This document shows, in pieces, positions 1 to 64,000 of a DNA stretch of 64,000 bases. Numbering within the stretch: the stretch's first letter is position 1; each line of letters starts with the position of its first letter. Position numbers and translations under genes: made by a program. Location: NCBI GenBank assembly GCA_035577545.1, contig DATLVI010000024.1, positions 133,478-197,477 of the forward strand, in the 5' to 3' direction. The stretch is from Verrucomicrobiia bacterium (GTDB taxonomy: Bacteria; Verrucomicrobiota; Verrucomicrobiia; Palsa-1439). Below the pieces are notes generated by a model. That model had not been told where the DNA came from, did no database searches, and saw only the letters and a program-made list of their open reading frames with translations.

Positions 1-36
1 GACCAGATTGAGGAGCTCAATCACCGTACTTGCGTC

Positions 37-345
37 GTGAGCTGCCTCTTTGACAAGCGAGGGGAGCACGGATATAGGATGTTTTTCGCTGGCATAGAGA
101 CGTATCGGGTTACGTACCATTTGTCATGCACGGGCGAAATGGTGGACGCTTACGGTCAAGTAGTTGACCTCGGGGAAACTGATTGTCTGAGCGAAATATC
201 CACACGACTCAGCCGGCGCGGGGCTCAAAGCGGCGGGCTTTGCCATCTCATGGTCTACTTTGACGATGGCCCGTGTTATGAATTCATATGTAAGTCTTTT
301 CACGCTGAAGATCTGAAGGGCGCGTTGTTATCGGGAACTCGGTGA
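37..345 (+). CDS. hypothetical protein; the reading frame is open back to base 1, so it is possibly 5'-partial
   Basis: ORF track; GTG at 37 with no upstream stop in frame; alternative ATG at 76; no recognisable motif. Confidence 0.3.
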   Translation: MSCLFDKRGEHGYRMFFAGIETYRVTYHLSCTGEMVDAYGQVVDLGETDCLSEISTRLSRRGAQSGGLCHLMVYFDDGPCYEFICKSFHAEDLKGALLSGTR

Positions 346-691
346 ATGGCCGTTGGCTTGGCGCTTCTTGGCGAGAAATCAGGTCTCATCATCACACCTT
401 GACGTAACGTGTAGCACTCGCTGCGTTCCATCAGTATCTTAAAGGTCGCACTTCGTATGACCCCATCTGGAGGAGCGGTCTATCGCAAATCGATAATTTT
501 ACTGGACGCAGTGTGCCGGGATGGGTATAGTCAGCGCGTGGATTATGAATTGAAGCTGATGGCGAGCGGCGGACAGAACGGCAAAGCTGAGACGAGTCGC
601 AGCACTCCAAGGGGGATCCGCCTTCGCTCTGGCTACGGTGCGAGCCTACTTCGCGAGGACGCTTCGAAGGCCGAGCTTCGGGACCAATATA

Positions 692-720
692 CGTTTCTGC
701 GAAACGAACCCAATTTTTTC
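692..720 (+). terminator. stem-loop CGTTTC-TGC-GAAACG followed by a T-run; putative rho-independent terminator
   Basis: hairpin plus TTTTTT read directly from the sequence. Confidence 0.35.
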
Positions 721-789
721 GCATGAAGAACAACGGCTATCTATCTTAGCCGCAGTGGATTGTAGTATAAAAAATCGGCCAAAATATTT

Positions 790-813
790 GGGTTCGTTTT
801 CGAAAACGAACCC
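790..813. repeat. perfect 24-bp palindrome GGGTTCGTTTTCGAAAACGAACCC; shares the 15-mer GAAACGAACCCAATT with 701-715
   Basis: seen in sequence upstream of trpD. Confidence 0.5.
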
Positions 814-983
814 AATTGCCGCACACGACAGCGGCGTCTCGTCCGACTCGGCTTAAGGGGTGTTTTGAGTGCCTTTTTGCAGCGTTACAGGTAAAAAATT
901 GGTGGTTTTAGGTGTCTCAGCAGACGGCTACGATCCTTCGGCTTCGCTCAGGACAGGCTCCGCATGGCCCTCCTAAAAGGGTT

Positions 984-2054
984 ATGATAAACTTTCAGCT
1001 TATGGCGGCGTTGGACAAATTGACCGAGAAGGCGACGGCGGGCGCGGAGCTTTCGCGTGAGGACGTGTCACTTGCGATGCGGGCGTTGCTGGACGAGGCG
1101 GTCCCTGAGGACGCGAAGGCGGACTTTCTTACGGCGTTGGCGCGCAAGGGCGAGACGGCCGGGGAGATCGCGGCGTTTGCGCTCGAACTGCGTTCGCGCG
1201 CGGTTGATCCGCAGATTGATCCCGCGAAATTCGGCGGGGTGGTATTGGACGTGGTGGGGACAGGCGCGGACATGTCGCACACCTTCAATGTTTCCACGTG
1301 TGCGATTTTCGTTGTGGCGGCAGCGGGCGTGGCGGTGGCGAAACATGGCAACCGGGCGATCACCAGCAAGTGCGGCAGCGCGGATGTCTTGACGGCGCTG
1401 GGCGCGAAGATCGAACTGTCACCCGAGGTAGCGCGGCATTGCCTGGAAGCTACTGGCGTGACGTTTTTCTTCGCGCCGCATTATCATCCTGCATTCAAGT
1501 CCATCGCGCCGGTGCGGCGCAAGCTGGCCGAGCGCAAGCAGCGAAGCGTCTTCAATATTCTCGGGCCGTTGGTCAATCCAGCTCACCCAACACATCAACT
1601 GGTCGGCGTATTCGATCGCGGACTGGTGGGCAAGTTCGCGGAGGTGCTGCGCCTGCTCGAAGTGAAACACGCGCTGGTCGTGCATGGCGACGGGCTCGAT
1701 GAGTTGTCCACCATGGGGGTCAATACGATGGCGGAGTTGTGGGCGGGACGCATCGAGCAGACCGAGCGCGATTTCCGAGTGCCGCACACTTCGTGGCGCG
1801 GTGTGACGGTGAAGCCGGGAGAATTGGTCGGCGGCGACGCGACAGTGAATGCGGGCATTGTACGGGAAGTGCTGGGCGGCAAGGACCGCGGGGCGCGGCG
1901 CGACATCGTGCTGTTGAACGCGGCGGCGGCGCTGGTGGTTGCCGAAAAGGTGACCGACTTTGCGAGCGGATGGAACGCGGCGGTGGAATTGATCGACAGC
2001 GGCACCGCGCTGGAGAAGCTGGAGCGATTTGTGGAAGCGAGCAATCGAGAGTAA
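984..2054 (+). CDS. trpD: anthranilate phosphoribosyltransferase
   Basis: TrpD-like sequence: GTGADMSHTFNVSTCAIFVVAAAGVAVAKHGNRA, HYHPAFKSIAPVRRKL, ILGPLVNPA; the track ORF starts at 912, but ATG 984 gives the typical ~355 aa length. Confidence 0.85.
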   Translation: MINFQLMAALDKLTEKATAGAELSREDVSLAMRALLDEAVPEDAKADFLTALARKGETAGEIAAFALELRSRAVDPQIDPAKFGGVVLDVVGTGADMSHTFNVSTCAIFVVAAAGVAVAKHGNRAITSKCGSADVLTALGAKIELSPEVARHCLEATGVTFFFAPHYHPAFKSIAPVRRKLAERKQRSVFNILGPLVNPAHPTHQLVGVFDRGLVGKFAEVLRLLEVKHALVVHGDGLDELSTMGVNTMAELWAGRIEQTERDFRVPHTSWRGVTVKPGELVGGDATVNAGIVREVLGGKDRGARRDIVLLNAAAALVVAEKVTDFASGWNAAVELIDSGTALEKLERFVEASNRE

Positions 2055-2062
2055 GTTTAATT

Positions 2063-3013
2063 GTGCGAGCAGCCCTGGCAAAACCTCTGGACTGGTGTTC
2101 GATTCAACTCGCGCGGTTGAGCGTGCATCGTGGTGTGGGCGCGGTCGGACAAGTGGCGCAGGTTGAATCGCTGTTAGAGGACCCTGATTTCTTCGGCGAT
2201 TCCGTTGTGGCTCCGCACGACTTGCGATTTACCACCAAGCGCGCGTTTCAGTTTACTTCATCGGTAGTTTCACCCTCGAAGCGGAACAACACGGTGCATG
2301 GCCGGCTTTTCACAACGGGCAAACGGTGGCAGGACAAGCCGGTGGTCATTCTGCTTCATGGTTGGAACATGCAAGCGGGCTATCACGTCCTGTTCCCGCA
2401 CCTGGCGCGGCGGTTGGTGAAGCAGGGTGTGAACGTGGCGATGTTCGCGTTGCCGTACCATACCCGCCGGAAGCCGCGCGGCAAAAAAGCGATCCACAAC
2501 TTTCTCTCGGGCGACCTGGTGCACGTGGTGCAGGCGGCCCATCAATCCCTGGCGGATGCGCGGGCGCTGATCGCGTGGCTGGAGGAACAGGGCTGTCCGC
2601 GGATCGGCCTGTGGGGCATTTCGCTCGGCGCATGGTTGAGCGGGCTACTGACCTGCGAGGACGCGCGCATTGACTGCGCGGTGCTGATGTCGCCGGTATC
2701 GCGGATGGACCGCGTGATTGCGGAGCTGGATTTCTGCGCACCCATTCGCCGCAGTCTCGGTGGCGCACGAGTAAGACTCGACCGGTTGAATTTGACGAAT
2801 CATCAACCGAAAGTTGCGCACAACAATATCCTGCTCATCGGTTCGGAACACGATTTGTTCGCCCCGATTGGAACGGTGGAGGACCTTCACCGCGCGTGGA
2901 GTGGTACGGAGTTGTGGCGGCCGCGGCATGGGCATATCAGCGTGCTGATGTCGATGCCGGTGATGGAACGCACAGTTGGCTGGATAGCGCAGAAGATGCA
3001 GGGTGAGAATTGA
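2063..3013 (+). CDS. alpha/beta hydrolase fold protein; start uncertain (GTG/TTG)
   Basis: HGW motif, GxSxG-like GISLGAW, C-terminal His; the N-terminal part of track ORF 1739..3013 overlaps trpD out of frame. Confidence 0.55.
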   Translation: MRAALAKPLDWCSIQLARLSVHRGVGAVGQVAQVESLLEDPDFFGDSVVAPHDLRFTTKRAFQFTSSVVSPSKRNNTVHGRLFTTGKRWQDKPVVILLHGWNMQAGYHVLFPHLARRLVKQGVNVAMFALPYHTRRKPRGKKAIHNFLSGDLVHVVQAAHQSLADARALIAWLEEQGCPRIGLWGISLGAWLSGLLTCEDARIDCAVLMSPVSRMDRVIAELDFCAPIRRSLGGARVRLDRLNLTNHQPKVAHNNILLIGSEHDLFAPIGTVEDLHRAWSGTELWRPRHGHISVLMSMPVMERTVGWIAQKMQGEN

Positions 3014-3097
3014 TCGCGTTTGTCGGGTATTTCTTGACGAACGCACCCTCCTGACCAAGAGCAAATTTTTACTGTACTTTTACACAGGAGCAGGCAT

Positions 3098-3508
3098 TTG
3101 AATTGCTACAGTATGGGCACTGAGAAGCAAAAATCCATGATTCGCATAGACTACCAAGTATTGCGTGAGAGCAAGGCCGCAGACGGCGATGTCGATGTTC
3201 GCCTGGTCAAGAAGGCCCGGAGAATCTTTGGACGCGGCGCGCGCGAGGAGATTCTGCGGATCATGGATCCATTATTGCGCGTCCAGGCGAGCGAGATCGC
3301 GGAGAGACAAGTGAGCCCCCAGTCGCTCCATGAAGTTGGGCAGGGGGCTGTGCTGGAAGCGATCAAACTGTATCAGATTGGACAGCGCGAGGATTTTGGC
3401 GAGTTCGCCATGATCCACGCGCGACAGGCCATGGTTCTTGCCAAGAACAAGATGTATGTTCCCGATCCCCATGCCCCGAGGCCGGACCTGCCCCCGCGGC
3501 AGTTCTAG
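3098..3508 (+). CDS. small protein with a degenerate sigma-70 region-2-like segment
   Basis: LHEVGQGAVLEAIKLYQIGQREDFGEFAMIHARQAM loosely aligns to sigma-70 region 2.1-2.2 (EGNIGLMKAVEKFD...FSTYATWWIRQAI); no region 4. Confidence 0.3.
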   Translation: MNCYSMGTEKQKSMIRIDYQVLRESKAADGDVDVRLVKKARRIFGRGAREEILRIMDPLLRVQASEIAERQVSPQSLHEVGQGAVLEAIKLYQIGQREDFGEFAMIHARQAMVLAKNKMYVPDPHAPRPDLPPRQF

Positions 3509-3553
3509 AATAGAATTGCATTCAGCCATCGGTCGCAGCATCCTAAGGGTACT

Positions 3554-4072
3554 ATGCTCATCAGTAAGAAGATCAACGACGCCATTAACCAGCAAATTGG
3601 CAATGAATTTGGCGCTTCGCTGCAGTATGTGGCGATTGCCGCGCACTTCGACTTGGAGGCACTGCCGCAGTTGGCGGCGCACTTCTACGAGCAGGCCAAG
3701 GAAGAACGCGATCATGCGATGCGGTTTGTGAAGTTCGTTGTCGAGACCGACGGCGAAGTCGTCATTCCTGCCGTCAAGGCGCCGAAGGGCAAGTTCGCGT
3801 CGGCGGAGGAGGCCGTGAAATTGTCGCTCGACTGGGAGGTCGAGGTGACCAACCAGATTCACAAGCTGGTCGATCTGGCCAAGAAGGAAGTCAATTACAC
3901 CACGGACAACTTCCTGCAGTGGTTCGTCAAGGAACAGCTCGAAGAGGTTTCATCGATGGACAACCTGCTCAAGGTGATCCGCCGCGCCGGCCAGGATGGT
4001 TTGCTGCGCGTGGAGGAATACCTTGCCCGAAAGTCCGGCGGGAAGTCGGCGCCGGAAGAAAATCTTTCCTGA
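3554..4072 (+). CDS. ftn: ferritin (non-haem, Ftn-like)
   Basis: ferritin-like di-iron ligand pattern: EFGASLQY, EERDHAMRF, QWFVKEQLEE. Confidence 0.8.
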   Translation: MLISKKINDAINQQIGNEFGASLQYVAIAAHFDLEALPQLAAHFYEQAKEERDHAMRFVKFVVETDGEVVIPAVKAPKGKFASAEEAVKLSLDWEVEVTNQIHKLVDLAKKEVNYTTDNFLQWFVKEQLEEVSSMDNLLKVIRRAGQDGLLRVEEYLARKSGGKSAPEENLS

Positions 4073-4116
4073 ACTGGTCGGCCGCCACGCGGCTGATGTG
4101 GCAATGGGCAGAGAGG

Positions 4117-4761
4117 ATGGCTGATTTGTCGGCGAACTACGATCCCATGGTTCGTGAGCAAATCGAATCGCGCGGCATTACGAATGCCCGGGTGCTCGCC
4201 GCGATGAGCAAAGTCCCGCGGCATGAATTCGTGCCCGAGCATTTGGCCGACGCCGCCTATGAAGACCATCCGCTCCCCATCGGGTATAGCCAGACAATCT
4301 CGCAGCCTTACATCGTCGCGTTGATGACCGAGTTGCTGAAGCTCCAGCCGGGCGCGAAGGTGCTTGAAGTGGGGACAGGCTCGGGATACCAGGCGGCAAT
4401 TCTCGCGGAAGTCGGCGCGGAGGTCTATTCGATCGAAATCCTTGAACCGTTGGCCAGAACATCCGCCGAACTCCTCCGGCGCCTCGGTTACGAGAACGTT
4501 CAGGTGAAGCAGGGCGACGGCTATCTCGGCTGGTCCCAGCACGCGCCGTACGACGCGATTGTCGTGACCGCTGCTGCTGATCACGTCCCACCGCCGCTGG
4601 TCGAGCAACTCAAACCGGGTGGCCGCCTGGTAATTCCGGTGGGCGATGGCCAGGATCAGCAATCCCTGTTGCTCGTAGAAAAGAGCACCGATGGCGGCGT
4701 TACGACCCGCGACGTCGCCCCGGTCATGTTTGTACCGTTGACTCGTGAAAACCGGGAGTGA
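4117..4761 (+). CDS. pcm: protein-L-isoaspartate O-methyltransferase
   Basis: QTISQPYIVALM, VLEVGTGSGYQAAILA, GGRLVIPVG; alternative ATG at 4096; the track ORF 3919.. has a spurious N-terminal extension. Confidence 0.85.
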   Translation: MADLSANYDPMVREQIESRGITNARVLAAMSKVPRHEFVPEHLADAAYEDHPLPIGYSQTISQPYIVALMTELLKLQPGAKVLEVGTGSGYQAAILAEVGAEVYSIEILEPLARTSAELLRRLGYENVQVKQGDGYLGWSQHAPYDAIVVTAAADHVPPPLVEQLKPGGRLVIPVGDGQDQQSLLLVEKSTDGGVTTRDVAPVMFVPLTRENRE

Positions 4762-4768
4762 GTTGTCT

Positions 4769-6682
4769 TTACAATCCCGAGTCGAGCACCGAACGGACGA
4801 GATGATTGAGCGACTCGATGTTGTAGGGCTTTTGCAGGTAGCCCAGGCAGCCATGGCGTAACATGCGCTGGCCCTCCTGGTCGTGGCTGTAACCGCTGGA
4901 GACGATCACACGCACGTCCGGGTTGATCTCCTTTATGCGCGCGAATAATTCAGAACCGCTCATCCGCGGCATCACCATGTCTGCAATTACCAAATCAATG
5001 TCCTTCTGGCGCTCGCGATACATGGAGAGCGCGGAGGCGCCATCCGGCGCGCTGAACACTTTGTAACCCTTCGATTCGAGACCGATCTGTGCCATTTCGC
5101 GGATGACTTCTTCGTCTTCGGCGAGCAGGATGCACTCCTGGCCGCCGCGCACAGTTGTTGGCGGCGGCACAGGCGCGGCGGTCGGCGCTTTCTTCGTGGC
5201 CGGGAGGAAAATCTCGAACATCGTTCCCATCCCCGGTTGCGATTCAACGCGAATCTCGCCACCGAAACCCTTCACAATGCTCAGCACCAGGGAAAGTCCA
5301 AGTCCCGTTCCCTTGCCTGGTCGCTTGGTGGTGAAGAACGGCTCGAAGATGTGCGAGAGCGTGGCGGCATCCATGCCCGAGCCCGTGTCGCGGAACCCAA
5401 GAACCACATAGTCACCATCGGGCAACGAGAGCGCGGGGCGGAACGGATCGGTCGCCTCGAGATGGACGTTGCGGGTCGTGATGGTGAACATGCCGCCCTC
5501 GGACATTACATCACGCGCGTTGACGGCGATGTTGAGGAAGATCTGCTCAAGCTGCGAGGGATCAACCTCGATGCAGTGAAGGTTTTTGGCAAACTGCCGC
5601 TGAATAAGAATCGACTTGTCGAAGCTGCGTTCGAGCATCTTCAAAGTCTGCTCGATGCAGTCATTGGCGTTGACAACAGCGAGGCGCGGGACCTCGCGCC
5701 TCGCAAAGGCAAGTAACTGCTTTGTCAGAGCCGCACCGCGGTGCGCGCTGGCTTCCGTCGCTTCCAGGTAACGATAGGTCGGGCTGGCGGGATCGGTTTG
5801 CAGCTTGACGTAGCTCGCGCAGGCGAGAATCGCCGCGAGGACGTTGTTGAAATCGTGGGCGATGCCGCTGGTCAACGCGCCGATGGACTCGATTTTCTGT
5901 ACCTGTACGAGGTCGCGGTACAACTCCTCGGCTTGCACGGCGCTGGCGATGATGTTGGCGACGGTCAACATTTCCGCGGCGAGGGACGGCGAGATGTCGC
6001 GCGGGTTGCGGTAGAAGACGCCGATGAGGCCGACGAGTTCGTTGCGACGAATGACAGGATTTAGGGCGGCGCAGACAATGTGTTCACGCTTGCAGACATC
6101 AACGAGCGGGTCGGGCCCTGTTTGCGCCAGGTTGTTCAGGATAAGCTGGTGAGCCTGCTCAAATGCGGGGAAGGACCACTCAGTCGCCTCAAGTTGCTCG
6201 ACGCTGTGCGCCGTGAAGCCGAAGGCCCCCTTGAGGACGAAGTGCGACTGGCCGTTCTTCTCCGTGATCCATGCCCCGACGACGTCAGCCTCAAAAAACT
6301 GAGCGATTTTTTCGAGTATTTCCGGTGAGATTTGAGCGACATCGAGTTTGTCAATCAAGGCGCGGGTAATTTGGTTGAGCGTGGATTGCCTTTGGAAGGC
6401 GAGCCGTTGCGAAAGCTCGATCTCACGGGAGCGAGTCGCCTGCAGTTCTTCGTGGTTTCGCTGCGTGCGCCGGACGTGGAGGTAGGTTTCGGCAGCGGCG
6501 AGTGAGACCAGGAGCAAGGAGGCACTGCTTAATGGCAAACTGACCTGGACCCATGAATCGTTACCGTTGTAGAGCCGCCCGATGAGCATATACGAGAACG
6601 TGATCGCCAGCGCCAGTCCGTAAAGTAGTGCGCGTGGGGACCACTCCCGAACGTCAAGTTTGATGGCCGTTGATTGCGCCAT
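4769..6682 (-). CDS. hybrid sensor histidine kinase with C-terminal receiver domain (TM-GAF-HisKA-HATPase-REC)
   Basis: H-box HDFNNVLAAILA; G-boxes DTGSGM and GTGLGL; REC domain ILLAEDEEV...ADMVMP...K. Confidence 0.85.
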   Translation of the reverse strand: MAQSTAIKLDVREWSPRALLYGLALAITFSYMLIGRLYNGNDSWVQVSLPLSSASLLLVSLAAAETYLHVRRTQRNHEELQATRSREIELSQRLAFQRQSTLNQITRALIDKLDVAQISPEILEKIAQFFEADVVGAWITEKNGQSHFVLKGAFGFTAHSVEQLEATEWSFPAFEQAHQLILNNLAQTGPDPLVDVCKREHIVCAALNPVIRRNELVGLIGVFYRNPRDISPSLAAEMLTVANIIASAVQAEELYRDLVQVQKIESIGALTSGIAHDFNNVLAAILACASYVKLQTDPASPTYRYLEATEASAHRGAALTKQLLAFARREVPRLAVVNANDCIEQTLKMLERSFDKSILIQRQFAKNLHCIEVDPSQLEQIFLNIAVNARDVMSEGGMFTITTRNVHLEATDPFRPALSLPDGDYVVLGFRDTGSGMDAATLSHIFEPFFTTKRPGKGTGLGLSLVLSIVKGFGGEIRVESQPGMGTMFEIFLPATKKAPTAAPVPPPTTVRGGQECILLAEDEEVIREMAQIGLESKGYKVFSAPDGASALSMYRERQKDIDLVIADMVMPRMSGSELFARIKEINPDVRVIVSSGYSHDQEGQRMLRHGCLGYLQKPYNIESLNHLVRSVLDSGL

Positions 6683-7026
6683 GGGAGCGTCTCACCGTCA
6701 ACGCAACACAATTGAGCATGGAATATGCCGCTGGTGAGAATTGAGAAAAATAAAGGGTTTTCAGTCGTATTTCGGCACAAAATGCAAGCAGTTGAGGATG
6801 TAATGACAACAGCGGCAAGCAGATTTGCGCAATAGGCTTCGTGATTCGTGTCCACATTACCGGTCCCAGCGCCACAGATCTGTACCCTGGTTGATGGGTT
6901 AGGAGGAATGCGTATCCAGGAGACAGGCAGATCCTGGCGGGTCCGCAGATCAGGCAGATTTTCGGATTGCACGCCACTACAAATTGCCAGTATGTACTGG
7001 GCAACCTAGGGTATGCTTACTTTTTC

Positions 7027-7956
7027 ATGAAAAGCGGAACGCGATCCGGACTCCGGTTAACGCTGCTTCTGCTCTTGGTGGGCGGGGTCTACCTCGTCAT
7101 GCACAACTACGAGCAGCAGTTCGTTTACGCGCCCAGTCCGTTTATCAAGAAAACGCCCCGCGAGGCCAAGCTATCCTTTGACAACATCGCCCTGACAACT
7201 GACGACGGTGTCAACATTCAAGGGTGGTTTGTCCCGGCGCACGCGCCGGAGGACCCACCCATGACCAACGCATCGACTCCGACGCTGCTCTTCTTTCATG
7301 GAGGGGTCGGTAACATCAGCGACTATCTCCCAAAGGTCCACCTCCTTCACGACATGGGCCTGGATGTGTTCACCGTCGACTACCACGGTTACGGTAAAAG
7401 CGGTGGCACCCCGAGCGAAAGCGGACTGGCCAGCGACGCCCTCGCCGCCTACTTTTACCTGAGGGACAACCGCCACGTGAACCCCGAACGCCTCTACCTC
7501 TATGGTGAAGACCTGGGCGCGGCAGTAGCGATCGACCTGGCAGCGAAGAAGGTACCGGCAGCGGGCCTGATCACGGAAGGCGCGATTGCCTCGGTCATCG
7601 AAAAGATCGAGGAAGCCTGGCCCCTGATCCCGTGGCAGTTTCTGCTGCGCAATAAATTCGATTCCGTGACCAATATCCGCGACGTGCACATGCCGATCTT
7701 GATTATCCACAGCACCGAAGACAATGTGGTGCCATTCAATGATTCCCACCGCCTCTGGGCGCTAGCGCATGAACCGAAGGAACTCGTTGAGATTCACGGC
7801 GCCCACTGCGACGCTTTTGTCCATTCGTTGGATTCGTTCGATTTGTATTACGACAAGGTTTCGCGTTTTGTTTTCGAGCAGCCCAAAGACAAAACGGCGG
7901 ACGCCCCTGTCTCAGCGCAAACCGCCGCGCCGGCGTCCAAAGACCCAACGCCATGA
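7027..7956 (+). CDS. membrane-anchored alpha/beta hydrolase (S9/S15-like)
   Basis: N-terminal TM; FFHGG and GEDLGAAVAI nucleophile elbow; the track ORF starts at 6967. Confidence 0.6.
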   Translation: MKSGTRSGLRLTLLLLLVGGVYLVMHNYEQQFVYAPSPFIKKTPREAKLSFDNIALTTDDGVNIQGWFVPAHAPEDPPMTNASTPTLLFFHGGVGNISDYLPKVHLLHDMGLDVFTVDYHGYGKSGGTPSESGLASDALAAYFYLRDNRHVNPERLYLYGEDLGAAVAIDLAAKKVPAAGLITEGAIASVIEKIEEAWPLIPWQFLLRNKFDSVTNIRDVHMPILIIHSTEDNVVPFNDSHRLWALAHEPKELVEIHGAHCDAFVHSLDSFDLYYDKVSRFVFEQPKDKTADAPVSAQTAAPASKDPTP

Positions 7957-9719
7957 TGAAAGCGCTCACGCTCTTGCTCCTTTTGCTGCTGGGGGCGCTG
8001 CGTCCGGCTGTGGCCGCTGACACGTTGCGGCCCGAGCAGCTCGGTCCGGGCATGAAGGGCTACGGTCTATCGGTGTTTAAGGGGACCAAGCCCGAGCGTT
8101 TTGACGTCGAGATTATCGGCGTCCTGCGAAACGCGTTACCCAAACAAGATATGATTCTCATCCGCTTGAGCGGCGCGGACCTGGAGAAACATAAAGTCAT
8201 CGCGGGCATGAGCGGCAGCCCGGTATACATCGACGGGAAACTAATTGGGGCCCTCGCCTACGGCTGGACGTTCGAGAACGATCCACTGGCCGGCGTCACG
8301 CCCATCCATAATATGATGGCGGAACTGAAACTGCCCACGGTGGCCCCGTCGACCATCAACGCGTCCGTGTCGCTCGGTCAGACATCATCCATGGCCGCGC
8401 CATTTGCCCTGCCGAACGCCGCATTCGCACAAACCACGGACAGTTTCGGCGCGCCACATCCGTTGTTGACACCCCTTTCGCTCGGTGGCTTCAGTTCGCG
8501 CGTGCTGGAACGGTTTGCCTCGAAGTTTATGGGTTGTGGCATGATGCCGATTGCGGCCGGTGGCGCGGGCGCCAGGACCTTGCCGCACCACAGTGGCGAT
8601 ATGGAACCCGGCGGTGCGATTGGGGTGCAATTGATTCGCGGCGATATGGACGCCACGGCGGTCGGCACGGCCACGTACGTCGAAAAGAACCGCATCCTGG
8701 CGTTCGGCCACCCGTTTTTTCAAGGCGGTTCCGTGCAGGCACCTGCCGTGTCGGCCGAGGTACACACGATCATGTCCAGCCTGGAGCGTTCGTTCAAGAT
8801 GGCGAGCCCCATCGCCGAGATTGGCTCAATGGTTGGTGACTGGCAGAGTTGCATCGTCGCCGACGCGAAAGTGCAGGCGCAGATGATCCCCGTTAGTATC
8901 GACGCGGCGAATCGCGACACGGGGCAGTCGGAGCACTACGATGTCGAGGTCATGAATAATCAGGTGTTCACGCCCCAGCTTGTGCTAATGGCGATCGCCC
9001 AGGCCGTCAGCGCCGCGTCGGGTTCCTCGCAGGACACCACCGTGCGGATTTCTGTGGGGGCGGAACTGGCTCCCATAAAGGCAGGCGGATCGTCGCGAAC
9101 CATTACGGTAACCAACACTTTCTTCAGCGCCGGCGGCGGTATGTTGAGCATCGAGGGTCTCATGCCGCTGTTGGCGATGTTCAACACCCCGTTCGGCAGC
9201 CCGACCGTGAAACGCGTCGACGTGAAAGTGGACGCGGCGCTCACGCGCCAGACGGCGGAGATCAAACGCGCCTACTTTGACAAGTCGGAACTCCAACGTG
9301 GTGAAAGGACAACCCTTAAAATTGTGCTCAAACCCTTTGGCCGACCCGAGGTCACGAAGACGATTCCCATCGACGTCCCCGCGGCGACGGACACGTTACA
9401 TTACCTTGTCGTCACGGTGGTTGCTGGGAATAACGCGCCACCGGACGCCGCGCCGCCCGACAGTCTTGACGAGTTTCTCGATTTCATACAACAAGCACAT
9501 CACAATACCGATTTGGTCGCGCTCTCGCCGACGCACAGCCAGGGCATGCAATACCATGGCAAGCTGCTGAAGAAACTTCCGCCGAGCGCCGTCGGCATTC
9601 TGGACGATTCAAGCACGGCTGACGTCGTCGCCGCCGCGGACATCTCGCAACTTGTGGAGCCCACGGACTGGGTTCTCAGCGGTCAGGCCACGGTTCGCGT
9701 GCCAATCAGACAGGAATAA
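7953..9719 (+). CDS. secreted SpoIVB-like peptidase S55 family protein
   Basis: signal peptide; GMSGSPVYIDGKLIGALAYGW resembles the SpoIVB/S55 serine motif. Confidence 0.5.
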   Translation: MMKALTLLLLLLLGALRPAVAADTLRPEQLGPGMKGYGLSVFKGTKPERFDVEIIGVLRNALPKQDMILIRLSGADLEKHKVIAGMSGSPVYIDGKLIGALAYGWTFENDPLAGVTPIHNMMAELKLPTVAPSTINASVSLGQTSSMAAPFALPNAAFAQTTDSFGAPHPLLTPLSLGGFSSRVLERFASKFMGCGMMPIAAGGAGARTLPHHSGDMEPGGAIGVQLIRGDMDATAVGTATYVEKNRILAFGHPFFQGGSVQAPAVSAEVHTIMSSLERSFKMASPIAEIGSMVGDWQSCIVADAKVQAQMIPVSIDAANRDTGQSEHYDVEVMNNQVFTPQLVLMAIAQAVSAASGSSQDTTVRISVGAELAPIKAGGSSRTITVTNTFFSAGGGMLSIEGLMPLLAMFNTPFGSPTVKRVDVKVDAALTRQTAEIKRAYFDKSELQRGERTTLKIVLKPFGRPEVTKTIPIDVPAATDTLHYLVVTVVAGNNAPPDAAPPDSLDEFLDFIQQAHHNTDLVALSPTHSQGMQYHGKLLKKLPPSAVGILDDSSTADVVAAADISQLVEPTDWVLSGQATVRVPIRQE

Positions 9720-9725
9720 TATCGC

Positions 9726-11933
9726 ATGAAGATCCTATTCTCAGCTTTGCTGGCCATCCTTCTCAGTGCCGTGACGGTCCAGGCCGTCAAGACCCAGCGC
9801 TGGGAGCTAAAGTCGCCGCAGGATTTCATGCATGGCAAGATACAGCAGCTTATCGTCACGAGCGGTGGTGAATTACGCCTGGGCTATGGCAGCACGAAAC
9901 TGGGCGAGTTCGCCAAGGAAATTTGGTGTTCGGCGGTGGATCGTGACGGCGTCGTTTATTTTGGGACGGGCTCGCCGGCTGAGGTCTACGGGCTCGGTAA
10001 GGATGGCCGGACCACGAAGCTCTTCGAGGCCGATTCGATTGCCGTGACGGCGGTCGCGCTCGATTCGCATGGTAATCTCTACGCCGCGACGATGCCGGAG
10101 GGGAAGATTTACAAAATCTCCACGACCGGCAAGGCGACCGTGGTGAAGATCGATGAGCCGTTTTGTAAACTGCGGGCGCCGTACGTCTGGTCGCTGGTCG
10201 TGGACAAACAGGACCGACTGTTCGCGGGCACCGGCCCGGATGGGAAGATTTTCCACATCGGCCCGGACGGCAAGGCCGAGGAATGGTACGCTGCCGAAGA
10301 CTCGAACATTTTGTGCCTCGCGCTTGATGCCGATGGCGCGCTGCTTGCCGGCGGGAGTGACCGGGGTTTGCTCTACCGCATCGCGGAAAAGGGCAAGGGT
10401 GTTGTTCTCCACGAGTTTGCCGAGGACGAAGTAAAGGCGCTTGTGGTGAACGGCAACGAAGTTTACATCGGCGTGAACCGGCAAAAGATCAAGCGGCCGC
10501 GAGGCGTGGCGGCGCGACGCCCGAGCGCGGCGGAGTTTGAGGACCTCACGCAGCAGTTGAGCAGTCAGTTCGGCGCGGCGATGACAGCCGAAACCGTGGC
10601 GCGCGAGCGCGAGACACCGCCGGAAGCGCGTTTGGCAAATCTGCTCGCGGGCAATCTCTACGTGCGACATGCCGACGGGCGTGTCGACCGGCTGGCGAAC
10701 TGGGACAATGAATCTGTTTTGGATGTGAAAGTCGACGGCGAAGGCGCGGCATTGGTCGGCACGTCGGGTCAGGGCCGTGTTTATCGCGTCCGCGACAGCC
10801 AGAATTGGGAATTACTCTTTGATTTTGACGAACAACAAGCGCTCACACTCGCGGTGCGTGATGGCAAGCTCGCGTTCGTTGGCACCGGCAACATCGGCAA
10901 CGCGTATGGTATCGACGCACAAAAGGCACACGAGGGCGAATTGACGAGCGAAGTGCATGACTGCCGTTTCCTCACGACGTGGGGCAACCTTTCGTGGATG
11001 GGTAGCGGCGCCATCGCCGTCGCCACACGCACCGGCAACACCACGTTGCCCGATTCGACATGGTCGACCTGGGCCGAGCCTGCCAAGACCTCGCCCACAA
11101 AGGTGGCGAGCCCGCGTGCGCGGTTTATCCAGGTGCGGGCCCAACTCACCGCGGGCGCCGACCCGATGTTGGAGTCGCTGGATCTGTATTACCGGATGCA
11201 GAATCAAAAGCCGGAAGTCTCGTCAGTTGAGATAGGCGACAAACCAAAGCCATCGACTGAAAAGTCAAAAGCCGAGCTGTCGAACGATTTGAAATCGGAC
11301 GATGGTGATACCGAAGCCACTGCCAGTATGGCCCTTCAGCGCGCGACCTCGTCGCCCAAAACAGAGGAGGCCCGTCCAAAACCCGCCACGCCGATCAAGG
11401 AAATCCATTGGCGCGCCAGCGATAGTGATGGCGACACACTCGTCTACCGGCTCTTCTACCAGGCTGAAGGCGACGGCGCCTGGGTGCCTGCTTTTTTGGA
11501 GAAGCCGTTAAAGAAGACCGAGTATTCGTGGAACACCGAGTCCATTCCCGACGGCTGGTATCGTATCAAGGTTGTCGCCAGTGACGAGGAATCCAACCCT
11601 GTGGGAGAGGCGCTGACCGACGAAAAGATCAGCGACCCCGTCAAGGTTGACAATACTCGTCCGCAGGTGCAGCAACTCTCTTATGATGCGGCCGGCGAAA
11701 TTCTCAAGGGAATCGCCCGCGACAACCTGAGCTTAATTCGCTACCTCGAATACTCGGTCGACGGGGGCGAATGGAAATTTTTTGCCCCGAAAGATGGCGT
11801 GTTCGACGACCGCGAAGAAGCGTTCGAAGTCAAAGTCGGTCCTCTCGCCACGGGCTTGCATTTCATTGCCGTGCGCGCGACCGATGAAGATGGAAACATC
11901 GGCGTCGAGAAGTTGTCGGTGCGGGGAAAATGA
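9726..11933 (+). CDS. secreted beta-propeller repeat protein with C-terminal Ig/FN3-like domains
   Basis: signal peptide; repeated G(T)GxxGxxY/F motifs (YFGTGSPAEVYGL, LFAGTGPDGKIFHIGPDGK); C-terminal beta-rich repeats. Confidence 0.45.
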   Translation: MKILFSALLAILLSAVTVQAVKTQRWELKSPQDFMHGKIQQLIVTSGGELRLGYGSTKLGEFAKEIWCSAVDRDGVVYFGTGSPAEVYGLGKDGRTTKLFEADSIAVTAVALDSHGNLYAATMPEGKIYKISTTGKATVVKIDEPFCKLRAPYVWSLVVDKQDRLFAGTGPDGKIFHIGPDGKAEEWYAAEDSNILCLALDADGALLAGGSDRGLLYRIAEKGKGVVLHEFAEDEVKALVVNGNEVYIGVNRQKIKRPRGVAARRPSAAEFEDLTQQLSSQFGAAMTAETVARERETPPEARLANLLAGNLYVRHADGRVDRLANWDNESVLDVKVDGEGAALVGTSGQGRVYRVRDSQNWELLFDFDEQQALTLAVRDGKLAFVGTGNIGNAYGIDAQKAHEGELTSEVHDCRFLTTWGNLSWMGSGAIAVATRTGNTTLPDSTWSTWAEPAKTSPTKVASPRARFIQVRAQLTAGADPMLESLDLYYRMQNQKPEVSSVEIGDKPKPSTEKSKAELSNDLKSDDGDTEATASMALQRATSSPKTEEARPKPATPIKEIHWRASDSDGDTLVYRLFYQAEGDGAWVPAFLEKPLKKTEYSWNTESIPDGWYRIKVVASDEESNPVGEALTDEKISDPVKVDNTRPQVQQLSYDAAGEILKGIARDNLSLIRYLEYSVDGGEWKFFAPKDGVFDDREEAFEVKVGPLATGLHFIAVRATDEDGNIGVEKLSVRGK

Positions 11934-11983
11934 TGTTGTGGCCGGGCTTGTATGAAGCGCCTCTCTACCCTGAGTCGTGAGAC

Positions 11984-12646
11984 ATGATCCGTCTCGAGAA
12001 TGTCAGCGTTGAGTACCGATTGAAGAGCGAACGCGTGCAGGCGTTGCGGAACCTTAACTTGCGCATTGCCGAGGGAAGTTTTGAGGCCATCATGGGGCCG
12101 AGCGGGTCGGGCAAGACGACGCTTATCCAGCTCATTGCGGGTTTACTTACGCCTACTGCGGGCGAAGTAATCGTCTCCGGCGAGTACCTGAGCCGCCTGG
12201 ACGATGAAAAGATCTCCGCCTTCCGCAACCGTACCATCGGCTTCGTCTTTCAATTCTTCAATCTGCCGAATTATTACACGGCGGTGGACAACGCCGCGTT
12301 GCCGTTGGTGTTTACGGGAGTGGACGAGCGGACCCGCCGGATCCGGGCGCGCACGCTGCTGGCGGAATTCGGGCTGCAAGATCGACTGGATCACAAACCG
12401 GATCAGCTCTCCGGCGGCGAAGCGCAACGCGTCGCGATCGCTCGCGCCCTGATCAACAACCCAAAGATTATCCTGGCTGATGAACCGACCGGGAACCTCG
12501 ACCGCGACACGGGTGCGCACGTGATGGAGTTGCTGCAGAAGATCAACCGCGAGCGCGGCGTGACGGTATTGATGGTCACGCATGACGAAAAGGCCGCCGG
12601 GTTCGCGCAGCGAATCATCCGGATTGAGAAGGGGGAATTGGCATGA
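11984..12646 (+). CDS. ABC transporter ATP-binding protein (LolD/MacB/FtsE-like)
   Basis: Walker A GPSGSGKTT; signature LSGGEAQRVAIARAL; Walker B ILADEPTGNLD. Confidence 0.9.
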   Translation: MIRLENVSVEYRLKSERVQALRNLNLRIAEGSFEAIMGPSGSGKTTLIQLIAGLLTPTAGEVIVSGEYLSRLDDEKISAFRNRTIGFVFQFFNLPNYYTAVDNAALPLVFTGVDERTRRIRARTLLAEFGLQDRLDHKPDQLSGGEAQRVAIARALINNPKIILADEPTGNLDRDTGAHVMELLQKINRERGVTVLMVTHDEKAAGFAQRIIRIEKGELA

Positions 12647-14154
12647 TTCGGCGGCGCGATTATCTGCGGTTGACGACGCAGAAGCTGGCGTTGCGGAAGA
12701 AACGCGCGGCATTTGCCATCATTTCCGTTGCGCTCGGGGTGATCGTGGTTGTGACGGCAAATTCACTGATGGAAGGTGTGCGTAATGTGGCCGTGAAAAC
12801 GATTTGGACGGAAGAGATCGATCCCGACGTGATTCACGTGTATGCAGGGGAAAACCCGTACGAGCTTCTCCCGCCCGAAGAGGGGCCGAAACGGGAAGCG
12901 AAGAAGCGGATCGAGTATTTGAGCGAAGCGGTGTTCGACGAGATCCGCGGCTGGTCCGGGGTTGAGGCAGCCGACCGGCCCGTCGTGGTGCAACCGGTGA
13001 GCGTGAACGGGTTCGACAAGCGGCCACGCAGCGTATCCGAATTCCAGGGTGTGCCAGAGCCCATGTTGCTGCGGTACGTAACTGACCGCGCGCTGGTGAC
13101 CGCAAATACCAATGCGATCCCCCTGGTCGTAGGGGAACGCAATGTGCGGCTCCGCTTCGACGAGAAGCGCGGCAAACTGGAGTCCGATCCCGCGGGCGAG
13201 AAGTCCTGGCTTGGTCGCGAAGTTACAATCCTCCTCGGCGACAACTACGCACGGGTCTCTCGATTCCAGTACGATTACAATAAGCGCGAATTCAAGCCAT
13301 TGGGCGAAGACGAAGTAGTGTCCCAACACGACGCGATGGAGCGCAATTTCCGTGTACAGTACGATACGGCTATTTTTAACACGACCCTCACGCTGAAAGG
13401 GCGCGTCGTTGGGTTTTGTCCCGGCAGCAAGGTGCTTATTCCGCTCGAAACGGCGACGCTGTGCGAGAAGTGGATCGACCAACGCAACCGCCTGGCTTCG
13501 CGGAATCCCGCACGTGAAACGACCGAAGTGGTCTATGGCGAGCGTGGCCGCCGCACGCCGAAACCAGGTGAGTACACCGAAGGCGCCGTGCTGGTGAAAA
13601 AGGGCGCGGACATCGAAGCCATTGCCAAGCGCATTGAGGAGATGGGGTTTTCCGTCGCGACGCGAGCGCGTATGTTTGAAGATCAGGCGCGCGCATTCGA
13701 CAGCAGCGTGAACATCGTGAAGAAAGTGGCGTTTGCGTTCGGTGGCCTGATTCTCGGGCTGGCTTGCGGTCTGGTCTGGAGCACCACCTCAAAGACGGTA
13801 TCCGACAGCCGTGCGGACATCGGCCTTTTCCGCGCGCTGGGCGCGACAAAGCGCGAGATTCGCCGGCTGTTTCTCGGCGAAGCGATGCTGCAGGGTGTGC
13901 TCGGCACCGTGGTTGGCATGGTGCTCGGTTGGGGACTGGCGCTCGCGATCGGCCACTGGGTGATCGGCTTCGCACGCCGCTCGGTTTATGAACCCGAAGA
14001 AGCGCTGCTCATTCCCAATTCGATTTTTTCCATGAATCCCCGGTTTTGTCTCCTGCTTATCGCTGGCGCGGCGCTGGTTTCACTGCTGGCCGGACTGTTG
14101 CCCGCCAATCGCGCAGCGAACGTCGATCCCGTGAAAGCGCTGAAGAGGGAGTGA
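12643..14154 (+). CDS. ABC transporter permease, FtsX/MacB-like
   Basis: N-terminal TM, large periplasmic domain, C-terminal FtsX-like 3-TM segment (GLFRALGATKREIRRLFLGEAMLQG); ATGA overlap with the upstream ATPase gene. Confidence 0.8.
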   Translation: MIRRRDYLRLTTQKLALRKKRAAFAIISVALGVIVVVTANSLMEGVRNVAVKTIWTEEIDPDVIHVYAGENPYELLPPEEGPKREAKKRIEYLSEAVFDEIRGWSGVEAADRPVVVQPVSVNGFDKRPRSVSEFQGVPEPMLLRYVTDRALVTANTNAIPLVVGERNVRLRFDEKRGKLESDPAGEKSWLGREVTILLGDNYARVSRFQYDYNKREFKPLGEDEVVSQHDAMERNFRVQYDTAIFNTTLTLKGRVVGFCPGSKVLIPLETATLCEKWIDQRNRLASRNPARETTEVVYGERGRRTPKPGEYTEGAVLVKKGADIEAIAKRIEEMGFSVATRARMFEDQARAFDSSVNIVKKVAFAFGGLILGLACGLVWSTTSKTVSDSRADIGLFRALGATKREIRRLFLGEAMLQGVLGTVVGMVLGWGLALAIGHWVIGFARRSVYEPEEALLIPNSIFSMNPRFCLLLIAGAALVSLLAGLLPANRAANVDPVKALKRE

Positions 14155-14203
14155 GAGAGCCACGGTCGGGCCGATGGATTGCGAAGCAGGCGCAGGCGTG
14201 TGG

Positions 14204-16216
14204 CTACACGCGAATGGGCAACAGCACGAAGGGGAAGCCGGCGTGGTAGAAGCGCTTTTGAACGGCGAAGACGGTGTAGTTGTGCAGCCAGCGGGAGGCG
14301 AAGGTGTCTTTTGGGAACACAAGTTGGCCGCCGAAGAAAACGCTGTTGGGGAACTTCGCGACGATCTTCGGGGCGATCTGATCCAGTTCTTCCACGACGT
14401 CGGTGCCGAGCGCGTAGAAAGCCTCGGCGTAATGGCCGTGCTCGCGCATGTAGTCAACGTAGTGTTCCATTTCGTCGAGCACGTGCCTGCGGAGGCGGTC
14501 GATTTCGTCCGAGCCCTTGAAGTTGCCCGCGTCGATGATGCCGACCTGCACGAACACGAAGTTCTTGAACACGCCACCGAAAACGCGCATGACCCCGTAG
14601 AGCGTGTGGAGGCCGAGCCCGTTGTAGCCGCTGACGAGGATGACGGCGGTCTTGGCCTTTGGATCGCAATCGGGGGCGGGTTTGGCTACTACCGGCTCGT
14701 CCATTCCCGTGTCGACGGCGGCAACCTTGACGAGGTCGTTGAGGCGGCGCAGTAAACGACCGGTGTAACGATAGTGGCGATGAATCAGGAGCGAGATAAT
14801 GACCAGCCCGGCGGTCAGGAGGATCGTGATGGCGCCGCCTTCCCGGAATTTAATGACCGTCATCAGGGCGAGGATTGCCGTGCACAGGACAAGGCCGAGA
14901 CCATTGATGAAGAGTTTTTTGCGGCGATGCTCCACTCCTTTCTCGGTGATCCACCAATGACGGACCATCCCGAGTTGTGAAAGTGTGAAGGTGATGAACA
15001 CGTTGATGCTGTACAACACCACGAGGAATTCGACCTTGCCGGACGACAACCACATCATTCCGAAGGCCGCTACGCCCATCAGCACGATGCCGTTCTGTGT
15101 CACAAGGCGGTCGCTCAACGTGGCGAATTTCGTGGGCATCCAGCGGTCGAGCGCCATGTTGGAGAGGACGCGCGGGCCGTCGAGGAAACCGGCCTGGGCG
15201 GCGACAAATAACAGCAGGGCCTCGGAAATCAACGTTACCAAAATGAACCAGTGCGCGCCGGCGCCCCAGTTGGCGGTCAATGTTTCGAACAACACCGCGT
15301 TGAGCGTCTTGCCCTTCTGAACGTTCACATGCAAGAGCAGATAGGCGAACATCAGTCCCGTGGCGGTGAACGCCAGCGAAGTGGCCATGTAGAGCATCGT
15401 CCGCTTACCGGTCTGTACCTTCGGTTCCCGTAGAATGGGCATGCCATTACTAACGGCTTCGATGCCCGTGTACGTACCCGCGCCAAGGCTGTAGGCGCGC
15501 AACATTAGCATCAGCATTCCAAGCAATCCGAGCTCGCCATGCGCTTGACGGACAGCATCCGCCGTAGCGGTAAAGACCTGGCCGAAATCGCTCCCATGCA
15601 CAATCAGCGCGTAGAGGATCACGAAAACGTGCGTGATGACAAAGACCATGAAGACGGGAACGAGGGTCACCACCGACTCTTTCACGCCACGGAGGTTCAG
15701 TAGCGTTAGCACCAACACCCCGAGGTAGGCGAGGGTCAGTTTGTACGGCAGCCACGATTCCGGCAGAAAGCTGAACAGGGCATCCGCGCCACTGGCGATG
15801 GAGATCGTGATCGTCAGTACGTAGTCAATGAGCAGCGCGCAGCCGGAAACCATACCGACGGTGGGCGCGAGCAATTTGCTCGCGACGAGATAGCCGCCGC
15901 CTCCGGTCGGGAACAATTCGATGATTTGCGAATAGCTGGCGCTGATGATGAACACGGTCAGTGCTGAAGCCAGCCCGACAAAGACGCAGAGGTACGGGTG
16001 CGATCCCAGCGCCCGAAACGCCTGCTCCGGCCCATAGCAGGATGATGACAGGCCGTCAGCGCCCAGTCCCACCCAGGCGAAGAATGCAATCAGCGAGAGC
16101 TTGTGAAAGACAGAGCGATCATGCGGGCTGAGAGAGCGGCCAATGAGTACCGCCTTCACCCGCTGAGATAAAGTGACATCCGAGGAAGCGGAGTTTATTT
16201 TTTTTTCATCCACCAT
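14204..16216 (-). CDS. APC-superfamily transporter with C-terminal cytoplasmic domain, KimA-like (paralog 2)
   Basis: AWVGLGADGLSSSCYGPE, FPTGGGGY, ~12 TM helices plus a ~200 aa C-terminal domain; ~55% identical to the upstream paralog. Confidence 0.7.
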   Translation of the reverse strand: MVDEKKINSASSDVTLSQRVKAVLIGRSLSPHDRSVFHKLSLIAFFAWVGLGADGLSSSCYGPEQAFRALGSHPYLCVFVGLASALTVFIISASYSQIIELFPTGGGGYLVASKLLAPTVGMVSGCALLIDYVLTITISIASGADALFSFLPESWLPYKLTLAYLGVLVLTLLNLRGVKESVVTLVPVFMVFVITHVFVILYALIVHGSDFGQVFTATADAVRQAHGELGLLGMLMLMLRAYSLGAGTYTGIEAVSNGMPILREPKVQTGKRTMLYMATSLAFTATGLMFAYLLLHVNVQKGKTLNAVLFETLTANWGAGAHWFILVTLISEALLLFVAAQAGFLDGPRVLSNMALDRWMPTKFATLSDRLVTQNGIVLMGVAAFGMMWLSSGKVEFLVVLYSINVFITFTLSQLGMVRHWWITEKGVEHRRKKLFINGLGLVLCTAILALMTVIKFREGGAITILLTAGLVIISLLIHRHYRYTGRLLRRLNDLVKVAAVDTGMDEPVVAKPAPDCDPKAKTAVILVSGYNGLGLHTLYGVMRVFGGVFKNFVFVQVGIIDAGNFKGSDEIDRLRRHVLDEMEHYVDYMREHGHYAEAFYALGTDVVEELDQIAPKIVAKFPNSVFFGGQLVFPKDTFASRWLHNYTVFAVQKRFYHAGFPFVLLPIRV

Positions 16217-16305
16217 TTTGACGCCCTAGCGACCCACCTAAGCCTGTCAGACTAACGGGTCGTTATCAAAATGCAAGCGCCACGAGCGACCCGCGCTTCA
16301 TTGAT

Positions 16306-18354
16306 TCATGCGGGGGCGGGAGACGAGGTGATGTTTTGTTTGCGGAACAGGCGGATCGGCAAGACGACGATCGGCACGCCCGCAAAACGCAGCCGCCGCT
16401 GGATGGCGAACGCTGTCTCGTTGTGCAGGATGCGGTCGAACCATTTCGGTTCGTCGAAGACGACTTCACCCGCAAAGAAAACAGCCCGCGGGTATTTCTT
16501 AGCCAGTTCGACGCAGGCTTCCGAGACCTCTTGCACGACGTCGGTGCCGATGCGGTAGGCTGACTGGGCGGGGATACCGAGACGATTGGCCATTTCCACG
16601 TAGCGATCCAGGGATGTTTGGGTCCGCTCCACGAGTTCTTCCACGTGGCTGCCACCCTTGAAGAAATCGGAATTGGGCACGCCAACGGAAATAAAGATCA
16701 CGTTGGTGAATGAAAGCGGAAAAATCCGAAACACATTGAGCAGGCAATGGACGCCGAGCCTTGCGAAGCCGCCGACCAGGATGACGGCGGTTGGTTTCTT
16801 CGGGTCGAACGGCGGCGTGACTTTGGTGGGATCACTCGGAATATCCTCCAGCGAAGACTCCACCTGGCGCAGCCGTTGTGTGAAGGCCCGGTAATGACGA
16901 CGGATGGCAAAACATCCGGCGATGCACAGACAGGTAATCACCAGGGTAATCCAGCCGCCCTCCCTGATCTTCATGGTGAGCATGACGGTGAGGATGGAAA
17001 GACACAGCACCAAACCAGTGGCGTGTACACCCAGGTGTTGCAGCCATTTCTTGTCGGTTTGGCGATGCCGTACCCAGAAGCGCACCATGCCGAATTCGGA
17101 AAGCGAAAACGTGGCGAAGACGTTGATGCTGTACATGACCACCAAAACGTGGATATCACCGCGCGTATAGGCCAACGCCGCGGCTGCAGCCACACCCATT
17201 AGCAAGACGCCGTTTTGGCTGGTCAAGCGGTCCGACAACGCGGCGAACCGGCGTGGCAACCAGGAATCGATGGCCATGTTGGCCATCACGCGCGGCCCGT
17301 CTATGAAGCCCGTCTGCGCTGCCACCAACAGGAGCACCGCCTCCGAAAAGATGGTTACTCCCACAAACCACAAGCCGACGGGAAGGGCCCCGATCTTGAA
17401 TGAGCCGGCGAATCGCTCTGCAAGCACCGTGTTGAGCGTCTTGCCTTCCACAGGCGACACGCGAAAGAGCATATAGCAGAACAACAACCCGGCGGCGGTC
17501 GCCGCCAAGGAGATCGCCATATAGCGCATCGTTCGTTTGCCGGTTTCCACCTTTGGATCGCGCATGATGGCCAGGCCGTTCGAAACGGCTTCGATTCCCG
17601 TGTACGTACCGCCACCGATTGAGTAGGCGCGTAGAAACAGGAGGAACATGCCCCACATTCCCAACTGGCTCAGGCCCTGGCCGAAACCGCTGCGGACCTC
17701 GTGTGCCACGGCTGGAAGATCGCGGCTGTGAAAGAGGAAGCCACCGAAAATCAAGATGATGTGGGTCGCGACAAACGTCAGGAAAATCGGTACCAGGATC
17801 GAAACCGATTCCTTGACGCCCCGCATGTTCATCAACACCAGAAAGAGGATCGCCGTAAACTCCAACGGCAGCTTGAAGTACTGTAAGGAAACCGGCAACA
17901 AACTGAACAGCGCGTCCGCGCCACCCGCGATGGAGACCGTGATTGTCAGGACGTAGTCCACCAGCAACGCGCATCCCGAAACTACGCCGGCCGAGGAGCC
18001 GAGCAATTCCGTTGCCACGACATAACCGCCACCACCGCCGGGAAAGTGTTCAATAATGCGGCTATAGGCATAGGAGATTATGAACACGGTTGCTGCCGTC
18101 GCCAGCGCCAGCAACACTGCCAGGTACAGATGACTGCCCAGGGCGCGAAAGGCCTCTTCGGGTCCGTAGGCTGAAGATGACAGTCCGTCCGCGCCCAAGC
18201 CGACCCAGGCCAGGAAGGCAATCAACGAAATCTTGTGACCGAGGGACGGGTCGTGGAGGTTGCGTGGCGCGCCAAACAGCATTCGCTTCAACCGCGACCG
18301 CATGAGACGCGGCAGTCTCGGCTCGGAGACCGAGTTATCCATGGTGCAAATCAA
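16306..18354 (-). CDS. APC-superfamily transporter, KimA-like putative K+ importer (paralog 1)
   Basis: same architecture as paralog 2; preceded by a ydaO-type c-di-AMP riboswitch-like leader. Confidence 0.7.
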   Translation of the reverse strand: MICTMDNSVSEPRLPRLMRSRLKRMLFGAPRNLHDPSLGHKISLIAFLAWVGLGADGLSSSAYGPEEAFRALGSHLYLAVLLALATAATVFIISYAYSRIIEHFPGGGGGYVVATELLGSSAGVVSGCALLVDYVLTITVSIAGGADALFSLLPVSLQYFKLPLEFTAILFLVLMNMRGVKESVSILVPIFLTFVATHIILIFGGFLFHSRDLPAVAHEVRSGFGQGLSQLGMWGMFLLFLRAYSIGGGTYTGIEAVSNGLAIMRDPKVETGKRTMRYMAISLAATAAGLLFCYMLFRVSPVEGKTLNTVLAERFAGSFKIGALPVGLWFVGVTIFSEAVLLLVAAQTGFIDGPRVMANMAIDSWLPRRFAALSDRLTSQNGVLLMGVAAAAALAYTRGDIHVLVVMYSINVFATFSLSEFGMVRFWVRHRQTDKKWLQHLGVHATGLVLCLSILTVMLTMKIREGGWITLVITCLCIAGCFAIRRHYRAFTQRLRQVESSLEDIPSDPTKVTPPFDPKKPTAVILVGGFARLGVHCLLNVFRIFPLSFTNVIFISVGVPNSDFFKGGSHVEELVERTQTSLDRYVEMANRLGIPAQSAYRIGTDVVQEVSEACVELAKKYPRAVFFAGEVVFDEPKWFDRILHNETAFAIQRRLRFAGVPIVVLPIRLFRKQNITSSPAPA

Positions 18355-18359
18355 GTTTC

Positions 18360-18505
18360 CTCTCGATTTGCCTACGAGGTTAGCTGACGGGCTCAGGCTG
18401 AGAAGAATAGGCTAGCCTGTTGCGGTACAATGACCGAAATTCGCCCCGAACTACCCGGGTCCCCCGTTCCGTGCGACGTACACGGATTCGGCAATAAGTG
18501 TGAAA
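18360..18505 (-). ncRNA. c-di-AMP riboswitch (ydaO/kimA class) in the 5' leader of the transporter operon
   Basis: the minus-strand leader reads ...UUGCCGAAUCCG...CGGAACGGGGGACCCGG...UUCGGGGCGAAUUUCGG...CCCGUCAGCUAACCUCGUAGGCAAAUCGAGAGGA, matching conserved ydaO elements (GCCGAAUCC; ACGGGG.ACC; GGGG.GAAU; CCCG.CAGCUAAC...GGCAA) as recalled from the B. subtilis ydaO leader. Confidence 0.55.
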
Positions 18506-18635
18506 GCATAGCACAGCGCCCTCGTGTGTCAATGTAAGCAAGTATTTGTGGCGCAATAGATTAGATGTTGGGCCACTCGGGCTTTAGGCGCTGAGTCGTC
18601 AAGGGGCGGTCTGCATGAACCCGGCTATTCTTAAT

Positions 18636-18977
<342 letters not shown>

Positions 18978-19252
18978 TTATTGCGTCCCTGGTTGTCAGC
19001 TACATCGAGTCGCTTGGGACCCGTTTACCCGCGCGGTCCCGGCGCAACCGGAAACGGTCATGAAAGAGGAGATGCCCGAACACAACCGCGTGTTACGCCG
19101 CAGCCAATTTGGTAATGGCTCCAGCAGCGCGGGCTACCGACCCCGACAGGACGCTGGAGAGCGTCACTGCCGGGGCCAGAATGCCCAACGTCTTGAAGGT
19201 TTGGCTTTTCTTTTTTAGCCGCATCCTTGTTGACGGTGCTTCCCAGTTGCGA

Positions 19253-20557
19253 TCAGTACAAATAGGCGACACCCATACCAATCGTGAACTGGTCACGGTT
19301 GCCGTTGTACGTACCCGGCTCATCTGAATGATCCCAGCGCACTTCAGGACGGATCTGTACATTGTCGATGGGCTTGTAGTTGAGCGTGAGAGTGGAACTG
19401 CAGAGTTCCGGACCGTTACCTGGAGCGAAGACCGGCAGGCCTTGGATTCCGCTAGTCCGGACGCCGTCCTTGTCCTTTAGGTAATCTTGACGGAAAGCCA
19501 GTTCGATCTTGTCTGTGAAGTCGTATGTCAGCCAGAGACCGGCGGCAACCCATTCGGAATCGCCGAGATCGACGACTTTTTGCTCACGACCGTAGTCCAA
19601 TTGGACAAAGCTGTTGAGTTTGTCGGTGAACTTGTGGTTTGCGACCAACTCTACACCGTCGCGCCAGTTGGCAGTCGTGCTCGTGCCGCCGAGGGATACG
19701 GTCGTCTGTTCAGGGCCGCCATAACCCAAAACAGCAACAGTCGTGTTTGAGTCCAGTGCATACCCGAGGCGACCCATGTACGACAGGCCCGTGTTATTGT
19801 CAGGCAGTTGATCCCAACCGTTAAACACCACAAACTCCGTGTCGATCTTATCGTTCCACTTGTAGGCCAGTTGGACGCCGGTTTGGGTGAAGTTCTCGAC
19901 GAAGAGGAACTGATTGCCTTCGGACCAGTTCGGATTGGCCACCTCTTCGATGACTTCCACGCCCATAAGGGTGACCGTCTTGCCGACGATGACCTTCAGC
20001 CCGTTGCCGATCGGGATGTTGAGGTCGACGAAGGCCTGTTCCAGATCACCGTCCGTCCCCAAGTTAAACGTGCCACCATGCGGGCTGGTAGAGTGGATCA
20101 CCGCCGCGTCCTGACCGAAGATCAAGTCCGCACGGTAACCAGCGACCCAGTTTGTGGGGTTGTAGTCGATGGGTTTCTCCAGTGCCAATTTGAACTTGTT
20201 CAGCGCAAACTGGTTGGCATGCGTGTCAAAGGAGCGCCCAGCCACTGTCCTCGATCCATGGGTACTGTCGAAGTCGTACAGATACGACGACGATACGAAG
20301 CCGCTGATCTCAGTCTGACCGAGGAAATCCAGCGATTTCTGCGTGATGTCCGCCTTGGCCACGGCAACATTTTGCGTGCTGGCACCTTCCAGCGCGGAAA
20401 TCCGTTTCTCCAGGTCGTCGCTACGCTTCTTTTGTTCTTCGTAGAGAGTCTTATAGTCCGCGTCGTCCGCGCGGACGACAGGAACACCTCTCATGATCAA
20501 CACCGCCGCGGCAATGCCGATCCATACGGCCTTACATTGTTTGGTCCTCACCTTCAT
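19253..20557 (-). CDS. putative outer-membrane porin with N-terminal coiled coil
   Basis: signal peptide, coiled-coil segment (DYKTLYEEQKKRSDDLEKRISALE), then alternating beta-strand pattern ending in aromatic ...GVAYLY. Confidence 0.45.
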   Translation of the reverse strand: MKVRTKQCKAVWIGIAAAVLIMRGVPVVRADDADYKTLYEEQKKRSDDLEKRISALEGASTQNVAVAKADITQKSLDFLGQTEISGFVSSSYLYDFDSTHGSRTVAGRSFDTHANQFALNKFKLALEKPIDYNPTNWVAGYRADLIFGQDAAVIHSTSPHGGTFNLGTDGDLEQAFVDLNIPIGNGLKVIVGKTVTLMGVEVIEEVANPNWSEGNQFLFVENFTQTGVQLAYKWNDKIDTEFVVFNGWDQLPDNNTGLSYMGRLGYALDSNTTVAVLGYGGPEQTTVSLGGTSTTANWRDGVELVANHKFTDKLNSFVQLDYGREQKVVDLGDSEWVAAGLWLTYDFTDKIELAFRQDYLKDKDGVRTSGIQGLPVFAPGNGPELCSSTLTLNYKPIDNVQIRPEVRWDHSDEPGTYNGNRDQFTIGMGVAYLY

Positions 20558-21117
20558 CTCCTCCGTTTATTGGGTTAGTACGTTGGACTTCTGCGTCTTC
20601 GTCGGCTATTCCAAAGCTACGTGATCTCGTATTGATCGTGACCCCGCAGCACCGAGGCATACCCACAACAACCCGTCGCGATAGGAGACGGGGATTCCCG
20701 AAAGCGGTTGCGGTTGCGCCTGAACTTGGGCGAAAACACAGGAACACGACACCGCTGCGGGTAACAAGCCTCGCATGGTCGCGAGTGTTTGCAGTCCCTA
20801 TGCCATGTGTCTCCGCGATATGCGCAAACAGCATTTTTACAACTGGTTACGTAGTTTCGTCGGGTCCCATTCAGCGCTGCGTTCCGCCGGTTGTTGACCA
20901 GCGTGGTCAAATAACAACAACGTCAATTCCCCAATGGGCTCGTCAATGTAGTGGATAGTGAAAGATCAGCGTGAAGACGAAAGGGAGGATAATAATTACA
21001 CGACCATTGGTTTCAGGCATCTGCAGATGTCCCTGCCTGCATCGCCGTGTTCGCCTTTGACCCGTTATCTCGGATCGTGTTTTACATCTGGAGTTTCGTG
21101 GCGCTTTCATGCAAATT

Positions 21118-21182
21118 GGAACCGGCGATGGGGTTCGCCTGCAACCGTCCCGGATGCTTTCGGGACTGATGACTCCTACCAA
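21118..21182 (+). ncRNA. fluoride riboswitch (crcB motif)
   Basis: GGCGAUGGGGUUCGCC...AACCGUCC...CUGAUGACUCCUACC matches the crcB-motif consensus; lies directly upstream of crcB. Confidence 0.75.
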
Positions 21183-21197
21183 CGCACAGAGGATGAC

Positions 21198-21626
21198 ATG
21201 TTCAGATTGTTACTACTGTTTTTTGGAGGAGCGCTCGGGACGCTGGCCCGGTACGGCCTGAACGGCGTCATCTCCGAGCATCAATCGAAACACTATCCGT
21301 GGGCGGTGGTCTTTCCGCTCGGTACGCTCCTCGTCAATGTCAGCGGCTGTTTCGCCATCGGTGTGATCGCCGCCGTCAGCGGTCCGGCGACGGGGCGCGC
21401 GGGGCTCAAGCCTGAGTGGCGCGATTTCCTCATGATCGGTTTCTGCGGCGGATACACCACATTTTCCAGCTACGGGCTGCAGACGCTCAATCTGGCGCGA
21501 GACGGAGAGTGGCTGGCGGTCACGTTGAACATCGTCGGCTCCAACGTGCTCTGCTTGCTCGCCGTTTATCTCGGCTGGGTCTGTGGGCGCGCGTTGCAGG
21601 CGAAATTCCATGGAGGCGCACTATGA
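21198..21626 (+). CDS. crcB: fluoride ion channel CrcB/Fluc
   Basis: 4-TM Fluc pattern (GGALGTLARY, GTLLVN, GFCGGYTTFSS); the track ORF 20958.. has an N-terminal extension covering the riboswitch. Confidence 0.85.
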   Translation: MFRLLLLFFGGALGTLARYGLNGVISEHQSKHYPWAVVFPLGTLLVNVSGCFAIGVIAAVSGPATGRAGLKPEWRDFLMIGFCGGYTTFSSYGLQTLNLARDGEWLAVTLNIVGSNVLCLLAVYLGWVCGRALQAKFHGGAL

Positions 21627-21964
21627 AACTCGAAGGCGAAGGCTCTCTTTTGCGAATCTATCTCGGTGAACTCGACAAGTGGCATCACCAGCCACTCTAC
21701 GAAGCCATTGTGATCAAGGCGCGTGAGATGGGCCTGGCGGGCGCGACCGTGCTGCGCGGCCCGATGGGGTTTGGCGCCAATTCACACCTGCACACTGCGA
21801 AAATCCTCCGGCTCAGTGAAGATTTACCGATCTTGATCGAAATTGTGGACAAGGAAGAGAGGATCAAGGCGTTCCTGCCCGAACTCGACAAAATGCTGGG
21901 CGACGGCCTCGTCACCCTCGAAAAAGTGCATATCATTCGCTATCGTGGAACTGCGCCGCCCTAA
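21623..21964 (+). CDS. DUF190-family protein (fluoride-associated)
   Basis: ATGA overlap with crcB; ~113 aa; LLRIYLGE...W...PLY pattern typical of DUF190 proteins encoded next to crcB. Confidence 0.65.
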   Translation: MKLEGEGSLLRIYLGELDKWHHQPLYEAIVIKAREMGLAGATVLRGPMGFGANSHLHTAKILRLSEDLPILIEIVDKEERIKAFLPELDKMLGDGLVTLEKVHIIRYRGTAPP

Positions 21965-21979
21965 AATCATCCTATTGTC

Positions 21980-22270
21980 ATGAGGCAGGCCTACCGTTCC
22001 ATTACCAAACACACGACGTTCCGACTCAATGCCCCCGAGGCACAAGAGGTTCGTGTGCTCGTCTGTTTGGTCAAAGATGATGCGAAACCGATGACCCGCG
22101 CCTTGCACAAGGGCCTCGATGGTGTGTGGAGTCTGCGGACGGAACTGGCGCGGGGGCGATACGTCTATCGGTTTCTCGTGGATGGCGCTCCCGTGCTCGA
22201 TCCGACCGCTCGCATCGATGTGGAGGACGACCAGGGCGGCAAGTGGAGCATGCGCGAGATCGGGCATTGA
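21980..22270 (+). CDS. small E-set/CBM48-like (glycogen-binding-domain-like) protein
   Basis: VRV..........H....G.W........G.Y.YRFLVDG pattern, as in AMPK-beta / isoamylase N-terminal domains. Confidence 0.4.
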   Translation: MRQAYRSITKHTTFRLNAPEAQEVRVLVCLVKDDAKPMTRALHKGLDGVWSLRTELARGRYVYRFLVDGAPVLDPTARIDVEDDQGGKWSMREIGH

Positions 22271-22382
22271 AACGCGTGCTAAGCTGCAGGCAATCGGCAA
22301 TAGGGATGCATCGATACCTCCGCAGGCTTTTTCGTTGCTGCGAGCGTAGCAAGGCGCTACAAGACACCAGGCGAGGACTGTT

Positions 22383-23384
22383 ATGACCGAACCGATACGT
22401 GTGATTCAATATGGACTGGGTGCCATTGGGCGCGCGGCGGCCCGGTTGGCGGCGAGCCGACCGGGGATCGAACTGGTCGGCGCGGTCGATCGTGATCCGA
22501 AGCTGGCTGGCAAGGACCTGGGTGAAGTGATCGGTCTTGACCGCAAGCTTGGCGTGGCTGTGACTGACAAGCCGGTCGTTCTGTTTGCGCAGACCCAGGC
22601 CGATGTGGTGATTCATTGCACGACGTCGAGTTTCGTCGAGGCCTACGAGCAGCTCACGGAAATTGTGCGCGCGGGTTTGCATTGTGTGACCTCTTGCGAG
22701 GAGGCGTTGTTCCCGTATTACCGGCACAAAGTGCTCGCGGGGAAGTTGGACGACTTATGCATTCAGAAAGCGGCGGCCGTGGTCGGCACGGGTGTGAATC
22801 CCGGTTTGGTGATGGACACGCTGGCGCTGCTGCTGACGATGGCCTGCCAGCGTATTGAAGCGGTCCGTGTGCTGCGCGTAGTTGATGCCGGGACGCGACG
22901 CGAGGCGCTGCAGCGCAAGGTGGGCGCGGCGTTGAGCGAAGAAGAATTCAATGCCCGAAGTGAGCAGCGCAAGGTCGGCCACGTTGGCCTGGCGGAGTCA
23001 CTGGTTTTTCTCGCGGACGGACTGGGCTGGGCGCTGGACGAACTGAATGAGAGCCTTGCGCCCGTGATTGCCACCAAGACAGTTAAGACGGAGTTTCTTA
23101 CCGTGGCGGAAGGCGGTGTTGCTGGCGTGCGACAGTTTGCGCGTGGTTTGCGCGGTGGTAAGGAAGTGATCACGTTGGAATTGCAGATGTATGTGGGTGC
23201 GCCGAATCCACGCGACGTGATCGAGATTGTCGGCGAACCGCCGTTGCGGTTGGTGATCGAAGGCGGCGTCCCGGGCGACGTGGCTACGCCGGCTATTCTG
23301 GTGAACACGCTTTCCCGCTTGGTGGAATGTCGGCCCGGCTTGCACACAATGCGCACGCTCGGCCTGCCGCGGATGACACTGTAA
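22383..23384 (+). CDS. DapB-like NAD(P)-binding dehydrogenase (dihydrodipicolinate reductase / 2,4-diaminopentanoate dehydrogenase family)
   Basis: N-terminal Rossmann motif VIQYGLGAIGRAAARL; GTGVNPG core. Confidence 0.55.
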   Translation: MTEPIRVIQYGLGAIGRAAARLAASRPGIELVGAVDRDPKLAGKDLGEVIGLDRKLGVAVTDKPVVLFAQTQADVVIHCTTSSFVEAYEQLTEIVRAGLHCVTSCEEALFPYYRHKVLAGKLDDLCIQKAAAVVGTGVNPGLVMDTLALLLTMACQRIEAVRVLRVVDAGTRREALQRKVGAALSEEEFNARSEQRKVGHVGLAESLVFLADGLGWALDELNESLAPVIATKTVKTEFLTVAEGGVAGVRQFARGLRGGKEVITLELQMYVGAPNPRDVIEIVGEPPLRLVIEGGVPGDVATPAILVNTLSRLVECRPGLHTMRTLGLPRMTL

Positions 23385-23386
23385 AC

Positions 23387-23920
23387 ATGGCGAACATCGT
23401 TTACTTCGATTTGGAAACCCAAAAGAGCGCGGCCGAAGTCGGCGGCTGGGACAAGAAGCGCGACATGAAAATGTCCGTCGGCGTCACCTACAACACGGCT
23501 GACGGGCAGTATCGGATTTTTTCGGAAGAGCAGGTCGCCGATTTGGTGAGGCAGCTCACCCGCGCGGACAAAGTGATCGGCTTCAACATCATCAATTTCG
23601 ATTACGAGGTGCTGCACGGTTACACCCCGCTGGATTTGCATTCAACGCCGACACTTGATCTGATGGTGGACCTCGAACAGAAGCTTGGCCACCGGGTCTC
23701 GCTCGATGCCGTAGCCAAGTCGACACTCAACGCGCCGAAGATTGCCGACGGTCTGCAAGCGTTGAAGTGGTGGAAAGAGGGCCGGCTCCTGGAGATCGCC
23801 GAGTACTGCTGTTTCGACGTGAAGATCACCAAGGAACTCCACGAATACGGCAAGCAGCACGGCGAAGTCTCGTTCGTCGACCGGGTGGGCCAGAAACGCA
23901 CTGTGAAAGTGAAGTGGTAG
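23387..23920 (+). CDS. DEDD-type 3'-5' exonuclease-like protein (RNase H-like fold)
   Basis: VYFDLETQ (Exo I motif DxE); the later FNIINFDYEVL and YCCFDV segments fit Exo II/III. Confidence 0.5.
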   Translation: MANIVYFDLETQKSAAEVGGWDKKRDMKMSVGVTYNTADGQYRIFSEEQVADLVRQLTRADKVIGFNIINFDYEVLHGYTPLDLHSTPTLDLMVDLEQKLGHRVSLDAVAKSTLNAPKIADGLQALKWWKEGRLLEIAEYCCFDVKITKELHEYGKQHGEVSFVDRVGQKRTVKVKW

Positions 23921-23962
23921 AGTTTCCTTGAACAAACCACCCCTGCGCCCTGTCCAATCCGC

Positions 23963-24622
23963 ATGAAACAACGACTCCGGATCTTCTGGCGTGAATGGAT
24001 TTTGCCTGCGGTGGTGGCTGTGGCTATTCTTGCGCCGTTGCGGTCGGCGGTGGCGGATTGGAATGACGTGCCGACGGGCTCGATGATACCGACCATCCTC
24101 GTGGGTGACCGTATCTTCATCAACAAGCTCGCGTACGACCTCAAGGTTCCGTTCACCACCTGGCAGGTGGCCAAGTGGGCTGATCCGCAGCGCGGTGACA
24201 TCGTTGTGTTCCCGTCGCCGGCGGACGGGATTCGGCTTGTGAAGCGCGTTGTCGCGGTGCCGGGTGACCGCATCGAATTACGGAACGATCATCTCGTCAT
24301 CAACGACGAGACAGCATCGTATGCATTGGTCAACAACAACGTTGCGGCAGGGTTGGTTCTCAATGAGACTCTCTCGGGGAAAACACACTCCCTGATGATC
24401 CAACCGCAGCAACGAGCTATGCGATCTTTCGGGCCGGTAGAGGTTCCCGCAGGCAAATACTTCGTGATGGGCGACAACCGCGACAACAGTTTCGATTCGC
24501 GCTATTTCGGGTTCGTGTCACGCGACCGCATTCTGGGCCGCGCAACCTTGGTGGCGATGTCGTTCGACCACGACCGGCACTACCTACCACGTTTTGACCG
24601 GTTCGGCCACAGCCTGCCTTGA
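23963..24622 (+). CDS. lepB: signal peptidase I
   Basis: PTGSMIPTILVGDRIFINK (catalytic Ser box), VKRVVAVPGD (Lys box), GDNRDNSFDSRYFG. Confidence 0.85.
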   Translation: MKQRLRIFWREWILPAVVAVAILAPLRSAVADWNDVPTGSMIPTILVGDRIFINKLAYDLKVPFTTWQVAKWADPQRGDIVVFPSPADGIRLVKRVVAVPGDRIELRNDHLVINDETASYALVNNNVAAGLVLNETLSGKTHSLMIQPQQRAMRSFGPVEVPAGKYFVMGDNRDNSFDSRYFGFVSRDRILGRATLVAMSFDHDRHYLPRFDRFGHSLP

Positions 24623-24685
24623 TTCGCAAGGACACGGCCGGGGAAACTTCCGCGACGTTGCGGTGTTTCACTGTGTGCAGTAGCA

Positions 24686-25279
24686 TTGCGCGTGATGACT
24701 CCCAACGATTCCGACGTGGTGCTGATGGTGCGCGTGCGTGAGGGGGACACGGACGCGTTTCGGGAGTTGGTCGAACGGCACCAGCGGGCCGTGATCAATA
24801 CCATCCATCGCGCCATCGGCGACGCCTGGGAGGCGGAAGACCTGGCGCAACGCGTTTTTTTGCAGGTCTATCGGTCGGCAAAACGCTACCAGCCGACCGC
24901 GAAGTTCACCACGTGGCTCTTCACCATCACCCGTAACACGATTCTCAACGAGCACCGTCGTCGCAGTCGTCACGCCGCCCAATCGCTGGAGGCCCTGCAA
25001 GATCCAGCCGACCCGGAGAGCGCGGGTTGGCAGGCCCCCGACAAAACGGCGCCTGACCCTGCGCAGGAGGTGGTCGAACGCGAGTTGAAAGAGAAGATCA
25101 TGGAAGCTGTCCGGGAATTGCCCGAGGCGCAGCGCACGGCGGTGATCCTGTGCCGGTTCGAAGGCCTGTCCTATGAGGAGATTGCGCAAGTGCTGGGTTG
25201 CTCGGTTTCCGCCACGAAATCATTGCTGCACCGCGCGCGCCAGACGCTAAAAGAAAGGCTCCGCGGCTATTACCAGTGA
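24686..25279 (+). CDS. ECF (sigma-70 family) RNA polymerase sigma factor
   Basis: region 2 (FRELVERHQRAVINTIHRAIG...AEDLAQRVFLQVYR) and region 4 (LPEAQRTAVILCRFEGLSYEEIAQVLGCSVSATKSLLHRAR). Confidence 0.85.
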   Translation: MRVMTPNDSDVVLMVRVREGDTDAFRELVERHQRAVINTIHRAIGDAWEAEDLAQRVFLQVYRSAKRYQPTAKFTTWLFTITRNTILNEHRRRSRHAAQSLEALQDPADPESAGWQAPDKTAPDPAQEVVERELKEKIMEAVRELPEAQRTAVILCRFEGLSYEEIAQVLGCSVSATKSLLHRARQTLKERLRGYYQ

Positions 25280-25323
25280 AACCATTTACTGTCGGCGGTG
25301 TTCCAACAAGAGGACGGAAAAAC

Positions 25324-25761
25324 ATGCGTTGTCAGGCAATTAAAGAGCAGTTCGACGAGCGATTGGATGGACGCCTGTCTGAGTCGCAGCAGGCGGCCTT
25401 TGACGCCCATGTCGCGGCCTGCGCGGAGTGCCGTCCCGAGTGGCAGGCCTATGCGGGCGCGTGGGAAGTGATCGGACGTCAGCCGGGAATTGAACCGTCC
25501 TTCGGGTTCGTCGAACGCACGGTGCGGCGACTAGACGAGCAGCCGGCCGTGGGTCGTTCATGGTTCTGGCAACCTGCCGTCCGTTGGGTGACGCTCGGTG
25601 CGGCCGTCTTCGCGCTCAGTGTGGTCGGGTGGGTTGGGCGCGCGCGGATGCAGGAGCGGAGGCGCGCCGAGCTTTACGCGCATGTGCAGCAGGCGGATTA
25701 TCTGGAGGACTTCGATGTGATCGCCAACCTCGACCAAATCGAGGGAGGGAGCCATCTATGA
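25324..25761 (+). CDS. anti-sigma factor (zinc-finger type, single TM)
   Basis: HVAACAECRPEW motif typical of ZAS-like anti-sigma N-termini; one TM; immediately downstream of the ECF sigma gene. Confidence 0.6.
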   Translation: MRCQAIKEQFDERLDGRLSESQQAAFDAHVAACAECRPEWQAYAGAWEVIGRQPGIEPSFGFVERTVRRLDEQPAVGRSWFWQPAVRWVTLGAAVFALSVVGWVGRARMQERRRAELYAHVQQADYLEDFDVIANLDQIEGGSHL

Positions 25762-26291
25762 GGCGGATTGTCCTGCTGTCGATTCTACTGATTGGCGCCG
25801 TGGTTGGGGCAGCGCCGGCGCAGCAACCGCCGTTGCCGACACCCGCACCGACCGATCAGACCAACAAGTCCAGATCCAAGCCGCCCCTTACTGAGGAGCA
25901 GCGCGCCCAGCTTGAGCAGCGCCTGAACGAGCAGTGGACCAAGATGCCGGTGGAAGCGAAGTCGCGATTGATGCGTCTGCATCGGGCGCTCTCCGAGATG
26001 CCGCCCGAGGAACGCAAATTCGTTCACGACCGCGTGGAACGTTTCCTGAACATGTCGCCGGCAGAGCGGGAGAAGTTGAAACAGAACAAGCAAAAATGGG
26101 AGCAGATGACGCCCGAGGAACGGCAGAAGGCGCGCGAGGAATTCCGCAAACGCAGCCAGGAGTTTGAACAGCAGTGGCATCGTGCGCATCCCAGCGAAGA
26201 CGTGGTGCCAAACTCGACAAATGAATCAAAGTCACCTCCACCACCCGAAGGCAATGGCGCGCCGCCCCCAACGCCGTCGCCAGCCCCGTGA
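25758..26291 (+). CDS. DUF3106-like periplasmic protein (ECF operon partner)
   Basis: signal peptide; repeated ...PEERxKxRE...W..MTPEERQKAREEF motifs; ATGA overlap with the anti-sigma gene. Confidence 0.5.
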   Translation: MRRIVLLSILLIGAVVGAAPAQQPPLPTPAPTDQTNKSRSKPPLTEEQRAQLEQRLNEQWTKMPVEAKSRLMRLHRALSEMPPEERKFVHDRVERFLNMSPAEREKLKQNKQKWEQMTPEERQKAREEFRKRSQEFEQQWHRAHPSEDVVPNSTNESKSPPPPEGNGAPPPTPSPAP

Positions 26292-26351
26292 CATTTCCTG
26301 AACTGCCAAACGATTTTTTCCGAACTACCAAACAAACCGAAGGAGACTGAA

Positions 26352-26864
26352 ATGAAACGCGGAATGATAATCGCCTGTTTGATCGGCCTTGTGGCCACCG
26401 TCGGCGCCCGCGCCGCGGATGAACCCGCCGCCAAGCCGACAGAAAGCCCCCGGCCAATGCGCGGCAATATGATGGACAATCTCTTGTTCCCGCGCGTGCT
26501 GGACGAACTCGCACTGACGGCCGACCAGAAAACCCAGTATGGCGTGCTAGAAGCGAGCTTCAAGAAGGACGCCGCGAAATGGCAGGCGGACAACAACTAT
26601 GATCCCGCAAAGGCCCGCGAAGAGATGCGCGCGGCCAGGGACGCGAACGATCAAGCGGCCCTGAAGAAGCTGGCCGACCAACGCAAGGGTCTCATGGATA
26701 TTCGGAAGGGCTACATTGACAAGCTGCGCAGCTCCCTCACCGATGACCAGAAGACCAAACTGGATAAGGCCCTCGCAAATGGTCCTGGCCGCGGACCGCG
26801 CGGCGGACCGAACGCGGACAGCAAACCACCCGCACCACCGACGCCACCGCCAGCCAATAACTAG
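26352..26864 (+). CDS. periplasmic LTXXQ-motif (Spy/CpxP-like) protein
   Basis: signal peptide; two LTxDQK motifs (LTADQKTQ, LTDDQKTK); Pro-rich tail. Confidence 0.55.
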   Translation: MKRGMIIACLIGLVATVGARAADEPAAKPTESPRPMRGNMMDNLLFPRVLDELALTADQKTQYGVLEASFKKDAAKWQADNNYDPAKAREEMRAARDANDQAALKKLADQRKGLMDIRKGYIDKLRSSLTDDQKTKLDKALANGPGRGPRGGPNADSKPPAPPTPPPANN

Positions 26865-28171
26865 ACTTCCTGTCTTTCATCACGCGCCGCGTGAGGTTGT
26901 ATTCCACCTTGCGCGGCGTTTGTGTTGCGGAACCTGGCGACGAAGGCGCCGTCCATGCTGTCGCGCGGCGGAAAGCTGGATCGCGTCGCTTCCAACGTGA
27001 ATTCCGGGTGCGACTTGCTGAACCGCTCAACGACCCGTTGGTTTTCCTCTTCTTCGAGGCTGCACGTGCTGTAGACCAGGATGCCCTGCGGCTTGGTGAA
27101 TGGCACGGCTGCGGCCAGCAGCTTCTCTTGCAACGTCGCGAGCTTGCAGATTTCACTTTCTTCGATGCGCCATCGCAGGTCGGCGCGACGGCGAAGGACG
27201 CCCGTGTTGGAGCAGGGCGCGTCAAGCAGCACACGGTCGAACTGGTCCCCACGAAGACAGCGATCCAAGTGTGTTCCTTCGCAGGCCAAGGTCGCCACGA
27301 TGGTCACGCCCAGGCGCCGGCAATTTTCCCCAACGAGCGCGAGCCGTGAACTCGACATGTCAGCGGCGATGATGCGTCCGCGATTCTGCATCTTCTGCGC
27401 GAGATACGTCGTCTTGCCGCCCGGTGCGGCGCACATATCCAACACTGACTCACCCGGCTGCGGGTCGAGCACATCCACGGCGGTGAGAGTGGACGGATCC
27501 TGCACGTAGAACTCGCCACTCGTAAAAGATTTGCCCTGAAAAAGTCCTGACGCATTCAGTATTCGCCAGCAAAGTGGATGCGTTGTCGGTTCAGCCTCGA
27601 CATCGGCAGGTTTGGTTGACGTCTTGAGCGTATTGATCCGTATGTAAATGGGAGGAGGCTGGTTGTTCCATTCGCAGAGAGCTGCCGCCGGCCCGCGGCC
27701 CAGTCGCGCCGTCCAACGTTCCCACAGCCATTGCGGGTGGGAATAGTAAATCCAGGGGGCTGCCTCGCGGGTTGCTTCCAATCTCGACACAAGAGCACCG
27801 TGTTCCCGTTCGGCGCGACGGAGGATTGCGTTGACGAATTTTGCTTCGCTGGCATGAGCCTGGGACTTGGCGAGTGAGACGGTTTCATTTACTGCCGCGT
27901 GCGCCGGGGTCTTGAGATAGAAGAGTTGGTAAAGACCGAGCTGGAGAATGTTGGCGACAACGGGTTGCGGGGGCGTGTTGGCCAGTTGCGTGATCAAAAA
28001 CTCGAGCGACAACTTTCGGCGCAGGCAGCCGTAGAACAGTTCGGTGACAAAAGCGCGGTCGGGGCCAACGAGCGGGGATGAAGCCAGCGCGGCTTCGAGA
28101 AGCTCGTCGGCCAACTGGCGTGATTTTTGCCAGTTGTTGAGTAGGTTCAAGGCGAGTGCGCGGGCGTTCAC
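26861..28171 (-). CDS. rsmB: 16S rRNA (cytosine967-C5)-methyltransferase
   Basis: NusB-like N-terminus; DMCAAPGGKTTYLA SAM motif; PCS and TCS catalytic Cys motifs. Confidence 0.85.
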   Translation of the reverse strand: MNARALALNLLNNWQKSRQLADELLEAALASSPLVGPDRAFVTELFYGCLRRKLSLEFLITQLANTPPQPVVANILQLGLYQLFYLKTPAHAAVNETVSLAKSQAHASEAKFVNAILRRAEREHGALVSRLEATREAAPWIYYSHPQWLWERWTARLGRGPAAALCEWNNQPPPIYIRINTLKTSTKPADVEAEPTTHPLCWRILNASGLFQGKSFTSGEFYVQDPSTLTAVDVLDPQPGESVLDMCAAPGGKTTYLAQKMQNRGRIIAADMSSSRLALVGENCRRLGVTIVATLACEGTHLDRCLRGDQFDRVLLDAPCSNTGVLRRRADLRWRIEESEICKLATLQEKLLAAAVPFTKPQGILVYSTCSLEEEENQRVVERFSKSHPEFTLEATRSSFPPRDSMDGAFVARFRNTNAAQGGIQPHAARDERQEV

Positions 28172-28300
28172 GGGTCGAGGCTAGCCCCGAAGATAATTCG
28201 AGGCCAGCAGAAACGCGGCGGGCACGGATATAACGGCTGGCGAATTCGTAACAAGTCCGCTAGGATGCAGAGGCGGCGCAGATGCCGCACTTTTGGTCTT

Positions 28301-29824
28301 ATGCAAACAACGCACGATATCCTCGCCATTGTGGGCCGCCCAAACGTCGGGAAGAGCACGCTTTTCAACCGCATCGTGCGCCGTCGCATCGCCATTGTCC
28401 ACGAAGAGCCGGGCGTGACACGCGACCGGGTCAGCGCTGTGGCGAACTGGGATGGGAAGACGTTTGAGGTGATCGACACGGGCGGGATCGGGTTCATGGA
28501 CGATGAGAAGAGCGGGGACGTCCTGGCGAGCGCGGCGCGGCACCAAGCCGAAATCGCCATCGAAATGGCCAGCGCGATCATCATGGTTGCGGATGTGACA
28601 GAAGGCGTGGTGCCGCTCGACCAGGAAATCGCCCGGAAGTTGCGTTCAAGCGGCAAGCCGGTGTTCCTCGCGGTTAATAAGGTGGACAATGCCGGTCGCG
28701 CGCGGAACGAGGCGGAATTTGCGGAGTTGGGCTTCCCCAAGACGTTCTCCATTGCCGCGGTTCACGGCACCGGTGTGGAGAGTTTGGTGGATGCCGCCAC
28801 GGAAGCATTCTCGGCGAACGTGGTACCGGAAACTGTACGGACGCCGCGCATCGCGATTGTGGGTCGTCCGAACGTCGGCAAATCGTCATTGATCAATGCG
28901 ATCCTGAAAGATGAGCGAACAATTGTCAGCGATATTCCCGGCACGACGCGTGACTCGGTGGATGTGCCATTCACGGTGAAAGGGAAACCGTATTTGCTGG
29001 TCGATACGGCCGGGCTGCGGCATCGGCGCAAGATCAGGACATCCGTGGATCAATTCGGCCTGATGCGGGCGGAACGTAGCATCCGTGAATGCGATGTCGC
29101 TGTGCTTGTGCTTGATGCGGTCGCGGGTGTGACGAACCAGGACAAGAAAATCGCCGGGCAGATTGCGGACGCCGCGCGCGGCTGTGTCATACTGGTGAAC
29201 AAGTGGGACCTCGCAGCGGAAGAAGAGGAAAAGGACCATCGGTTGGAGCAGCAAGGAAAGCGGAGAAAAACCACCTTCCGCGAGAAATACCTGGAGGCTT
29301 TGCGGAAGGAATTGTTCTTCCTGGATTGGGCACCGGTGTTGTTCGGGTCGGCGAAGACGGGCCAGAACCTGAATCTATTGTTCGACCAGATCACCGTCAT
29401 CGAGCAGGAGATGACGCGACATGTGGAGACGCCGCAGTTGAACAAGCTGTTTATGCAGGCACTTGACGCGTATCCGCCGCCGCATGTTGGCGGAAAGCGG
29501 TTCAAGGTCTATTATGCTTTCCAGAAGCCCACACAACCGCCCACATTTCGATTGTTCGTCAACAACGTGGGCGCGTTGACGCCGCACTACAAGCGGTTCC
29601 TGATTGATAAAATCCGCGCCACCTACGCTTTTACCGGTTGTCCGATCCGGTTGGAATGCCGGGAGCGCGAGCGGCGGGAATTTGTGAGATCAGCGCAGCC
29701 TACAAAGCGCGTCTCCGAACGCTCCACACGACGACCGGAGCAGAATAAAAGGCAGTACCCGGCGCCGGGCAAGGCGAAGTATTCGACGCACGGTAAGGCG
29801 ACGAGCAATCGGCGTCGGCGATAG
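28301..29824 (+). CDS. der: ribosome-associated GTPase Der (EngA), with basic C-terminal extension
   Basis: two GTPase domains (GRPNVGKSTLFN, DTGG; second GRPNVGKSSLINA, DTAG) plus a KH-like C-terminus; the track ORF starts 36 nt upstream. Confidence 0.9.
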   Translation: MQTTHDILAIVGRPNVGKSTLFNRIVRRRIAIVHEEPGVTRDRVSAVANWDGKTFEVIDTGGIGFMDDEKSGDVLASAARHQAEIAIEMASAIIMVADVTEGVVPLDQEIARKLRSSGKPVFLAVNKVDNAGRARNEAEFAELGFPKTFSIAAVHGTGVESLVDAATEAFSANVVPETVRTPRIAIVGRPNVGKSSLINAILKDERTIVSDIPGTTRDSVDVPFTVKGKPYLLVDTAGLRHRRKIRTSVDQFGLMRAERSIRECDVAVLVLDAVAGVTNQDKKIAGQIADAARGCVILVNKWDLAAEEEEKDHRLEQQGKRRKTTFREKYLEALRKELFFLDWAPVLFGSAKTGQNLNLLFDQITVIEQEMTRHVETPQLNKLFMQALDAYPPPHVGGKRFKVYYAFQKPTQPPTFRLFVNNVGALTPHYKRFLIDKIRATYAFTGCPIRLECRERERREFVRSAQPTKRVSERSTRRPEQNKRQYPAPGKAKYSTHGKATSNRRRR

Positions 29825-29832
29825 TCGCGGTC

Positions 29833-30420
29833 ATGCAAATCAAAGCACTCGCGGTGTATTGCGGTTCGAGCCCGGGGTTGCTTCCGGAATACAAGGAAGC
29901 GGCCATGACTTTCGGCGCGCTCCTGGCGCGGGAGGGGATCGCGCTGGTTTATGGGGGCGGGAATGTTGGGCTGATGGGAGCGGCGGCGGATGGGGCTCTA
30001 CAGGCGGGTGGAAAGGTTATCGGTGTGATCCCGCACGCGCTGGTCGCGAAGGAATTGGCACATCGCGGCGTCACGGAATTCTATCCCGTCGATACCATGC
30101 ATCAGCGCAAACAGAAGATGGCCGATCTGGCGGACGGTTTTGTGGCGTTGCCCGGTGGGATCGGGACGCTGGAAGAAATATTCGAAATGTTGACCTGGAA
30201 CCAACTTCACATTCACGGAAAGCCGTGCGCGTTTTTGAATGTCGCGGGCTACTACGAACCATTGGTTCGTTTTCTTGAACACATGGTCCAGCAGCGCTTC
30301 CTCAAACAGGCGCCATTTGATGCGCTCATTGTCGATTCCGATGGGGCATCGCTGCTGGCGAGAATCCGTGCATATGCCCCGGTAAAGACGGATAAATGGA
30401 TCGATAGAAAGACCAGCTGA
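29833..30420 (+). CDS. LOG family cytokinin riboside 5'-monophosphate phosphoribohydrolase (TIGR00730)
   Basis: VYCGSS, GGGNVGLMG, PGGIGTLEE motifs. Confidence 0.85.
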   Translation: MQIKALAVYCGSSPGLLPEYKEAAMTFGALLAREGIALVYGGGNVGLMGAAADGALQAGGKVIGVIPHALVAKELAHRGVTEFYPVDTMHQRKQKMADLADGFVALPGGIGTLEEIFEMLTWNQLHIHGKPCAFLNVAGYYEPLVRFLEHMVQQRFLKQAPFDALIVDSDGASLLARIRAYAPVKTDKWIDRKTS

Positions 30421-30441
30421 CAGGCGCTGTAGGATTGGCGG

Positions 30442-30951
30442 ATGGGTATGGTTACAGTCCGACAGTACATGAACCCGAGCGAAGCGGAGTTGGACAAGAC
30501 TCTGCTCGAAGAGGCGGGGATTCCCGTCTTCCTGGCGGATGAAAATAGTATGTCGCTGGGTTACGGGGGCGTGTTGGGCGGGATACGACTGCAAGTGGAG
30601 GATGCCGATCTGGGCCGGGCGCGCCGTGTGTTGGACGAACGGGAAGGGGTGACGCCGCTCCCGGATGACTTCGTTCCACCGGAGGAACCACCGGCTATTG
30701 AGCCAACGCCGGCGCCCACATCCATTCCAGAGACCAAAGAAGAATGGATTGACACCTTTTTCTGGGGCGGCGTTGTGCTCGTGTCCGCATTTGGGATCAT
30801 CGCGCTGGTGACTCTCATAGTAGGTGGTTTCGTCTTCGCCACCCTTGGCGGCCTGGCGGTTCTCTTTTTGATCGGCGGACTGGCGGCGCTGGTAGTGCAG
30901 TGCATTTTTCCCAAACGCGGAAAGGGTGCGGGGAAGGATTCCCACAAGTAA
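30442..30951 (+). CDS. DUF2007-like N-terminal domain protein with C-terminal TM helices
   Basis: N-terminus pattern (L..A.L.EEAGIP....DE) typical of DUF2007; two TM helices. Confidence 0.45.
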   Translation: MGMVTVRQYMNPSEAELDKTLLEEAGIPVFLADENSMSLGYGGVLGGIRLQVEDADLGRARRVLDEREGVTPLPDDFVPPEEPPAIEPTPAPTSIPETKEEWIDTFFWGGVVLVSAFGIIALVTLIVGGFVFATLGGLAVLFLIGGLAALVVQCIFPKRGKGAGKDSHK

Positions 30952-30970
30952 GCCAGACGGACAGACCAAG

Positions 30971-31741
30971 ATGATGCCTTTGGGGCCAAAAGGAAAGCGG
31001 GTGAATGAGTCGTTAGAAGCCAGCGCGGCCAATAACGCGAAGGGCACTGTCTTGAAGGACCGCGACCCTCGCTCTTTCGATCATCTTGCGGAGGAATATG
31101 ACTTTGCGGCTTCACTCGAACGGAGACCTGATTTTTTCCTCAGCCATCTGCCGCAACGTCGTTGCCGCGTCCTGGATGTCGGCTGCGGAACGGGCATCCT
31201 CGCCAAGGAACTCGCACGGCATTTTCAAACAGTTGTTGCCATCGACATTTCCGAGCCGATGCTCGCAATCGCTCGCGGGAAGCGGGCTGCAGCCAACATC
31301 GAGTATCGGCGGACAGATGCGGATCAACTGGTTCTGGAGGAGAAATTCGACGCCATCGTTAGCCATACGACATTTCATCATCTGGAAGATGTGCCCCGGA
31401 CTTTGAGTGTGCTGAAAACGGCGCTCGAACCGGATGGCCGTTTGATCCTTGTTGATAACGTCGTCCGTTGGCCTTTCTTGGATCGCCATACACCGCTGCG
31501 TAACGCCTTATCCTGCCTGAGGTTTCCGCCGGATGCCTTGCGCCATGGTCTTCTCCCCGCGTGGCGGCTTTTCCGATTTCGTGTGTCGCGTTCCTGGCTC
31601 GCCCATATGGCAACGGACCGGTTCCTGTCGGCGGATGAGTTTCGTAATACATACGGTCAACTCCTGCCCGGCGCCTCGTTTACTCGGTTGAAATACTTCA
31701 TGGGTGTGGTGTGGCAGGTACCTGGGCCCAATGCTGCTTGA
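30971..31741 (+). CDS. class I SAM-dependent methyltransferase
   Basis: VLDVGCGTGILA motif I; FDAIVS; the track ORF starts at 30926. Confidence 0.65.
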   Translation: MMPLGPKGKRVNESLEASAANNAKGTVLKDRDPRSFDHLAEEYDFAASLERRPDFFLSHLPQRRCRVLDVGCGTGILAKELARHFQTVVAIDISEPMLAIARGKRAAANIEYRRTDADQLVLEEKFDAIVSHTTFHHLEDVPRTLSVLKTALEPDGRLILVDNVVRWPFLDRHTPLRNALSCLRFPPDALRHGLLPAWRLFRFRVSRSWLAHMATDRFLSADEFRNTYGQLLPGASFTRLKYFMGVVWQVPGPNAA

Positions 31742-31792
31742 CCGGGTGTTTTTGCTTGTGAGATTGGTTCTGTTGACGATCATGGTGCGAGG

Positions 31793-32230
31793 ATGAGGAT
31801 TGCCATCGCGTCGGATCATGCGGGATTTCGCTACAAGGTGCTCGTCACAGCGCATTTGCGATCCGGCGGGTACGAAGTTGACGATTTTGGGACGGACAGC
31901 GAAGCGCCGGTCGACTATCCGGATTTTATCCGTCCTGCGGCCGAAAGCGTGGCGAATGGGAAAGCCGACCTGGGAATTGTTTTGGGAGGCAGCGGGAATG
32001 GCGAGGCCATCGTAGCCAACAAAGTCAGGCGTATCCGCTGCGCTGTTTGCTGGAACGAGGAAAGTGCCCGGCTTGCCAAACAACACAATAACGCGAACGT
32101 CATCTCCTTCGGCCAGAGGATGGTCAGCGAAGCAGAAGCGATCCGCATTGTTGATGCCTGGCTGCACGCTGAATTTGAAGGCGGTCGACACCTGCGAAGA
32201 ATCGAGAAGATTGAAAGGGGCGGCACGTGA
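31793..32230 (+). CDS. rpiB: ribose-5-phosphate isomerase B
   Basis: MRIAIASDHAGF...GIVLGGSGNGEAIVANK RpiB/LacAB pattern. Confidence 0.85.
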   Translation: MRIAIASDHAGFRYKVLVTAHLRSGGYEVDDFGTDSEAPVDYPDFIRPAAESVANGKADLGIVLGGSGNGEAIVANKVRRIRCAVCWNEESARLAKQHNNANVISFGQRMVSEAEAIRIVDAWLHAEFEGGRHLRRIEKIERGGT

Positions 32231-32256
32231 ACCATTGACCGCCGGGCGCCAGTCCA

Positions 32257-32763
32257 ATGGATGACCGAAAGGCCATGAGTCACGATTCGACTGTCGAGAG
32301 TTCGGGCGTGCGCGTGTTTCCGCCGATAATCTATGCGGCGGGAATCGGGGTGGGGTATCTATTGCACTGGTGGTGGCCCTTGCGTCCGATGACGGCGGGA
32401 AGCGGGCTGATGTTGGTCGCCCGCGTCGTCGGCTGGGTGTTTATCGCAACCAGCGTCATGCTGCCGATCTGGGCGGCACGGTTGTTCCACGGGGCTGGCA
32501 CGACGCCGAATCCCATGCGACCGACGACGGCTCTGGTGTTCACGGGACCCTATCGTTTCACCCGCAACCCGATGTATCTGGGATTGGCGCTGCTCCAAGT
32601 GGGCCTGGCAATGGTGACGAATGCGCTTTGGCCGCTCGTGACGCTGGTGCCGGTGGTGGTGGCGGTACGGCGTTTGGTCATTGACCGCGAGGAACACTAC
32701 CTTGAAACGAAATTTGGCGAAGAATACCGGGCCTACAAAGCGCGTGTGCGACGCTGGCTGTGA
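32257..32763 (+). CDS. isoprenylcysteine carboxyl methyltransferase (ICMT) family membrane methyltransferase
   Basis: GPYRFTRNPMYLG and C-terminal EE..L...FGEEY motif. Confidence 0.7.
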   Translation: MDDRKAMSHDSTVESSGVRVFPPIIYAAGIGVGYLLHWWWPLRPMTAGSGLMLVARVVGWVFIATSVMLPIWAARLFHGAGTTPNPMRPTTALVFTGPYRFTRNPMYLGLALLQVGLAMVTNALWPLVTLVPVVVAVRRLVIDREEHYLETKFGEEYRAYKARVRRWL

Positions 32764-32853
32764 CGGCTCGTGGTTGATCCCGGTGATCCGCGAGAAGTAT
32801 GGCGTCCGCGACGGAGCGGGCATATACTCTCCTTCCCGGTGAGGGACGATCGA

Positions 32854-33387
32854 ATGAAGATATTTGCACTGGCATGGTTATTGGTGGCGGGAGATGTTTT
32901 GTCCGCCACAGGGGCCGACGTCAAACGGTTCGACTTGAATGGGGAGAGTACGCTGACCATTGCGGTGGCACAGGCGATTCGGGTGCAGTTTGCTCCGGCG
33001 GAGGGCGGGCAGCCCGCGCATCTGATCCTCTCCGACACGAACAAGGTCAGCGAAATGCGGATGGTGATGGCCAAGAGTGTTGTGAAGTTGTCCGACGATC
33101 AAATGAAGAGCCAACTCCTTACCGCCGGGCAACGACTTATGTCGGCGGTTGTGGAAAAAGAGATCAAAGTGCAGGCGCTGAAGGGCAGCAGTTTCACATA
33201 CTTCTATTTTGAACTGACGGACAGTCGCCCGGATCCACTGCAGGGGAGCCGGTACGTACTCCAGGGATTAGGCCGGAGTCCGGAATACATGTGTGAGTTC
33301 GTCATGCTGACAAATCGGAAGAACGGGGAGGCGAAGGACCAGATTCTGAATGCCCTCCGGTCGCTGGACATCCGTACGAAAAAATAG
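32854..33387 (+). CDS. hypothetical secreted protein
   Basis: signal peptide; no known motif; the track ORF starts at 32770. Confidence 0.35.
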   Translation: MKIFALAWLLVAGDVLSATGADVKRFDLNGESTLTIAVAQAIRVQFAPAEGGQPAHLILSDTNKVSEMRMVMAKSVVKLSDDQMKSQLLTAGQRLMSAVVEKEIKVQALKGSSFTYFYFELTDSRPDPLQGSRYVLQGLGRSPEYMCEFVMLTNRKNGEAKDQILNALRSLDIRTKK

Positions 33388-33488
33388 AGCGAGGAGCGCG
33401 CCGGGTTGTGCTAATTCGGCTTGCCTTTGGGAGGGCAAAATGGGATGAAACAACTCCATCAGTTGCCAACCCATGAAAGGAGCCGGCC

Positions 33489-33692
33489 ATGCAAGCGTCG
33501 GAAGGTAAGTGCGGTTGCCCCTGCCACAAGATGCCTGGTCTGTTTATCGTCTTGATCGGTTTGACCTTCTTGTTGGGCGCGTTGAACGTACTCAGCCCCC
33601 GGGCCGTCGAGATCATCTGGCCGATCCTAGTGATCCTCGCGGGATTGAAGAAGATGTTTAGCGGCATGTGCAAGTGTTGTAACTCGGCGTAG
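33489..33692 (+). CDS. small Cys-rich membrane protein
   Basis: CGCPCH N-terminus, 2 TM helices, C-terminal CKCC. Confidence 0.3.
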   Translation: MQASEGKCGCPCHKMPGLFIVLIGLTFLLGALNVLSPRAVEIIWPILVILAGLKKMFSGMCKCCNSA

Positions 33693-33707
33693 GCTGGAGT
33701 CGTCCTC

Positions 33708-34109
33708 GTGACCAGGGAAATCAAACATCGGGTAACGATTCGCGCCACGCCGGCCAAGGTTTACGCAGCGTTGATGGATGAGAAAAAGCACGCGCAGTTT
33801 ACGGACGCACGGGCCCGGATCGAGCGGCGGGTGGGAGGGACGTTTACGTGTTACGGCACGTACATAAACGGGATCACCCTGGAATTGCAGCCCGGCAAAC
33901 GCATTGTGCAGGCGTGGCGGTCGCGGAATTGGCCCAAGGGGATTTATACGATTGTCACGTTCAAACTCTCCAAGGCGGCCGGGGGCCGGACGACGCTACG
34001 CTTCTCGCAAATGGGTGTGCCGGCAAGTGATTACCGGGAGAAGAACAAGGGTTGGCGGACACATTATTGGGTGCCGCTGAAGCGATACCTGGAAGACCGG
34101 AAACATTAG
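33708..34109 (+). CDS. SRPBCC / AHSA1-like (activator of Hsp90 ATPase homolog) domain protein
   Basis: size and pattern (VTIRATPAKVYAALMDE...W) typical of the AHSA1/polyketide cyclase SRPBCC fold. Confidence 0.6.
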   Translation: MTREIKHRVTIRATPAKVYAALMDEKKHAQFTDARARIERRVGGTFTCYGTYINGITLELQPGKRIVQAWRSRNWPKGIYTIVTFKLSKAAGGRTTLRFSQMGVPASDYREKNKGWRTHYWVPLKRYLEDRKH

Positions 34110-34175
34110 ACGAAGGCAATCGCGCAGCATTGGATTCACAAGAGGCGTGATTCCAGCCCCTCACATCAGCTGCAG

Positions 34176-34460
34176 GTGATGATGATGAATGTCAGTTTAT
34201 TACTGTCAGCATTTTTTTCTTTGTTTCCCCTGGTCGGTTCCCTGATACTTTTGTTTCGCGACAAGAGTTGGCCGGTGGTTTTGCTTCTCGCGGGCAGTGT
34301 CCTCGGTTTTTGCGTCATGTTGTTGATTGTCGTGCAGGCCATGATCGGCGGTAGTGGCGCACCGGGTTACATTTTCATGGTCAGGTTCGGCAACCTGCCG
34401 GGCCGGCTTGTTTTTTGGATAGGATTCGTGGCTTACGCGCTCAAGCAGGAGCGCCGTTAG
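34176..34460 (+). CDS. small hydrophobic membrane protein, hypothetical
   Basis: 3 predicted TM helices. Confidence 0.3.
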   Translation: MMMMNVSLLLSAFFSLFPLVGSLILLFRDKSWPVVLLLAGSVLGFCVMLLIVVQAMIGGSGAPGYIFMVRFGNLPGRLVFWIGFVAYALKQERR

Positions 34461-34507
34461 AGCCCATCGTCTGACGGATGAGGAGTGTGAACCTCGGCCC
34501 GCCTGGT

Positions 34508-34954
34508 TTACGTCGCATCAAGCCACGCTATGAACTCATCGGCCTGGTCCCGAAACAAGACGCGAATGGCGACTCTGATTTCGTCGCGGTTTACGGATTT
34601 TCGTTTCCAGCGCTGCTTCAGCTTGCGGAGCCCGGGAAGGTCTGGCTGGCTGATGCGGTAGGACGCACTGGATTCGGCGACCCGCGACGAGCGTTTGCCC
34701 GAGAGCAATTTGCGCATTTGATCCAGCGGAATGAGCCTGGATGTAAAGACCTCGGCTGGGACTCCCAAACGGTAGGCGATTGACTCAATGCCCTTGGTGG
34801 ACGGCACGCGTTTGCCGGACGTGAAGTCGCTCACCGACCCCTGGCTGACGCCCAGCTGCTGTGCGGCTTCTGTCTGCGTCCAACTGGCAGCCGACAGCAA
34901 CATACGAAAGTTGGCAGTGAATATCTTACGAGTATCGGATTTTGATGTTGACAT
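34508..34954 (-). CDS. XRE-family helix-turn-helix transcriptional regulator
   Basis: TQTEAAQQLGVSQGSVSDFTSGKRVPS HTH_XRE core. Confidence 0.65.
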   Translation of the reverse strand: MSTSKSDTRKIFTANFRMLLSAASWTQTEAAQQLGVSQGSVSDFTSGKRVPSTKGIESIAYRLGVPAEVFTSRLIPLDQMRKLLSGKRSSRVAESSASYRISQPDLPGLRKLKQRWKRKSVNRDEIRVAIRVLFRDQADEFIAWLDAT

Positions 34955-35396
34955 ATGTATCGTTTCTCGATATCTAGTGCAGCATGCTTCTATGTTGGTA
35001 TTTGTATTGGTTCAATTTGAAGAAGACCAAAACCACGCGGCAAAGACAAGCCCGAAAATGCGGATTTGAGCTTTTTTCGCCGGATCCTGTCCCACAGCCC
35101 GACGCCCGAATCTTCGCTACACCCGATCGAGCCCCTGCCGCAACCGCTTCTGCGGAGGCCGAGGAAAACCGCCTGGCGGTGCAGCCGCGTCGGCCAGCCC
35201 AGGCCCAACCGCTCGATCAATTGCCGTCGCGCCCAATCCCGGGTGACGGCCCAGCGGCCGCGCGTGGCCTCCTACACGTCGCGGTCCCCACTTTCCGATC
35301 GACCAAAATGGAACCCAATAGCGCGCGAAAGACGCGAAGCGCGGACATCGGCATGATGAATCGTCGCATCCCGCAGTTTCGATTTCGATTCCCACG

Positions 35397-35726
35397 ATGA
35401 GCTTCACCAGCCAGCCAGTGAAAGGCTCAAAAATCCGCGCGCCATCCGCCCTTCAGCAACAGTGGTTCGTGGAAATGCTTCCCTCGCCGATCAACGGCGA
35501 AGTCCGCCTTCGTCTGCAGCGCCCATCGTCATGGGTCTGCGTCGCCGAGGCGGCCGAGCTCATGGCCTGCGGCATCCAAAAAATCCACAACCTCTGCGAC
35601 GACGGCCAACTCGAATGGCGCTGGCTCGATTACGAAGGTAGCGGCGGCAAGAAACTCGTCCTCGTTGATTCCGTCCACACCTACCTCACCAAGAAGTACC
35701 AGTCCCAACCTGCCCACCCGCGTTGA
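35397..35726 (+). CDS. excisionase-family (HTH_17/MerR-like) DNA-binding protein
   Basis: WVCVAEAAELMACGIQKIHNLCDDGQL resembles the excisionase/Xis-type HTH. Confidence 0.5.
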   Translation: MSFTSQPVKGSKIRAPSALQQQWFVEMLPSPINGEVRLRLQRPSSWVCVAEAAELMACGIQKIHNLCDDGQLEWRWLDYEGSGGKKLVLVDSVHTYLTKKYQSQPAHPR

Positions 35727-35767
35727 GGTATCAGGATTGGGAGCAACTTCCGCAGGCTTGAGCCTGT

Positions 35768-36748
35768 TTACTGAGTTTCTGGCACGGCTGTGATCGTTTC
35801 CTCCCCAGCAAATACGGTGAGTGACTCGAGGGGATAACTGCGCTCCCGCCACGCGTCGATCCCTCCCGCCAGCGGACGGACGCGGGTGATGCCGCGCTTG
35901 TAAAGCGCCAACGCCGCGCGGACGGCGCTGGCGTCATTTGGACAGGAGCAGTAGAGCACCACCTCCCGATCACGCGGGATTTCAGGGGCCCACTTCTGCA
36001 CTTCATCCAGCAACATATGCCGCGCGCCGGGAATGCGGTAGGGATCGCCCTGCGCGGCGAGGCTGGAGCGGACGTCCACGATGTATATGTCCTGTCCCGC
36101 CTCCTGCCGCTGGCGAAGCTCCTCGGCCGTGATGCGCGCCATGTGCAATTTCCGCAGGGTCCTTTGCCGGTTGATATACTTGAAGGCGATGTAGGCCACC
36201 AACAATGACGCCAACAGGATGATCGCGCCGCGGCCCAGCCGATCCAGCCACTCGGCTACTTCCTGAAGTTGGTTGCGAAAAAGAAGCCCCAGCACCAGGA
36301 AACACCCCACGTATAGCATCGCCCCAAAACCGTCGAATGCCAGGAACCGGCGGAGATTGACCCGGTACATCCCTGCCAGCGGCGGCATGACCGTACCGAG
36401 GCCGGGGATGAATTTTGCGAAAACAATACCCCGCATACCGTGCTTTACGAAAACATCCTCGGTTCGTCGGACACACGAATCCGGTTCGAGCGAAATGCGG
36501 CACAGAAGTTTGAGGATGCGGTTGCCGCGATGGCGCCCCACGTAGAACCAGATGGTATCCGCCAGCAGCGAGCCCAACGTGGCCATCAGGAGCGCCAGCA
36601 ACGGATTCATTTTGCCAACGCCCGCCAGACCTCCGGCGGCCAGCAGAAACGGCGGGGACGGCAGCGGCGCGCCCAGTTGTTCGATGAAGACGACCACGAA
36701 CAAGACCAGCAACCCATAACGCACCATGAAATCGAGGATCTCATTCAT
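35768..36748 (-). CDS. DedA-family membrane protein fused to a C-terminal rhodanese domain
   Basis: DedA/SNARE-associated core (GLGTVMPPLAG, 4-5 TM) plus rhodanese (YIVDVR...VLYCSCPNDASAVRAA, active-site Cys). Confidence 0.75.
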   Translation of the reverse strand: MNEILDFMVRYGLLVLFVVVFIEQLGAPLPSPPFLLAAGGLAGVGKMNPLLALLMATLGSLLADTIWFYVGRHRGNRILKLLCRISLEPDSCVRRTEDVFVKHGMRGIVFAKFIPGLGTVMPPLAGMYRVNLRRFLAFDGFGAMLYVGCFLVLGLLFRNQLQEVAEWLDRLGRGAIILLASLLVAYIAFKYINRQRTLRKLHMARITAEELRQRQEAGQDIYIVDVRSSLAAQGDPYRIPGARHMLLDEVQKWAPEIPRDREVVLYCSCPNDASAVRAALALYKRGITRVRPLAGGIDAWRERSYPLESLTVFAGEETITAVPETQ

Positions 36749-36936
36749 GACAAAAACGCGGAAAACTGAAGTTGCGATGCAAAATCATGAATGCCGGATT
36801 CTGTCCGAGGAAGCGGCTGAAAGCAAACTCCCACTTCCGTAAATCGTCCGGTTTTTGGCGCGTCGACCACATGGCGAAGGGGTCAACCTCGCTGACCAGC
36901 GCCATCCGACGCTCACAACCGATGACCGTCCTGCGA

Positions 36937-37218
36937 CTAGACGTGTCTCTGGTGTTTGGCCCGCTCTTCGCGCATCGCTTCCTTGCCGGCTTCGACAGCG
37001 GCCGAAATCTCCGCCTTCTTGTCTTCAAAGAAACCCCGGGCATTCTCGAGGCCGTCTCTCGCCTTACCGCCAAGATCCCTGCCCTTGGCAGCGAGCAACT
37101 TTCGAGTCTCCTCGCCGGACTGGGGGGCGTAGAGCAGGGCAATCCCGGCACCGGCGAGCGCGCCGATAGCGAACGCCGCCAAATAACCGCCTACTGGAGT
37201 TGAATTGTTTTCAGACAT
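36937..37218 (-). CDS. YtxH-domain protein
   Basis: GAL.GAGIALLYAPQSGEETRKKL YtxH signature. Confidence 0.55.
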   Translation of the reverse strand: MSENNSTPVGGYLAAFAIGALAGAGIALLYAPQSGEETRKLLAAKGRDLGGKARDGLENARGFFEDKKAEISAAVEAGKEAMREERAKHQRHV

Positions 37219-37639
37219 GATCTGCCTCCTTTTTTTCCTGGTTGTGATGATTTCGATGCAGCAAGACCTCTAGAAATGTGGTGAATCCGGCGCGGAACAG
37301 GTTCATGTTCCGCACCAACGAATGCACAGGCGGCTCAATCGCCGATCCGACCTCGTCCACAAGACGATCCGCCCGCTCGCTCCATTGGCGCACGGTGTGC
37401 GTGATCTGGCTCATATCGTCCAGTTGCTGATTGGCAAGCTTGGAAAACTGGGTCATGTGTCGCACCAATTCGCGGCTGTCCTCGACGAGGACGTGGAGCT
37501 TTTCGTGCAAGCGGTCTGATGTACCAACCAACTTCTCCACTTGTCGCCAAACTCGAAAGACAATGGGAATCAGGCAAACCATCAGGACCGTAAACGCCAC
37601 CGATGCGATAAACAACGCGACCTGTAAAGCCGTTGACAT
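37211..37639 (-). CDS. DUF948-like membrane protein
   Basis: single N-terminal TM then coiled-coil; adjacent to YtxH as commonly seen; the track ORF extends to 37705. Confidence 0.45.
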   Translation of the reverse strand: MSTALQVALFIASVAFTVLMVCLIPIVFRVWRQVEKLVGTSDRLHEKLHVLVEDSRELVRHMTQFSKLANQQLDDMSQITHTVRQWSERADRLVDEVGSAIEPPVHSLVRNMNLFRAGFTTFLEVLLHRNHHNQEKKEADHV

Positions 37640-37837
37640 TTGTGCCACCTCTTTCACCGGAATATAACCCCGGTATCTCGCACCGCAACCGATTTTTAAG
37701 GCCATCGACCGCAGAGGTCACCGGGCGTGACCCGTCGGATTATATCGTGCTGGCTTCGGCGGGGACGGGAGGGCGATCTTGTGCCCTAGCCGACTTGGCC
37801 GTAAACGATTCTGGTTGTGTTCCACCACGTTCGCCGA

Positions 37838-39001
37838 TTACGACAACGTGAAATGAAAGGTCGCGCCTTTGTCGACCTCAGCCAGCGCCCAGACACGCCC
37901 GCCGTGACGGTGGATAATGCGCTGGACGGTGGCCAGACCGACGCCCGAGCCGGGAAACTCGGTCATCCCATGCAGCCGCTGGAACGGCGCGAACAGCTTG
38001 TGCACGTACTTCATGTCGAAGCCCACACCGTCGTCACGCACAAAAAATGATGAATGTCCATTGTCGCGGTCGAAACCGACCTCGATCGTTGCATGGGGCC
38101 GCTTGGCCGTGTATTTCCAGGCGTTGCCGAGAAGGTTTTCGAGCACCACGCGCAGAAGCTGTGGGTCGCCGTTTGCCGTAAGGTTGCCGTCGATTCGCAG
38201 TTCGACGTCTCGTTGGGGATCACGCGCCCGCAACTCCACGGCAATATCGCCGGCGAGCCTGCTCAGGTCCACCGGCTCGTGACGCAATTCACTCCGTGAC
38301 ACGCGCGACAGGTTTAATAAATCGTCAATGAGTTGTCCCATGCGCTGGCTGCCGGCGCGAATGCGTTGCAACAGGTCCTTGCCTTCGTCACCGAGCTTGT
38401 CGTGGTAATCTTCCAATAACACCTGGCTGAAACCGCTGAGACCGCGTAGCGGGGCGCGCAAGTCGTGGGAAATCGAATAGCTGAAGGCCTCCAGTTCCCG
38501 GGTGGTGGTCTCGAGGTCCGTATTGTGGCGCTGTAGTTCGTCGTTGAGTTTGGTGACCTTCCTTTCGGCCTCGGCGCGTTCAGCAATTTCGCGCTTAAGT
38601 TGGTCATTGGCGGCCGCCAACTGCGCCGGGCTGGGGATCGTCAGGGCGACGGGAATCAGCTTTACGAGGAGAATGGCGGTCAGGATCGAGGCGACTGCCG
38701 TCAGCATTTTCACCGCGCCCGCCAGCCAGTACGCCGCATGCCAGATGTTCCATACCTCCATGAAATGCGTCATGCCGCACGCGAGGATGAACACCCCGAA
38801 TGCGAAAAACATCCAGTTAAACGGAATGTCGCGGCGCTTCCGGATGAAATAAACCAGCGTCAACGGGATCGTCAGGTAAGCCAATCCAATCAGCATGTCC
38901 GCGATCACGTGCAGCCAGACCAAACTGGCTGTCCACAGATAGCAATGCCCGTGCGGCATGAAGTCATTGGGGCTGAAGATCCGCTTAAAAAATTCCGCCA
39001 T
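37838..39001 (-). CDS. membrane sensor histidine kinase
   Basis: N-terminal multi-TM domain; H-box SHDLRAPLR; N-box NLLGNAWKYT; G-boxes DDGVGF and GSGVGL. Confidence 0.8.
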   Translation of the reverse strand: MAEFFKRIFSPNDFMPHGHCYLWTASLVWLHVIADMLIGLAYLTIPLTLVYFIRKRRDIPFNWMFFAFGVFILACGMTHFMEVWNIWHAAYWLAGAVKMLTAVASILTAILLVKLIPVALTIPSPAQLAAANDQLKREIAERAEAERKVTKLNDELQRHNTDLETTTRELEAFSYSISHDLRAPLRGLSGFSQVLLEDYHDKLGDEGKDLLQRIRAGSQRMGQLIDDLLNLSRVSRSELRHEPVDLSRLAGDIAVELRARDPQRDVELRIDGNLTANGDPQLLRVVLENLLGNAWKYTAKRPHATIEVGFDRDNGHSSFFVRDDGVGFDMKYVHKLFAPFQRLHGMTEFPGSGVGLATVQRIIHRHGGRVWALAEVDKGATFHFTLS

Positions 39002-39278
39002 GCGCGTTCCTTAAAGCAGGTAGGAGTCCGCACAACTGAGAATCTCGAACAATCAGGGAGAGTCGGTATCCCGGGTTGCGCGCTTGGCAGGGTAAACCCG
39101 TAGAACAGTTATGGCGTGAACCGAAAAAGCCGTGTTGCCATCCGTGCCGACGCGGCGGATGTGACGGTGAAGGTGTTCGTTCAGGAACCAGGCTCGCGTC
39201 CAAAAATGTACTGTCCAGTGATCGGTGGTCCGCGGTGTTGCAAAGGGCAGCCGTACAATCTGCACACGGATCGCGCCG

Positions 39279-39947
39279 TTACTTCGCCGCTCCCGCGAAT
39301 GCATCCTGCTTCCACTGGCCGTCCTCGATCTTACCATCGGGATACGTCATCTTTCCGACACCGTCCATCTTCCCGTCCACAAAATGGCCCGCATACTGCC
39401 GGCCATCAGGCCAGGTCATCGCCCCTGTGCCGAAAGGCAGGTCCGCTTTCCCCTCCACGATCACCCAGTCTCCCTTGTAGATCCGGCCATCGGGAAACCA
39501 AATCGTCCCCCCGCACTTCGTCCCGTCATAATTCCACGTCCCCACCTCCTTCGTACCATCGGGCAGCACACACGTCCCGCTGACCCGGTACACCACGCCG
39601 TTCCGCCATTCACCTTTCTGATAGGTCCCCCTCGAATCAGTAACCGTACCCCGGCCATTCGGCTTCCCGTCCTTCATTTCGCCCTCGAAAACCGTCCCAT
39701 CTGCCGTCACCAGGCTTCGCACCTCGTTCGTCCCCCCGATCTTCAAGCCATCCCCCGCCGTCGTCGTCCCACCCGCCAACGCCAGACCGGCCGGACCAAA
39801 AGCATCGCCACTGCCAGGCGCGCCCGCGTCCTTCGCACCCGCCGCCGCCGACTTCTGATCATTCCCCTTGCCGCAACCGCCAACCCAAAAGGCCAGCGAC
39901 ACCCCAAAAATCATCGTCAGGAAAAATGCATAACGTTTCATCATCAC
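39279..39947 (-). CDS. MORN-repeat lipoprotein
   Basis: lipobox LAFWVGGCG; repeated G.xxxG.W..G...G.G MORN-like units. Confidence 0.6.
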   Translation of the reverse strand: MMMKRYAFFLTMIFGVSLAFWVGGCGKGNDQKSAAAGAKDAGAPGSGDAFGPAGLALAGGTTTAGDGLKIGGTNEVRSLVTADGTVFEGEMKDGKPNGRGTVTDSRGTYQKGEWRNGVVYRVSGTCVLPDGTKEVGTWNYDGTKCGGTIWFPDGRIYKGDWVIVEGKADLPFGTGAMTWPDGRQYAGHFVDGKMDGVGKMTYPDGKIEDGQWKQDAFAGAAK

Positions 39948-40418
39948 CTTTCGGATAGCTTGCCGATGAACATTTGTACCACCGCCGCCAGCTTACAGCA
40001 AGTGCGGGTGGCGTCGACGACCCAACCCGGGATAAATTCCAATGCGGTTGGTAAGGGCCAGCTGGCCCACTGCGCCGTCTTCATGGAGGGCCACGCTCCG
40101 TCGTGGCCATGTCCTCCGCCGAATGGTAGGGCGGTGTGGCCTACACCGCCTGCTCGGTTCCGTCGTCCGTTTTCCGTCTTCGGTAGGGCGGTGAGCCGAG
40201 TCGGACGGAGCGGAGCCCGACGACACGCCACACGTCGTACCCCGTGGCAAACGCGACGCGCCTTCCTCTGGTGGCAATCCCACACCGCCGCTCTGTTTTG
40301 CCGTCATTGTTGCCGCTTGGTTTTAAGGTCACAAATTGTGATCTTGGAACACGGCGACGGTGAACCGTCCTCATTTCCGTTGTAGCCGCAGGCTTTAGCC
40401 TGCTTGTTCGGCTCAACT

Positions 40419-40447
40419 CTTGTCACGAGTGGAGAGCTGACCCGACG
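40419..40447. repeat. direct repeat copy 1 (TGTCaCGAGTGGaGAGcTGACCCGACGAC)
   Basis: ~29 bp with 3 mismatches to copy 2 at 40893-40921; together they flank the AT-rich RHH cassette. Confidence 0.6.
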
Positions 40448-40571
40448 ACGGAAATCCGCCATCGGATTCCCGATCTTGGTTGTTGTTTTTTTGTCGTTGG
40501 TAGGACGAGTTGGCCCACGCAAAGCCATTAGGTGATATGGACTAGAGTCTGTTGCCCCTATGGGGACACGG

Positions 40572-40660
40572 ACCAACTACTAAATGAAAACTAAAATATA
40601 CTAAATTAGTAGTTGACCTTGAGTGAAAACTAATTTAGTATTAATTAGTATTAAATTAGT
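40572..40660. promoter_or_regulatory. AT-rich operator-like region with a repeated near-palindrome TACTAAATTAGTA / ACTAATTTAGTA / TTAATTAGTA
   Basis: four TAGTA/TACTA half-site pairs in a <90 bp AT-rich stretch immediately upstream of the RHH gene's SD (AGGAG) and ATG. Confidence 0.5.
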
Positions 40661-40670
40661 AGGAGACCAC

Positions 40671-40805
40671 ATGGTCATACGAAAGCCACAGATACACAAG
40701 CAAGAACTGCTGAACATGGAAAAGCGTAGCAAGACCATGGTGTTCCGCGGGCCTCCCGATTTGGCATCCAAGCTTCGCAAACTCGGACAAGGAAAATCAA
40801 AGTAA
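40671..40805 (+). CDS. small ribbon-helix-helix (CopG-like) putative repressor/antitoxin
   Basis: strong SD (AGGAG at 40661-65); KTMVFRGPPDLASKLRKL fits the RHH beta-strand/helix start; the track ORF from GTG 40623 reads through the operators. Confidence 0.4.
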   Translation: MVIRKPQIHKQELLNMEKRSKTMVFRGPPDLASKLRKLGQGKSK

Positions 40806-40892
40806 GATCACTGGAGCCGTCTCCCCACAGAGCACACTTGCGAGCACAGTTTCCAAGCCTCGGTAGCTTGAAGACCAGCTTACCGCCTCACG

Positions 40893-40921
40893 CTCTGATT
40901 TGTCGCGAGTGGTGAGTTGAC
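40893..40921. repeat. direct repeat copy 2 (TGTCgCGAGTGGtGAGtTGACCCGACGAC)
   Basis: see copy 1. Confidence 0.6.
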
Positions 40922-41112
40922 CCGACGACTAACTCGCAAGTTCCGAGAGCGCGGGCTGGCTCTAGCGACTATCTCACCGGCCAGTAAACTTTTACGAGCG
41001 GAACTAGCGCGCGTGTTTCCGGGTCCAGCTGTTCATAGTTCGCTACCAGTAGTTCGGCTAATAAATCCATGTCGACGAGCGTTATCGGATTTGTGGCTCG
41101 CTCGGCCTCGTA

Positions 41113-41340
41113 GTGCGCCTCTTTCGTGAATGGCGAGCCGACAGGGGAAAGGATGTCATCGCATCTCCCGACGGCCTTGGGCTCGAAGAGCCCCGTATAC
41201 GGGTTGAGGTAAAACACCGCATTGGTGAGACGATGGGTGCACCGGAGGTTCGGAGCTTCATTGGTCATTGGGGTCAACTCAATACTCTGTACACATTTCT
41301 CTCATCCGGCACTCCCCAATCCCAAATCTCCAGCCGTTGA
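41113..41340 (+). pseudogene. possible Mrr-type restriction endonuclease catalytic-domain fragment; the overlapping minus ORF 40969..41277 is the alternative reading
   Basis: DVIASPDGLGLEEPRIRVEVKHRIGETMGAPEVRSFIGH resembles the Mrr_cat D...(Q/E)xK...V..F.G core; in-frame stops immediately upstream, so truncated. Confidence 0.25.
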
Positions 41341-41530
41341 CGCTTCACCGTCACCCGGTCTAACCCTACAGCGCGAGCGGATTCTCCACGCCCCCGAAAA
41401 GCGCACGCTGTCCATGCACTACAATTTCTGCCGTATTCATTCCAGCTTGCGAGTCACGCCAGCTATGGAGGCGGGCGTTGCCGATCATGTCTGGACTTTG
41501 GAGGAAATAATTGGTTTGCTTCCATTGTGA
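41222..41530 (+). pseudogene. IS-element DDE transposase C-terminal remnant
   Basis: MHYNFCRIHSSLRVTPAMEAGVADHVWTLEEIIGL is a classic DDE-transposase C-terminus (YNFxRxHxSL...TPAMxAG..D.VW); no N-terminal catalytic region present. Confidence 0.45.
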
Positions 41531-41949
41531 AATGGTTTTGGTACGCCATCGGCGCGGCCCTCTTGTATGGATTGCACCAGATTTTTACCAAGCTGGCATC
41601 AAATCACATCGGTGACGGATTGGGCGGGTTTGTTGTCGAGGCGACGGCCGCCGTTACCATCTTGGCGTACTTGGCATTTCTCTACCTCTCAGGCCGATGG
41701 ACTCAGCAAGCAACAGCGCCGGGTGCAGTCTACTCTGTGCTCACTGGCATCTGTGTTGGCGTAGGAACGGTGTTCTTCTTTTTGCTCTTCCAGAAGGGCG
41801 GCCCACTTTCGGCAGTACCAATGATTCTGGCCGGAGGCGCGGCCATCATGGCAGTCGCCGGCATCTTCTTCTTTCGTGAACCCATATCATTGCCGCGCAT
41901 ATTGGGCATTATCTTGTCCATCATCGCCCTATTCCTGCTTGGGAAATAG
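41527..41949 (+). CDS. small DMT/EamA-like 4-TM transporter
   Basis: 4 TM helices, EamA-like half-transporter pattern. Confidence 0.55.
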   Translation: MKWFWYAIGAALLYGLHQIFTKLASNHIGDGLGGFVVEATAAVTILAYLAFLYLSGRWTQQATAPGAVYSVLTGICVGVGTVFFFLLFQKGGPLSAVPMILAGGAAIMAVAGIFFFREPISLPRILGIILSIIALFLLGK

Positions 41950-41974
41950 ATTCCCAAAACGTACCAGTACCTGC

Positions 41975-42058
41975 GGCCCACACCGCCGTTCGGTCCTTCG
42001 GTTCGCTCCAAAGTTGAGAGTTTAGCGTTGAACGTTGAGCGTTAGCCGAGTCTGACGA
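41975..42058. repeat. ~85-bp repeat copy A (CCGCCGTTCGGTCCTTCGGTTCG.TCCAAA + heptamer array)
   Basis: ~85% identical to copy B at 42663-42745. Confidence 0.6.
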
Positions 42059-42147
42059 GACGCGACCTTGCTGTACCGCGGTCGCAACCGTTTCCCCCGT
42101 AATTGACTCAGTCACACGTTTCCGGTATAATCTGAATCGGGTCGCCT

Positions 42148-42645
42148 ATGCCAAAGCTACACATACTCTCGCCGAGCTCGCTCGCCGCAACAATTGAGCT
42201 GACGGAAAGTCTTATCACGATCGGTCGGACTCCTGATAACTCCATTTGCATCCAGGACACCAACGTCTCCAGGCGACACGGAATTCTGGTGCGTGACGGG
42301 GACAGTTATCAATTGCACGACTTCAAATCCGCCAATGGCACTTTCGTGAATGGCGAGCAGATCATGGCGGCGAAACTCAAGGATGGCGCGTCCATCCGTT
42401 TCGGCTCGGTAGAGCTTCGCTACGAATCGGGTCTCGCCAAGGCTGCGCCGCTCGGAACCGCACTAGCCGATCAGAAAATGCTCCCCACGCCGCCCAAGGG
42501 CGGCAGCGGCAAGGAGCGTGGTGGCATGTCAAAAAGGATGAAACCCGAATACGCCGCCGGGTCGTTGCAATCCGGTCCCGTTACCTTCCCCCCGGGCTCC
42601 CTCGCCAAACCCATATCTCCGCCGTCTCCCAAGAAGTCCGAGTAA
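42148..42645 (+). CDS. FHA-domain protein
   Basis: ITIGRTPDNSICIQDTNVSRRHGIL...SANGTFVNGEQI FHA core; Pro-rich tail. Confidence 0.75.
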   Translation: MPKLHILSPSSLAATIELTESLITIGRTPDNSICIQDTNVSRRHGILVRDGDSYQLHDFKSANGTFVNGEQIMAAKLKDGASIRFGSVELRYESGLAKAAPLGTALADQKMLPTPPKGGSGKERGGMSKRMKPEYAAGSLQSGPVTFPPGSLAKPISPPSPKKSE

Positions 42646-42662
42646 ACCAGCCTCCTGGGTGG

Positions 42663-42745
42663 CGCGGTCCACCCCGCCGTTCGGTCCTTCGGTTCGTTCC
42701 AAAACTTGAACGTTGTGCGTTGAGCGTTTAACGTTGAGCGTTCAG
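42663..42745. repeat. ~85-bp repeat copy B with 5 heptamer units
   Basis: see copy A. Confidence 0.6.
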
Positions 42746-42885
42746 GCGTTCTTTCCCCCGCCGACATTGCTCCCATCGGTCCTATTCCGCGTCTTTTTCT
42801 CTCCCCCAAAACCGTCCAAATCCCTGTTTTCACCCTTTTTTCGAAAAAAACACCCTCAAAAACCCCAATGAATACGCGCCTTTGG

Positions 42886-42920
42886 AAGAAAAGCTTCCAA
42901 AGCTTCCAAACCTTCCAAAG
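42886..42920. repeat. tandem 9-mer (G/C)CTTCCAAA x3.5
   Basis: GCTTCCAAAGCTTCCAAACCTTCCAAAGCTC. Confidence 0.6.
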
Positions 42921-43010
42921 CTCACTCACGCCTTTTTTCGATTTCCGATAGTCTGCCCCGCGTTGATGAAAAACGCAGTCACACAACGCAGCGAAACGAG
43001 GAGATCGAAT

Positions 43011-43817
43011 ATGAATTGGTTGTCGAAGATCGCGCTTCTGCTCGGACGCCGAAAGTTCGAGGAATTTGCCCAGGCCAACCCCACGCTCCCGGACGACGCC
43101 CTCGCCGTCGCCAATACGCTCGATACCTATCCCGTCCGCGGCGCGGTCGCGCTCGTCGCCGGCTCGCTCGCCCACGCGCTCGACAACCTGCTGCGCGGCA
43201 CCGAGACGGTCAACGCCGCCGCGACGCATGTCCTGCTGATTCTCGCGGGCCTCTGCATCATCTGGGTCCGCCACGCCATCAGCAAACACGACGTCCGTGT
43301 CAACGCCGTCCTCCAGAAAGCCCGCGATCTCTCCGGGATCGCCGTCAAAACACTCGTGCTGATCTTCGCACCCTTCGTGTTCTTCGTGGTGAAATCCCCG
43401 GCTGCCTCCGCCCAAACCAACGCCCCCGCCGACAATGCCTTCACCCAGCTCGTCACCGATATCGGCAGGTCCACGAAATTCAGCAGCGGCATCGGCATCA
43501 ATCTCCACGGGAAATTCGCGCCGCTACTCTCGCAGGAACTCCCTCTCTTCGGCCACTCGGGCACCAACTCCTCCTGGTCCACGGGACCGTCGCACGCCAC
43601 GTTCTTCCTTCCAACCCAAAACCAGGAGGAACTGGGCTGGTCACTGAGCGGCAGTTGGCAGTCACCGCCGCGACTCTTGCGCCTCGCGCTCTTCAACGCC
43701 AGCGACATCGACTGGACCGTCAACTGGGGTCTGCCCGTCGAGGACTACTACCAACTCTTCCGTCACGCCGACTGGAAGGAAAACCGCCTCGGCCTCTCCG
43801 TCACGCGCAAGTTCTGA
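43011..43817 (+). CDS. hypothetical membrane protein
   Basis: 2-3 TM helices; no motif; the track ORF starts at 42882. Confidence 0.35.
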   Translation: MNWLSKIALLLGRRKFEEFAQANPTLPDDALAVANTLDTYPVRGAVALVAGSLAHALDNLLRGTETVNAAATHVLLILAGLCIIWVRHAISKHDVRVNAVLQKARDLSGIAVKTLVLIFAPFVFFVVKSPAASAQTNAPADNAFTQLVTDIGRSTKFSSGIGINLHGKFAPLLSQELPLFGHSGTNSSWSTGPSHATFFLPTQNQEELGWSLSGSWQSPPRLLRLALFNASDIDWTVNWGLPVEDYYQLFRHADWKENRLGLSVTRKF

Positions 43818-43835
43818 GCCGGGAGCCCACCAGGA

Positions 43836-44201
43836 ATGAACGAAATACACGAAATCAATTGGGGCGCGGTCCTGGCCTTCATCGCGATCCTCGAATTTAT
43901 GCGGAGCGTCGTCATCTACATGTTCATCAGCCCGCTCCGTGGCGCGGGCAAGAAAATCGACCACCTGGAGGACCAGCTCAACGGCCTCAATTTCACCAAT
44001 CTGCAAAAGGGCGTCGAGGACCACGAGAAACGGATGCGCGCACTCGAAAGCGACGCGATGCCCATTGACGATTTCCAGCGCTACACCGACGTCGCCGAGC
44101 GCGACCGCCGCCTGATGAACAAGAAACTCGACATCCTTTTGCAACGCACCGCACACCTCCGTGAACCTGAAGATGAAAGGGAACTAGCCGATGAAAGCTG
44201 A
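43836..44201 (+). CDS. hypothetical protein (N-terminal TM plus coiled coil)
   Basis: ORF with one TM; position upstream of the terminase genes. Confidence 0.3.
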   Translation: MNEIHEINWGAVLAFIAILEFMRSVVIYMFISPLRGAGKKIDHLEDQLNGLNFTNLQKGVEDHEKRMRALESDAMPIDDFQRYTDVAERDRRLMNKKLDILLQRTAHLREPEDERELADES

Positions 44202-44463
44202 ACAACTCCGCGACCTCCGCGTCGCGCTGCTCCGTGAACTCTACCGTCTGAACCCGCTCGGCCGCCGCGCCGTCGTGCTCCACATGCTGGTCCAACCAGA
44301 AGTCGAGTGCACCGTCGCCGAGGTCACCGCGCAACTCGCGTTCCTCCGCGGCAAACATTTCCTCTGCGAGGTCAAAGCCGACGACATCTCCCCCGGCCTC
44401 GACCCATTCTGGTTCATCACCACCGAAGGCATGGTTCACTGCGAGGCGAAGCGACTGGTATGA
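44191..44463 (+). CDS. hypothetical protein
   Basis: ORF; ATGA overlap with the next gene. Confidence 0.3.
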   Translation: MKAEQLRDLRVALLRELYRLNPLGRRAVVLHMLVQPEVECTVAEVTAQLAFLRGKHFLCEVKADDISPGLDPFWFITTEGMVHCEAKRLV

Positions 44464-45143
44464 AAAAGCGCCGCAATCAGAGAGTCAGTCGTTGGCCGCT
44501 CCGGAAAAGATTCAGCCGGATTGCGATGTTGCCCGAAGAAATGCGCCTCGAGATCAACCGCAAGATGCGCGATGGCCAGCAAATCAAGATGATTGGTGAA
44601 TGGTTGTTCGAGCAGCGGGCGGATCGCGACCTACCCCACCTACATTTGAAGGCGGGCGATGCTTATTCGTTGAGCTGGCTGCGCACCAGTCCGAAGGAAA
44701 AGAACGCGCGCCGGACTGTCGAAGCCGGCCTGGCCCGCTGGTTCTACACTTCGTACCAGGAATGGCTACGCCGTGAACAGGCGCGCGAGGAGACGGTTCA
44801 ACGGGTCGAAGACTCGGAACAGACCAACAGAGCGGCGGCGGAAAAGAGCCAACCCGATGCTGACGTGGGCGGCAACCTGATTATCCGCTCGATGCTTCTA
44901 GAGGCCATCAACCTGGTCCACAAGGACAGCAAAGATCCGACGGAGCTCTCGCAACTGGCGACTGCGTGGGCGCGCTTGAAACAGACGGCGATTGAACTGG
45001 AAAAGCTCCGGCTGCGCACGCAAGAGGCTGTGGACGCCGGTCTCAAGGCGCTCAAGTCCGAGATAACGAAAGACCCCGAGGCGATCGAACTTTTCAAGAA
45101 ACTTCACGACATCGTGAAACGGTCCGCGAACTCCGACGCATGA
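44460..45143 (+). CDS. putative phage terminase small subunit / DNA-recognition protein
   Basis: position immediately upstream of, and 4-nt overlap with, the large terminase; basic N-terminus; no motif confirmed. Confidence 0.35.
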   Translation: MKKRRNQRVSRWPLRKRFSRIAMLPEEMRLEINRKMRDGQQIKMIGEWLFEQRADRDLPHLHLKAGDAYSLSWLRTSPKEKNARRTVEAGLARWFYTSYQEWLRREQAREETVQRVEDSEQTNRAAAEKSQPDADVGGNLIIRSMLLEAINLVHKDSKDPTELSQLATAWARLKQTAIELEKLRLRTQEAVDAGLKALKSEITKDPEAIELFKKLHDIVKRSANSDA

Positions 45144-47197
45144 ATACGGGCTTCAACATACTCGGACGCTCCATCGACCTCGACCTGGCACCGAAAGTTA
45201 TGACGCCCATGGTGAGTTCCTTCCGCGAGTTCCTCGAGAAACACGGTCGCGTCAAAACTCCTGACGGCAGCTACCAGTGTTACACATTCGAGGGCCGCGA
45301 GGCGTTGGAGTTTGTGGTGGGGGTTATTGATCGCGTTCTCGGTTCAAACGATGGCCAACCCATGAGCGACGCCCGGCTTACTGCCACCGGTTCAGCGCAG
45401 TGGGGGAAAACCATTCTCGAACTCAACCTGCTCGCCTACGCCGCCGGTATCCAGTTCCGCTCCGTCGGCCTCTTCCTGCCCGATGAAGATCTCGTTGAGG
45501 GCATCGTCGATAGCAAATTCCGTCCCGATGTCCTCGACCAGCAGCCGTGGCTCAATTCCCTGATCACGCTCGGCAAAGCCGAAAACGCGTCGGGCAAAAC
45601 GGTCAATCGCAAGGGCTTGTTCACCTGCACCGGTAGCCGGAAAAAGTCGCACGGGATGATCCACGGCATGCAGAAGATCCCCACGACCTTCAGCTTCGAC
45701 ATCGTCATCGAGGACGAGAAGGACGACATCCCGCCGACCATGTCGCGCTACCTCACCGCCCGCATGACCGCCAGCGATCTGCGCTTCCGTTTGAGCATCG
45801 GCACCCAACGCTACGCCGGCGCGGGACAGAACAAGGAATTCGAAGACGGCACGATGCACCTCGGCCATTTCACCTGCGCCGTGTGTGGTCACAAACAAAA
45901 CCCCGAAGAAAACTGGCCGCAAATTTGCCGGTTGGCGATTGATCGCGAGCCGAGGTGCGATGATCCGCAATTGCAGTTGGAGGGGAATTTCAAGCGGAAC
46001 GGCCCGCGCTCACCGAGCGCGGCTACAGCGGAAGGCGTGTTTGAGTTCGAGCCGGACGGGAATTTTTATCTCGCGTGCGTGCAGTGCGGGCACGAACTGG
46101 ATCGGCATAAGCCGGAGTTTGTCGCGCAGCATCCCGAACGGGAGAAGTTGCAGCACTGGTCCGTGCGCATCTCGCAATTGCTCGTTGCTGCCATCGCCTT
46201 GAAACAAATCGTCTCTGATTGGTGCCAGAACGCCGTGCAAGACCCCGACGCGATGAAGACGTTTTATGTCGACCGCCTCGGCCTGCCGCGTTCCAGCAGC
46301 CAGCAACTCGACCAGAAAATCCTCGACCGCGCCCGCTCGCTGGAGCACTTCGACCTGTCACTGTCCCCACGCCCCAACACCACGCGTTTCGCAGGTTTAG
46401 ACACCGGCGACCGCTGCTGGCTCACTGTCCGCGAGGTCGAGTCCCCAACCATCAAACGCATCACCTGGCTGGAACAACTCAGCGCCGAACGCGTTCGCGC
46501 CCGTGTGCCGCAGGTTTTCGAGCTGCTGGGAGTCAGCGCACTCTTTGTCGACGCCGGCCCGCTGCGCGATCTGGCCCGCGATCTCTGTTTCTTGTTGAAC
46601 GGTCTCACGAGTTTCCGTCCGTCGCCGCTTCCCGATCCCGAACGTGCCGTCATCCATTTTCCCGGTGGCCTCACGTGGGACGGCGCGAACCAGCGCTGGC
46701 GCGGCCTGCGTTGCGCCGCCGTCGAGTTCACGCTCAAGGAAGGGAAGGGGGTCGTCCACAAACTCGGCATCACGCAGGACGGCCTCTTTTATCCCGTCAT
46801 CGCCTGCAACCGCGACGAGACCATCGAGCGCGTTGTCAACGAACTGCTTACCGCCGCCGAAAACGTCATCGAGGTCATCGACGGCAAACTGCGCACCGCG
46901 CCGTCGATCCGCCTCCCGCAACGCGGCGTCGCGACGCCGAAGATCATCGACGCGTTCGACGCGCATATCATTTCCGGCAGCCGCCGCGAACGCGACGAAC
47001 GCGGCCACGCCGAGCACTTCGTCGACGGTTGCGAAAACCATTTGCTACTCAGCGACGCCTACAGCGCGCTCGCGGAATCCGTGTGTGCTCACCCCATCGC
47101 GCTCCCTCCTTTCGGCGCGATGAATCCCACCACCTCCCTCACACACGGAAACCGCGGCCGCTGGGGCGCCACCACTTTGGCCAGGAGGACCTTTTGA
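45140..47197 (+). CDS. phage terminase large subunit (GpA-like)
   Basis: 685 aa; CxxC...CxxC zinc-ribbon (CAVCGH, CVQCGH) between the ATPase and nuclease halves, as recalled for GpA-family terminases; position before the portal. Confidence 0.65.
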   Translation: MNTGFNILGRSIDLDLAPKVMTPMVSSFREFLEKHGRVKTPDGSYQCYTFEGREALEFVVGVIDRVLGSNDGQPMSDARLTATGSAQWGKTILELNLLAYAAGIQFRSVGLFLPDEDLVEGIVDSKFRPDVLDQQPWLNSLITLGKAENASGKTVNRKGLFTCTGSRKKSHGMIHGMQKIPTTFSFDIVIEDEKDDIPPTMSRYLTARMTASDLRFRLSIGTQRYAGAGQNKEFEDGTMHLGHFTCAVCGHKQNPEENWPQICRLAIDREPRCDDPQLQLEGNFKRNGPRSPSAATAEGVFEFEPDGNFYLACVQCGHELDRHKPEFVAQHPEREKLQHWSVRISQLLVAAIALKQIVSDWCQNAVQDPDAMKTFYVDRLGLPRSSSQQLDQKILDRARSLEHFDLSLSPRPNTTRFAGLDTGDRCWLTVREVESPTIKRITWLEQLSAERVRARVPQVFELLGVSALFVDAGPLRDLARDLCFLLNGLTSFRPSPLPDPERAVIHFPGGLTWDGANQRWRGLRCAAVEFTLKEGKGVVHKLGITQDGLFYPVIACNRDETIERVVNELLTAAENVIEVIDGKLRTAPSIRLPQRGVATPKIIDAFDAHIISGSRRERDERGHAEHFVDGCENHLLLSDAYSALAESVCAHPIALPPFGAMNPTTSLTHGNRGRWGATTLARRTF

Positions 47198-47206
47198 ACA
47201 AAGACA

Positions 47207-47244
47207 ACGCTCAACGTTCAACACTGAACGCTCAACTTTCAACG
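47207..47244. repeat. tandem heptamer array TGARCGT x5 (inverted orientation)
   Basis: AACGCTCAACGTTCAACACTGAACGCTCAACTTTCAACG. Confidence 0.6.
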
Positions 47245-47307
47245 AATCGCGAAAAAACCAACAGCGCGACGGTCATAGACCGCCGCTACAAAAAACGGAG
47301 AAATAAA

Positions 47308-47703
47308 ATGAAGAAACACCTATGCGCGATCCTGCTCACTGCAACCGTCCTGGCGACGTACGTCTACGCGCAAGGCGGCTACCCGCTCGGCTCGGACGTC
47401 GCATCAACGATCACCACGAATAAATTGAATATCGTCGGCGCCAGTTCGACGCTGGTGGCGACCGACAACGCCGACCGTGTGTTTTGCAAGATCGTCCAGC
47501 GCGGCACCAACGCCATCGACGTCGGTTACAGCCTCACCGTGACCAATGGCCAGCAGGATTACCTCGTCGGCACGGTCGGCAGCACGTGGGACACGAAACG
47601 CCCCGCGCTCTACAAGGGAGCCATCTCCGCGATTCTCGATAGCTCGACGGCGACCCTCACCTCCGCCGTCACCGTCATCGAAGGCACGCGCCAAAGTTTC
47701 TAA
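47308..47703 (+). CDS. small secreted protein (signal peptide), possible moron
   Basis: MKKHLCAILLTATVLATYVYA signal peptide; inserted between the terminase and portal genes. Confidence 0.4.
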   Translation: MKKHLCAILLTATVLATYVYAQGGYPLGSDVASTITTNKLNIVGASSTLVATDNADRVFCKIVQRGTNAIDVGYSLTVTNGQQDYLVGTVGSTWDTKRPALYKGAISAILDSSTATLTSAVTVIEGTRQSF

Positions 47704-47730
47704 CTGGTTGGAGCGCTTACGAGAAACCAA

Positions 47731-49257
47731 ATGGCCAATCGCCTCACAAAAACATGGCAGGCGCTGAAGGGCGCGGGTGCGGAAATGTTCCAATTCGGCG
47801 AGAGCAATCTCGTCGACCCGCCTTCGCCTTTGGCTTCGGCGGGCAAGTCCACCACCGGAGATAGTACGCCCGTTCCTCCGGCGCCCGGCACCATCGTCAA
47901 AGCGCAGGTGGCAGAGCGCTGGATGAATCAGGTCACCCGCGGCCTCACGCCCGAAGCGGTGGACGACTATCTCACCACGGCGATCAGCGGCGACACGCTC
48001 AATCAGTTCGCGCTCTTCGAGGAGATGGAAGAGAAATGGCCCGAGCTGCGTCTAGCGCTCTACAAACACAAGCTCAAGGCCGCCCGCCGCAATCCGCGCA
48101 TCGTCCCGCCCGACCATCCGCAGAATCCCGCGCTGGCAAAAGAGAAAGCCGATTTCGCGAACTACGTCTTCGCCGCGATGCGCAACTGGCATCGCACGGC
48201 CTTCAATCTCCTCGACGCGGTCGGCAAAGGCGTCAGCGGCGCGGAGATCGATTGGCAAATGGGGGAGATAGCGGGTCGCCGCGCCGCCGTCGTCATCGCC
48301 GAAATGCCATGGGTGAATTATCGCCACTGGAGTTGGTGGTGGGACAAGCCCGAGTTGCAGTTGTTCCCCGATCTGCGCAACCGTGCCCTGCACATCGACG
48401 TGCCCGACCGCAAATTCGTCATCTTCCACCATCTCTCGAAAAGCGGCCATCCTGCGCGCGCCGCGATGTTGCGTCCGCTCGCCTGGTATTTCCTCATCTA
48501 CCTCTACACGATGAAGGACTGGAGCACGCTCGCGGAGACCTTCGGCGTCGATATCGCCCACGCGTTTTGCAACAAGGACGCCACGCAGGAACAGCGTAAT
48601 GCGATCCTCCTGCATCTCTCCCGCCTCGCCGCCCGCGCCGGCGTGTTCGATGAGGGGACGGTCGTCAATCTCCAGCGCGCCGCCAGCAGTAGTTCGTTCC
48701 CGCAGGAAGCGCTCGTGAAATACTGCTCTGAGAAAGCGCTTGAATGCCTTCTCGGCGCGACACTCGGCACGCAAGCCGGCACCCACGGCGCGCGTTCGTT
48801 GGGATTAGTCCAACAAGATGAAACAGAAGAGTTGGTGGATTGGACGTCTCTCCTCTTCGCGGGAACGATGACCGCCACCGCGTTGCGTTGGTTGATGGAC
48901 TTCAACTTCGCCGACCCCACCGACAATCCCGTGATGGAATTACCCGGTGCGAGCCGCCGCGACATCGCCGCCCTCGCCAATGTCGTCAACACCCTGGTCA
49001 ACCTCGGCCTGCGCGTCCCCGAATCCTGGGCCCACGCCCAGTTCGACATTCCACAGCCCGGCGAAACCACCGAGCGCCTGCTGACCCCGAGTCAAAATAA
49101 CGGTCCGGACGCGCCGGAAAATCCGTTCAATGGTTCTGCGCACACCAGCCTCGACGTCAAACACTCGGGTCTACGAGCGAAAGTGGGGTTCGCAGGTAAT
49201 GCCCAAGCCACAACCACAGCACCACCATCCACGTCAACAGGATGGTCTGAACGATGA
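47731..49257 (+). CDS. phage portal protein
   Basis: 508 aa; position after the large terminase; acidic/aromatic-rich core; no motif confirmed. Confidence 0.55.
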   Translation: MANRLTKTWQALKGAGAEMFQFGESNLVDPPSPLASAGKSTTGDSTPVPPAPGTIVKAQVAERWMNQVTRGLTPEAVDDYLTTAISGDTLNQFALFEEMEEKWPELRLALYKHKLKAARRNPRIVPPDHPQNPALAKEKADFANYVFAAMRNWHRTAFNLLDAVGKGVSGAEIDWQMGEIAGRRAAVVIAEMPWVNYRHWSWWWDKPELQLFPDLRNRALHIDVPDRKFVIFHHLSKSGHPARAAMLRPLAWYFLIYLYTMKDWSTLAETFGVDIAHAFCNKDATQEQRNAILLHLSRLAARAGVFDEGTVVNLQRAASSSSFPQEALVKYCSEKALECLLGATLGTQAGTHGARSLGLVQQDETEELVDWTSLLFAGTMTATALRWLMDFNFADPTDNPVMELPGASRRDIAALANVVNTLVNLGLRVPESWAHAQFDIPQPGETTERLLTPSQNNGPDAPENPFNGSAHTSLDVKHSGLRAKVGFAGNAQATTTAPPSTSTGWSER

Positions 49258-49615
49258 GAAGCAACGGGGTAATGGAGATGAGAACGAGGGCCCAAAGTCC
49301 GGTCCAAGTCATGGAAGGATCATGCCTGTGGTGGACAAATAGACGCCATTGCATTGCGCCATTGAACAGCATCGTACCGAGGACGACCATTAACCCAACG
49401 CCGCTCGCACGGCGAACAATCGTCCGCCAGCTGGCGATTTTCGCATTGTATTGCGTCGCATCCGTAGTGGTCCACGAACCCGAATTGATTGCGCGTTGTC
49501 TGGCATTGAGGACACCCCAGTACCTATGGGCATATACCTTATTGAGCCACATCGATAAGAGCACAGTCGCAATTGCGACGAGCGTGCTAATGGTCGCAGA
49601 CAGCTCCCGCGTCAT
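49157..49615 (-). CDS. hypothetical 3-4 TM membrane protein on the opposite strand, overlapping the portal 3' end
   Basis: strong TM periodicity (LWALVLISITPLLLIVQTILLTWMVVLWLWL); may start at an internal Met. Confidence 0.25.
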   Translation of the reverse strand: MTRELSATISTLVAIATVLLSMWLNKVYAHRYWGVLNARQRAINSGSWTTTDATQYNAKIASWRTIVRRASGVGLMVVLGTMLFNGAMQWRLFVHHRHDPSMTWTGLWALVLISITPLLLIVQTILLTWMVVLWLWLGHYLRTPLSLVDPSV

Positions 49616-49707
49616 GACGCCTGATTATCGCTCTGAATTCCGCGTCCCTCAAGTCCAAACCAGCCTGGCCACTACAGCCGTCCCAACCATGTTCTTAGGA
49701 GACCAAC

Positions 49708-50835
49708 ATGTCTGAATCGACAACGCAACTAATCCCCAACGTTATCGCCCTGACCGGCCTTTCCTCAGCCATCAAACCAGAGGCGCAAGCCGACCTTTGG
49801 ATCGTTTACCTGCCGAAAGGCGACCGCGCGGTTGACCAGAGCGCCGAGGATGGTACGCCGACGAAATTGCGCGTCAATCCGTCTGCGCTTTCGGCGAAGC
49901 GCATGGAAGCCGCGCGTCGGCTTGCCGCCGCGAAGCCAAACGCGAACCAGCCCTATACCGATTATAACCATGACGACAAGGAAGCCAGCGGTCGGCCGTT
50001 GAAGTTCGCGTGGCATGACGACCTCGGCGTGATCGGTCTCACGCGGCGCACGCTCCAGGCCATCGAACGCACCACGGGCGATCCGCCGGAGTTCCAGGCC
50101 TTTTCGCCGCACGTGCCTCTCGACCCCGAAACGGGCGAGGCTGTCGGTATCTATATGAACTGCGGCGGTTTCGTGAACCGCCCGCTCTTCGGCGATGCGA
50201 CTTCGCTTTCCGCCGCCGCGCATCTTCCGCAGGAATTGGTCGCCGCTGACCCGAACGAAGTCGAACTCATTAGCACCGACGTTGTAGCAGCGTCCGTCCC
50301 GGACGCTTCCACTCCCGCAACCGGGGAACGGGCGGGACGCCCGTTCTACGAACTCATTGCCAAACTCTGCGCGCACTTTCAACTCGACGCGTCCACCGTC
50401 ACCGAGCCCGAGTTGATTGCTGCCTTCGAGGAATCTGTTTCGTCCCAACCCGCTGAGCTAACCGCAAAGGCCGCGCTTCACAAACCGTCCGACGAAGAAA
50501 TCGGAATGGAGCTTGTCGGCTTTGCGGTTGGCTGCGGGATTCTCGCGCCAGCCGAGAGTGCCGAATGGGAACGCCGCCTCGCCAAAGATCGCGCGGGTTG
50601 GACGAAAGAATTGTTAGCGAAAGCGCCGAGCGTGTTGCTCGGCCGGGTCATTCAGGATCAATCCGCCGGTGAGGCTGCCGGCGGGACGAAACCGAAAGCG
50701 AAGTGGGAACAGCGCGTTGAGGAGCTGTGCGCGAAGGACCCACTCATCGCCCCGATCGCCGCCAAAGATCCTGTGCGCGCCAAATCGATTGCGCTCGAAC
50801 GAATCGCCAGGGAGGAGCCCGCGCTCCTCAAGTAG
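49708..50835 (+). CDS. putative prohead protease/scaffolding protein
   Basis: 375 aa, Ala/Glu-rich C-terminal half; position between the portal and the decoration/capsid genes. Confidence 0.4.
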   Translation: MSESTTQLIPNVIALTGLSSAIKPEAQADLWIVYLPKGDRAVDQSAEDGTPTKLRVNPSALSAKRMEAARRLAAAKPNANQPYTDYNHDDKEASGRPLKFAWHDDLGVIGLTRRTLQAIERTTGDPPEFQAFSPHVPLDPETGEAVGIYMNCGGFVNRPLFGDATSLSAAAHLPQELVAADPNEVELISTDVVAASVPDASTPATGERAGRPFYELIAKLCAHFQLDASTVTEPELIAAFEESVSSQPAELTAKAALHKPSDEEIGMELVGFAVGCGILAPAESAEWERRLAKDRAGWTKELLAKAPSVLLGRVIQDQSAGEAAGGTKPKAKWEQRVEELCAKDPLIAPIAAKDPVRAKSIALERIAREEPALLK

Positions 50836-50870
50836 GCAAAACCAAAAACCAAAAAAGAGGAGACACACAA

Positions 50871-51236
50871 ATGTGGAGCAGAACCGTTGAGACCGCCGTA
50901 AAGCTTGGCTTTGCGGTTAACCGAGGCAGCGCGGACGGCAAGGTCGTTCCCGCCGCCGATGGCACGAAGCCGACGTTCCCTGTTTTCAGTGAACGCCCCG
51001 ACGTGGGCACGATCATCGCCGCGGGCAGTACGGTCGCCATTGTCACCGATGACGGCGATCGCGAAATCTACGTCATCCTGGGCAACACGGTCACCGAATT
51101 CCAATTCGGCATGTCCGATTCGAATGGCGCATGGATCCCCGCGACGACTGGCAATTACACCGGCGTGCAATTCCTCCAAAGCGGCGTCGCCGGCGACGTC
51201 GTGAAGGCCCGCGCCGCGCAATTCAAACTCCCGTAA
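50871..51236 (+). CDS. putative head decoration protein (lambda gpD-like / DUF2190-like)
   Basis: 121 aa; strong SD AAGAGGAG; directly precedes the major capsid gene as gpD does; the track ORF starts at 50727. Confidence 0.4.
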   Translation: MWSRTVETAVKLGFAVNRGSADGKVVPAADGTKPTFPVFSERPDVGTIIAAGSTVAIVTDDGDREIYVILGNTVTEFQFGMSDSNGAWIPATTGNYTGVQFLQSGVAGDVVKARAAQFKLP

Positions 51237-51258
51237 CGCAACCCAAAGGAAAACGCAT

Positions 51259-52278
51259 ATGGCATCCGAACCGCAACTCCTGACACTCAATGCGCAGCTC
51301 ACGACGTTCGTCGCGGGCGTGCAACCACCCGATTTGCTCGGGCGCATCATCGCGCCGACGTCCCCGGCGCAGTTGATCTCCGATGTGAAATTCAACTGGT
51401 GGAAATTTGACCCCGCCGAGTATCTGCGCAAGCAGGACACGAAGGTCAACCGCCGCGGCACGATTCCCGTGACGGATTTCAGTTTCACCACCGACAGCGA
51501 TGTCCTCGCCGATCATGGCCAGCAGATCGTCAACCCGAATGACATCAGCCTGCTTAGCGAGGGCCAGCCGCCGCAAATCCTGCAAGCGCCGGTGAATGTC
51601 CGCATGGCAAAACTCAAGGCGTTGACCGAGACGTTTTGGTTCTCGCATGAGTTCGAGGCGCGTGATCTCGTCTTCACCGCCGCCAATTACGCAGCGGCCA
51701 ACACGCGCGTCGCCGCCACCACTGACATGCTCGACAATGCGGACAACGAGCCGATCAAAATTATTCAGACCCTGATCGACACGCCATTGATCCCGCCGAA
51801 CGCCCTCGTCATGGGCCTTGCCGTTTGGCGTCCGCTGCAACGTCATCCACAAATGGTCAGCGCGATCAAGGCCGTCCTCGGCAGCCGCGCCGCCGTCAGC
51901 GGCCAGGTCAACCAGGATGAAGTCGCGGCGTTCTTTGGGTTGAAACAGGTGCTCGTGGGCAAGCAGCGCACGAATAACGCGAACCCCGGCCAGACGGCCA
52001 GCTACAGCCGCATCTGGGGCAAGCACCTCGCCGCGATCCGCATCGAGGACGCGCCGCAGTCCACCGTCTCGCCGTACCCCGGCACCGCGCTCACGGCGTA
52101 CGGAAACATCATGAACGCCGGCCCGGTCTTCGTCGCCTCCCGCACGATCCAGCCCGGCGAGGAAAACGGCGGCCTCTACGGCGCCGTCGCCGACATCATC
52201 GGCCACACGCGCAAGGTCCTCATGGTCAATCAGGATTCTTGTTACCTGTTGCAGAACTGCGTGACCAACGACGTGTAA
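51259..52278 (+). CDS. phage major capsid protein (lambda gpE-like size and position)
   Basis: 339 aa; followed by a strong stem-loop; order D-like then E-like. Confidence 0.6.
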   Translation: MASEPQLLTLNAQLTTFVAGVQPPDLLGRIIAPTSPAQLISDVKFNWWKFDPAEYLRKQDTKVNRRGTIPVTDFSFTTDSDVLADHGQQIVNPNDISLLSEGQPPQILQAPVNVRMAKLKALTETFWFSHEFEARDLVFTAANYAAANTRVAATTDMLDNADNEPIKIIQTLIDTPLIPPNALVMGLAVWRPLQRHPQMVSAIKAVLGSRAAVSGQVNQDEVAAFFGLKQVLVGKQRTNNANPGQTASYSRIWGKHLAAIRIEDAPQSTVSPYPGTALTAYGNIMNAGPVFVASRTIQPGEENGGLYGAVADIIGHTRKVLMVNQDSCYLLQNCVTNDV

Positions 52279-52294
52279 ACCACCAAACCCGATT

Positions 52295-52318
52295 CCCTCT
52301 CCCCTTCGGGGGAGAGGG
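52295..52318 (+). terminator. stem-loop CCCTCTCCCC-TTCG-GGGGAGAGGG after the capsid gene
   Basis: perfect 10-bp stem; near-identical copy at 54847-54870. Confidence 0.5.
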
Positions 52319-52340
52319 TCAGGGTGAGAGGGAATAAAAC

Positions 52341-52817
52341 ATGACCACCATCAGCGCCTTCTTGATCGCCGCCGACGTGACGGACAATTTCAGTCCCGCG
52401 CAACTCATCGAATTGCTCGACGACCCCGTGAATCCCACCGGCGCGTTGAACACCACCCTCCGCGACAAAATCATCGCCCGCGTCAATGGCGAAGCCAGCA
52501 GCCTCACCTCGGGCAAACTCATCTTTCCACTGCAAGTCGACGACACCGACGCCGACAACATCAAGGCCACCCTCGCCGGCTTCGCGCTGGACATGTTCGA
52601 GTACTACGCGATGAAGGACAAACCGCACATCCTGCAAGCCTTCACCGGTGTGCAAGATGGCTACAACCGCGCCATCCGGTGGCTCGAAGCTGTCCGCGAT
52701 GGCAAAGCCACCATCGGCACCAGCAAAACCATCCCCGGCGCCGAAGCCCGCAACGCCGCCGTCGAGACCAGCCCCCACAAGGGCACGTTCGAACGCAGAC
52801 GAATGAGAGGTTGGTAG
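52341..52817 (+). CDS. putative head-tail connector/completion protein
   Basis: position after the capsid gene; 158 aa. Confidence 0.35.
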   Translation: MTTISAFLIAADVTDNFSPAQLIELLDDPVNPTGALNTTLRDKIIARVNGEASSLTSGKLIFPLQVDDTDADNIKATLAGFALDMFEYYAMKDKPHILQAFTGVQDGYNRAIRWLEAVRDGKATIGTSKTIPGAEARNAAVETSPHKGTFERRRMRGW

Positions 52818-52938
52818 CGCATGAGGCAAAATACAAAAACACCGTTCGTCTTTTCTGTCACCCTGAGCGAAAGCGAAGGGTCTCGCAAAACAAGCCTGCA
52901 CTTTCGCAATCACTGCGGAGTTAGGAAGTAGCCCTCAA

Positions 52939-53481
52939 ATGCCCTTCACCATCGAACAACGTGGTTTCGACGAACAAGGCCAGCGCCTTCATCTCATCAC
53001 CAACGGTCTCGACAACCTCGACCCGCTCTTGACCGTAATTGCCTCCGACCTCGCGCAAATGTGGCGCGACAACATCGACGCCGGTCCCAACGATCGCTGG
53101 CAAGGCGGCCCCTCGTATCGAGCGAAGACATTCGGCGGCACCACCTTACGCGACCGCGGCTTGATGCAATCTTCCATCGTTGGCCAGCAGACCGGCCCGT
53201 CTGAAATCAGTGTCGGCAGCCCGCTCACGGTCGGTAACGGGTGGAACCTCCTTGCCATCCACGAATTCGGCGCGGACGTGGTGGCAAAAAACAAGGAATG
53301 GCTCACGTTCCGTTACCCGATCGCTTCCGCCTCCGAACCCGGCTGGGCGCGCAAAAAAGAAATCCGCATCCCAAGCCGGCCCACCGCCCCATTCGATTGG
53401 GACCGCAACGAACTAACTCCAGAAGCCGACCAACTCGTTCACTCATGCATCAATGACCATCTTGCGGAGTTATGCCAATGA
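52939..53481 (+). CDS. putative virion morphogenesis / head-tail joining protein
   Basis: position; 180 aa. Confidence 0.3.
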   Translation: MPFTIEQRGFDEQGQRLHLITNGLDNLDPLLTVIASDLAQMWRDNIDAGPNDRWQGGPSYRAKTFGGTTLRDRGLMQSSIVGQQTGPSEISVGSPLTVGNGWNLLAIHEFGADVVAKNKEWLTFRYPIASASEPGWARKKEIRIPSRPTAPFDWDRNELTPEADQLVHSCINDHLAELCQ

Positions 53482-54011
53482 GCAATTATCTCATCGACAT
53501 CGAAGATGCCGTCATCACGAAAGTCAATTCCGCCAGGCGACCTGACGACAACACACGCAGTTTCTTCAATCGCGTGGACATCTTCCGCGGCGAAAAATCC
53601 GAAGTCTTTCTCGCAGTTGCCCGCGAGACCGCGCCGTCGGCTTGGCTGCGTCTCGACCGCATTCTTAACAAATCCGAAGAATTCAAGAGTGCGCGCGGCC
53701 TCGGCCAACCCGTCCTGCAAGGCACATCGCGCAACGAAATCGCCTGCGTCTGGTCACTGTTCCTCTGCGCCCGCTCGCTGCGCGCCACCAAGGAACTTTC
53801 CCACGGCGGTCCCGGCATCATCGGCGCGTACGACATGATCAACCTCGTTGTCGGCCCGTCCGGTTCGCCGCCGTCAACCGCCGGCCAACTGCGCGGCTGG
53901 CCGCCCATCGCGACCGCCGAACCTTTCATCTTTGTCGGCCTGGAACTGCTCGGCCAGACGACAACTGAGACCGTCTACGAAGCTCAGTTCCGAACCCGAG
54001 TGCAACTGTGA
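53472..54011 (+). CDS. putative tail completion protein
   Basis: position; overlaps the upstream gene. Confidence 0.3.
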   Translation: MPMSNYLIDIEDAVITKVNSARRPDDNTRSFFNRVDIFRGEKSEVFLAVARETAPSAWLRLDRILNKSEEFKSARGLGQPVLQGTSRNEIACVWSLFLCARSLRATKELSHGGPGIIGAYDMINLVVGPSGSPPSTAGQLRGWPPIATAEPFIFVGLELLGQTTTETVYEAQFRTRVQL

Positions 54012-54050
54012 ACGAAACCATTATCAAAAACCAAAACGGAGGAATGAGAA

Positions 54051-54836
54051 ATGAGTAACTTGGCCATCCGCAATCGGCTGACCGTCGGCAATGTCTGGCA
54101 GGGCGGCGCGGTCGCGCTTTTCGACCGCGATTATGCCGGCGTCCTGCTGGACCTCGGCAACGTCACCGATTCGAGCTTTAACCAGGAATTGGAGGCGACC
54201 GACTTCCGCACCGCGCGCGCCACGGGCACGCTCGTCACCGAAGCCCGTCCCATCAAACGCCTCGAACTGCCCATCACCATCAAATGCAACGCGCCCGACC
54301 CGAAAGCACTCGACCTCGTGCTCTTCGGCAACGGCCAGGCCGCTTTCAGTCAGTCCTCGGCGACCGCCTCCACCCAAAACATCACCGTCGCCGCGCTCGA
54401 CATGTGGCACAAGATCGCCGGCTTCGAAATCGCCAACGTCGTTGTAAAGAAAGCCAGCACCACCGCTGTGCTCGGTACCGATTACGATCTCGACACCGAA
54501 CTCGGTGCTGTCAAGCCGCTCACTGGCGGCATGTTTTCCGTCACCGACACCATGGCCCTGACTTTCGACCTGACCGCGATCACGAAGGTCGAGAACCGGC
54601 CGCAGACCCACATCGGCTTCGTTTACGGCGAATTCTACCTCTACATGGTCCTCCCGCCGAACGAAGGCCGCGCCGCCGAGCAAGTCTGGCTCCGCCACAT
54701 GGCCAAATCCCGTCTGGAACCGACTGGCAACTTCGACTTCAGTCCCGACAAACCGGCCGAACAATCATTCAAAATCACGCCCATACCGAGCGGCGACGCC
54801 ACGTACCCCTTCGGTTACCTGCGCCAAATCAAATAA
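54051..54836 (+). CDS. putative major tail (tube) protein
   Basis: 261 aa; SD GGAGGAA; followed by a strong stem-loop; immediately upstream of the chaperone/frameshift/TMP block. Confidence 0.5.
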   Translation: MSNLAIRNRLTVGNVWQGGAVALFDRDYAGVLLDLGNVTDSSFNQELEATDFRTARATGTLVTEARPIKRLELPITIKCNAPDPKALDLVLFGNGQAAFSQSSATASTQNITVAALDMWHKIAGFEIANVVVKKASTTAVLGTDYDLDTELGAVKPLTGGMFSVTDTMALTFDLTAITKVENRPQTHIGFVYGEFYLYMVLPPNEGRAAEQVWLRHMAKSRLEPTGNFDFSPDKPAEQSFKITPIPSGDATYPFGYLRQIK

Positions 54837-54846
54837 CGCATCCTGT

Positions 54847-54870
54847 CCCTCTCCCCTGCGGGGGAGAGGG
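54847..54870 (+). terminator. stem-loop CCCTCTCCCC-TGCG-GGGGAGAGGG after the tail gene
   Basis: copy of the 52295 hairpin; the ~45 bp repeat includes the downstream AGGGTGAGRGG. Confidence 0.5.
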
Positions 54871-54903
54871 TTAGGGTGAGGGGAACAAAGCCAATCCATA
54901 TAT

Positions 54904-55278
54904 ATGACCGACACCATCAAACCGACAATCCGCGAGCCGCTCGAAGTCATTTATGACGACGAACGCCGCGAGACCATCATCATCAAGCGCCTCTCCAACA
55001 CCGACATGATCAAGTGGGCCGACACCGGCCTCGACAAGGCCTTTCTTGTTTTCCGCTCCGTGGAATTCAGTAGCGCGGGCGTTTCGCCCGCGAATCAATT
55101 GTGGTTCGACACCCTCTCTCAAGACAGCGCCTTCGCCGTTGTCGAGAAGGCGCTCACGCTGAACCATTCCCCAATTCAAAAAAAAATAATGGAGGCCGTC
55201 CTGGCAAACCTGCGGTCGTGGTTGTCAGCGATGCCCTCGACTTCCTCCGCGCCCGCGGTCACGACACCGACAAACTGA
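54904..55278 (+). CDS. tail assembly chaperone (gpG-like, short form)
   Basis: 124 aa ORF ending just after an A9 slippery run; the overlapping -1 frame ORF 55101..55502 continues to just before the TMP gene. Confidence 0.55.
   Translation: MTDTIKPTIREPLEVIYDDERRETIIIKRLSNTDMIKWADTGLDKAFLVFRSVEFSSAGVSPANQLWFDTLSQDSAFAVVEKALTLNHSPIQKKIMEAVLANLRSWLSAMPSTSSAPAVTTPTN
55178..55186 (+). other. A9 slippery sequence; programmed -1 ribosomal frameshift site producing a G-T-like fusion (54904..55502)
   Basis: C-AAA-AAA-AAA-T; frame 1 reads QKKIM, -1 frame reads SKKNNGG and stays open 133 aa. Confidence 0.6.
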
Positions 55279-55520
55279 CCGACTATGAAATCGAAGAAAC
55301 TTTCACAGCCGCTTTCAAAAACTGGCAGCACGGTCTGGTCGAAGCCGCCTTTTACACGGGCCTGCCATGGATAACCAAACCGCGTGACTGGAAAAAATAC
55401 TGCGACGACCTCCACCGGGCAATCGAAGGAAATTCACAACGCGCTGTCGCCGAGAATCTGCTCGCCACCTTTCTCTCGCAGGGCGTTCCCATCGCGAATT
55501 GACGGCAAAGGATAATTAAT

Positions 55521-56591
55521 ATGGCTGCCAACAACATCGCTGAAATCATCCTGAAAGTGACGACCGAAGGTCAGGGCAATGCCCAGCTTTTGGCGGCCCA
55601 ATTGACGCAACTCGATCAGGCGACCAACAAGGTGATGACCACCACGCTGGCCGCCACCACCGCGCAGAAATCGTTCAACGCAGAAATCGGCAAGCCGCCG
55701 CCCGCGCCAGGCCTGGCCGTCGCGCAATTGCAACAGCCCAACTCGCAATTGGAAAGAATGCTGCAAAACTGGGGCAACCTGCAAAAACAGGTGGATGGTT
55801 TCACCACGCACACGCTCCGCGATTTCACCGCCACGTCCGCCCATGCATTGACTGAGTGGATCGAGGGCTCAGCAAACGCCAAGCAGGCCTTCGCCGGCTT
55901 CGTCACGTCCGTCCTCGAAGGCATCATTCAGATAATGCTCCAGCAGACGATTGCCCACGCACTCGGTCTGACGCAGGCACAGGTCTCCGCCCAAACGCAG
56001 ACCGTCGCGAATACGGAAATCGCCGCCAGCGCCGCCCCCGCTGCTGCGCTCACGGGCGCCGCCACGTTCGGGGCGAACTCCGTTGGCGTGGCGCTCGTCA
56101 TTGCCGCCGTGCTGGGCGGTGTCGGTGCATTGCTGGCCCTGACGCGCAAGGCTGAGGGCGGTCCTGTGTTTGGTGCGGGCAGCGAGACGAGCGATTCAAT
56201 TCCGGCGTGGTTGTCACACAACGAATACGTGCAACCCGCTTCCGCGCACAACTACTACGGCACCGACGTCATGGAAGCCATGCGCACACGTTCCATCCCG
56301 CGCGAAGCGATCCGCTCTTCAATGGAACACCGCACGTTTGCCTGTGGCGGCCCCGTCCTCCCCACCCGCGGTTTTGCCGAGGGTGGTATCGCCGTGCGCA
56401 TGGCCGGCGGCGGCATCGTTCCGAATGTCAGCGTCGGCGGCGCAACCGTATTGCTCGCCTTCGGCCCGGCCGAGATCGACCGCCTCATGGCCACCACCGA
56501 AATGCAAAAGCACCTGACCGATCATCTCGACCGCAACGCCCACCGCGTCGCCCGCAACATCAAACGCACGGGAGGCCATCGGCAGGAATGA
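55521..56591 (+). CDS. tail tape measure protein (short, 356 aa)
   Basis: Ala/Gln-rich helical N-terminal half, Gly-rich hydrophobic segment (TM-like); position after the frameshift chaperone. Confidence 0.55.
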   Translation: MAANNIAEIILKVTTEGQGNAQLLAAQLTQLDQATNKVMTTTLAATTAQKSFNAEIGKPPPAPGLAVAQLQQPNSQLERMLQNWGNLQKQVDGFTTHTLRDFTATSAHALTEWIEGSANAKQAFAGFVTSVLEGIIQIMLQQTIAHALGLTQAQVSAQTQTVANTEIAASAAPAAALTGAATFGANSVGVALVIAAVLGGVGALLALTRKAEGGPVFGAGSETSDSIPAWLSHNEYVQPASAHNYYGTDVMEAMRTRSIPREAIRSSMEHRTFACGGPVLPTRGFAEGGIAVRMAGGGIVPNVSVGGATVLLAFGPAEIDRLMATTEMQKHLTDHLDRNAHRVARNIKRTGGHRQE

Positions 56592-57844
56592 TCCCGAACC
56601 TCACCATATTGCCATTTAGGGCGAACTGGTATTCACGAATCACGTTGAAGTCCACTTTCGCCACAAATATCAAACGTGAATCCATTCCCGGCAGCATTAC
56701 GCGCGACAGCGCGCGCGACTACGGTCAGCGCTCCATCAAGTTCAGCATCCTTCCGTACGAGGATCAGCGTCGGAATTGGGACGCATTCCGCGAAGTAAAT
56801 CCGCCGGGCACAATCCTCGGCATCCCGCTCTGGTGTGAGGAAGGTATCTACCTGACCGCCGACTCCCCCATCGGCGCAACGACTCTATCGGTCTCCGCAG
56901 TGAACTTCATCGACTGGCGGAACGAAGCCGTGTTGTGGAAGTTCGACGACTCGGCTTGCGAAGGCATCCAAATCGCGAGTATTAGCGCTACCACAATCAC
57001 GCTTTCATCCGCCCTTCAATCCGCTTTCAAAGCCGGCGACCAGGTTTTGCCCATGATGCGCGGATACCAGATCGATGAGTACGCCGAGGAGCTTCAATCC
57101 TGCGAGACTTCGGTAATCGAACTTACTTTCGAGGAAGATCTCGCGCACGCGGCTGCCCCATCGATGCCGGGCACTCTCAATGCCGCGACCTACCTCGGCC
57201 TGCCCGTGCTGCCGCTCATCGCCGAATGGGGCGAAGCTCCCAAGGTGAATATTGGTCAGGGCACACACATCGTCTCGTCAGGGTTCAATCGGCAGGCGCT
57301 CGCCACCTTGCGGCAGTTCATTCGCCAGCGCATCTCGCATCGCATCGGTTGTAACGGACGCCAGGATCGCGCAACCCTCTGGCAGTTCTTCCACGACCGT
57401 TGTGGTCGCTGGCAACGATTCTGGCTGCCGGGTTTCAAGAACGAACTGCTGCTTTCCGCGGACGTGGGAGCGAGCGATACCACGTTGCAACTCAAAAACT
57501 TCTCCTCCTTCACTTCTCGTTTCAATTATGGCGGCCAGCTACGACGCGCGATCTTTATTACCAACGGGGATCGATGGTGGATCCGACAGGTGATCAATCT
57601 TTCCGGAGGCGCCAACCGCGTCAGCATTGATTCGGCCGTGGGCTCTTCGCTCTCCGCTTCTTCCACCCTCGTTGGTCTGCTCCCCCTTGTGCAATTCGCA
57701 ACCGATGACATCGAGATCGAATGCCAGTCTCCGCTGGTGTCCACCGCAACCCTCACATTCACCGAGCTCGAGCGTGAATACACGGATGTCATCACGGCCG
57801 GCATCGCAAGCGGCACAGTCGAGGGGATGGAGTTGACGTCATGA
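56588..57844 (+). CDS. distal tail protein (RcGTA g12 / DUF2460-like position)
   Basis: ATGA overlap with the TMP gene; 418 aa; the track ORF 56207.. has a spurious N-terminal extension. Confidence 0.45.
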   Translation: MIPNLTILPFRANWYSRITLKSTFATNIKRESIPGSITRDSARDYGQRSIKFSILPYEDQRRNWDAFREVNPPGTILGIPLWCEEGIYLTADSPIGATTLSVSAVNFIDWRNEAVLWKFDDSACEGIQIASISATTITLSSALQSAFKAGDQVLPMMRGYQIDEYAEELQSCETSVIELTFEEDLAHAAAPSMPGTLNAATYLGLPVLPLIAEWGEAPKVNIGQGTHIVSSGFNRQALATLRQFIRQRISHRIGCNGRQDRATLWQFFHDRCGRWQRFWLPGFKNELLLSADVGASDTTLQLKNFSSFTSRFNYGGQLRRAIFITNGDRWWIRQVINLSGGANRVSIDSAVGSSLSASSTLVGLLPLVQFATDDIEIECQSPLVSTATLTFTELEREYTDVITAGIASGTVEGMELTS

Positions 57845-59328
57845 GGGCCGTCCCCTCAGCTTGGAGCGCCCTGGAGACCGCGCGCGAGCGACGGGTCGCG
57901 TTGCTGTTCCACATCTTCGCGCGGCGCGATGGCCGCGTCTCCCTGCCGAATGGCTGGGGATCGTGGACCTACTCGGTCGGATTTCAAAGCAGCGTCAACT
58001 TCACCGACCTCGCGAACTACGCGAGTGATGGCATCCAGTCGCGCACCTACATTCCCGCGGCGATTGAATTCGACGCGAGCCAGGTCTTCCGCAAGGAAAG
58101 CACCGACCTTGATCCGCACAATCTCACGCTCACGGTCGATCCGCAGTTGGATCCGTTTGCCAATTACGTTGGTCGCCGGTGGCCACTCACCTTCGGCATC
58201 GTGATCTACAAGGTCCATCGCAACGGCAACGCCGTCGTCGCAGTGGACGATGGCCACGGCAACCAGGTGCCGGTCGTGGACGTGGCGTTCATCGGCTATC
58301 TCGACAGCGATGACACCTTCGACGCCAACAGCGCGGGCCTGGAGCAGACGATCGACGGCGGCAAGCTCAAGCTCGAAACAAAGTGGGACCACATCACGAA
58401 GAAGTTCATCCGCCCGGTGCCGCGTCCCGTTTTCAGCATCGATTGTCCCAAGGCGCTCTTCTCGACCGACACCGCCGCCGTTGCCTGCAATGCCGACAAG
58501 CCGAACGTCCGCATCGACGGTTTCGTGTTGCAGAACAACGGCGTGGTCATCAGCGCTACCGAATGGGCCGTACAACCCGATGGCTGGTTTGCCCAGGGGC
58601 TCGTCGAATTTACCGGGACAGATCCGGTCAGCGGACTGGACTTCAGTTTCTCGCTCGGCGTCATCGCCAGCGCCAGGCGCACCTCCCTCGGCGTGGATTA
58701 CGGCGACCTGACGTTGGAGATGTTCCCGCCGTTGCCGGTGACGGGGCTCATCGTCACGGCGTATGGTGGTTGCGACCGCGCCCGTTCAACTTGCGTTACC
58801 AAGCACATTCCCGCCGGTACCGTTCCGCCGGCGCCCGGCACGCCGACACCCGGCCACATCGACGTGGCGCTGCAGTTGTTCAATACACCGCCAACCAATG
58901 CCGGCACCGCGCGCGTGATCATCACACCAACGCAGTTGACCGTTCTCTACGGGCACACGAATTCCGCCCAGATCGGCAACTTCGCCGTCAACGGCGCGGA
59001 CTGGACCACCTATTCCTGGATCGCAAAAGGCTCCGGCTCGATCATCACCGATCCGCCATTCGACCTGGTCGGCGGCGCCGGCATCCCGGACGCCGCGGGC
59101 TACATATTCTCGCTTGCAAACAATGGCGCGGGCGCACCTTCGATCGCGCAGCAACCCACCGCCGCGAATGGTTTCACGTTGATCGTCAAAATAAGTGGCC
59201 AGGCAGCCTACGATTTCCGCGTGAGCTGGACCGCCGGCGATGGCCAGCCCGTCAACTTCGGCAACCTCGAAAACTTCGGCGGCACGGACATCCCCATCGA
59301 GCACCCGACATTGGAGACGACGCAATAA
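57841..59328 (+). CDS. tail hub/baseplate protein (RcGTA g13 / DUF2163-like position)
   Basis: 495 aa; overlaps the previous gene; followed by an NlpC/P60 gene as in g12-g13-g14 modules. Confidence 0.45.
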   Translation: MRAVPSAWSALETARERRVALLFHIFARRDGRVSLPNGWGSWTYSVGFQSSVNFTDLANYASDGIQSRTYIPAAIEFDASQVFRKESTDLDPHNLTLTVDPQLDPFANYVGRRWPLTFGIVIYKVHRNGNAVVAVDDGHGNQVPVVDVAFIGYLDSDDTFDANSAGLEQTIDGGKLKLETKWDHITKKFIRPVPRPVFSIDCPKALFSTDTAAVACNADKPNVRIDGFVLQNNGVVISATEWAVQPDGWFAQGLVEFTGTDPVSGLDFSFSLGVIASARRTSLGVDYGDLTLEMFPPLPVTGLIVTAYGGCDRARSTCVTKHIPAGTVPPAPGTPTPGHIDVALQLFNTPPTNAGTARVIITPTQLTVLYGHTNSAQIGNFAVNGADWTTYSWIAKGSGSIITDPPFDLVGGAGIPDAAGYIFSLANNGAGAPSIAQQPTAANGFTLIVKISGQAAYDFRVSWTAGDGQPVNFGNLENFGGTDIPIEHPTLETTQ

Positions 59329-59921
59329 TGCCACCGCGCCGACCATACTTCTATGGCTCGAATCGCGCGCGCTCACTGCTTGCACAGTTGGCAAAATGGC
59401 AGGGGACGCGCTGGCGGCACGCGGGTGCGAAGCCAAATGAGATGCGGTGTGGCGTCAGCGGCGATTGCCTGTTCTGGGTCCACGTCTTCAAGGCCATCGA
59501 TGCTTTACCGGCAAAGCTAACGATCCCCGACTATCGCCTGCAGGAAGCGCGCGCCGATGAAATGAAAACGCTACGTCAGTGCATCATGGCCACCGGCCGC
59601 GCACAGCTTGTCTGGGAGCGCGACAGTATCGCGAACTATCGAGGAAAGGCCGACGATGAACTCCACCGGCTCGGCTTGCCGTGGCTGATTGTCGGCGATG
59701 TACTGATTTACAAGAATGGGACCAGCGGTGCGCATTGCGGCCTGGTGGCGAACGTTGCGCCGATCCAGTTCGTGCACTTGACTGGCAATGGCCTCCTCGA
59801 GGAGCCACTGCACCAGAAGCACTATCTACAGTCGTTGACATACATTTACCGGCTGCTGGAGCCCGAGTTGAGCGTTGAACGTTCCGCGTTGAATGTTGGA
59901 AGTTTAGGAGTTTCACAATGA
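59328..59921 (+). CDS. tail-associated NlpC/P60 cell-wall peptidase (RcGTA g14 / lambda gpK C-terminal domain-like)
   Basis: catalytic Cys in CGVSGDCLFWVHVF and His in SGAHCGLVAN; TAATG overlap with the upstream gene; the track ORF 58383.. N-terminal extension is spurious. Confidence 0.65.
   Translation: MPPRRPYFYGSNRARSLLAQLAKWQGTRWRHAGAKPNEMRCGVSGDCLFWVHVFKAIDALPAKLTIPDYRLQEARADEMKTLRQCIMATGRAQLVWERDSIANYRGKADDELHRLGLPWLIVGDVLIYKNGTSGAHCGLVANVAPIQFVHLTGNGLLEEPLHQKHYLQSLTYIYRLLEPELSVERSALNVGSLGVSQ
59866..59905. repeat. tandem heptamer array TGARCGT x5
   Basis: AGTTGAGCGTTGAACGTTCCGCGTTGAATGTTGGAAGT, inside the 3' end of the NlpC/P60 gene, just upstream of the 972-aa gene. Confidence 0.6.
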
Positions 59922-62836
59922 GTTTTCTCGGCGCAGGCTCGGCTCCGACCAATGCGAATCGCCGCACGGTTGCGCAATCTCCCGTCGCTTCCAATATCCT
60001 CGGCACACCATGGCCGACGCTGTGGGGGACGCGCGATTTGAGCGGGACGGTGATCGCGTGGACGAATCACCGCTTCAGCAACAGCGGCTCGACGGGCAAG
60101 GGTGGCGGCCAGGTGTCCAGCGGTGAGAAAGACTACCGGACCTTCGCGCTCGGCCTGTGTATCGGCCCGGTGGACCGCATCACGGAGATTTGGTACGACA
60201 ACGCGCTGATCTGGCAGGGCAACGTGAGCATCGCGTCGGCAGCCACAACCGCCACGGCCACTGTCGGCATCGGCGGGATCGTGCTGACCGACAGCGCCAG
60301 CCGCGGGACCATCACTTTCTACTTTGGCCTCTCGACACAGACGCAGGACCCGATCCTGGCCCAATTCATTCCCGACGCGCCGTTCTATCGCGGGATGTGC
60401 TACGCAGTCTTCCACGGCGACCGCACCGGTACGCGCGGTTTCCGCATCGGCAACGCCGACACGCTCGCCCAGGTTGCGCTTCGCGTGACCCGCATCCCCG
60501 CCTCGCCGCCGGGCACGGCCTTCAATGTGCAGACGCAGGCCAATCCCCAGAACGCCGCCGTTGTGTCCGGGACTCCCGTGCTCACCGCCGACGATTCTGG
60601 ATTCACGGGTGACTCCAGCATCATCTATCAGCTTACCGTGCAGGCCGGCGGTACCAGTTCGCAAGCCTCTGTCACCATCAGCGTGCTTGATGGATCGGAT
60701 GCCGGCAGCGGCCCGTTCACGATCGCTAGCGGTACTCCCTTTGCCGTGGGCAATTTCGGTTTGATGGCCACGCTCACCTGGACCGGCACGCTGATCTCCG
60801 ACCCAAATACCGCGCAGTGGCTGATCCTGCTGACGAGCAATATGATCGCGCTCGGCGGCGCGAATGTGGCGGGCATCATCTACGAGTTGCTCGCCAGCAA
60901 CGTCCACGGCATCGCGCTCGATCCTGCCGTGATCAACACCGCCGCTTTCAGCAGCGCGGCGCTTTCCCTGCTCAACATGGGTCTGAGTTGGGTGGTCAAG
61001 GAAAAGGGCGATGCGCGCCAGCTTATTACGGACGTTCTAAAGAACGTCCAGGGCGCGCTGGTCATTAGCAACGGCCAGATCGGACTACGGCTACTCAGTG
61101 GCGGCGCTTCCGTTCTCACCCTCGAAGCCGACGACGTCCTCGGCCTGAAACAACGTCCAGGTTCCTGGTACGAAGTCCCGCAATCCACGACGGTCAAGTA
61201 CAACGATGTGACCCGCAAGTTCCACGACACGGTCCTCTCGCTGCCGGGGGCAGGCGACTTCGGGAACGACGAAAAGAACACGGAGATCGCTTTGCCGATG
61301 GTCACCAACGCCGGTGTCGCGCGGTTGATCGGCACCCGTCTGCGGATGCTGGAAACTCTGCCAAAAAATCCTGACACGATCACCTGCGGACGCGGCGCAT
61401 TTCAACTCCAGTTCGGCGACGTATTTGTCGTCAACGATCCGCCGCGTGGTTACGACTCGACCACACCCCTGATCATCGTGGCCATACGCGAGCACGGCAT
61501 GGGCGACGAAGTAATCGAGATCGATGTAGTGCCGGAGGTTTTCGGTTTCTTGCCGGCGCTGGTGAAATCGGTCGGCGGTGGCGGTGGTGGCGGCGGGGGC
61601 GGTTCGACACCGATCAACCCAATCCAGTTACAGGACGCCGTCGAGTTGCCGTGGGACTTCGCTCAGGACGGTTCAAAACAGTTTACGCTTTTCGCCGCGC
61701 GCCCGGATCCCGATGTCGAGGGACTCGCGCTGTACGCCTCCATCGAGGATCCACCCGTTGATTACGACGTGATCGATTCCGAGGCGTTCTTCCACGCTGG
61801 CGGGAAGGTCATCAACGCGAACTTCCCGCGGTTCGCGATGGATCGAGAGGCGTCCATCGATTTCAACCAGGGCAGCGATGACATCGGCGGCTTTTCGTCT
61901 TTGTCCGATTCAGATTGGTTCGCGTACAAGATGCTTGTGCTGGTCGGCGGCGGCGTTGGAGCCGGGCTTTACGCGGGGCGCGAGCTGGTCTTTCTCGGCG
62001 GTACGGCCTGGCGGCTGCGCGGTATCTTCGGCCCGCTCTCGGACACGCCGGTCCCTGCGCCAGCCGCGAACAGCCCGATCTGGATCTTCCGCATTCAGCC
62101 GCGCTACAGCGTGCCCGCGGAGCCGGCCTGGGTGATCAATACCTTGCTGTCGCTCAAAGGTATTCCGTTCGGCAGCCGACTGTCTCCAACACTGGCGGAT
62201 GCGCTCCTTGCGCAACTCACGATCGTCTCGCGTGCGGCCCGGCCATTCCCCGCCGACAATCTCGTCGCCAACGGTCGCGGCGCGATCATGACGCCGCTCT
62301 ATACTGACGACATCGCTCTCACTTGGGTGCTGCGCGACCGGGGCTTCGGCTTCGGTTACGAAACCAACCCAAGCGAGTTTGATCCGACCGTCCCCAGCGA
62401 GATCGATACGTGCGACGTGGAAATTTGGGTCGGCGCCGTCCTGAAACGCACGGCAACGGTCAGCGTCCGCCACGACACAGTGCAAACATCCACGCTCACG
62501 GTGTACAGCGCACAACAGTTCGATGTCGGCAATGTCGCGGGGCTACAGCCAGGTGACCTCATCAACGTGGCCGTGTTCGGAAACACGGGACAGGTCTTCG
62601 GGCGCATCCAATCGATCAGCGGCCTCACGATCACGCTGTTCTCAGCGCTGCCAGTGCTGCCCGTAACCGACGAGCTGGTGACCCGCTACGAATCGGTCGG
62701 CTATGTCTACGACGCTGCCACCAACGAATCCGACAACGGCGGCAGCCTCGCCACCAGTGTCGATGTGAAGGTGTATCCAAACTTGAACGGGCTTCGCGCT
62801 TTACGCCCAGCCGAAATAACAGTGGTGAAAATATGA
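59918..62836 (+). CDS. large tail fiber / host-specificity protein (gpJ / RcGTA g15-like)
   Basis: 972 aa; beta-rich; internal (GGN)9 poly-Gly linker at 61576-61606; position after the NlpC/P60 gene. Confidence 0.55.
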   Translation: MSFLGAGSAPTNANRRTVAQSPVASNILGTPWPTLWGTRDLSGTVIAWTNHRFSNSGSTGKGGGQVSSGEKDYRTFALGLCIGPVDRITEIWYDNALIWQGNVSIASAATTATATVGIGGIVLTDSASRGTITFYFGLSTQTQDPILAQFIPDAPFYRGMCYAVFHGDRTGTRGFRIGNADTLAQVALRVTRIPASPPGTAFNVQTQANPQNAAVVSGTPVLTADDSGFTGDSSIIYQLTVQAGGTSSQASVTISVLDGSDAGSGPFTIASGTPFAVGNFGLMATLTWTGTLISDPNTAQWLILLTSNMIALGGANVAGIIYELLASNVHGIALDPAVINTAAFSSAALSLLNMGLSWVVKEKGDARQLITDVLKNVQGALVISNGQIGLRLLSGGASVLTLEADDVLGLKQRPGSWYEVPQSTTVKYNDVTRKFHDTVLSLPGAGDFGNDEKNTEIALPMVTNAGVARLIGTRLRMLETLPKNPDTITCGRGAFQLQFGDVFVVNDPPRGYDSTTPLIIVAIREHGMGDEVIEIDVVPEVFGFLPALVKSVGGGGGGGGGGSTPINPIQLQDAVELPWDFAQDGSKQFTLFAARPDPDVEGLALYASIEDPPVDYDVIDSEAFFHAGGKVINANFPRFAMDREASIDFNQGSDDIGGFSSLSDSDWFAYKMLVLVGGGVGAGLYAGRELVFLGGTAWRLRGIFGPLSDTPVPAPAANSPIWIFRIQPRYSVPAEPAWVINTLLSLKGIPFGSRLSPTLADALLAQLTIVSRAARPFPADNLVANGRGAIMTPLYTDDIALTWVLRDRGFGFGYETNPSEFDPTVPSEIDTCDVEIWVGAVLKRTATVSVRHDTVQTSTLTVYSAQQFDVGNVAGLQPGDLINVAVFGNTGQVFGRIQSISGLTITLFSALPVLPVTDELVTRYESVGYVYDAATNESDNGGSLATSVDVKVYPNLNGLRALRPAEITVVKI

Positions 62837-62906
62837 ATAGATCCTTCCTGCACCCGTGGGAGCGGTTTGCAACCGCAAATTCTCTCTTTTCTGGTGGTGA
62901 ACACTC

Positions 62907-63368
62907 ATGAGCGTACTCGCAAACGGAACCGAGGACCTTCCACCGGGTCTCACGCCGGCCGCGGCCTACGCCCTGGTCAACACCGCGATCCAGAAGATCG
63001 CGCAGATGAACCTGTTGGACAAAGATGTGCCGTTCTTCGGGCTGGTGCGCGACAACCAGGTGCGCGGTACTTCGCAGATCGCCATCGAACGACTGATCAC
63101 CGCTGTCGAGATCCGCGCCGAAAGCGCCGCCCCTGTAGGCAGCGCGCTGGTCGCGCAGCTCGTCGTCAACGGTAACGTCCAATCGCAGCAATACACGCTC
63201 AACGCCGGCAGTGCCTACGTGCTTCGATCCGTCACCGGCGATGGCAACGGCGGACCCGGCTCCGGCCTCGTAGTTCCCGCCAACCAGACGCTTGCCGTCA
63301 AGATCATCACCGCCAACCAGGCCGCCGATGTGGCCGTCACCATGAAATGCCAATTGAGGATTCTATGA
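62907..63368 (+). CDS. hypothetical tail-associated protein
   Basis: ORF; ATGA overlap with the next gene. Confidence 0.3.
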   Translation: MSVLANGTEDLPPGLTPAAAYALVNTAIQKIAQMNLLDKDVPFFGLVRDNQVRGTSQIAIERLITAVEIRAESAAPVGSALVAQLVVNGNVQSQQYTLNAGSAYVLRSVTGDGNGGPGSGLVVPANQTLAVKIITANQAADVAVTMKCQLRIL

Positions 63369-64000
63369 AGCCGAGCAAACAACCCACTCAAATGATGCGA
63401 GACGCCGCGATGTTGTTCACGCGGCAACCGACACGCACTTTAACTACCGCACTTACCGTCCTTTCATTCTTCGTCATTCTGCATTCATCCTTCGCCGGCA
63501 ACGTCTTTCCGTTCCGCATCATCAGCGGCAGTACAACCGCAGAGGTGGACGAGACACAATTTGGTGCGAGCGACATCACGCTCACAGTCACGAACTTGCC
63601 GGGCGGCGGCCGTCGAGCGAACATCGGCATTATCGGCGGCGGCGGTAGTGGCAGCGGCATCACCAACGTGCTCGATACCGCCGGCGGAACGTACGGTCTT
63701 GTCGGCCACACCAATCAGCCCACTTTGCTGATCAAGGGGCTGACCAACCAGACACCCGCGCTGATTACCATCACGGATTTCGGAACGATGCTCGGTTTCT
63801 CAGTCGCCACACAAAGCGGCTTCGGCTCGACCAACGCGTGGACCACCAACGGCCTGCCGTGGACTGTGTCCGACACGTTCGGTTTCTCCAACGCCTCATC
63901 GGTCGTGAACCTGGCATTCACCAATCTCGGCGGTGTGCCGACGATCTACCTCGTGCCCGACAGCACCATCGCGCGGACAGGGCAATCGCAAACCTGGAGC
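63365..64000 (+). CDS. secreted/anchored beta-rich protein, 3'-partial (runs off the window); putative tail fiber or receptor-binding component
   Basis: manual translation from ATG 63365 gives MKPSKQPTQMMRDAAMLFTRQPTRTLTTALTVLSFFVILHSSFA... with no stop to 64000; not in the track because no stop codon. Confidence 0.4.
   Translation, partial: MKPSKQPTQMMRDAAMLFTRQPTRTLTTALTVLSFFVILHSSFAGNVFPFRIISGSTTAEVDETQFGASDITLTVTNLPGGGRRANIGIIGGGGSGSGITNVLDTAGGTYGLVGHTNQPTLLIKGLTNQTPALITITDFGTMLGFSVATQSGFGSTNAWTTNGLPWTVSDTFGFSNASSVVNLAFTNLGGVPTIYLVPDSTIARTGQSQTWS

Follow-up and report, generated by a model that had tools for sequence, protein, structure and literature searches.

The four heptamer arrays in the phage-like gene cluster studied here are probably members of a family of heptanucleotide simple-sequence repeats, (GTTGARC)n, of the LSSR/STRR kind, and largely neutral rather than a conserved control system of the cluster. 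In the window (the whole 64-kb stretch of Verrucomicrobiia DNA that was analyzed), we found exactly four arrays of 4 to 6 imperfect GTTGARC units each, repeated head to tail with a period of 7, against ∼0.02 expected by chance in the shuffled window. The GTTGARC family has a strong presence in both Verrucomicrobiota/PVC genomes and viral contigs.

Four arrays of one heptamer unit lie within the phage-like cluster

Arrays were called where at least three units occurred in tandem, each matching GTTKARC at no fewer than 5 of 7 positions and, averaged over the units, at 6 or more. The detector made calls at 42013-42040 (plus strand, 4 units plus GTT), 42705-42746 (plus, 6 units), 47209-47243 (minus, 5 units), and 59867-59908 (plus, 6 units). 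When the window was searched with a two-unit pattern, allowing up to 2 mismatches, 15 matches were obtained compared with 2.1 expected, a count reached in 0 of 100 shuffles; 14 of these 15 fell within the four arrays. TRF detected arrays 2 and 3 only, at 72 to 76% matches; the arrays are short and imperfect. Inspection of the sequence, the pattern count, and the detector all confirmed that the four arrays of the original prediction exist. Its four sites stand, with the start of array 2 moved from 42698 to ∼42705. The unit, first written TGARCGT, is better denoted GTTGARC, GTT being its most constant part. The predicted placement at gene boundaries holds in that all four sites are junctions, except that array 4 is not purely intergenic but lies inside the 3' end of an open reading frame (ORF; 59328-59921). 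The arrays and the features around the FHA gene are as follows.

41973-42012, plus strand: 40-nt segment GCGGCCCACACCGCCGTTCGGTCCTTCGGTTCGCTCCAAA, the left-hand copy in a ∼75-nt direct repeat; lies immediately 5' of array 1
42013-42043, plus strand: array 1, GTTGAGA GTTTAGC GTTGAAC GTTGAGC GTT; between an SMR/EamA-like gene (stop at 41949) and the FHA gene
42103-42131, plus strand: sigma-70-type promoter of the FHA gene, TTGACT, 17 nt, TATAAT; 11 of 12 positions match; outside the repeat
42148-42645, plus strand: FHA-domain gene, 165 amino acids (Pfam FHA, E = 3.8e-19)
42664-42703, plus strand: right-hand copy of that 40-nt segment; lies immediately 5' of array 2
42705-42742, plus strand: array 2, CTTGAAC GTTGTGC GTTGAGC GTTTAAC GTTGAGC GTT, then a pyrimidine-rich stretch; after the FHA stop codon
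47205-47244, minus strand: array 3, read on the minus strand as GTTGAAA GTTGAGC GTTCAGT GTTGAAC GTTGAGC GTTG
59867-59908, plus strand: array 4, GTTGAGC GTTGAAC GTTCCGC GTTGAAT GTTGGAA GTTTAGG

The readable source DNA amounted to 70.8 kb of the 161.7-kb source contig, and array counts for the source organism cover that stretch. The ∼24-kb phage-like cluster contained all four arrays, and the ∼47 kb of host DNA had none, a distribution for which a rough estimate of the chance is (24/70.8)^4, or ∼0.013. The detector called zero GTTGARC arrays in positions 1-42000 of the window and zero in the 6.8 kb past its end on the source contig, bearing out the earlier statement that, within the window, the motif occurs at this locus only. 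The confinement of all four arrays to the cluster is unlike a uniformly host-wide repeat and counts against the neutral reading.

Relatives of the cluster differ in which arrays they carry

A 40-nt segment stands in front of array 1 and again in front of array 2 (93% identity between the two copies), so that a ∼75-nt direct repeat brackets the FHA gene. The 40-nt segment was found in no other fetched locus and is unique to the window. In the relative L330, arrays 1 and 2 are absent, the FHA gene is kept (90% amino acid identity), and its promoter is at the same place. The sole transposase-like sequence identified was a C-terminal transposase remnant at 41222-41530.

Array 3 begins 8 nt past the stop codon of the large-terminase gene (47195-47197). 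Homologues matching it in site and orientation were detected in 4 of the 19 relatives covering this junction (L329, L330, L331, and L335); the array is absent from the other 15, near ones included. Common descent of these copies is shown by their beginning identically after the stop codon (caaagac AACGCTCAAC). In this small sample, unit number was 5 in the window and 6 in L330, and the L329 copy was interrupted by a nested small GC-rich hairpin. Site and orientation have been kept across ∼15 to 23% terminase protein divergence, a retention that could reflect selection. Arrays 1 and 3 are identical at 31 of 34 positions, which places the pair in the top 1 to 2% of matches to unrelated family members; together with the 75-nt block shared by arrays 1 and 2, this match suggests copying within the genome.

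Array 4 occupies part of the last 18 codons of ORF 59328-59921, the stop of which overlaps the ATG of the tail gene at 59918-62836 (ATGA). The AGGAG ribosome-binding site of the tail gene is provided by the degenerate 3' end of the array. In L325, the one relative covering this junction, a different 7-nt-periodic filler was observed. Other junctions in relatives are occupied by a second heptamer family (TTTCGGA/TTTTGGA), and in L337 this family forms part of the terminase coding sequence, where it is translated in frame. With relatives that have or lack each array, a one-unit difference, and one nested repeat, the locus provides a clean comparative series, useful for studying the gain, resizing, and loss of repeats.

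Alternatively, the arrays might be recombination linkers: microhomology shared at module boundaries would help phages trade modules with one another or with the host (for example, capture of the FHA gene or swaps of head or tail-fiber modules), and the arrays would persist through the spread of mosaic genomes. Homology to L330 breaks exactly at the arrays on both sides of the FHA cassette, as this explanation would have it, and similarity to the window changes across the terminase junction, from 81 to 85% in the terminase to 94% in the portal protein for L329 and L330 and from 95% to 88% for L324. Also consistent with exchange are the 37-nt, 86% complementary inverted pair formed by arrays 2 and 3 and the location of array 4 ahead of a tail/host-specificity gene. 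However, mosaic breakpoints at junctions are normal in phages without such repeats, array-free relatives have the same gene order, and no recombinant with a crossover inside an array was found among the relatives compared. Module exchange is, moreover, equally likely to be a consequence of the repeats as the reason for them, and we regard the linker explanation as unlikely. A rather improbable proposal is that GTTGARC and TTTCGGA-type heptamers are functional junction elements of this phage- or GTA-like cluster lineage in Verrucomicrobiota, either recognized by a putative lineage-wide protein that acts on tandem heptamers in single-stranded DNA or RNA or used as linkers for module exchange and FHA capture. 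If true, it would explain why all four copies in the 70.8 kb read lie in the cluster and why the terminase array was retained while the protein diverged by 15 to 23%.

The repeat unit recurs beside housekeeping genes in other genomes

Verrucomicrobiota/PVC bacteria accounted for 47 of the 120 genome matches listed for GTTGARC arrays, and among the matches listed several PVC genomes were represented at least 2 to 3 times each. The genes flanking PVC arrays encode housekeeping functions, including SAICAR synthetase, PEPCK, TGT, MreB, MiaA, DAHP synthase, IspD, ABC transporters, and similar proteins; no phage family was among the 25 families that most frequently flank arrays in those genome loci. 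For the wider lineage of Verrucomicrobiota/PVC genomes, the motif is a generic one at random intergenic positions, the outcome that had been named as speaking against a regulatory array, and the "small repeat family" that the original prediction offered as its second reading is supported. No GTTGARC arrays were found in the host flanks of relatives either (roughly 50 kb), a point against the neutral reading that leaves abundance in this host lineage conjectural. Three scrambled control heptamers occurred in 10, 83, and at least 80 viral stretches, compared with 27 for the real unit; in viral contigs, extra dispersed sites numbered 7.1, 4.8, and 1.6 per 100 kb for the controls versus 5.8 for the real unit, which are comparable rates. 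In viral contigs, scrambled heptamers equal the real unit both in frequency and in occurrence at several sites.

To our knowledge, dispersed tandem heptamers (STRR, TAACTGA, and LSSR) have been known for decades, with no agreed mechanism of spread or function. A full-text literature search with 14-base, two-unit array strings returned no relevant paper, and by that search GTTGARC is a previously undescribed unit of this known class.

A proposed role of stop codons in the placement of arrays

The forward GTTGARC unit contains TGA, and an array, having a period of 7 nt, needs no more than 21 nt to close every reading frame with a stop. Of the arrays counted in the window and in the fetched viral and genome loci, 143 were intergenic and 62 lay inside ORFs. 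Those inside ORFs were antisense in 56 cases and sense in 6, an excess predicted by the asymmetry in stop codons. Intergenic arrays showed no preference of orientation relative to genes (48 antisense, 39 sense, 30 divergent, and 26 convergent); in the window, three were sense and one was antisense to transcription.

We propose that (GTTGARC)n repeats colonize tolerant noncoding spacers in Verrucomicrobiota/PVC chromosomes and their phage-like elements. Recombination or gene conversion would copy whole array blocks of about 35 to 75 nt from spacer to spacer; slippage would lengthen or shorten the arrays by whole 7-nt units, and point mutation would degrade them afterward. Because one orientation carries TGA in all three frames, surviving copies would be confined to gene boundaries, and placement there could reflect selection filtering the survivors, with no function needed. 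In the tightly packed head-tail cluster, the only places able to tolerate arrays would be junction spacers and the very 3' ends of genes, and effects on expression, such as the Shine-Dalgarno sequence of array 4 or the all-frame stops, would be incidental. The neutrality of the arrays and the copying and slippage steps are what we infer from these patterns. Slippage alone leaves the recurrence of one unit at several sites unexplained, and the copying step is hypothetical, both of which count against the neutral reading.

The arrays were also compared with regulatory sites, since the original prediction had suggested an iteron-like array for a regulator of the cluster. By this account, a DNA-binding protein would recognize the tandem heptamers and coordinate transcription of the cluster, like iterons, operator arrays, or mycobacteriophage stoperators. 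Four arrays of the same unit at operon junctions of one cluster, with none in the flanking host DNA read, are compatible with such a role, as is the location of array 1 ∼60 nt upstream of the −35 element of the near-perfect FHA promoter. Promoter-like sequences adjoin the (GTTGAAC)4 arrays of an unrelated viral contig (L011/L015), and protein binding to heptamer repeats of Nostoc has been the subject of speculation (bioRxiv 10.1101/2022.06.06.494920). However, the promoter scan yielded 7 sites versus 5.1 expected, and the FHA promoter was the sole credible one near an array; L330 conserves that promoter and its gene without arrays 1 and 2. Array 3 is missing in most relatives, the array 4 site differs in L325, orientation is mixed in the window and unbiased overall, and the neighbors in other genomes are housekeeping genes. 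The 7-bp period does not match the helical repeat of DNA, and no candidate cognate regulator was found. Given relatives without arrays, housekeeping flanks, the lack of orientation bias, and a promoter conserved without its array, the iteron-like regulator array is not supported, and we consider regulator binding very unlikely. Because the arrays are mostly lacking in close relatives and belong to a common class of 7-base tandem repeat that occupies noncoding gaps in many bacterial and phage genomes, a dedicated control system for the cluster is unlikely. In annotating the cluster, the arrays are therefore not to be taken as a regulatory code for its phage-like genes.

Iterons are 17 to 22 bp long, follow the helical repeat in their spacing, and have a rep gene and an AT-rich unwinding region as neighbors. 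Each stoperator is a single 13- to 14-bp site, conserved across related phages, co-oriented with transcription, and bound by a cognate repressor. What both share with GTTGARC arrays is a short motif that occurs repeatedly at junctions between genes in the genome of a mobile element. Iterons were rejected as a candidate: the GTTGARC unit is 7 bp, the neighbors are FHA, terminase, portal, and tail genes, and no AT-rich region adjoins any of the four arrays. Operator- or stoperator-type phage sites are likewise a poor match, as the GTTGARC arrays are not conserved at the same junctions in relatives and are inconsistently oriented (three sense, one antisense), unlike the conserved and co-oriented stoperators.

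At the RNA level, forward arrays could form a G-U-rich hairpin with a U/C-rich tail that acts as a weak terminator or insulator, for instance of the FHA gene, whereas antisense arrays could offer a C-rich, unstructured Rho-loading-like or RNA-binding-protein site. The terminator scan did pick out array 2 (plus strand) and array 3 (minus strand) as weak, G-T-containing stems of 11 to 12 pairs followed by T-rich tails. In many PVC loci the 3' flank is pyrimidine-rich and starts with GTT(T/C)(T/C)C, arrays 1 and 2 are sense and downstream of genes, and array 4 overlaps a ribosome-binding site, as do some TAACTGA repeats (PMC4679880). However, the folds of these stems were nonsignificant, array folding energies were not significantly below those of shuffles (z from −2.0 to +1.6), and terminator-like sequences in the region numbered 30 versus 24 expected. 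A search of Rfam gave no family at any array, its sole matches in the window being two riboswitches elsewhere. A strand-specific role also predicts a bias in orientation, which was not observed, and the arrays are not conserved in relatives. We find a role in RNA highly doubtful.

REP units are imperfect palindromes mobilized by a RAYT transposase, and REPs and REPINs resemble GTTGARC arrays as short intergenic repeats that occur as singletons and inverted doublets. That the arrays are a REP/REPIN- or MITE-like element moved by a dedicated transposase is very improbable: presence or absence differs among related genomes, both orientations occur, and 18 of 64 PVC-genome arrays (28%) have an inverted partner within 150 nt, reminiscent of REPIN doublets, but each array taken singly is tandem rather than palindromic, forms no significant hairpin, and varies freely in length and unit order among the loci compared. 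Apart from a weak pyrimidine bias in the flanks, neither terminal inverted repeats nor target-site duplications nor conserved flanks were found, the 40-nt segment is confined to the window, and no transposase partner was identified beyond the C-terminal remnant.

Comparison with known heptamer repeats

High copy numbers per genome are on record for STRR arrays, whereas the GTTGARC arrays, which are short and imperfect, were counted four times in 70.8 kb. Heptamer direct repeats with the unit TAACTGA occur in marine Beggiatoaceae and in some Cyanobacteria and Bacteroidetes (MacGregor 2015, PMC4679880). Like GTTGARC, these comprise 2 to 6 tandem copies of one 7-nt unit dispersed at many intergenic sites, and their stop codons in the forward direction, with the reverse open, leave only slight overlap with gene ends (PMC4679880). 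Their phylogenetic distribution is likewise patchy, with the mechanism of transfer not known (PMC4679880), although unit sequence and host phyla are different. Most TAACTGA sets in Beggiatoa are forward and directly precede start codons, an arrangement taken to suggest translational control (PMC4679880); in contrast, GTTGARC arrays show no preference of orientation or position. A role involving an RNA-binding protein has also been proposed for TAACTGA repeats (PMC4679880). According to Mrazek and co-workers (2007), as cited in PMC4679880, heptanucleotides are the most abundant class of long simple-sequence repeats in most prokaryotic genomes. The STRR of heterocystous cyanobacteria and LSSR, as far as they are treated there (PMC4679880), share with GTTGARC tandem 7-nt units, the same unit at many loci, and a mostly noncoding location, with slippage as the proposed origin. 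Matching the pattern of heptanucleotide repeats, GTTGARC arrays have at least three tandem units, recur at multiple loci, are mostly noncoding, and vary in unit number between homologous loci.

Four heptamer arrays in a phage-like gene cluster

The 7-nt tandem units at all four sites read directly as the consensus GTTGARC. With at most two mismatches allowed, a pattern of two units matched the window 15 times against 2.1 expected, a number reached in none of 100 shuffles, and 14 of the 15 matches fell inside the arrays. A stricter detector (three or more units in a row, a minimum of 5 matching positions out of 7 in every unit, and an average of 6 or more) returned exactly four arrays, compared with 0.02 in shuffled windows.

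Arrays returned by the stricter detector
42013-42040 (+), array 1, before the FHA gene
42705-42746 (+), array 2, after the FHA gene
47209-47243 (-), array 3, after the large terminase gene
59867-59908 (+), array 4, before the tail gene

The four arrays of the original prediction are thus present, and its claim that the motif is specific to this locus within the window held up, since positions 1-42000 contain no GTTGARC array by the stricter detector. The 6.8 kb past the window end on the source contig, read from the 161.7-kb ENA ERZ27256708 k141_1038883 (where the window occupies positions 90948-154947), was also array-free. All four arrays lie in a ~24-kb cluster of the 70.8 kb read (roughly p = 0.013), and the genes around them form a head-tail module.

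Genes of the head-tail module
44307-45143, small terminase-like gene (Mu gp27-like)
45140-47197, large terminase
47731-49257, portal, Mu-type
51259-52278, major head protein
52341-52817, Mu gp36-like gene
55521-56591, tape-measure-like gene (weak Pfam match, E = 9e-4)
57841-59328, faint similarity to a GTA/phage baseplate hub
59918-62836, tail protein (Phage-tail_3 domain and a weak GTA "megatron" match)

The left 40 kb of the window is ordinary chromosome (RsmB, Der, histidine kinases), and one window ORF has 71% identity to a Pedosphaera MAG; the host probably belongs to the Verrucomicrobiota. No tRNA was found in the window, and no integrase, replication, or lysis genes were seen in the 70.8 kb read; the cluster holds head, packaging, and tail genes only, an observation covering 42800-66000 and L351/L354. 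It could be a GTA-like or defective, vertically inherited element, and an active prophage is not established. The tail proteins gave weak matches to GTA baseplate models, and a host-side gene (39279-39947) has a homologue upstream of the cluster in two relatives as well (L332 and L337).

Every forward unit contains TGA and, given the 7-nt period, a forward array interrupts each of the three frames with a stop inside 21 nt. GYTCAAC, its reverse complement, is stop-free in every frame.

Array positions at the FHA and tail genes

The FHA gene (42148-42645) sits between arrays 1 and 2. Because the same 40-nt segment (41973-42012 and 42664-42703) precedes both, a direct repeat of ~75 nt flanks the gene. 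The near-perfect promoter at 42103-42131 is the gene's own. One relative of the cluster, L330, encodes the FHA protein at 90% amino acid identity with the promoter at the identical position, and its nucleotide homology to the cassette runs from the -35 element to about 15 nt past the stop codon. There, the 40-nt segment and both arrays are absent and the flanking DNA is unrelated. No further copy of the 40-nt segment occurs in the fetched loci, and it was rejected as a piece of a wider element. FHA is the sole recognized domain of the protein, overlapped by a match to the YscD cytoplasmic-domain model, which is related to it, and a low-complexity tail comes after it; a role as array binder found no support. 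A 21-nt FHA coding stretch (42341-42361; CTTTCGTGAATGGCGAGCAGA) recurs with 20/21 positions matching at 41121-41141, 1.2 kb upstream, in a degraded region and a different reading frame (chance expectation about 0.06, a rough estimate), and this second copy may be the remnant of another FHA copy.

Array 4 lies within the last 18 codons of ORF 59328-59921, whose stop overlaps the ATG of the tail gene. A mutation of its third unit to GTTCCGC takes away a TGA that would have been in frame, and its degenerate last units supply the AGGAG ribosome-binding site. The ORF had been called NlpC/P60; the analysis found only a weak endopeptidase match (E = 0.008). The only relative covering this junction, L325, carries another filler with a 7-nt period, (WWWCCGA)n and then the inverted counterpart, which is likewise read through to an ATGA stop-start overlap.

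Distribution of array 3 among relatives

With the terminase protein as query, we recovered 3 relatives from IMG/VR and 23 from metagenomes, all of which keep the gene order. Identities of the module's proteins ranged from about 40% (small-terminase-like gene) to 97% (major head protein) and were mostly at least 60%. Array 3 begins 8 nt past the terminase stop codon, inverted. Among the 19 relatives covering this junction, an antisense array occupies the site in 4 (L329, L330, L331, and L335); a counterpart is absent from the other 15, including L324, L328, and L337, with terminase identities of 95% (over the covered C-terminal portion), 86%, and 82%, respectively. The copies of the window, L329, and L330 are of shared descent, having an identical start after the stop codon and a GTTCAG variant unit in common. 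Array 3 has been kept through 15 to 23% terminase divergence; the L330 copy is one unit longer than that of the window, and a GC-rich hairpin is inserted within the L329 array. The same spacers in relatives hold other modules (GC-rich hairpins, A/C-rich leaders, and TTTCGGA/TTTTGGA heptamers). These junctions therefore gather repeats of several kinds and are not conserved signal sites. The breaks in homology on either side of the FHA cassette and a similarity shift across the terminase junction are consistent with the arrays acting as recombination linkers; however, the pattern may equally result from the repeats, and we regard the linker explanation as unlikely.

The same unit in other genomes

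A three-unit pattern matched 27 stretches in IMG/VR, where several contigs carried 2 to 8 arrays, and at least 120 stretches in species-representative genomes. Verrucomicrobiota and other PVC lineages accounted for 47 of 120 among the matches listed, in which several genomes also appeared two or three times; the genome catalogue itself is only a few percent PVC. At PVC loci, the 95 genes flanking or containing arrays were housekeeping genes (SAICAR synthetase, PEPCK, TGT, MreB, MiaA, DAHP synthase, IspD, and ABC transporters), and no phage family was within the 25 most frequent families. Orientation was unbiased among intergenic arrays: in co-directional spacers 48 were antisense and 39 sense, and a further 30 lay in divergent and 26 in convergent spacers. 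Inside ORFs, 56 arrays were antisense versus 6 sense, an excess predicted by the stop-codon asymmetry. An inverted partner lay within 150 nt of 18 of the 64 PVC arrays.

Against 27 viral stretches in IMG/VR for the real unit, three scrambled heptamers of the same composition matched 10, 83, and at least 80. Rates of extra dispersed sites, scored with an equivalent detector, were similar, at 7.1, 4.8, and 1.6 per 100 kb for the scrambled units and 5.8 for the real one. GTTGARC is therefore not a globally special heptamer: in IMG/VR, scrambled controls were as frequent or more so and equally multi-site, indicating that tandem repetition of arbitrary 7-nt units, frequently at multiple loci in one genome, is a general feature. 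This fits a literature summary (PMC4679880) in which heptanucleotides form the most abundant class of long simple-sequence repeats in most prokaryotic genomes. Both GAGC and GAAC units occur at every array position, and the flanks are weakly pyrimidine-rich; this variable unit order and weak flank bias rule out a defined element of ~35 nt with fixed unit order or conserved flanks. Arrays 1 and 3 are identical at 31/34 positions, within the top 1 to 2% of matches to unrelated members, and this match, together with the 75-nt block common to arrays 1 and 2, argues for copying within the genome. In full-text literature searches, six two-unit, 14-base array strings appeared in no relevant context.

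Signal searches and comparison with known systems

Rfam models at gathering thresholds gave no match at the arrays, and RNA folding of both strands around each array found none significantly more stable than shuffles. Promoter and terminator scan counts were close to shuffle expectation, and the only strong promoter in the promoter scan was that of the FHA gene. The verrucomicrobial LexA box is TGTTC-N4-GAACA; array 3 has only GTTC-N6-GAAC, and this candidate was rejected, as were ECF-sigma-type -35/-10 elements inside arrays, for which inspection gave spacings of 13 or 20 nt, not 16 to 17.

The original prediction had offered two readings, arrays bound by a regulator and a small repeat family. 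Regulator binding is very unlikely: arrays are missing in most relatives, their orientation is unbiased, and they show little promoter association. The small-repeat reading fits well, the same unit being common beside housekeeping genes of related phyla and patchy in relatives. A terminator or Rho-loading element acting at the RNA level draws on weak consensus matches; however, the nonsignificant folds and unbiased orientation leave it highly doubtful. Among known systems, the GTTGARC arrays come closest to the TAACTGA repeats of Beggiatoaceae, the STRR heptamers of cyanobacteria, and the LSSR class, with which they share a 7-nt tandem unit, multiple loci, noncoding placement with stop-codon asymmetry, and unit-number variation. 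In contrast to TAACTGA repeats, which prefer the site just upstream of start codons, GTTGARC arrays lack such a preference. The arrays showed none of the features tested for iterons, stoperators, REPs, and Rfam RNAs. A REP/MITE-like mobile element is very improbable, as the arrays have neither defined ends nor a palindrome, and the sequence read shows no transposase beyond a C-terminal remnant.

A probable copied and slippage-resized repeat family

The arrays are patchy among close relatives, vary in length by whole units, and are excluded from ORFs in the forward orientation. They probably constitute a heptanucleotide simple-sequence repeat family that is copied between spacers, resized by slippage, and filtered by selection. 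Array blocks would move between tolerant spacers via recombination or gene conversion, slippage would resize them, and selection against in-gene stops would filter the surviving copies; together, these processes would explain the gene-boundary position without a function. Expression effects, such as the ribosome-binding site of array 4, would be incidental. Two observations weigh against this reading: the crowding of all four arrays into the ~24-kb cluster and the retention of array 3 despite the terminase divergence. Such arrays are ordinary in nature and useful as a comparative example.

Other repeats and minor observations

A second heptamer family (TTTCGGA/TTTTGGA/TTTCGAA; shuffle expectation, 0.03 per 64 kb) occurs at other gene junctions of relatives.

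Sites of the second heptamer family
L324, 2647-2687
L325, 6518-6538
L330, 14154-14181
L331, 8316-8349
L337, 10981-11090
L342, 67-102

This TTTCGGA-type family may include, as a degenerate member, the TTCGG-rich 40-nt segment before arrays 1 and 2. Repeats also lie in frame within large-terminase ORFs: in L337 (10900-11150), a segment with a translated heptamer array is present in two copies (…ENRNSKFET… and …ENRNSKSET…), and in L322 (4780-5100) the hairpin-type repeat SPPRRGTDPHSNSMH is present in three. The window terminase has no insert at either position. Further period-7 arrays in the window are AAAACCA x2.6 at 50838-50855, just after gene 49708-50835, and TTCCGTC x3.4 at 40158-40181; the A/C-rich unit is also found in L337, with a similar AACCAAA at the corresponding L324 junction.

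A GC-rich hairpin repeat, TCCCTCTCCCC-TTCG-GGGGAGAGGG then TCAGGGTGAGRGG, occurs at 52294-52331, just past the major head protein gene (stop at 52278), and at 54846-54883, just past gene 54051-54836 (92% identical), and L342 has a similar element downstream of its terminase gene. It may be a terminator, an RNA-stabilizing hairpin, or another small dispersed repeat. Within 40425-40925, two direct repeats of ~25 nt (about 40425-40448 and 40900-40925) enclose an AT-rich block (40577-40668) of ACTAAATTAGTA-type repeats in direct and inverted orientation; the block contains a promoter-like site and an ORF of 60 aa. Further on, at 41222-41530, is the C-terminal remnant of a transposase. Elsewhere in the window, gene 16306-18354 has a c-di-AMP riboswitch (18355-18503, -) upstream of it and a diverged tandem paralogue at 14204-16216 (repeats at a 2120-nt offset), and a fluoride riboswitch lies at 21115-21185 (+).

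Follow-up and report, generated by a model that had tools for sequence, protein, structure and literature searches.

A 22.6-kb cluster of phage-derived genes in this Verrucomicrobiia genome, larger than first described, encodes packaging, head, neck, tail, and tail-tip proteins together with three small conserved proteins without an assigned family. Because this structural set lacks genes for copying or moving itself and occupies the same sites in related species, the set is probably a particle factory that belongs to the host. We consider it highly probable that the locus is a domesticated phage particle locus. Whether its particles actually transfer DNA is a closer question, on which the genes leave us slightly more doubtful than convinced. 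The reading that joins the two, a domesticated, vertically inherited, Mu-derived particle locus with gene transfer agent (GTA)-like DNA delivery, is the one toward which we lean. As judged from its genes, the locus is a strong candidate for a GTA of independent origin and of a new, Mu-phage-derived kind.

Extent and gene content

The window, the whole stretch of DNA analysed, is 64,000 nucleotides long. The cluster begins at a conserved operator-like repeat, followed by g01 (Table 1), and ends with a fibre gene about 1.4 kb beyond the window, as read on the source contig. The initial annotation had given 44460-64000 as its extent. The cluster itself was correctly recognized, but its start was set too late, as the repeat and three genes (43011-44463) belong to it, and its end was placed at the window edge, whereas host genes begin only after window-equivalent 65440. 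All genes within 44460-64000 are on the + strand and tightly packed, as had been noted, with a 4-nt overlap at six junctions and overlaps of 1-11 nt at three more. Two further ORFs were rejected as cluster genes for want of conservation: a 73-aa ORF at 47546-47767, where the real gene is the 131-aa g06, and a 153-aa ORF at 49254-49715.

The description of a structural-only cluster within host genes held on both sides. Upstream are 42 kb of ordinary cellular genes, and HTH_3 and HTH_17 genes are found there at 34508-35726. Downstream, the source contig carries genes for a methyltransferase, a coiled-coil protein, and NrdJ. Neither the 70.8 kb of source contig examined nor any tier-1 locus yielded a homolog of a transposase, MuB, Gam, Mor, a repressor, or an integrase, and the cluster contains no replication genes and no recognizable lysis genes. 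The host group, Verrucomicrobiia, places the locus outside the Alphaproteobacteria, as had been proposed.

Table 1. Features of the cluster, in window coordinates (all on the + strand where given)
Feature	Coordinates	Strand	Description and evidence
Triple direct repeat	42894..42920	+	CTTCCAAAG CTTCCAAAC CTTCCAAAG; 10-bp phasing; conserved CTCACG..TTTTTT after it
g01	43011..43817	+	268-aa membrane protein, leftmost conserved cluster gene
g02	43836..44201	+	121-aa single-pass membrane coiled-coil protein, invariant RDRRLMNKKLDILLQRTA motif
g03	44191..44463	+	90-aa small conserved protein
Small terminase (TerS)	44460..45143	+	227 aa, Mu gp27/DUF3486-like; Pfam Phage_Mu_Gp27 1e-3, phrog_426 9.5e-5
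Large terminase (TerL)	45140..47197	+	685 aa; phrog_675 4.6e-35; weak GpA_ATPase match
g06	47308..47703	+	131 aa, N-terminal signal peptide
Portal	47731..49257	+	Mu gp29 type; Pfam Portal_Mu 3e-56, phrog_113 3.7e-68
Head protease/scaffold	49708..50835	+	Mu gpI-like, short form; weak phrog_3894 match
121-aa head protein	50871..51236	+	scaffold or decoration; weak phrog_673 match
Major capsid protein	51259..52278	+	339 aa; phrog_1005 4e-43
Head-tail adaptor	52341..52817	+	Mu gp36 family; Pfam Phage_Mu_Gp36 2.7e-12, phrog_195
Neck/tail-completion protein	52939..53481	+	phrog_26 5e-8
Conserved neck/tail protein	53472..54011	+	179 aa; 69-93% identity across tier-1 loci
Major tail (tube) protein	54051..54836	+	phrog_807 1.3e-12; UCP028589 match on source-contig call
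Tail assembly chaperones G and G-T	54904..55502	+	G at 54904-55278; -1 frameshift, A AAA AAA at 55179
Tape measure	55521..56591	+	356 aa; several PHROG tape-measure families, weak Tape_meas_lam_C match
Distal tail/tail assembly protein	56588..57844	+	418 aa; phrog_1082 5.3e-45
Baseplate hub	57841..59328	+	phrog_778 2e-11, Phage_BR0599 9e-3, TIGR02218 0.016 (below its cut-off)
NlpC/P60 cell-wall peptidase, tail tip	59328..59921	+	197 aa; weak NCBIfam MepS match
Central fibre/host-specificity protein	59918..62836	+	972 aa; Phage-tail_3 1.5e-6, phrog_1101 2.8e-57
Tail-tip accessory protein	62907..63368	+	153 aa; kept in 11 loci, 40-84% identity
Fibre-like gene, last of cluster	63365..64000, on to window-equivalent 65440	+	691 aa; called on L001, L002

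A Mu-type head

The locus had been taken for a chimera of a lambda-type head and an RcGTA-type tail tip. Searches for the lambda-type families Phage_portal_2, Peptidase_S49, gpD/DUF2190, and Phage_cap_E gave no matches, and the 121-aa head protein matched neither gpD nor DUF2190. On its profile matches the head is instead Mu-type: Portal_Mu is matched at 3e-56, the adaptor is Phage_Mu_Gp36, TerS is weakly gp27-like, and the protease is gpI-like, with Mu-like_Pro_N in its ortholog in L009. The locus is thus better read as the remainder of a Mu-like transposable siphophage. TerL relatives point the same way: at 53-59% identity, they belong to Mu-like phages of about 36 kb that encode Gam, an AAA MuB-like protein, and a transposase of 670 aa, and that turn up in samples of the same kinds. 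In L020, a distant relative within Verrucomicrobiota, Gam and early-like genes adjoin the late operon, but there is no transposase.

The individual structural genes were largely as first described: protease/scaffold, 121-aa gene, 339-aa capsid, major tail, and tape measure are all present, and the zinc ribbon claimed for TerL is seen as two invariant CxxC pairs. TerL also has Walker A/B motifs and a nuclease domain, and its motifs, the 4-Cys ribbon included, are invariant in 17 orthologs. With a start at 44460, the length of TerS agrees with its orthologs. The protease here lacks a Cys/His-rich N-terminal domain of about 62 aa that is present in other sublineages, and the short 365-aa form recurs in L045. 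The 121-aa head protein (74-100% identity among tier-1 loci) corresponds in position to a small gene that the Mu-like phage Bise carries between its protease and capsid genes. The major capsid is the most conserved cluster gene (87-99% identity and dN/dS of 0.02-0.11 in tier-1 loci), and among isolates it comes closest to Mu-like Pseudomonas phages, at no more than 30% identity. As for g06, it is 71% identical to a called 137-aa gene of L005 and is also called in L045-L047.

Tail and tail tip

The -1 frameshift proposed for G/GT was borne out, as the A7-A9 run that forms the slippery site is kept in 13 of 13 orthologous loci. The 179-aa neck/tail protein had no family match in profile searches. 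Tape-measure orthologs are 338-356 aa long. Tail length is roughly 0.15 nm per tape-measure residue, so with only 356 aa in the tape measure the tail would be short, about 50 nm.

At the tip, an 18-ortholog profile of the NlpC/P60 gene matches Spr/MepS (E = 9e-6), and C47, H136, and H150 are invariant, in agreement with the first assignment. The hub is distantly related to the RcGTA g13/BR0599 type, and the central fibre is a distant "megatron"/gpJ-like protein (GTA_megatron 8e-12, far under that family's cut-off). The proposed RcGTA-type tail tip therefore stands as to the kinship of hub, peptidase, and megatron, but only as a distant one, with the GTA-family matches of hub and megatron under their cut-offs. 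The terminal fibre-like gene is 65-66% identical to genes of L022 and L024 and highly variable elsewhere. Fibre genes are unlike between strains with identical flanks, a turnover to be expected if the particles must bind cells.

Upstream region

The triple repeat occurs once in the window, compared to 0 expected in shuffles. It lies about 90-115 bp 5' of g01 in every tier-1 locus covering the region and is almost invariant, while the DNA farther upstream is unrelated between loci. No sigma-70 consensus promoter was found close to it, and the Gam-bearing L020, a distant relative, lacks the repeat. It may serve the cluster promoter as an operator or as an activator site.

Hydropathy gives g01 an N-terminal helical/TM region and a beta-rich C-terminal domain. 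All 68 of its homologs fall within this Verrucomicrobiia group, with a start corresponding to M44 of the long ORF; its AF2 model (pLDDT 67) gave no fold match. By shape only, g02 is holin- or spanin-like; profile searches returned no family match for it. A weak match of the g03 profile to the SorC-family N-terminal DNA-binding domain (E = 0.021) suggests that g03 is possibly a winged-helix DNA-binding protein. The dN/dS values of g01, g02, and g03 are 0.24, 0.12, and 0.08, respectively.

Conservation in relatives

All genomes compared were MAGs. The structural-only cluster is present gene for gene, from g01 to the fibres, in MAGs of at least 9 GTDB species-level Verrucomicrobiia, and about 20 other contigs, the longest of 808 kb, carry it as well. 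It occupies two syntenic chromosomal sites, one per sublineage. In the window's group the common flanks are HK-MORN-FHA upstream and a 343-aa gene and NrdJ downstream; in the second group they are a Zn-ribbon gene upstream and a 173-aa gene, AKR, FA-desaturase, HvfC, MbnB, and DoxX downstream. Two different sites in two sublineages require one relocation or a rearrangement. In the long-read MAG L008, two separate ORFs make up the g19 homolog.

Cluster dN/dS was mostly below 0.4, with dS up to about 1. Compared to L013, every cluster gene had a dN/dS of 0.00-0.27, and dS was 0.26 for a flank gene and 0.24-0.98 for cluster genes. In the second group, dS was 0.30-1.29 for flanks versus 0.24-0.68 for head and shaft genes. 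Synonymous divergence of the cluster matches that of the flanking host genes. The search for the cluster at a syntenic site in relatives, proposed with the first description, thus found it there, under purifying selection and co-diverging with its flanks.

Explanations considered

Domestication followed by GTA-like delivery can be pictured as follows. The ancestor would have been a Mu-like transposable siphophage that lost its transposition, replication, immunity, and recognizable lysis genes. The locus would then have become fixed in the chromosome of a soil/peat Verrucomicrobiia lineage, inherited vertically and retained by selection. A regulator may bind the three helically phased CTTCCAAA repeats 5' of g01 and switch on a single 22.6-kb operon. 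As read from the genes, all parts for a DNA-filled siphovirus-like particle are encoded and intact, among them a terminase with invariant catalytic motifs, the G/GT frameshift, a short tape measure, a peptidoglycan peptidase, and fibres. With no replication or transposition machinery, the host chromosome would be the only substrate for a headful terminase. The particles would be filled with host DNA, taken up at random or beginning at a pac-like site within or close to the locus, and would deliver it to neighbouring cells. Release might conceivably depend on g01 and g02, both of them membrane proteins, or on lysis genes at another site as in RcGTA. A Mu-type capsid may have room for more than 22.6 kb; the packaged DNA might then be longer than the locus, unlike in the classical definition of a GTA. 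Because the genomes are all MAGs, genes elsewhere, such as a distant early module, are possible.

The alternative that survives best, which we nevertheless consider unlikely, is a PBSX-like killer particle (phibacin), kept for killing competitors on adsorption, with packaged host DNA incidental and not productively transferred. It shares the evidence for domestication with our main explanation, and both the cell-wall peptidase of the tail tip and the fast fibre turnover between strains with identical flanks, as in bacteriocin-like tail systems, speak for it. However, purifying selection on TerS, TerL, and portal is strong and the catalytic residues are invariant; a packaging apparatus so constrained would be hard to explain if the DNA did not matter, although PBSX also retains its terminase. 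The tail is, moreover, non-contractile, and non-contractile (F-type) tailocins are headless.

A structural helper locus, providing capsids and tails in trans for another mobile element (for example an early-gene-only Mu-like element or a satellite), would fit the Mu-like phages with related TerL in the same sample kinds and the early-like genes kept by L020. We consider it quite improbable: no partner element was seen in any locus, we know of no system of this type, and fixation at syntenic sites with dS like that of host genes points to host benefit.

That the locus is an ordinary functional prophage, with integrase, replication, and lysis genes beyond the examined DNA or with use of host recombinases, is very improbable and largely refuted. 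MAG contigs do give a limited view, and a 12-mer, AACGCAGTCACA, lies on both sides of the cluster (42972 and 65492), but the 12-mer is not kept in relatives, both flanks are cellular in the window locus and in about 20 other loci, and the flanks co-diverge with the cluster. A decaying, functionless remnant, suggested by the lack of most non-structural genes and the split gene in L008, is the least credible reading of all and is refuted by about 22 genes intact in at least 9 species at a dN/dS of mostly 0.02-0.3 with dS up to about 1, and by conservation of the frameshift site, catalytic residues, and operator-like repeat.

Comparison with known systems

The proposed domesticated particle locus shares portal, TerS, gp36 adaptor, protease-small gene-capsid order, and TerL (53-59% identity to metagenomic transposable phages) with Mu-like phages (Mu, B3/D3112-like siphoviruses, Bise, and L006 and L007). 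Unlike these phages, it lacks a DDE transposase, MuB, Gam, Mor/C, Ner, and a repressor, and it is found at fixed syntenic sites instead of random insertion points; its identity to any isolated phage is no more than 30%.

Like RcGTA of Rhodobacter capsulatus, it is a conserved, vertically inherited chromosomal cluster of structural and packaging genes only, under purifying selection, with a short tape measure, no lysis genes within the cluster, and a distantly homologous tail tip (TIGR02218/BR0599 hub, NlpC/P60 peptidase, and megatron-like protein). It differs in its Mu-type head and packaging genes (Portal_Mu, gp27-like TerS, gp36), in GTA family matches that are all far under their cut-offs, in size (22.6 kb versus about 15 kb for RcGTA), in phylum (Verrucomicrobiota), in its three unique upstream genes and triple-repeat candidate operator, and in that DNA transfer is putative here.

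PBSX of Bacillus is likewise a conserved, chromosomally fixed, phage-derived particle locus without self-propagation, and its particles contain host DNA. The PBSX tail is contractile, however, and PBSX retains a repressor, a sigma-like regulator, and lysis genes of its own, whereas here the tail is of the non-contractile kind and neither a regulator nor a lysis gene can be recognized. BaGTA (Bartonella), VSH-1 (Brachyspira), Dd1 (Desulfovibrio), and VTA (Methanococcus) differ in ancestry and host phylum; no sequence kinship with them was seen, and the likeness is one of concept, in that a tailed phage would have been domesticated independently and its particle brought under host control.

Genomic setting and borders of the cluster

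The window lies on a metagenome contig of 161.7 kb (ENA ERZ27256708 k141_1038883), and the 6.8 kb of contig beyond it brought the sequence examined to 70.8 kb. All conserved genes of the phage-like cluster, from g01 at 43011 to the end of the fibre gene at window-equivalent 65440, were on the plus strand, with 4-nt overlaps at six gene junctions. GC was 0.55-0.62 across the window with no step at the cluster, and no tRNA genes were found in the window as integration targets.

Both flanks were cellular. Pfam assigned the upstream 42 kb to TrpD, histidine kinases, hydrolases, an ABC permease, amino-acid permeases, a porin and EngA, as well as a methyltransferase, AHSA1-like, DedA/rhodanese, ethylene-receptor-type kinase, MORN, EamA and FHA proteins. 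Downstream of the fibre gene were a class-I methyltransferase, a coiled-coil protein and a class II ribonucleotide reductase, followed by the contig end. The initial annotation, which had reported no integrase or replication genes upstream, was therefore borne out, and the downstream sequence beyond the window was cellular as well. Pfam found no integrase, transposase, MuB, Gam, Mor/C, repressor or replication gene in the flanks, and no endolysin or holin families were detected. In no relative did the two upstream HTH genes adjoin the cluster; they could be a stray pair of regulators or what is left of another element. The kinase with the ethylene-receptor-type domain was found here in a Verrucomicrobiia genome; in two relatives (L045 and L046), too, a kinase gene adjoined the MORN gene upstream of the cluster.

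The left edge was set by comparison with relatives, in which g01 was always the first conserved gene. An extension of the g01 ORF from 42882 was rejected as translation of a non-coding repeat element. The 12-mer AACGCAGTCACA was present just within the left border and 52 nt past the stop of the last gene, an att-core-like arrangement and the sole att candidate found; it was absent from the borders of every relative and is therefore probably a chance repeat. Terminator and sigma-70 promoter scans at the borders were uninformative.

Gene content

The features of the cluster and its surroundings are listed below.

Features of the cluster and its surroundings (window coordinates; w.e., window-equivalent; L001, a locus handle on the source contig)
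Feature	Position	Strand	Assignment or remark
Two tandem paralogous amino-acid permease genes	14204-18354	-	670 and 682 aa
HTH_3 (XRE-type) gene	within 34508-35726	-	among cellular genes (Pfam)
HTH_17 (Xis/MerR-type) gene	within 34508-35726	+	weak match; among cellular genes (Pfam)
Histidine kinase	37838-39001	-	ethylene-receptor-type N-terminal domain (ETR1_N, 7.5e-40)
Triple repeat	42894-42920		CTTCCAAAG CTTCCAAAC CTTCCAAAG
12-mer, left copy	42972-42983
g01, g02, g03	43011-44463	+	three small conserved genes
Small terminase (TerS)		+	weak Mu gp27/DUF3486 match; phrog_426
Large terminase (TerL)		+	phrog_675; weak GpA ATPase match
g06	47308-47703	+	conserved, 131 aa; clear signal peptide
Portal		+	Portal_Mu, 3e-56
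Rejected ORF	49254-49715		153 aa
Portal-protease gap	49258-49707		450 bp without homolog
Protease/scaffold		+	weak matches only
121-aa head protein (g10)		+	weak phrog_673 match
Major capsid		+	phrog_1005, 4e-43
Adaptor		+	Phage_Mu_Gp36, 2.7e-12
Neck protein		+	phrog_26
Major tail protein		+	phrog_807
G and G-T chaperones	slip at 55179	+	-1 frameshift at A AAA AAA
Tape measure, 356 aa		+	several PHROG tape-measure families
Distal tail protein		+	phrog_1082
Hub		+	BR0599 and TIGR02218, both weak
197-aa peptidase		+	NlpC/P60; profile match to Spr/MepS
972-aa protein		+	Phage-tail_3; GTA_megatron 8e-12, under its cut-off
153-aa protein and 691-aa fibre-like protein		+	no family match
Class-I methyltransferase	w.e. 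65434-66069 (L001 12528-13163)	-
12-mer, right copy	w.e. 65492-65503 (L001 12586-12597)

The head and terminase module was complete and conserved. Invariant across TerL orthologs were a Walker A sequence (GSAQWGKT), the acidic motif DEKDD, a motif of the nuclease domain and two CxxC pairs. At 685 aa, the TerL of the window was the shortest; orthologs reached 884 aa, and the ORF was 1092 aa in a distant locus (L021, 771-4049). The variable insertion, flanked by the two CxxC pairs, might be an intein or an inserted domain. An A7-A9 run was present at the equivalent of the frameshift site in 13 of 13 orthologous loci. For the NlpC/P60 peptidase, the match to Spr/MepS (9e-6) was made by a profile of 18 orthologs, in which Cys47, His136 and His150 were invariant. 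g10 as a gpD-like protein was discarded, there being no PDB profile match.

At the left end, g01 was a membrane protein with a beta-rich C-terminal domain; its AF2 model, built with 39 homologs, had a pLDDT of 67, and Foldseek against PDB returned nothing below E=0.01. g02 was a single-pass coiled-coil protein, and g03 (90 aa) gave a weak winged-helix profile match and a single-sequence AF2 pLDDT of 42. The position of g06 between terminase and portal was unexpected, as a secreted protein within a head module.

Relatives differed at several points within the cluster. The ORF between portal and protease was rejected as a gene because no locus contained a homolog; relatives carried one to four unrelated minus-strand small cargo genes in this gap (L005 14442-16006; L012 7617-9169; L043 6828-8019; L048 15116-16307). 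The window protease/scaffold gene did not have the 62-aa Cys/His-rich N-terminal domain present in L004 and L005; the short form was shared with L045 and is thus a sublineage trait. One fibre gene was present in the window, a second (~800 aa) in L022 and L024, and two fibres plus a small gene in a second group of loci. At the site of the methyltransferase gene, the close relatives L022 and L024 had ~2 kb and the second fibre or tailspike gene. By this comparison, the second fibre has been lost or replaced in the window's genome.

Relationship to phages

The initial annotation had proposed a lambda-type head, which did not withstand profile searches. Pfam at E<=0.01 reported none of Phage_portal_2, Peptidase_S49, gpD/DUF2190 and Phage_cap_E, and the only lambda-type traces were the weak GpA_ATPase match of TerL and a weak PDB match (capsid-3bjq, E=0.0018). 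Counterparts of the Mu-type gp27 TerS, gp29 portal, gpI protease and gp36 were found, based on the Portal_Mu and Phage_Mu_Gp36 matches, a weak Phage_Mu_Gp27 match and Mu-like_Pro_N in orthologs. Judged by these profiles, the head is Mu-type and not lambda-type.

TerL homologs fell into two tiers, one of 63-89% identity on contigs up to 808 kb named Verrucomicrobiae or Verrucomicrobiia, and one of 47-60% identity mostly on ~30-45-kb contigs. In two second-tier contexts (L006 and L007), the late genes were preceded by a divergently oriented 670-673-aa gene and AAA_22 MuB-like ATPase, and the portal was of the Portal_Mu family; Mu Gam was present in L007 only. From this gene content the two are clearly transposable phages. 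Isolated phages were remote for TerL (nearest identity 24%). The best isolate matches of the capsid were Mu-like Pseudomonas phages at <=30% identity; one of these phages, Bise, encodes a transposase, Ner, repressor, Gam and Mor and arranges protease, small gene and capsid in the same order as the cluster. The 972-aa protein matched isolated phages remotely and only over its N-terminal 17-19%, and IMG/VR held just two fragments of the cluster.

Tblastn with the transposases and MuB-like ATPases of L006, L007 and Bise found no homolog in the 70.8 kb or in any tier-1 locus. Nor was there a homolog of the early genes (Gam plus two ORFs without assignment) from L020, a distant Verrucomicrobiota relative (contig 1-11062; g01 39%, TerL 35% identity), and no conserved-cluster locus found had early genes. 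A Mu-like transposable phage would carry a DDE MuA-like transposase and a MuB-like ATPase for replicative transposition; since no transposase is present, the cluster is not such a phage. In L020, the g01 homolog and TerL were preceded by a divergent block that included Mu Gam and several genes of the early strand and abutted a host MFS gene; a transposase was missing. L020 may be partway through domestication, or it may be a contig artefact.

Distribution and chromosomal sites

In a scan of one genome per GTDB species, the cluster turned up in 9 Verrucomicrobiia MAGs of peat, palsa and soil origin (Stordalen/palsa, SPRUCE and Microflora Danica sites) and in two distant relatives. JGI metagenomes added 20 loci, and exact-protein look-ups yielded further contexts. 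Gene order was identical from g01 to the fibres across loci, and identity to the window was 87-99% for the capsid, mostly 82-97% for the major tail protein, 63-86% for TerL and 46-86% for the tail-tip genes.

The expectation that the same cluster would lie at a syntenic site in relatives was confirmed, with two sites. Loci of the window's group (the window, L011, L012, L013, L022 and L045-47) had kinase, MORN and/or FHA genes in common upstream, and the window and L022 shared a 343-aa gene and NrdJ downstream; variable insertions of host-type genes separated these landmarks from the cluster. The second group (L004/L008, L009, L010/L018, L025/L048, L029/31, L030, L034, L016, L017 and L026) shared a Zn-ribbon/HTH gene and a small ORF upstream and, downstream, a 173-aa gene, aldo-keto reductase, fatty-acid desaturase, HvfC, MbnB and DoxX. 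Just upstream of the cluster, restriction-modification systems were present in L005 (5285-7002) and L016 (5604-7731), of the types XhoI with an N6/N4 MTase and SacI-like enzyme with a D12 MTase, and L004 (3657-5473) had an IS-like gene with a weak rve match and a Zn_ribbon_IS1595/HTH gene. The strip directly upstream of g01 looks like an insertion hot spot.

Selection and co-divergence

Between the window and L013, every cluster gene had a dN/dS of 0.00-0.27 (dS 0.24-0.98), and the flanking FHA gene had a dN/dS of 0.21 (dS 0.26). For L010 and four relatives, dS was 0.30-1.29 for flank genes, 0.24-0.68 for head and shaft genes and 0.8-1.6 for tail-tip genes. Because dS values of cluster and flank genes were similar, the cluster has diverged in step with its surroundings, consistent with vertical descent and at odds with a recent sweep or a decaying remnant.

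Between L034 (2092-7200) and L010 (13335-18365), flanking host genes were 100% identical (dS <=0.02), and g23 and the fibre genes had 1-15% amino-acid difference and dS 0.11-0.18. These data suggest that the adsorption module was turned over by recombinational exchange.

Candidate control element

Three 10-bp-phased repeats were located ~90-115 bp upstream of g01, followed by a conserved CTCACG..TTTTTT. The triple repeat was nearly invariant in all tier-1 loci covering the region, and the sequence farther upstream was unrelated. It was absent from L020, and an uninformative scan found no sigma-70 consensus promoter near it. We infer that the repeat is a candidate activator-dependent promoter.

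Possible functions

Taken together, these sequence comparisons make it very probable that the locus is a domesticated Mu-like siphophage particle locus. Whether its particles transfer DNA, making it a GTA, is nearly an even call that we place slightly on the doubtful side. The particles may instead kill, as PBSX does, or may serve another element.

A fuller reading, held more tentatively still, is that of an independent Verrucomicrobiota GTA, which would be the first of the PVC group. Its ancestor would be a Mu-like transposable siphophage that lost its transposition/immunity module and was rewired to a new promoter carrying CTTCCAAA as three phased repeats. With a Mu-type headful terminase at work on a locus that neither replicates nor excises, packaging of the chromosome might proceed processively from one fixed site, which would make the locus a built-in machine for lateral transduction. 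Such particles could explain part of the "non-viral" microbial DNA of peat viromes (PMC6172770). That study found abundant non-viral DNA in purified particles and raised GTAs as a cause; we cite it as context, not as evidence for this locus.

Should the particles carry host DNA, abundant bacteria of peat and soil would have an unrecognized route of gene flow, and soil viromes a source of cellular DNA. The locus comes with a delimited set of genes, a candidate operator, orthologs graded across species and free-living phage relatives; questions of how a phage becomes a host organelle (gene loss, gene retention and the rewiring of control) are therefore directly testable.

Comparison with known systems

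A tailocin, which has tail genes only and no capsid or packaging genes, is contradicted by the full conserved head and terminase module. We found no report in the literature of a Verrucomicrobia GTA or of such an element. To our knowledge, there are only a handful of independent GTA origins, none from Verrucomicrobiota and none from a Mu-like ancestor.

Homology to RcGTA head and packaging genes g2-g5 (terminase, portal, protease, capsid) was not found: the cluster portal is Portal_Mu, NCBIfam gave no match for TerL, protease or capsid, and Pfam gave nothing for TerL, portal, protease and capsid beyond Portal_Mu and the sub-threshold GpA_ATPase. For g12-g15 (DUF2460, TIGR02218 hub, TIGR02219 peptidase, megatron), cluster matches were sub-threshold only, with TIGR02218 at 14.9 bits (cut-off 80.5) and GTA_megatron at 43.7 bits (cut-off 800). 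Of the RcGTA-type tail tip proposed initially, distant homology therefore stands and family membership does not; given the head families and these scores, the cluster is not of the RcGTA family. GTAs are also recognized by particles that package essentially random host DNA and bring it to recipient cells, by host-regulated production and by packaged DNA shorter than the locus; a Mu-type head could have a capacity above 22.6 kb. The locus does have two attributes of a GTA: it is a structural and packaging cluster without its own replication, integration or excision genes, and it is maintained by the host, being conserved in the lineage, vertically inherited with syntenic flanks and under purifying selection (dN/dS mostly below 0.3) across 9 GTDB species and metagenome contigs.
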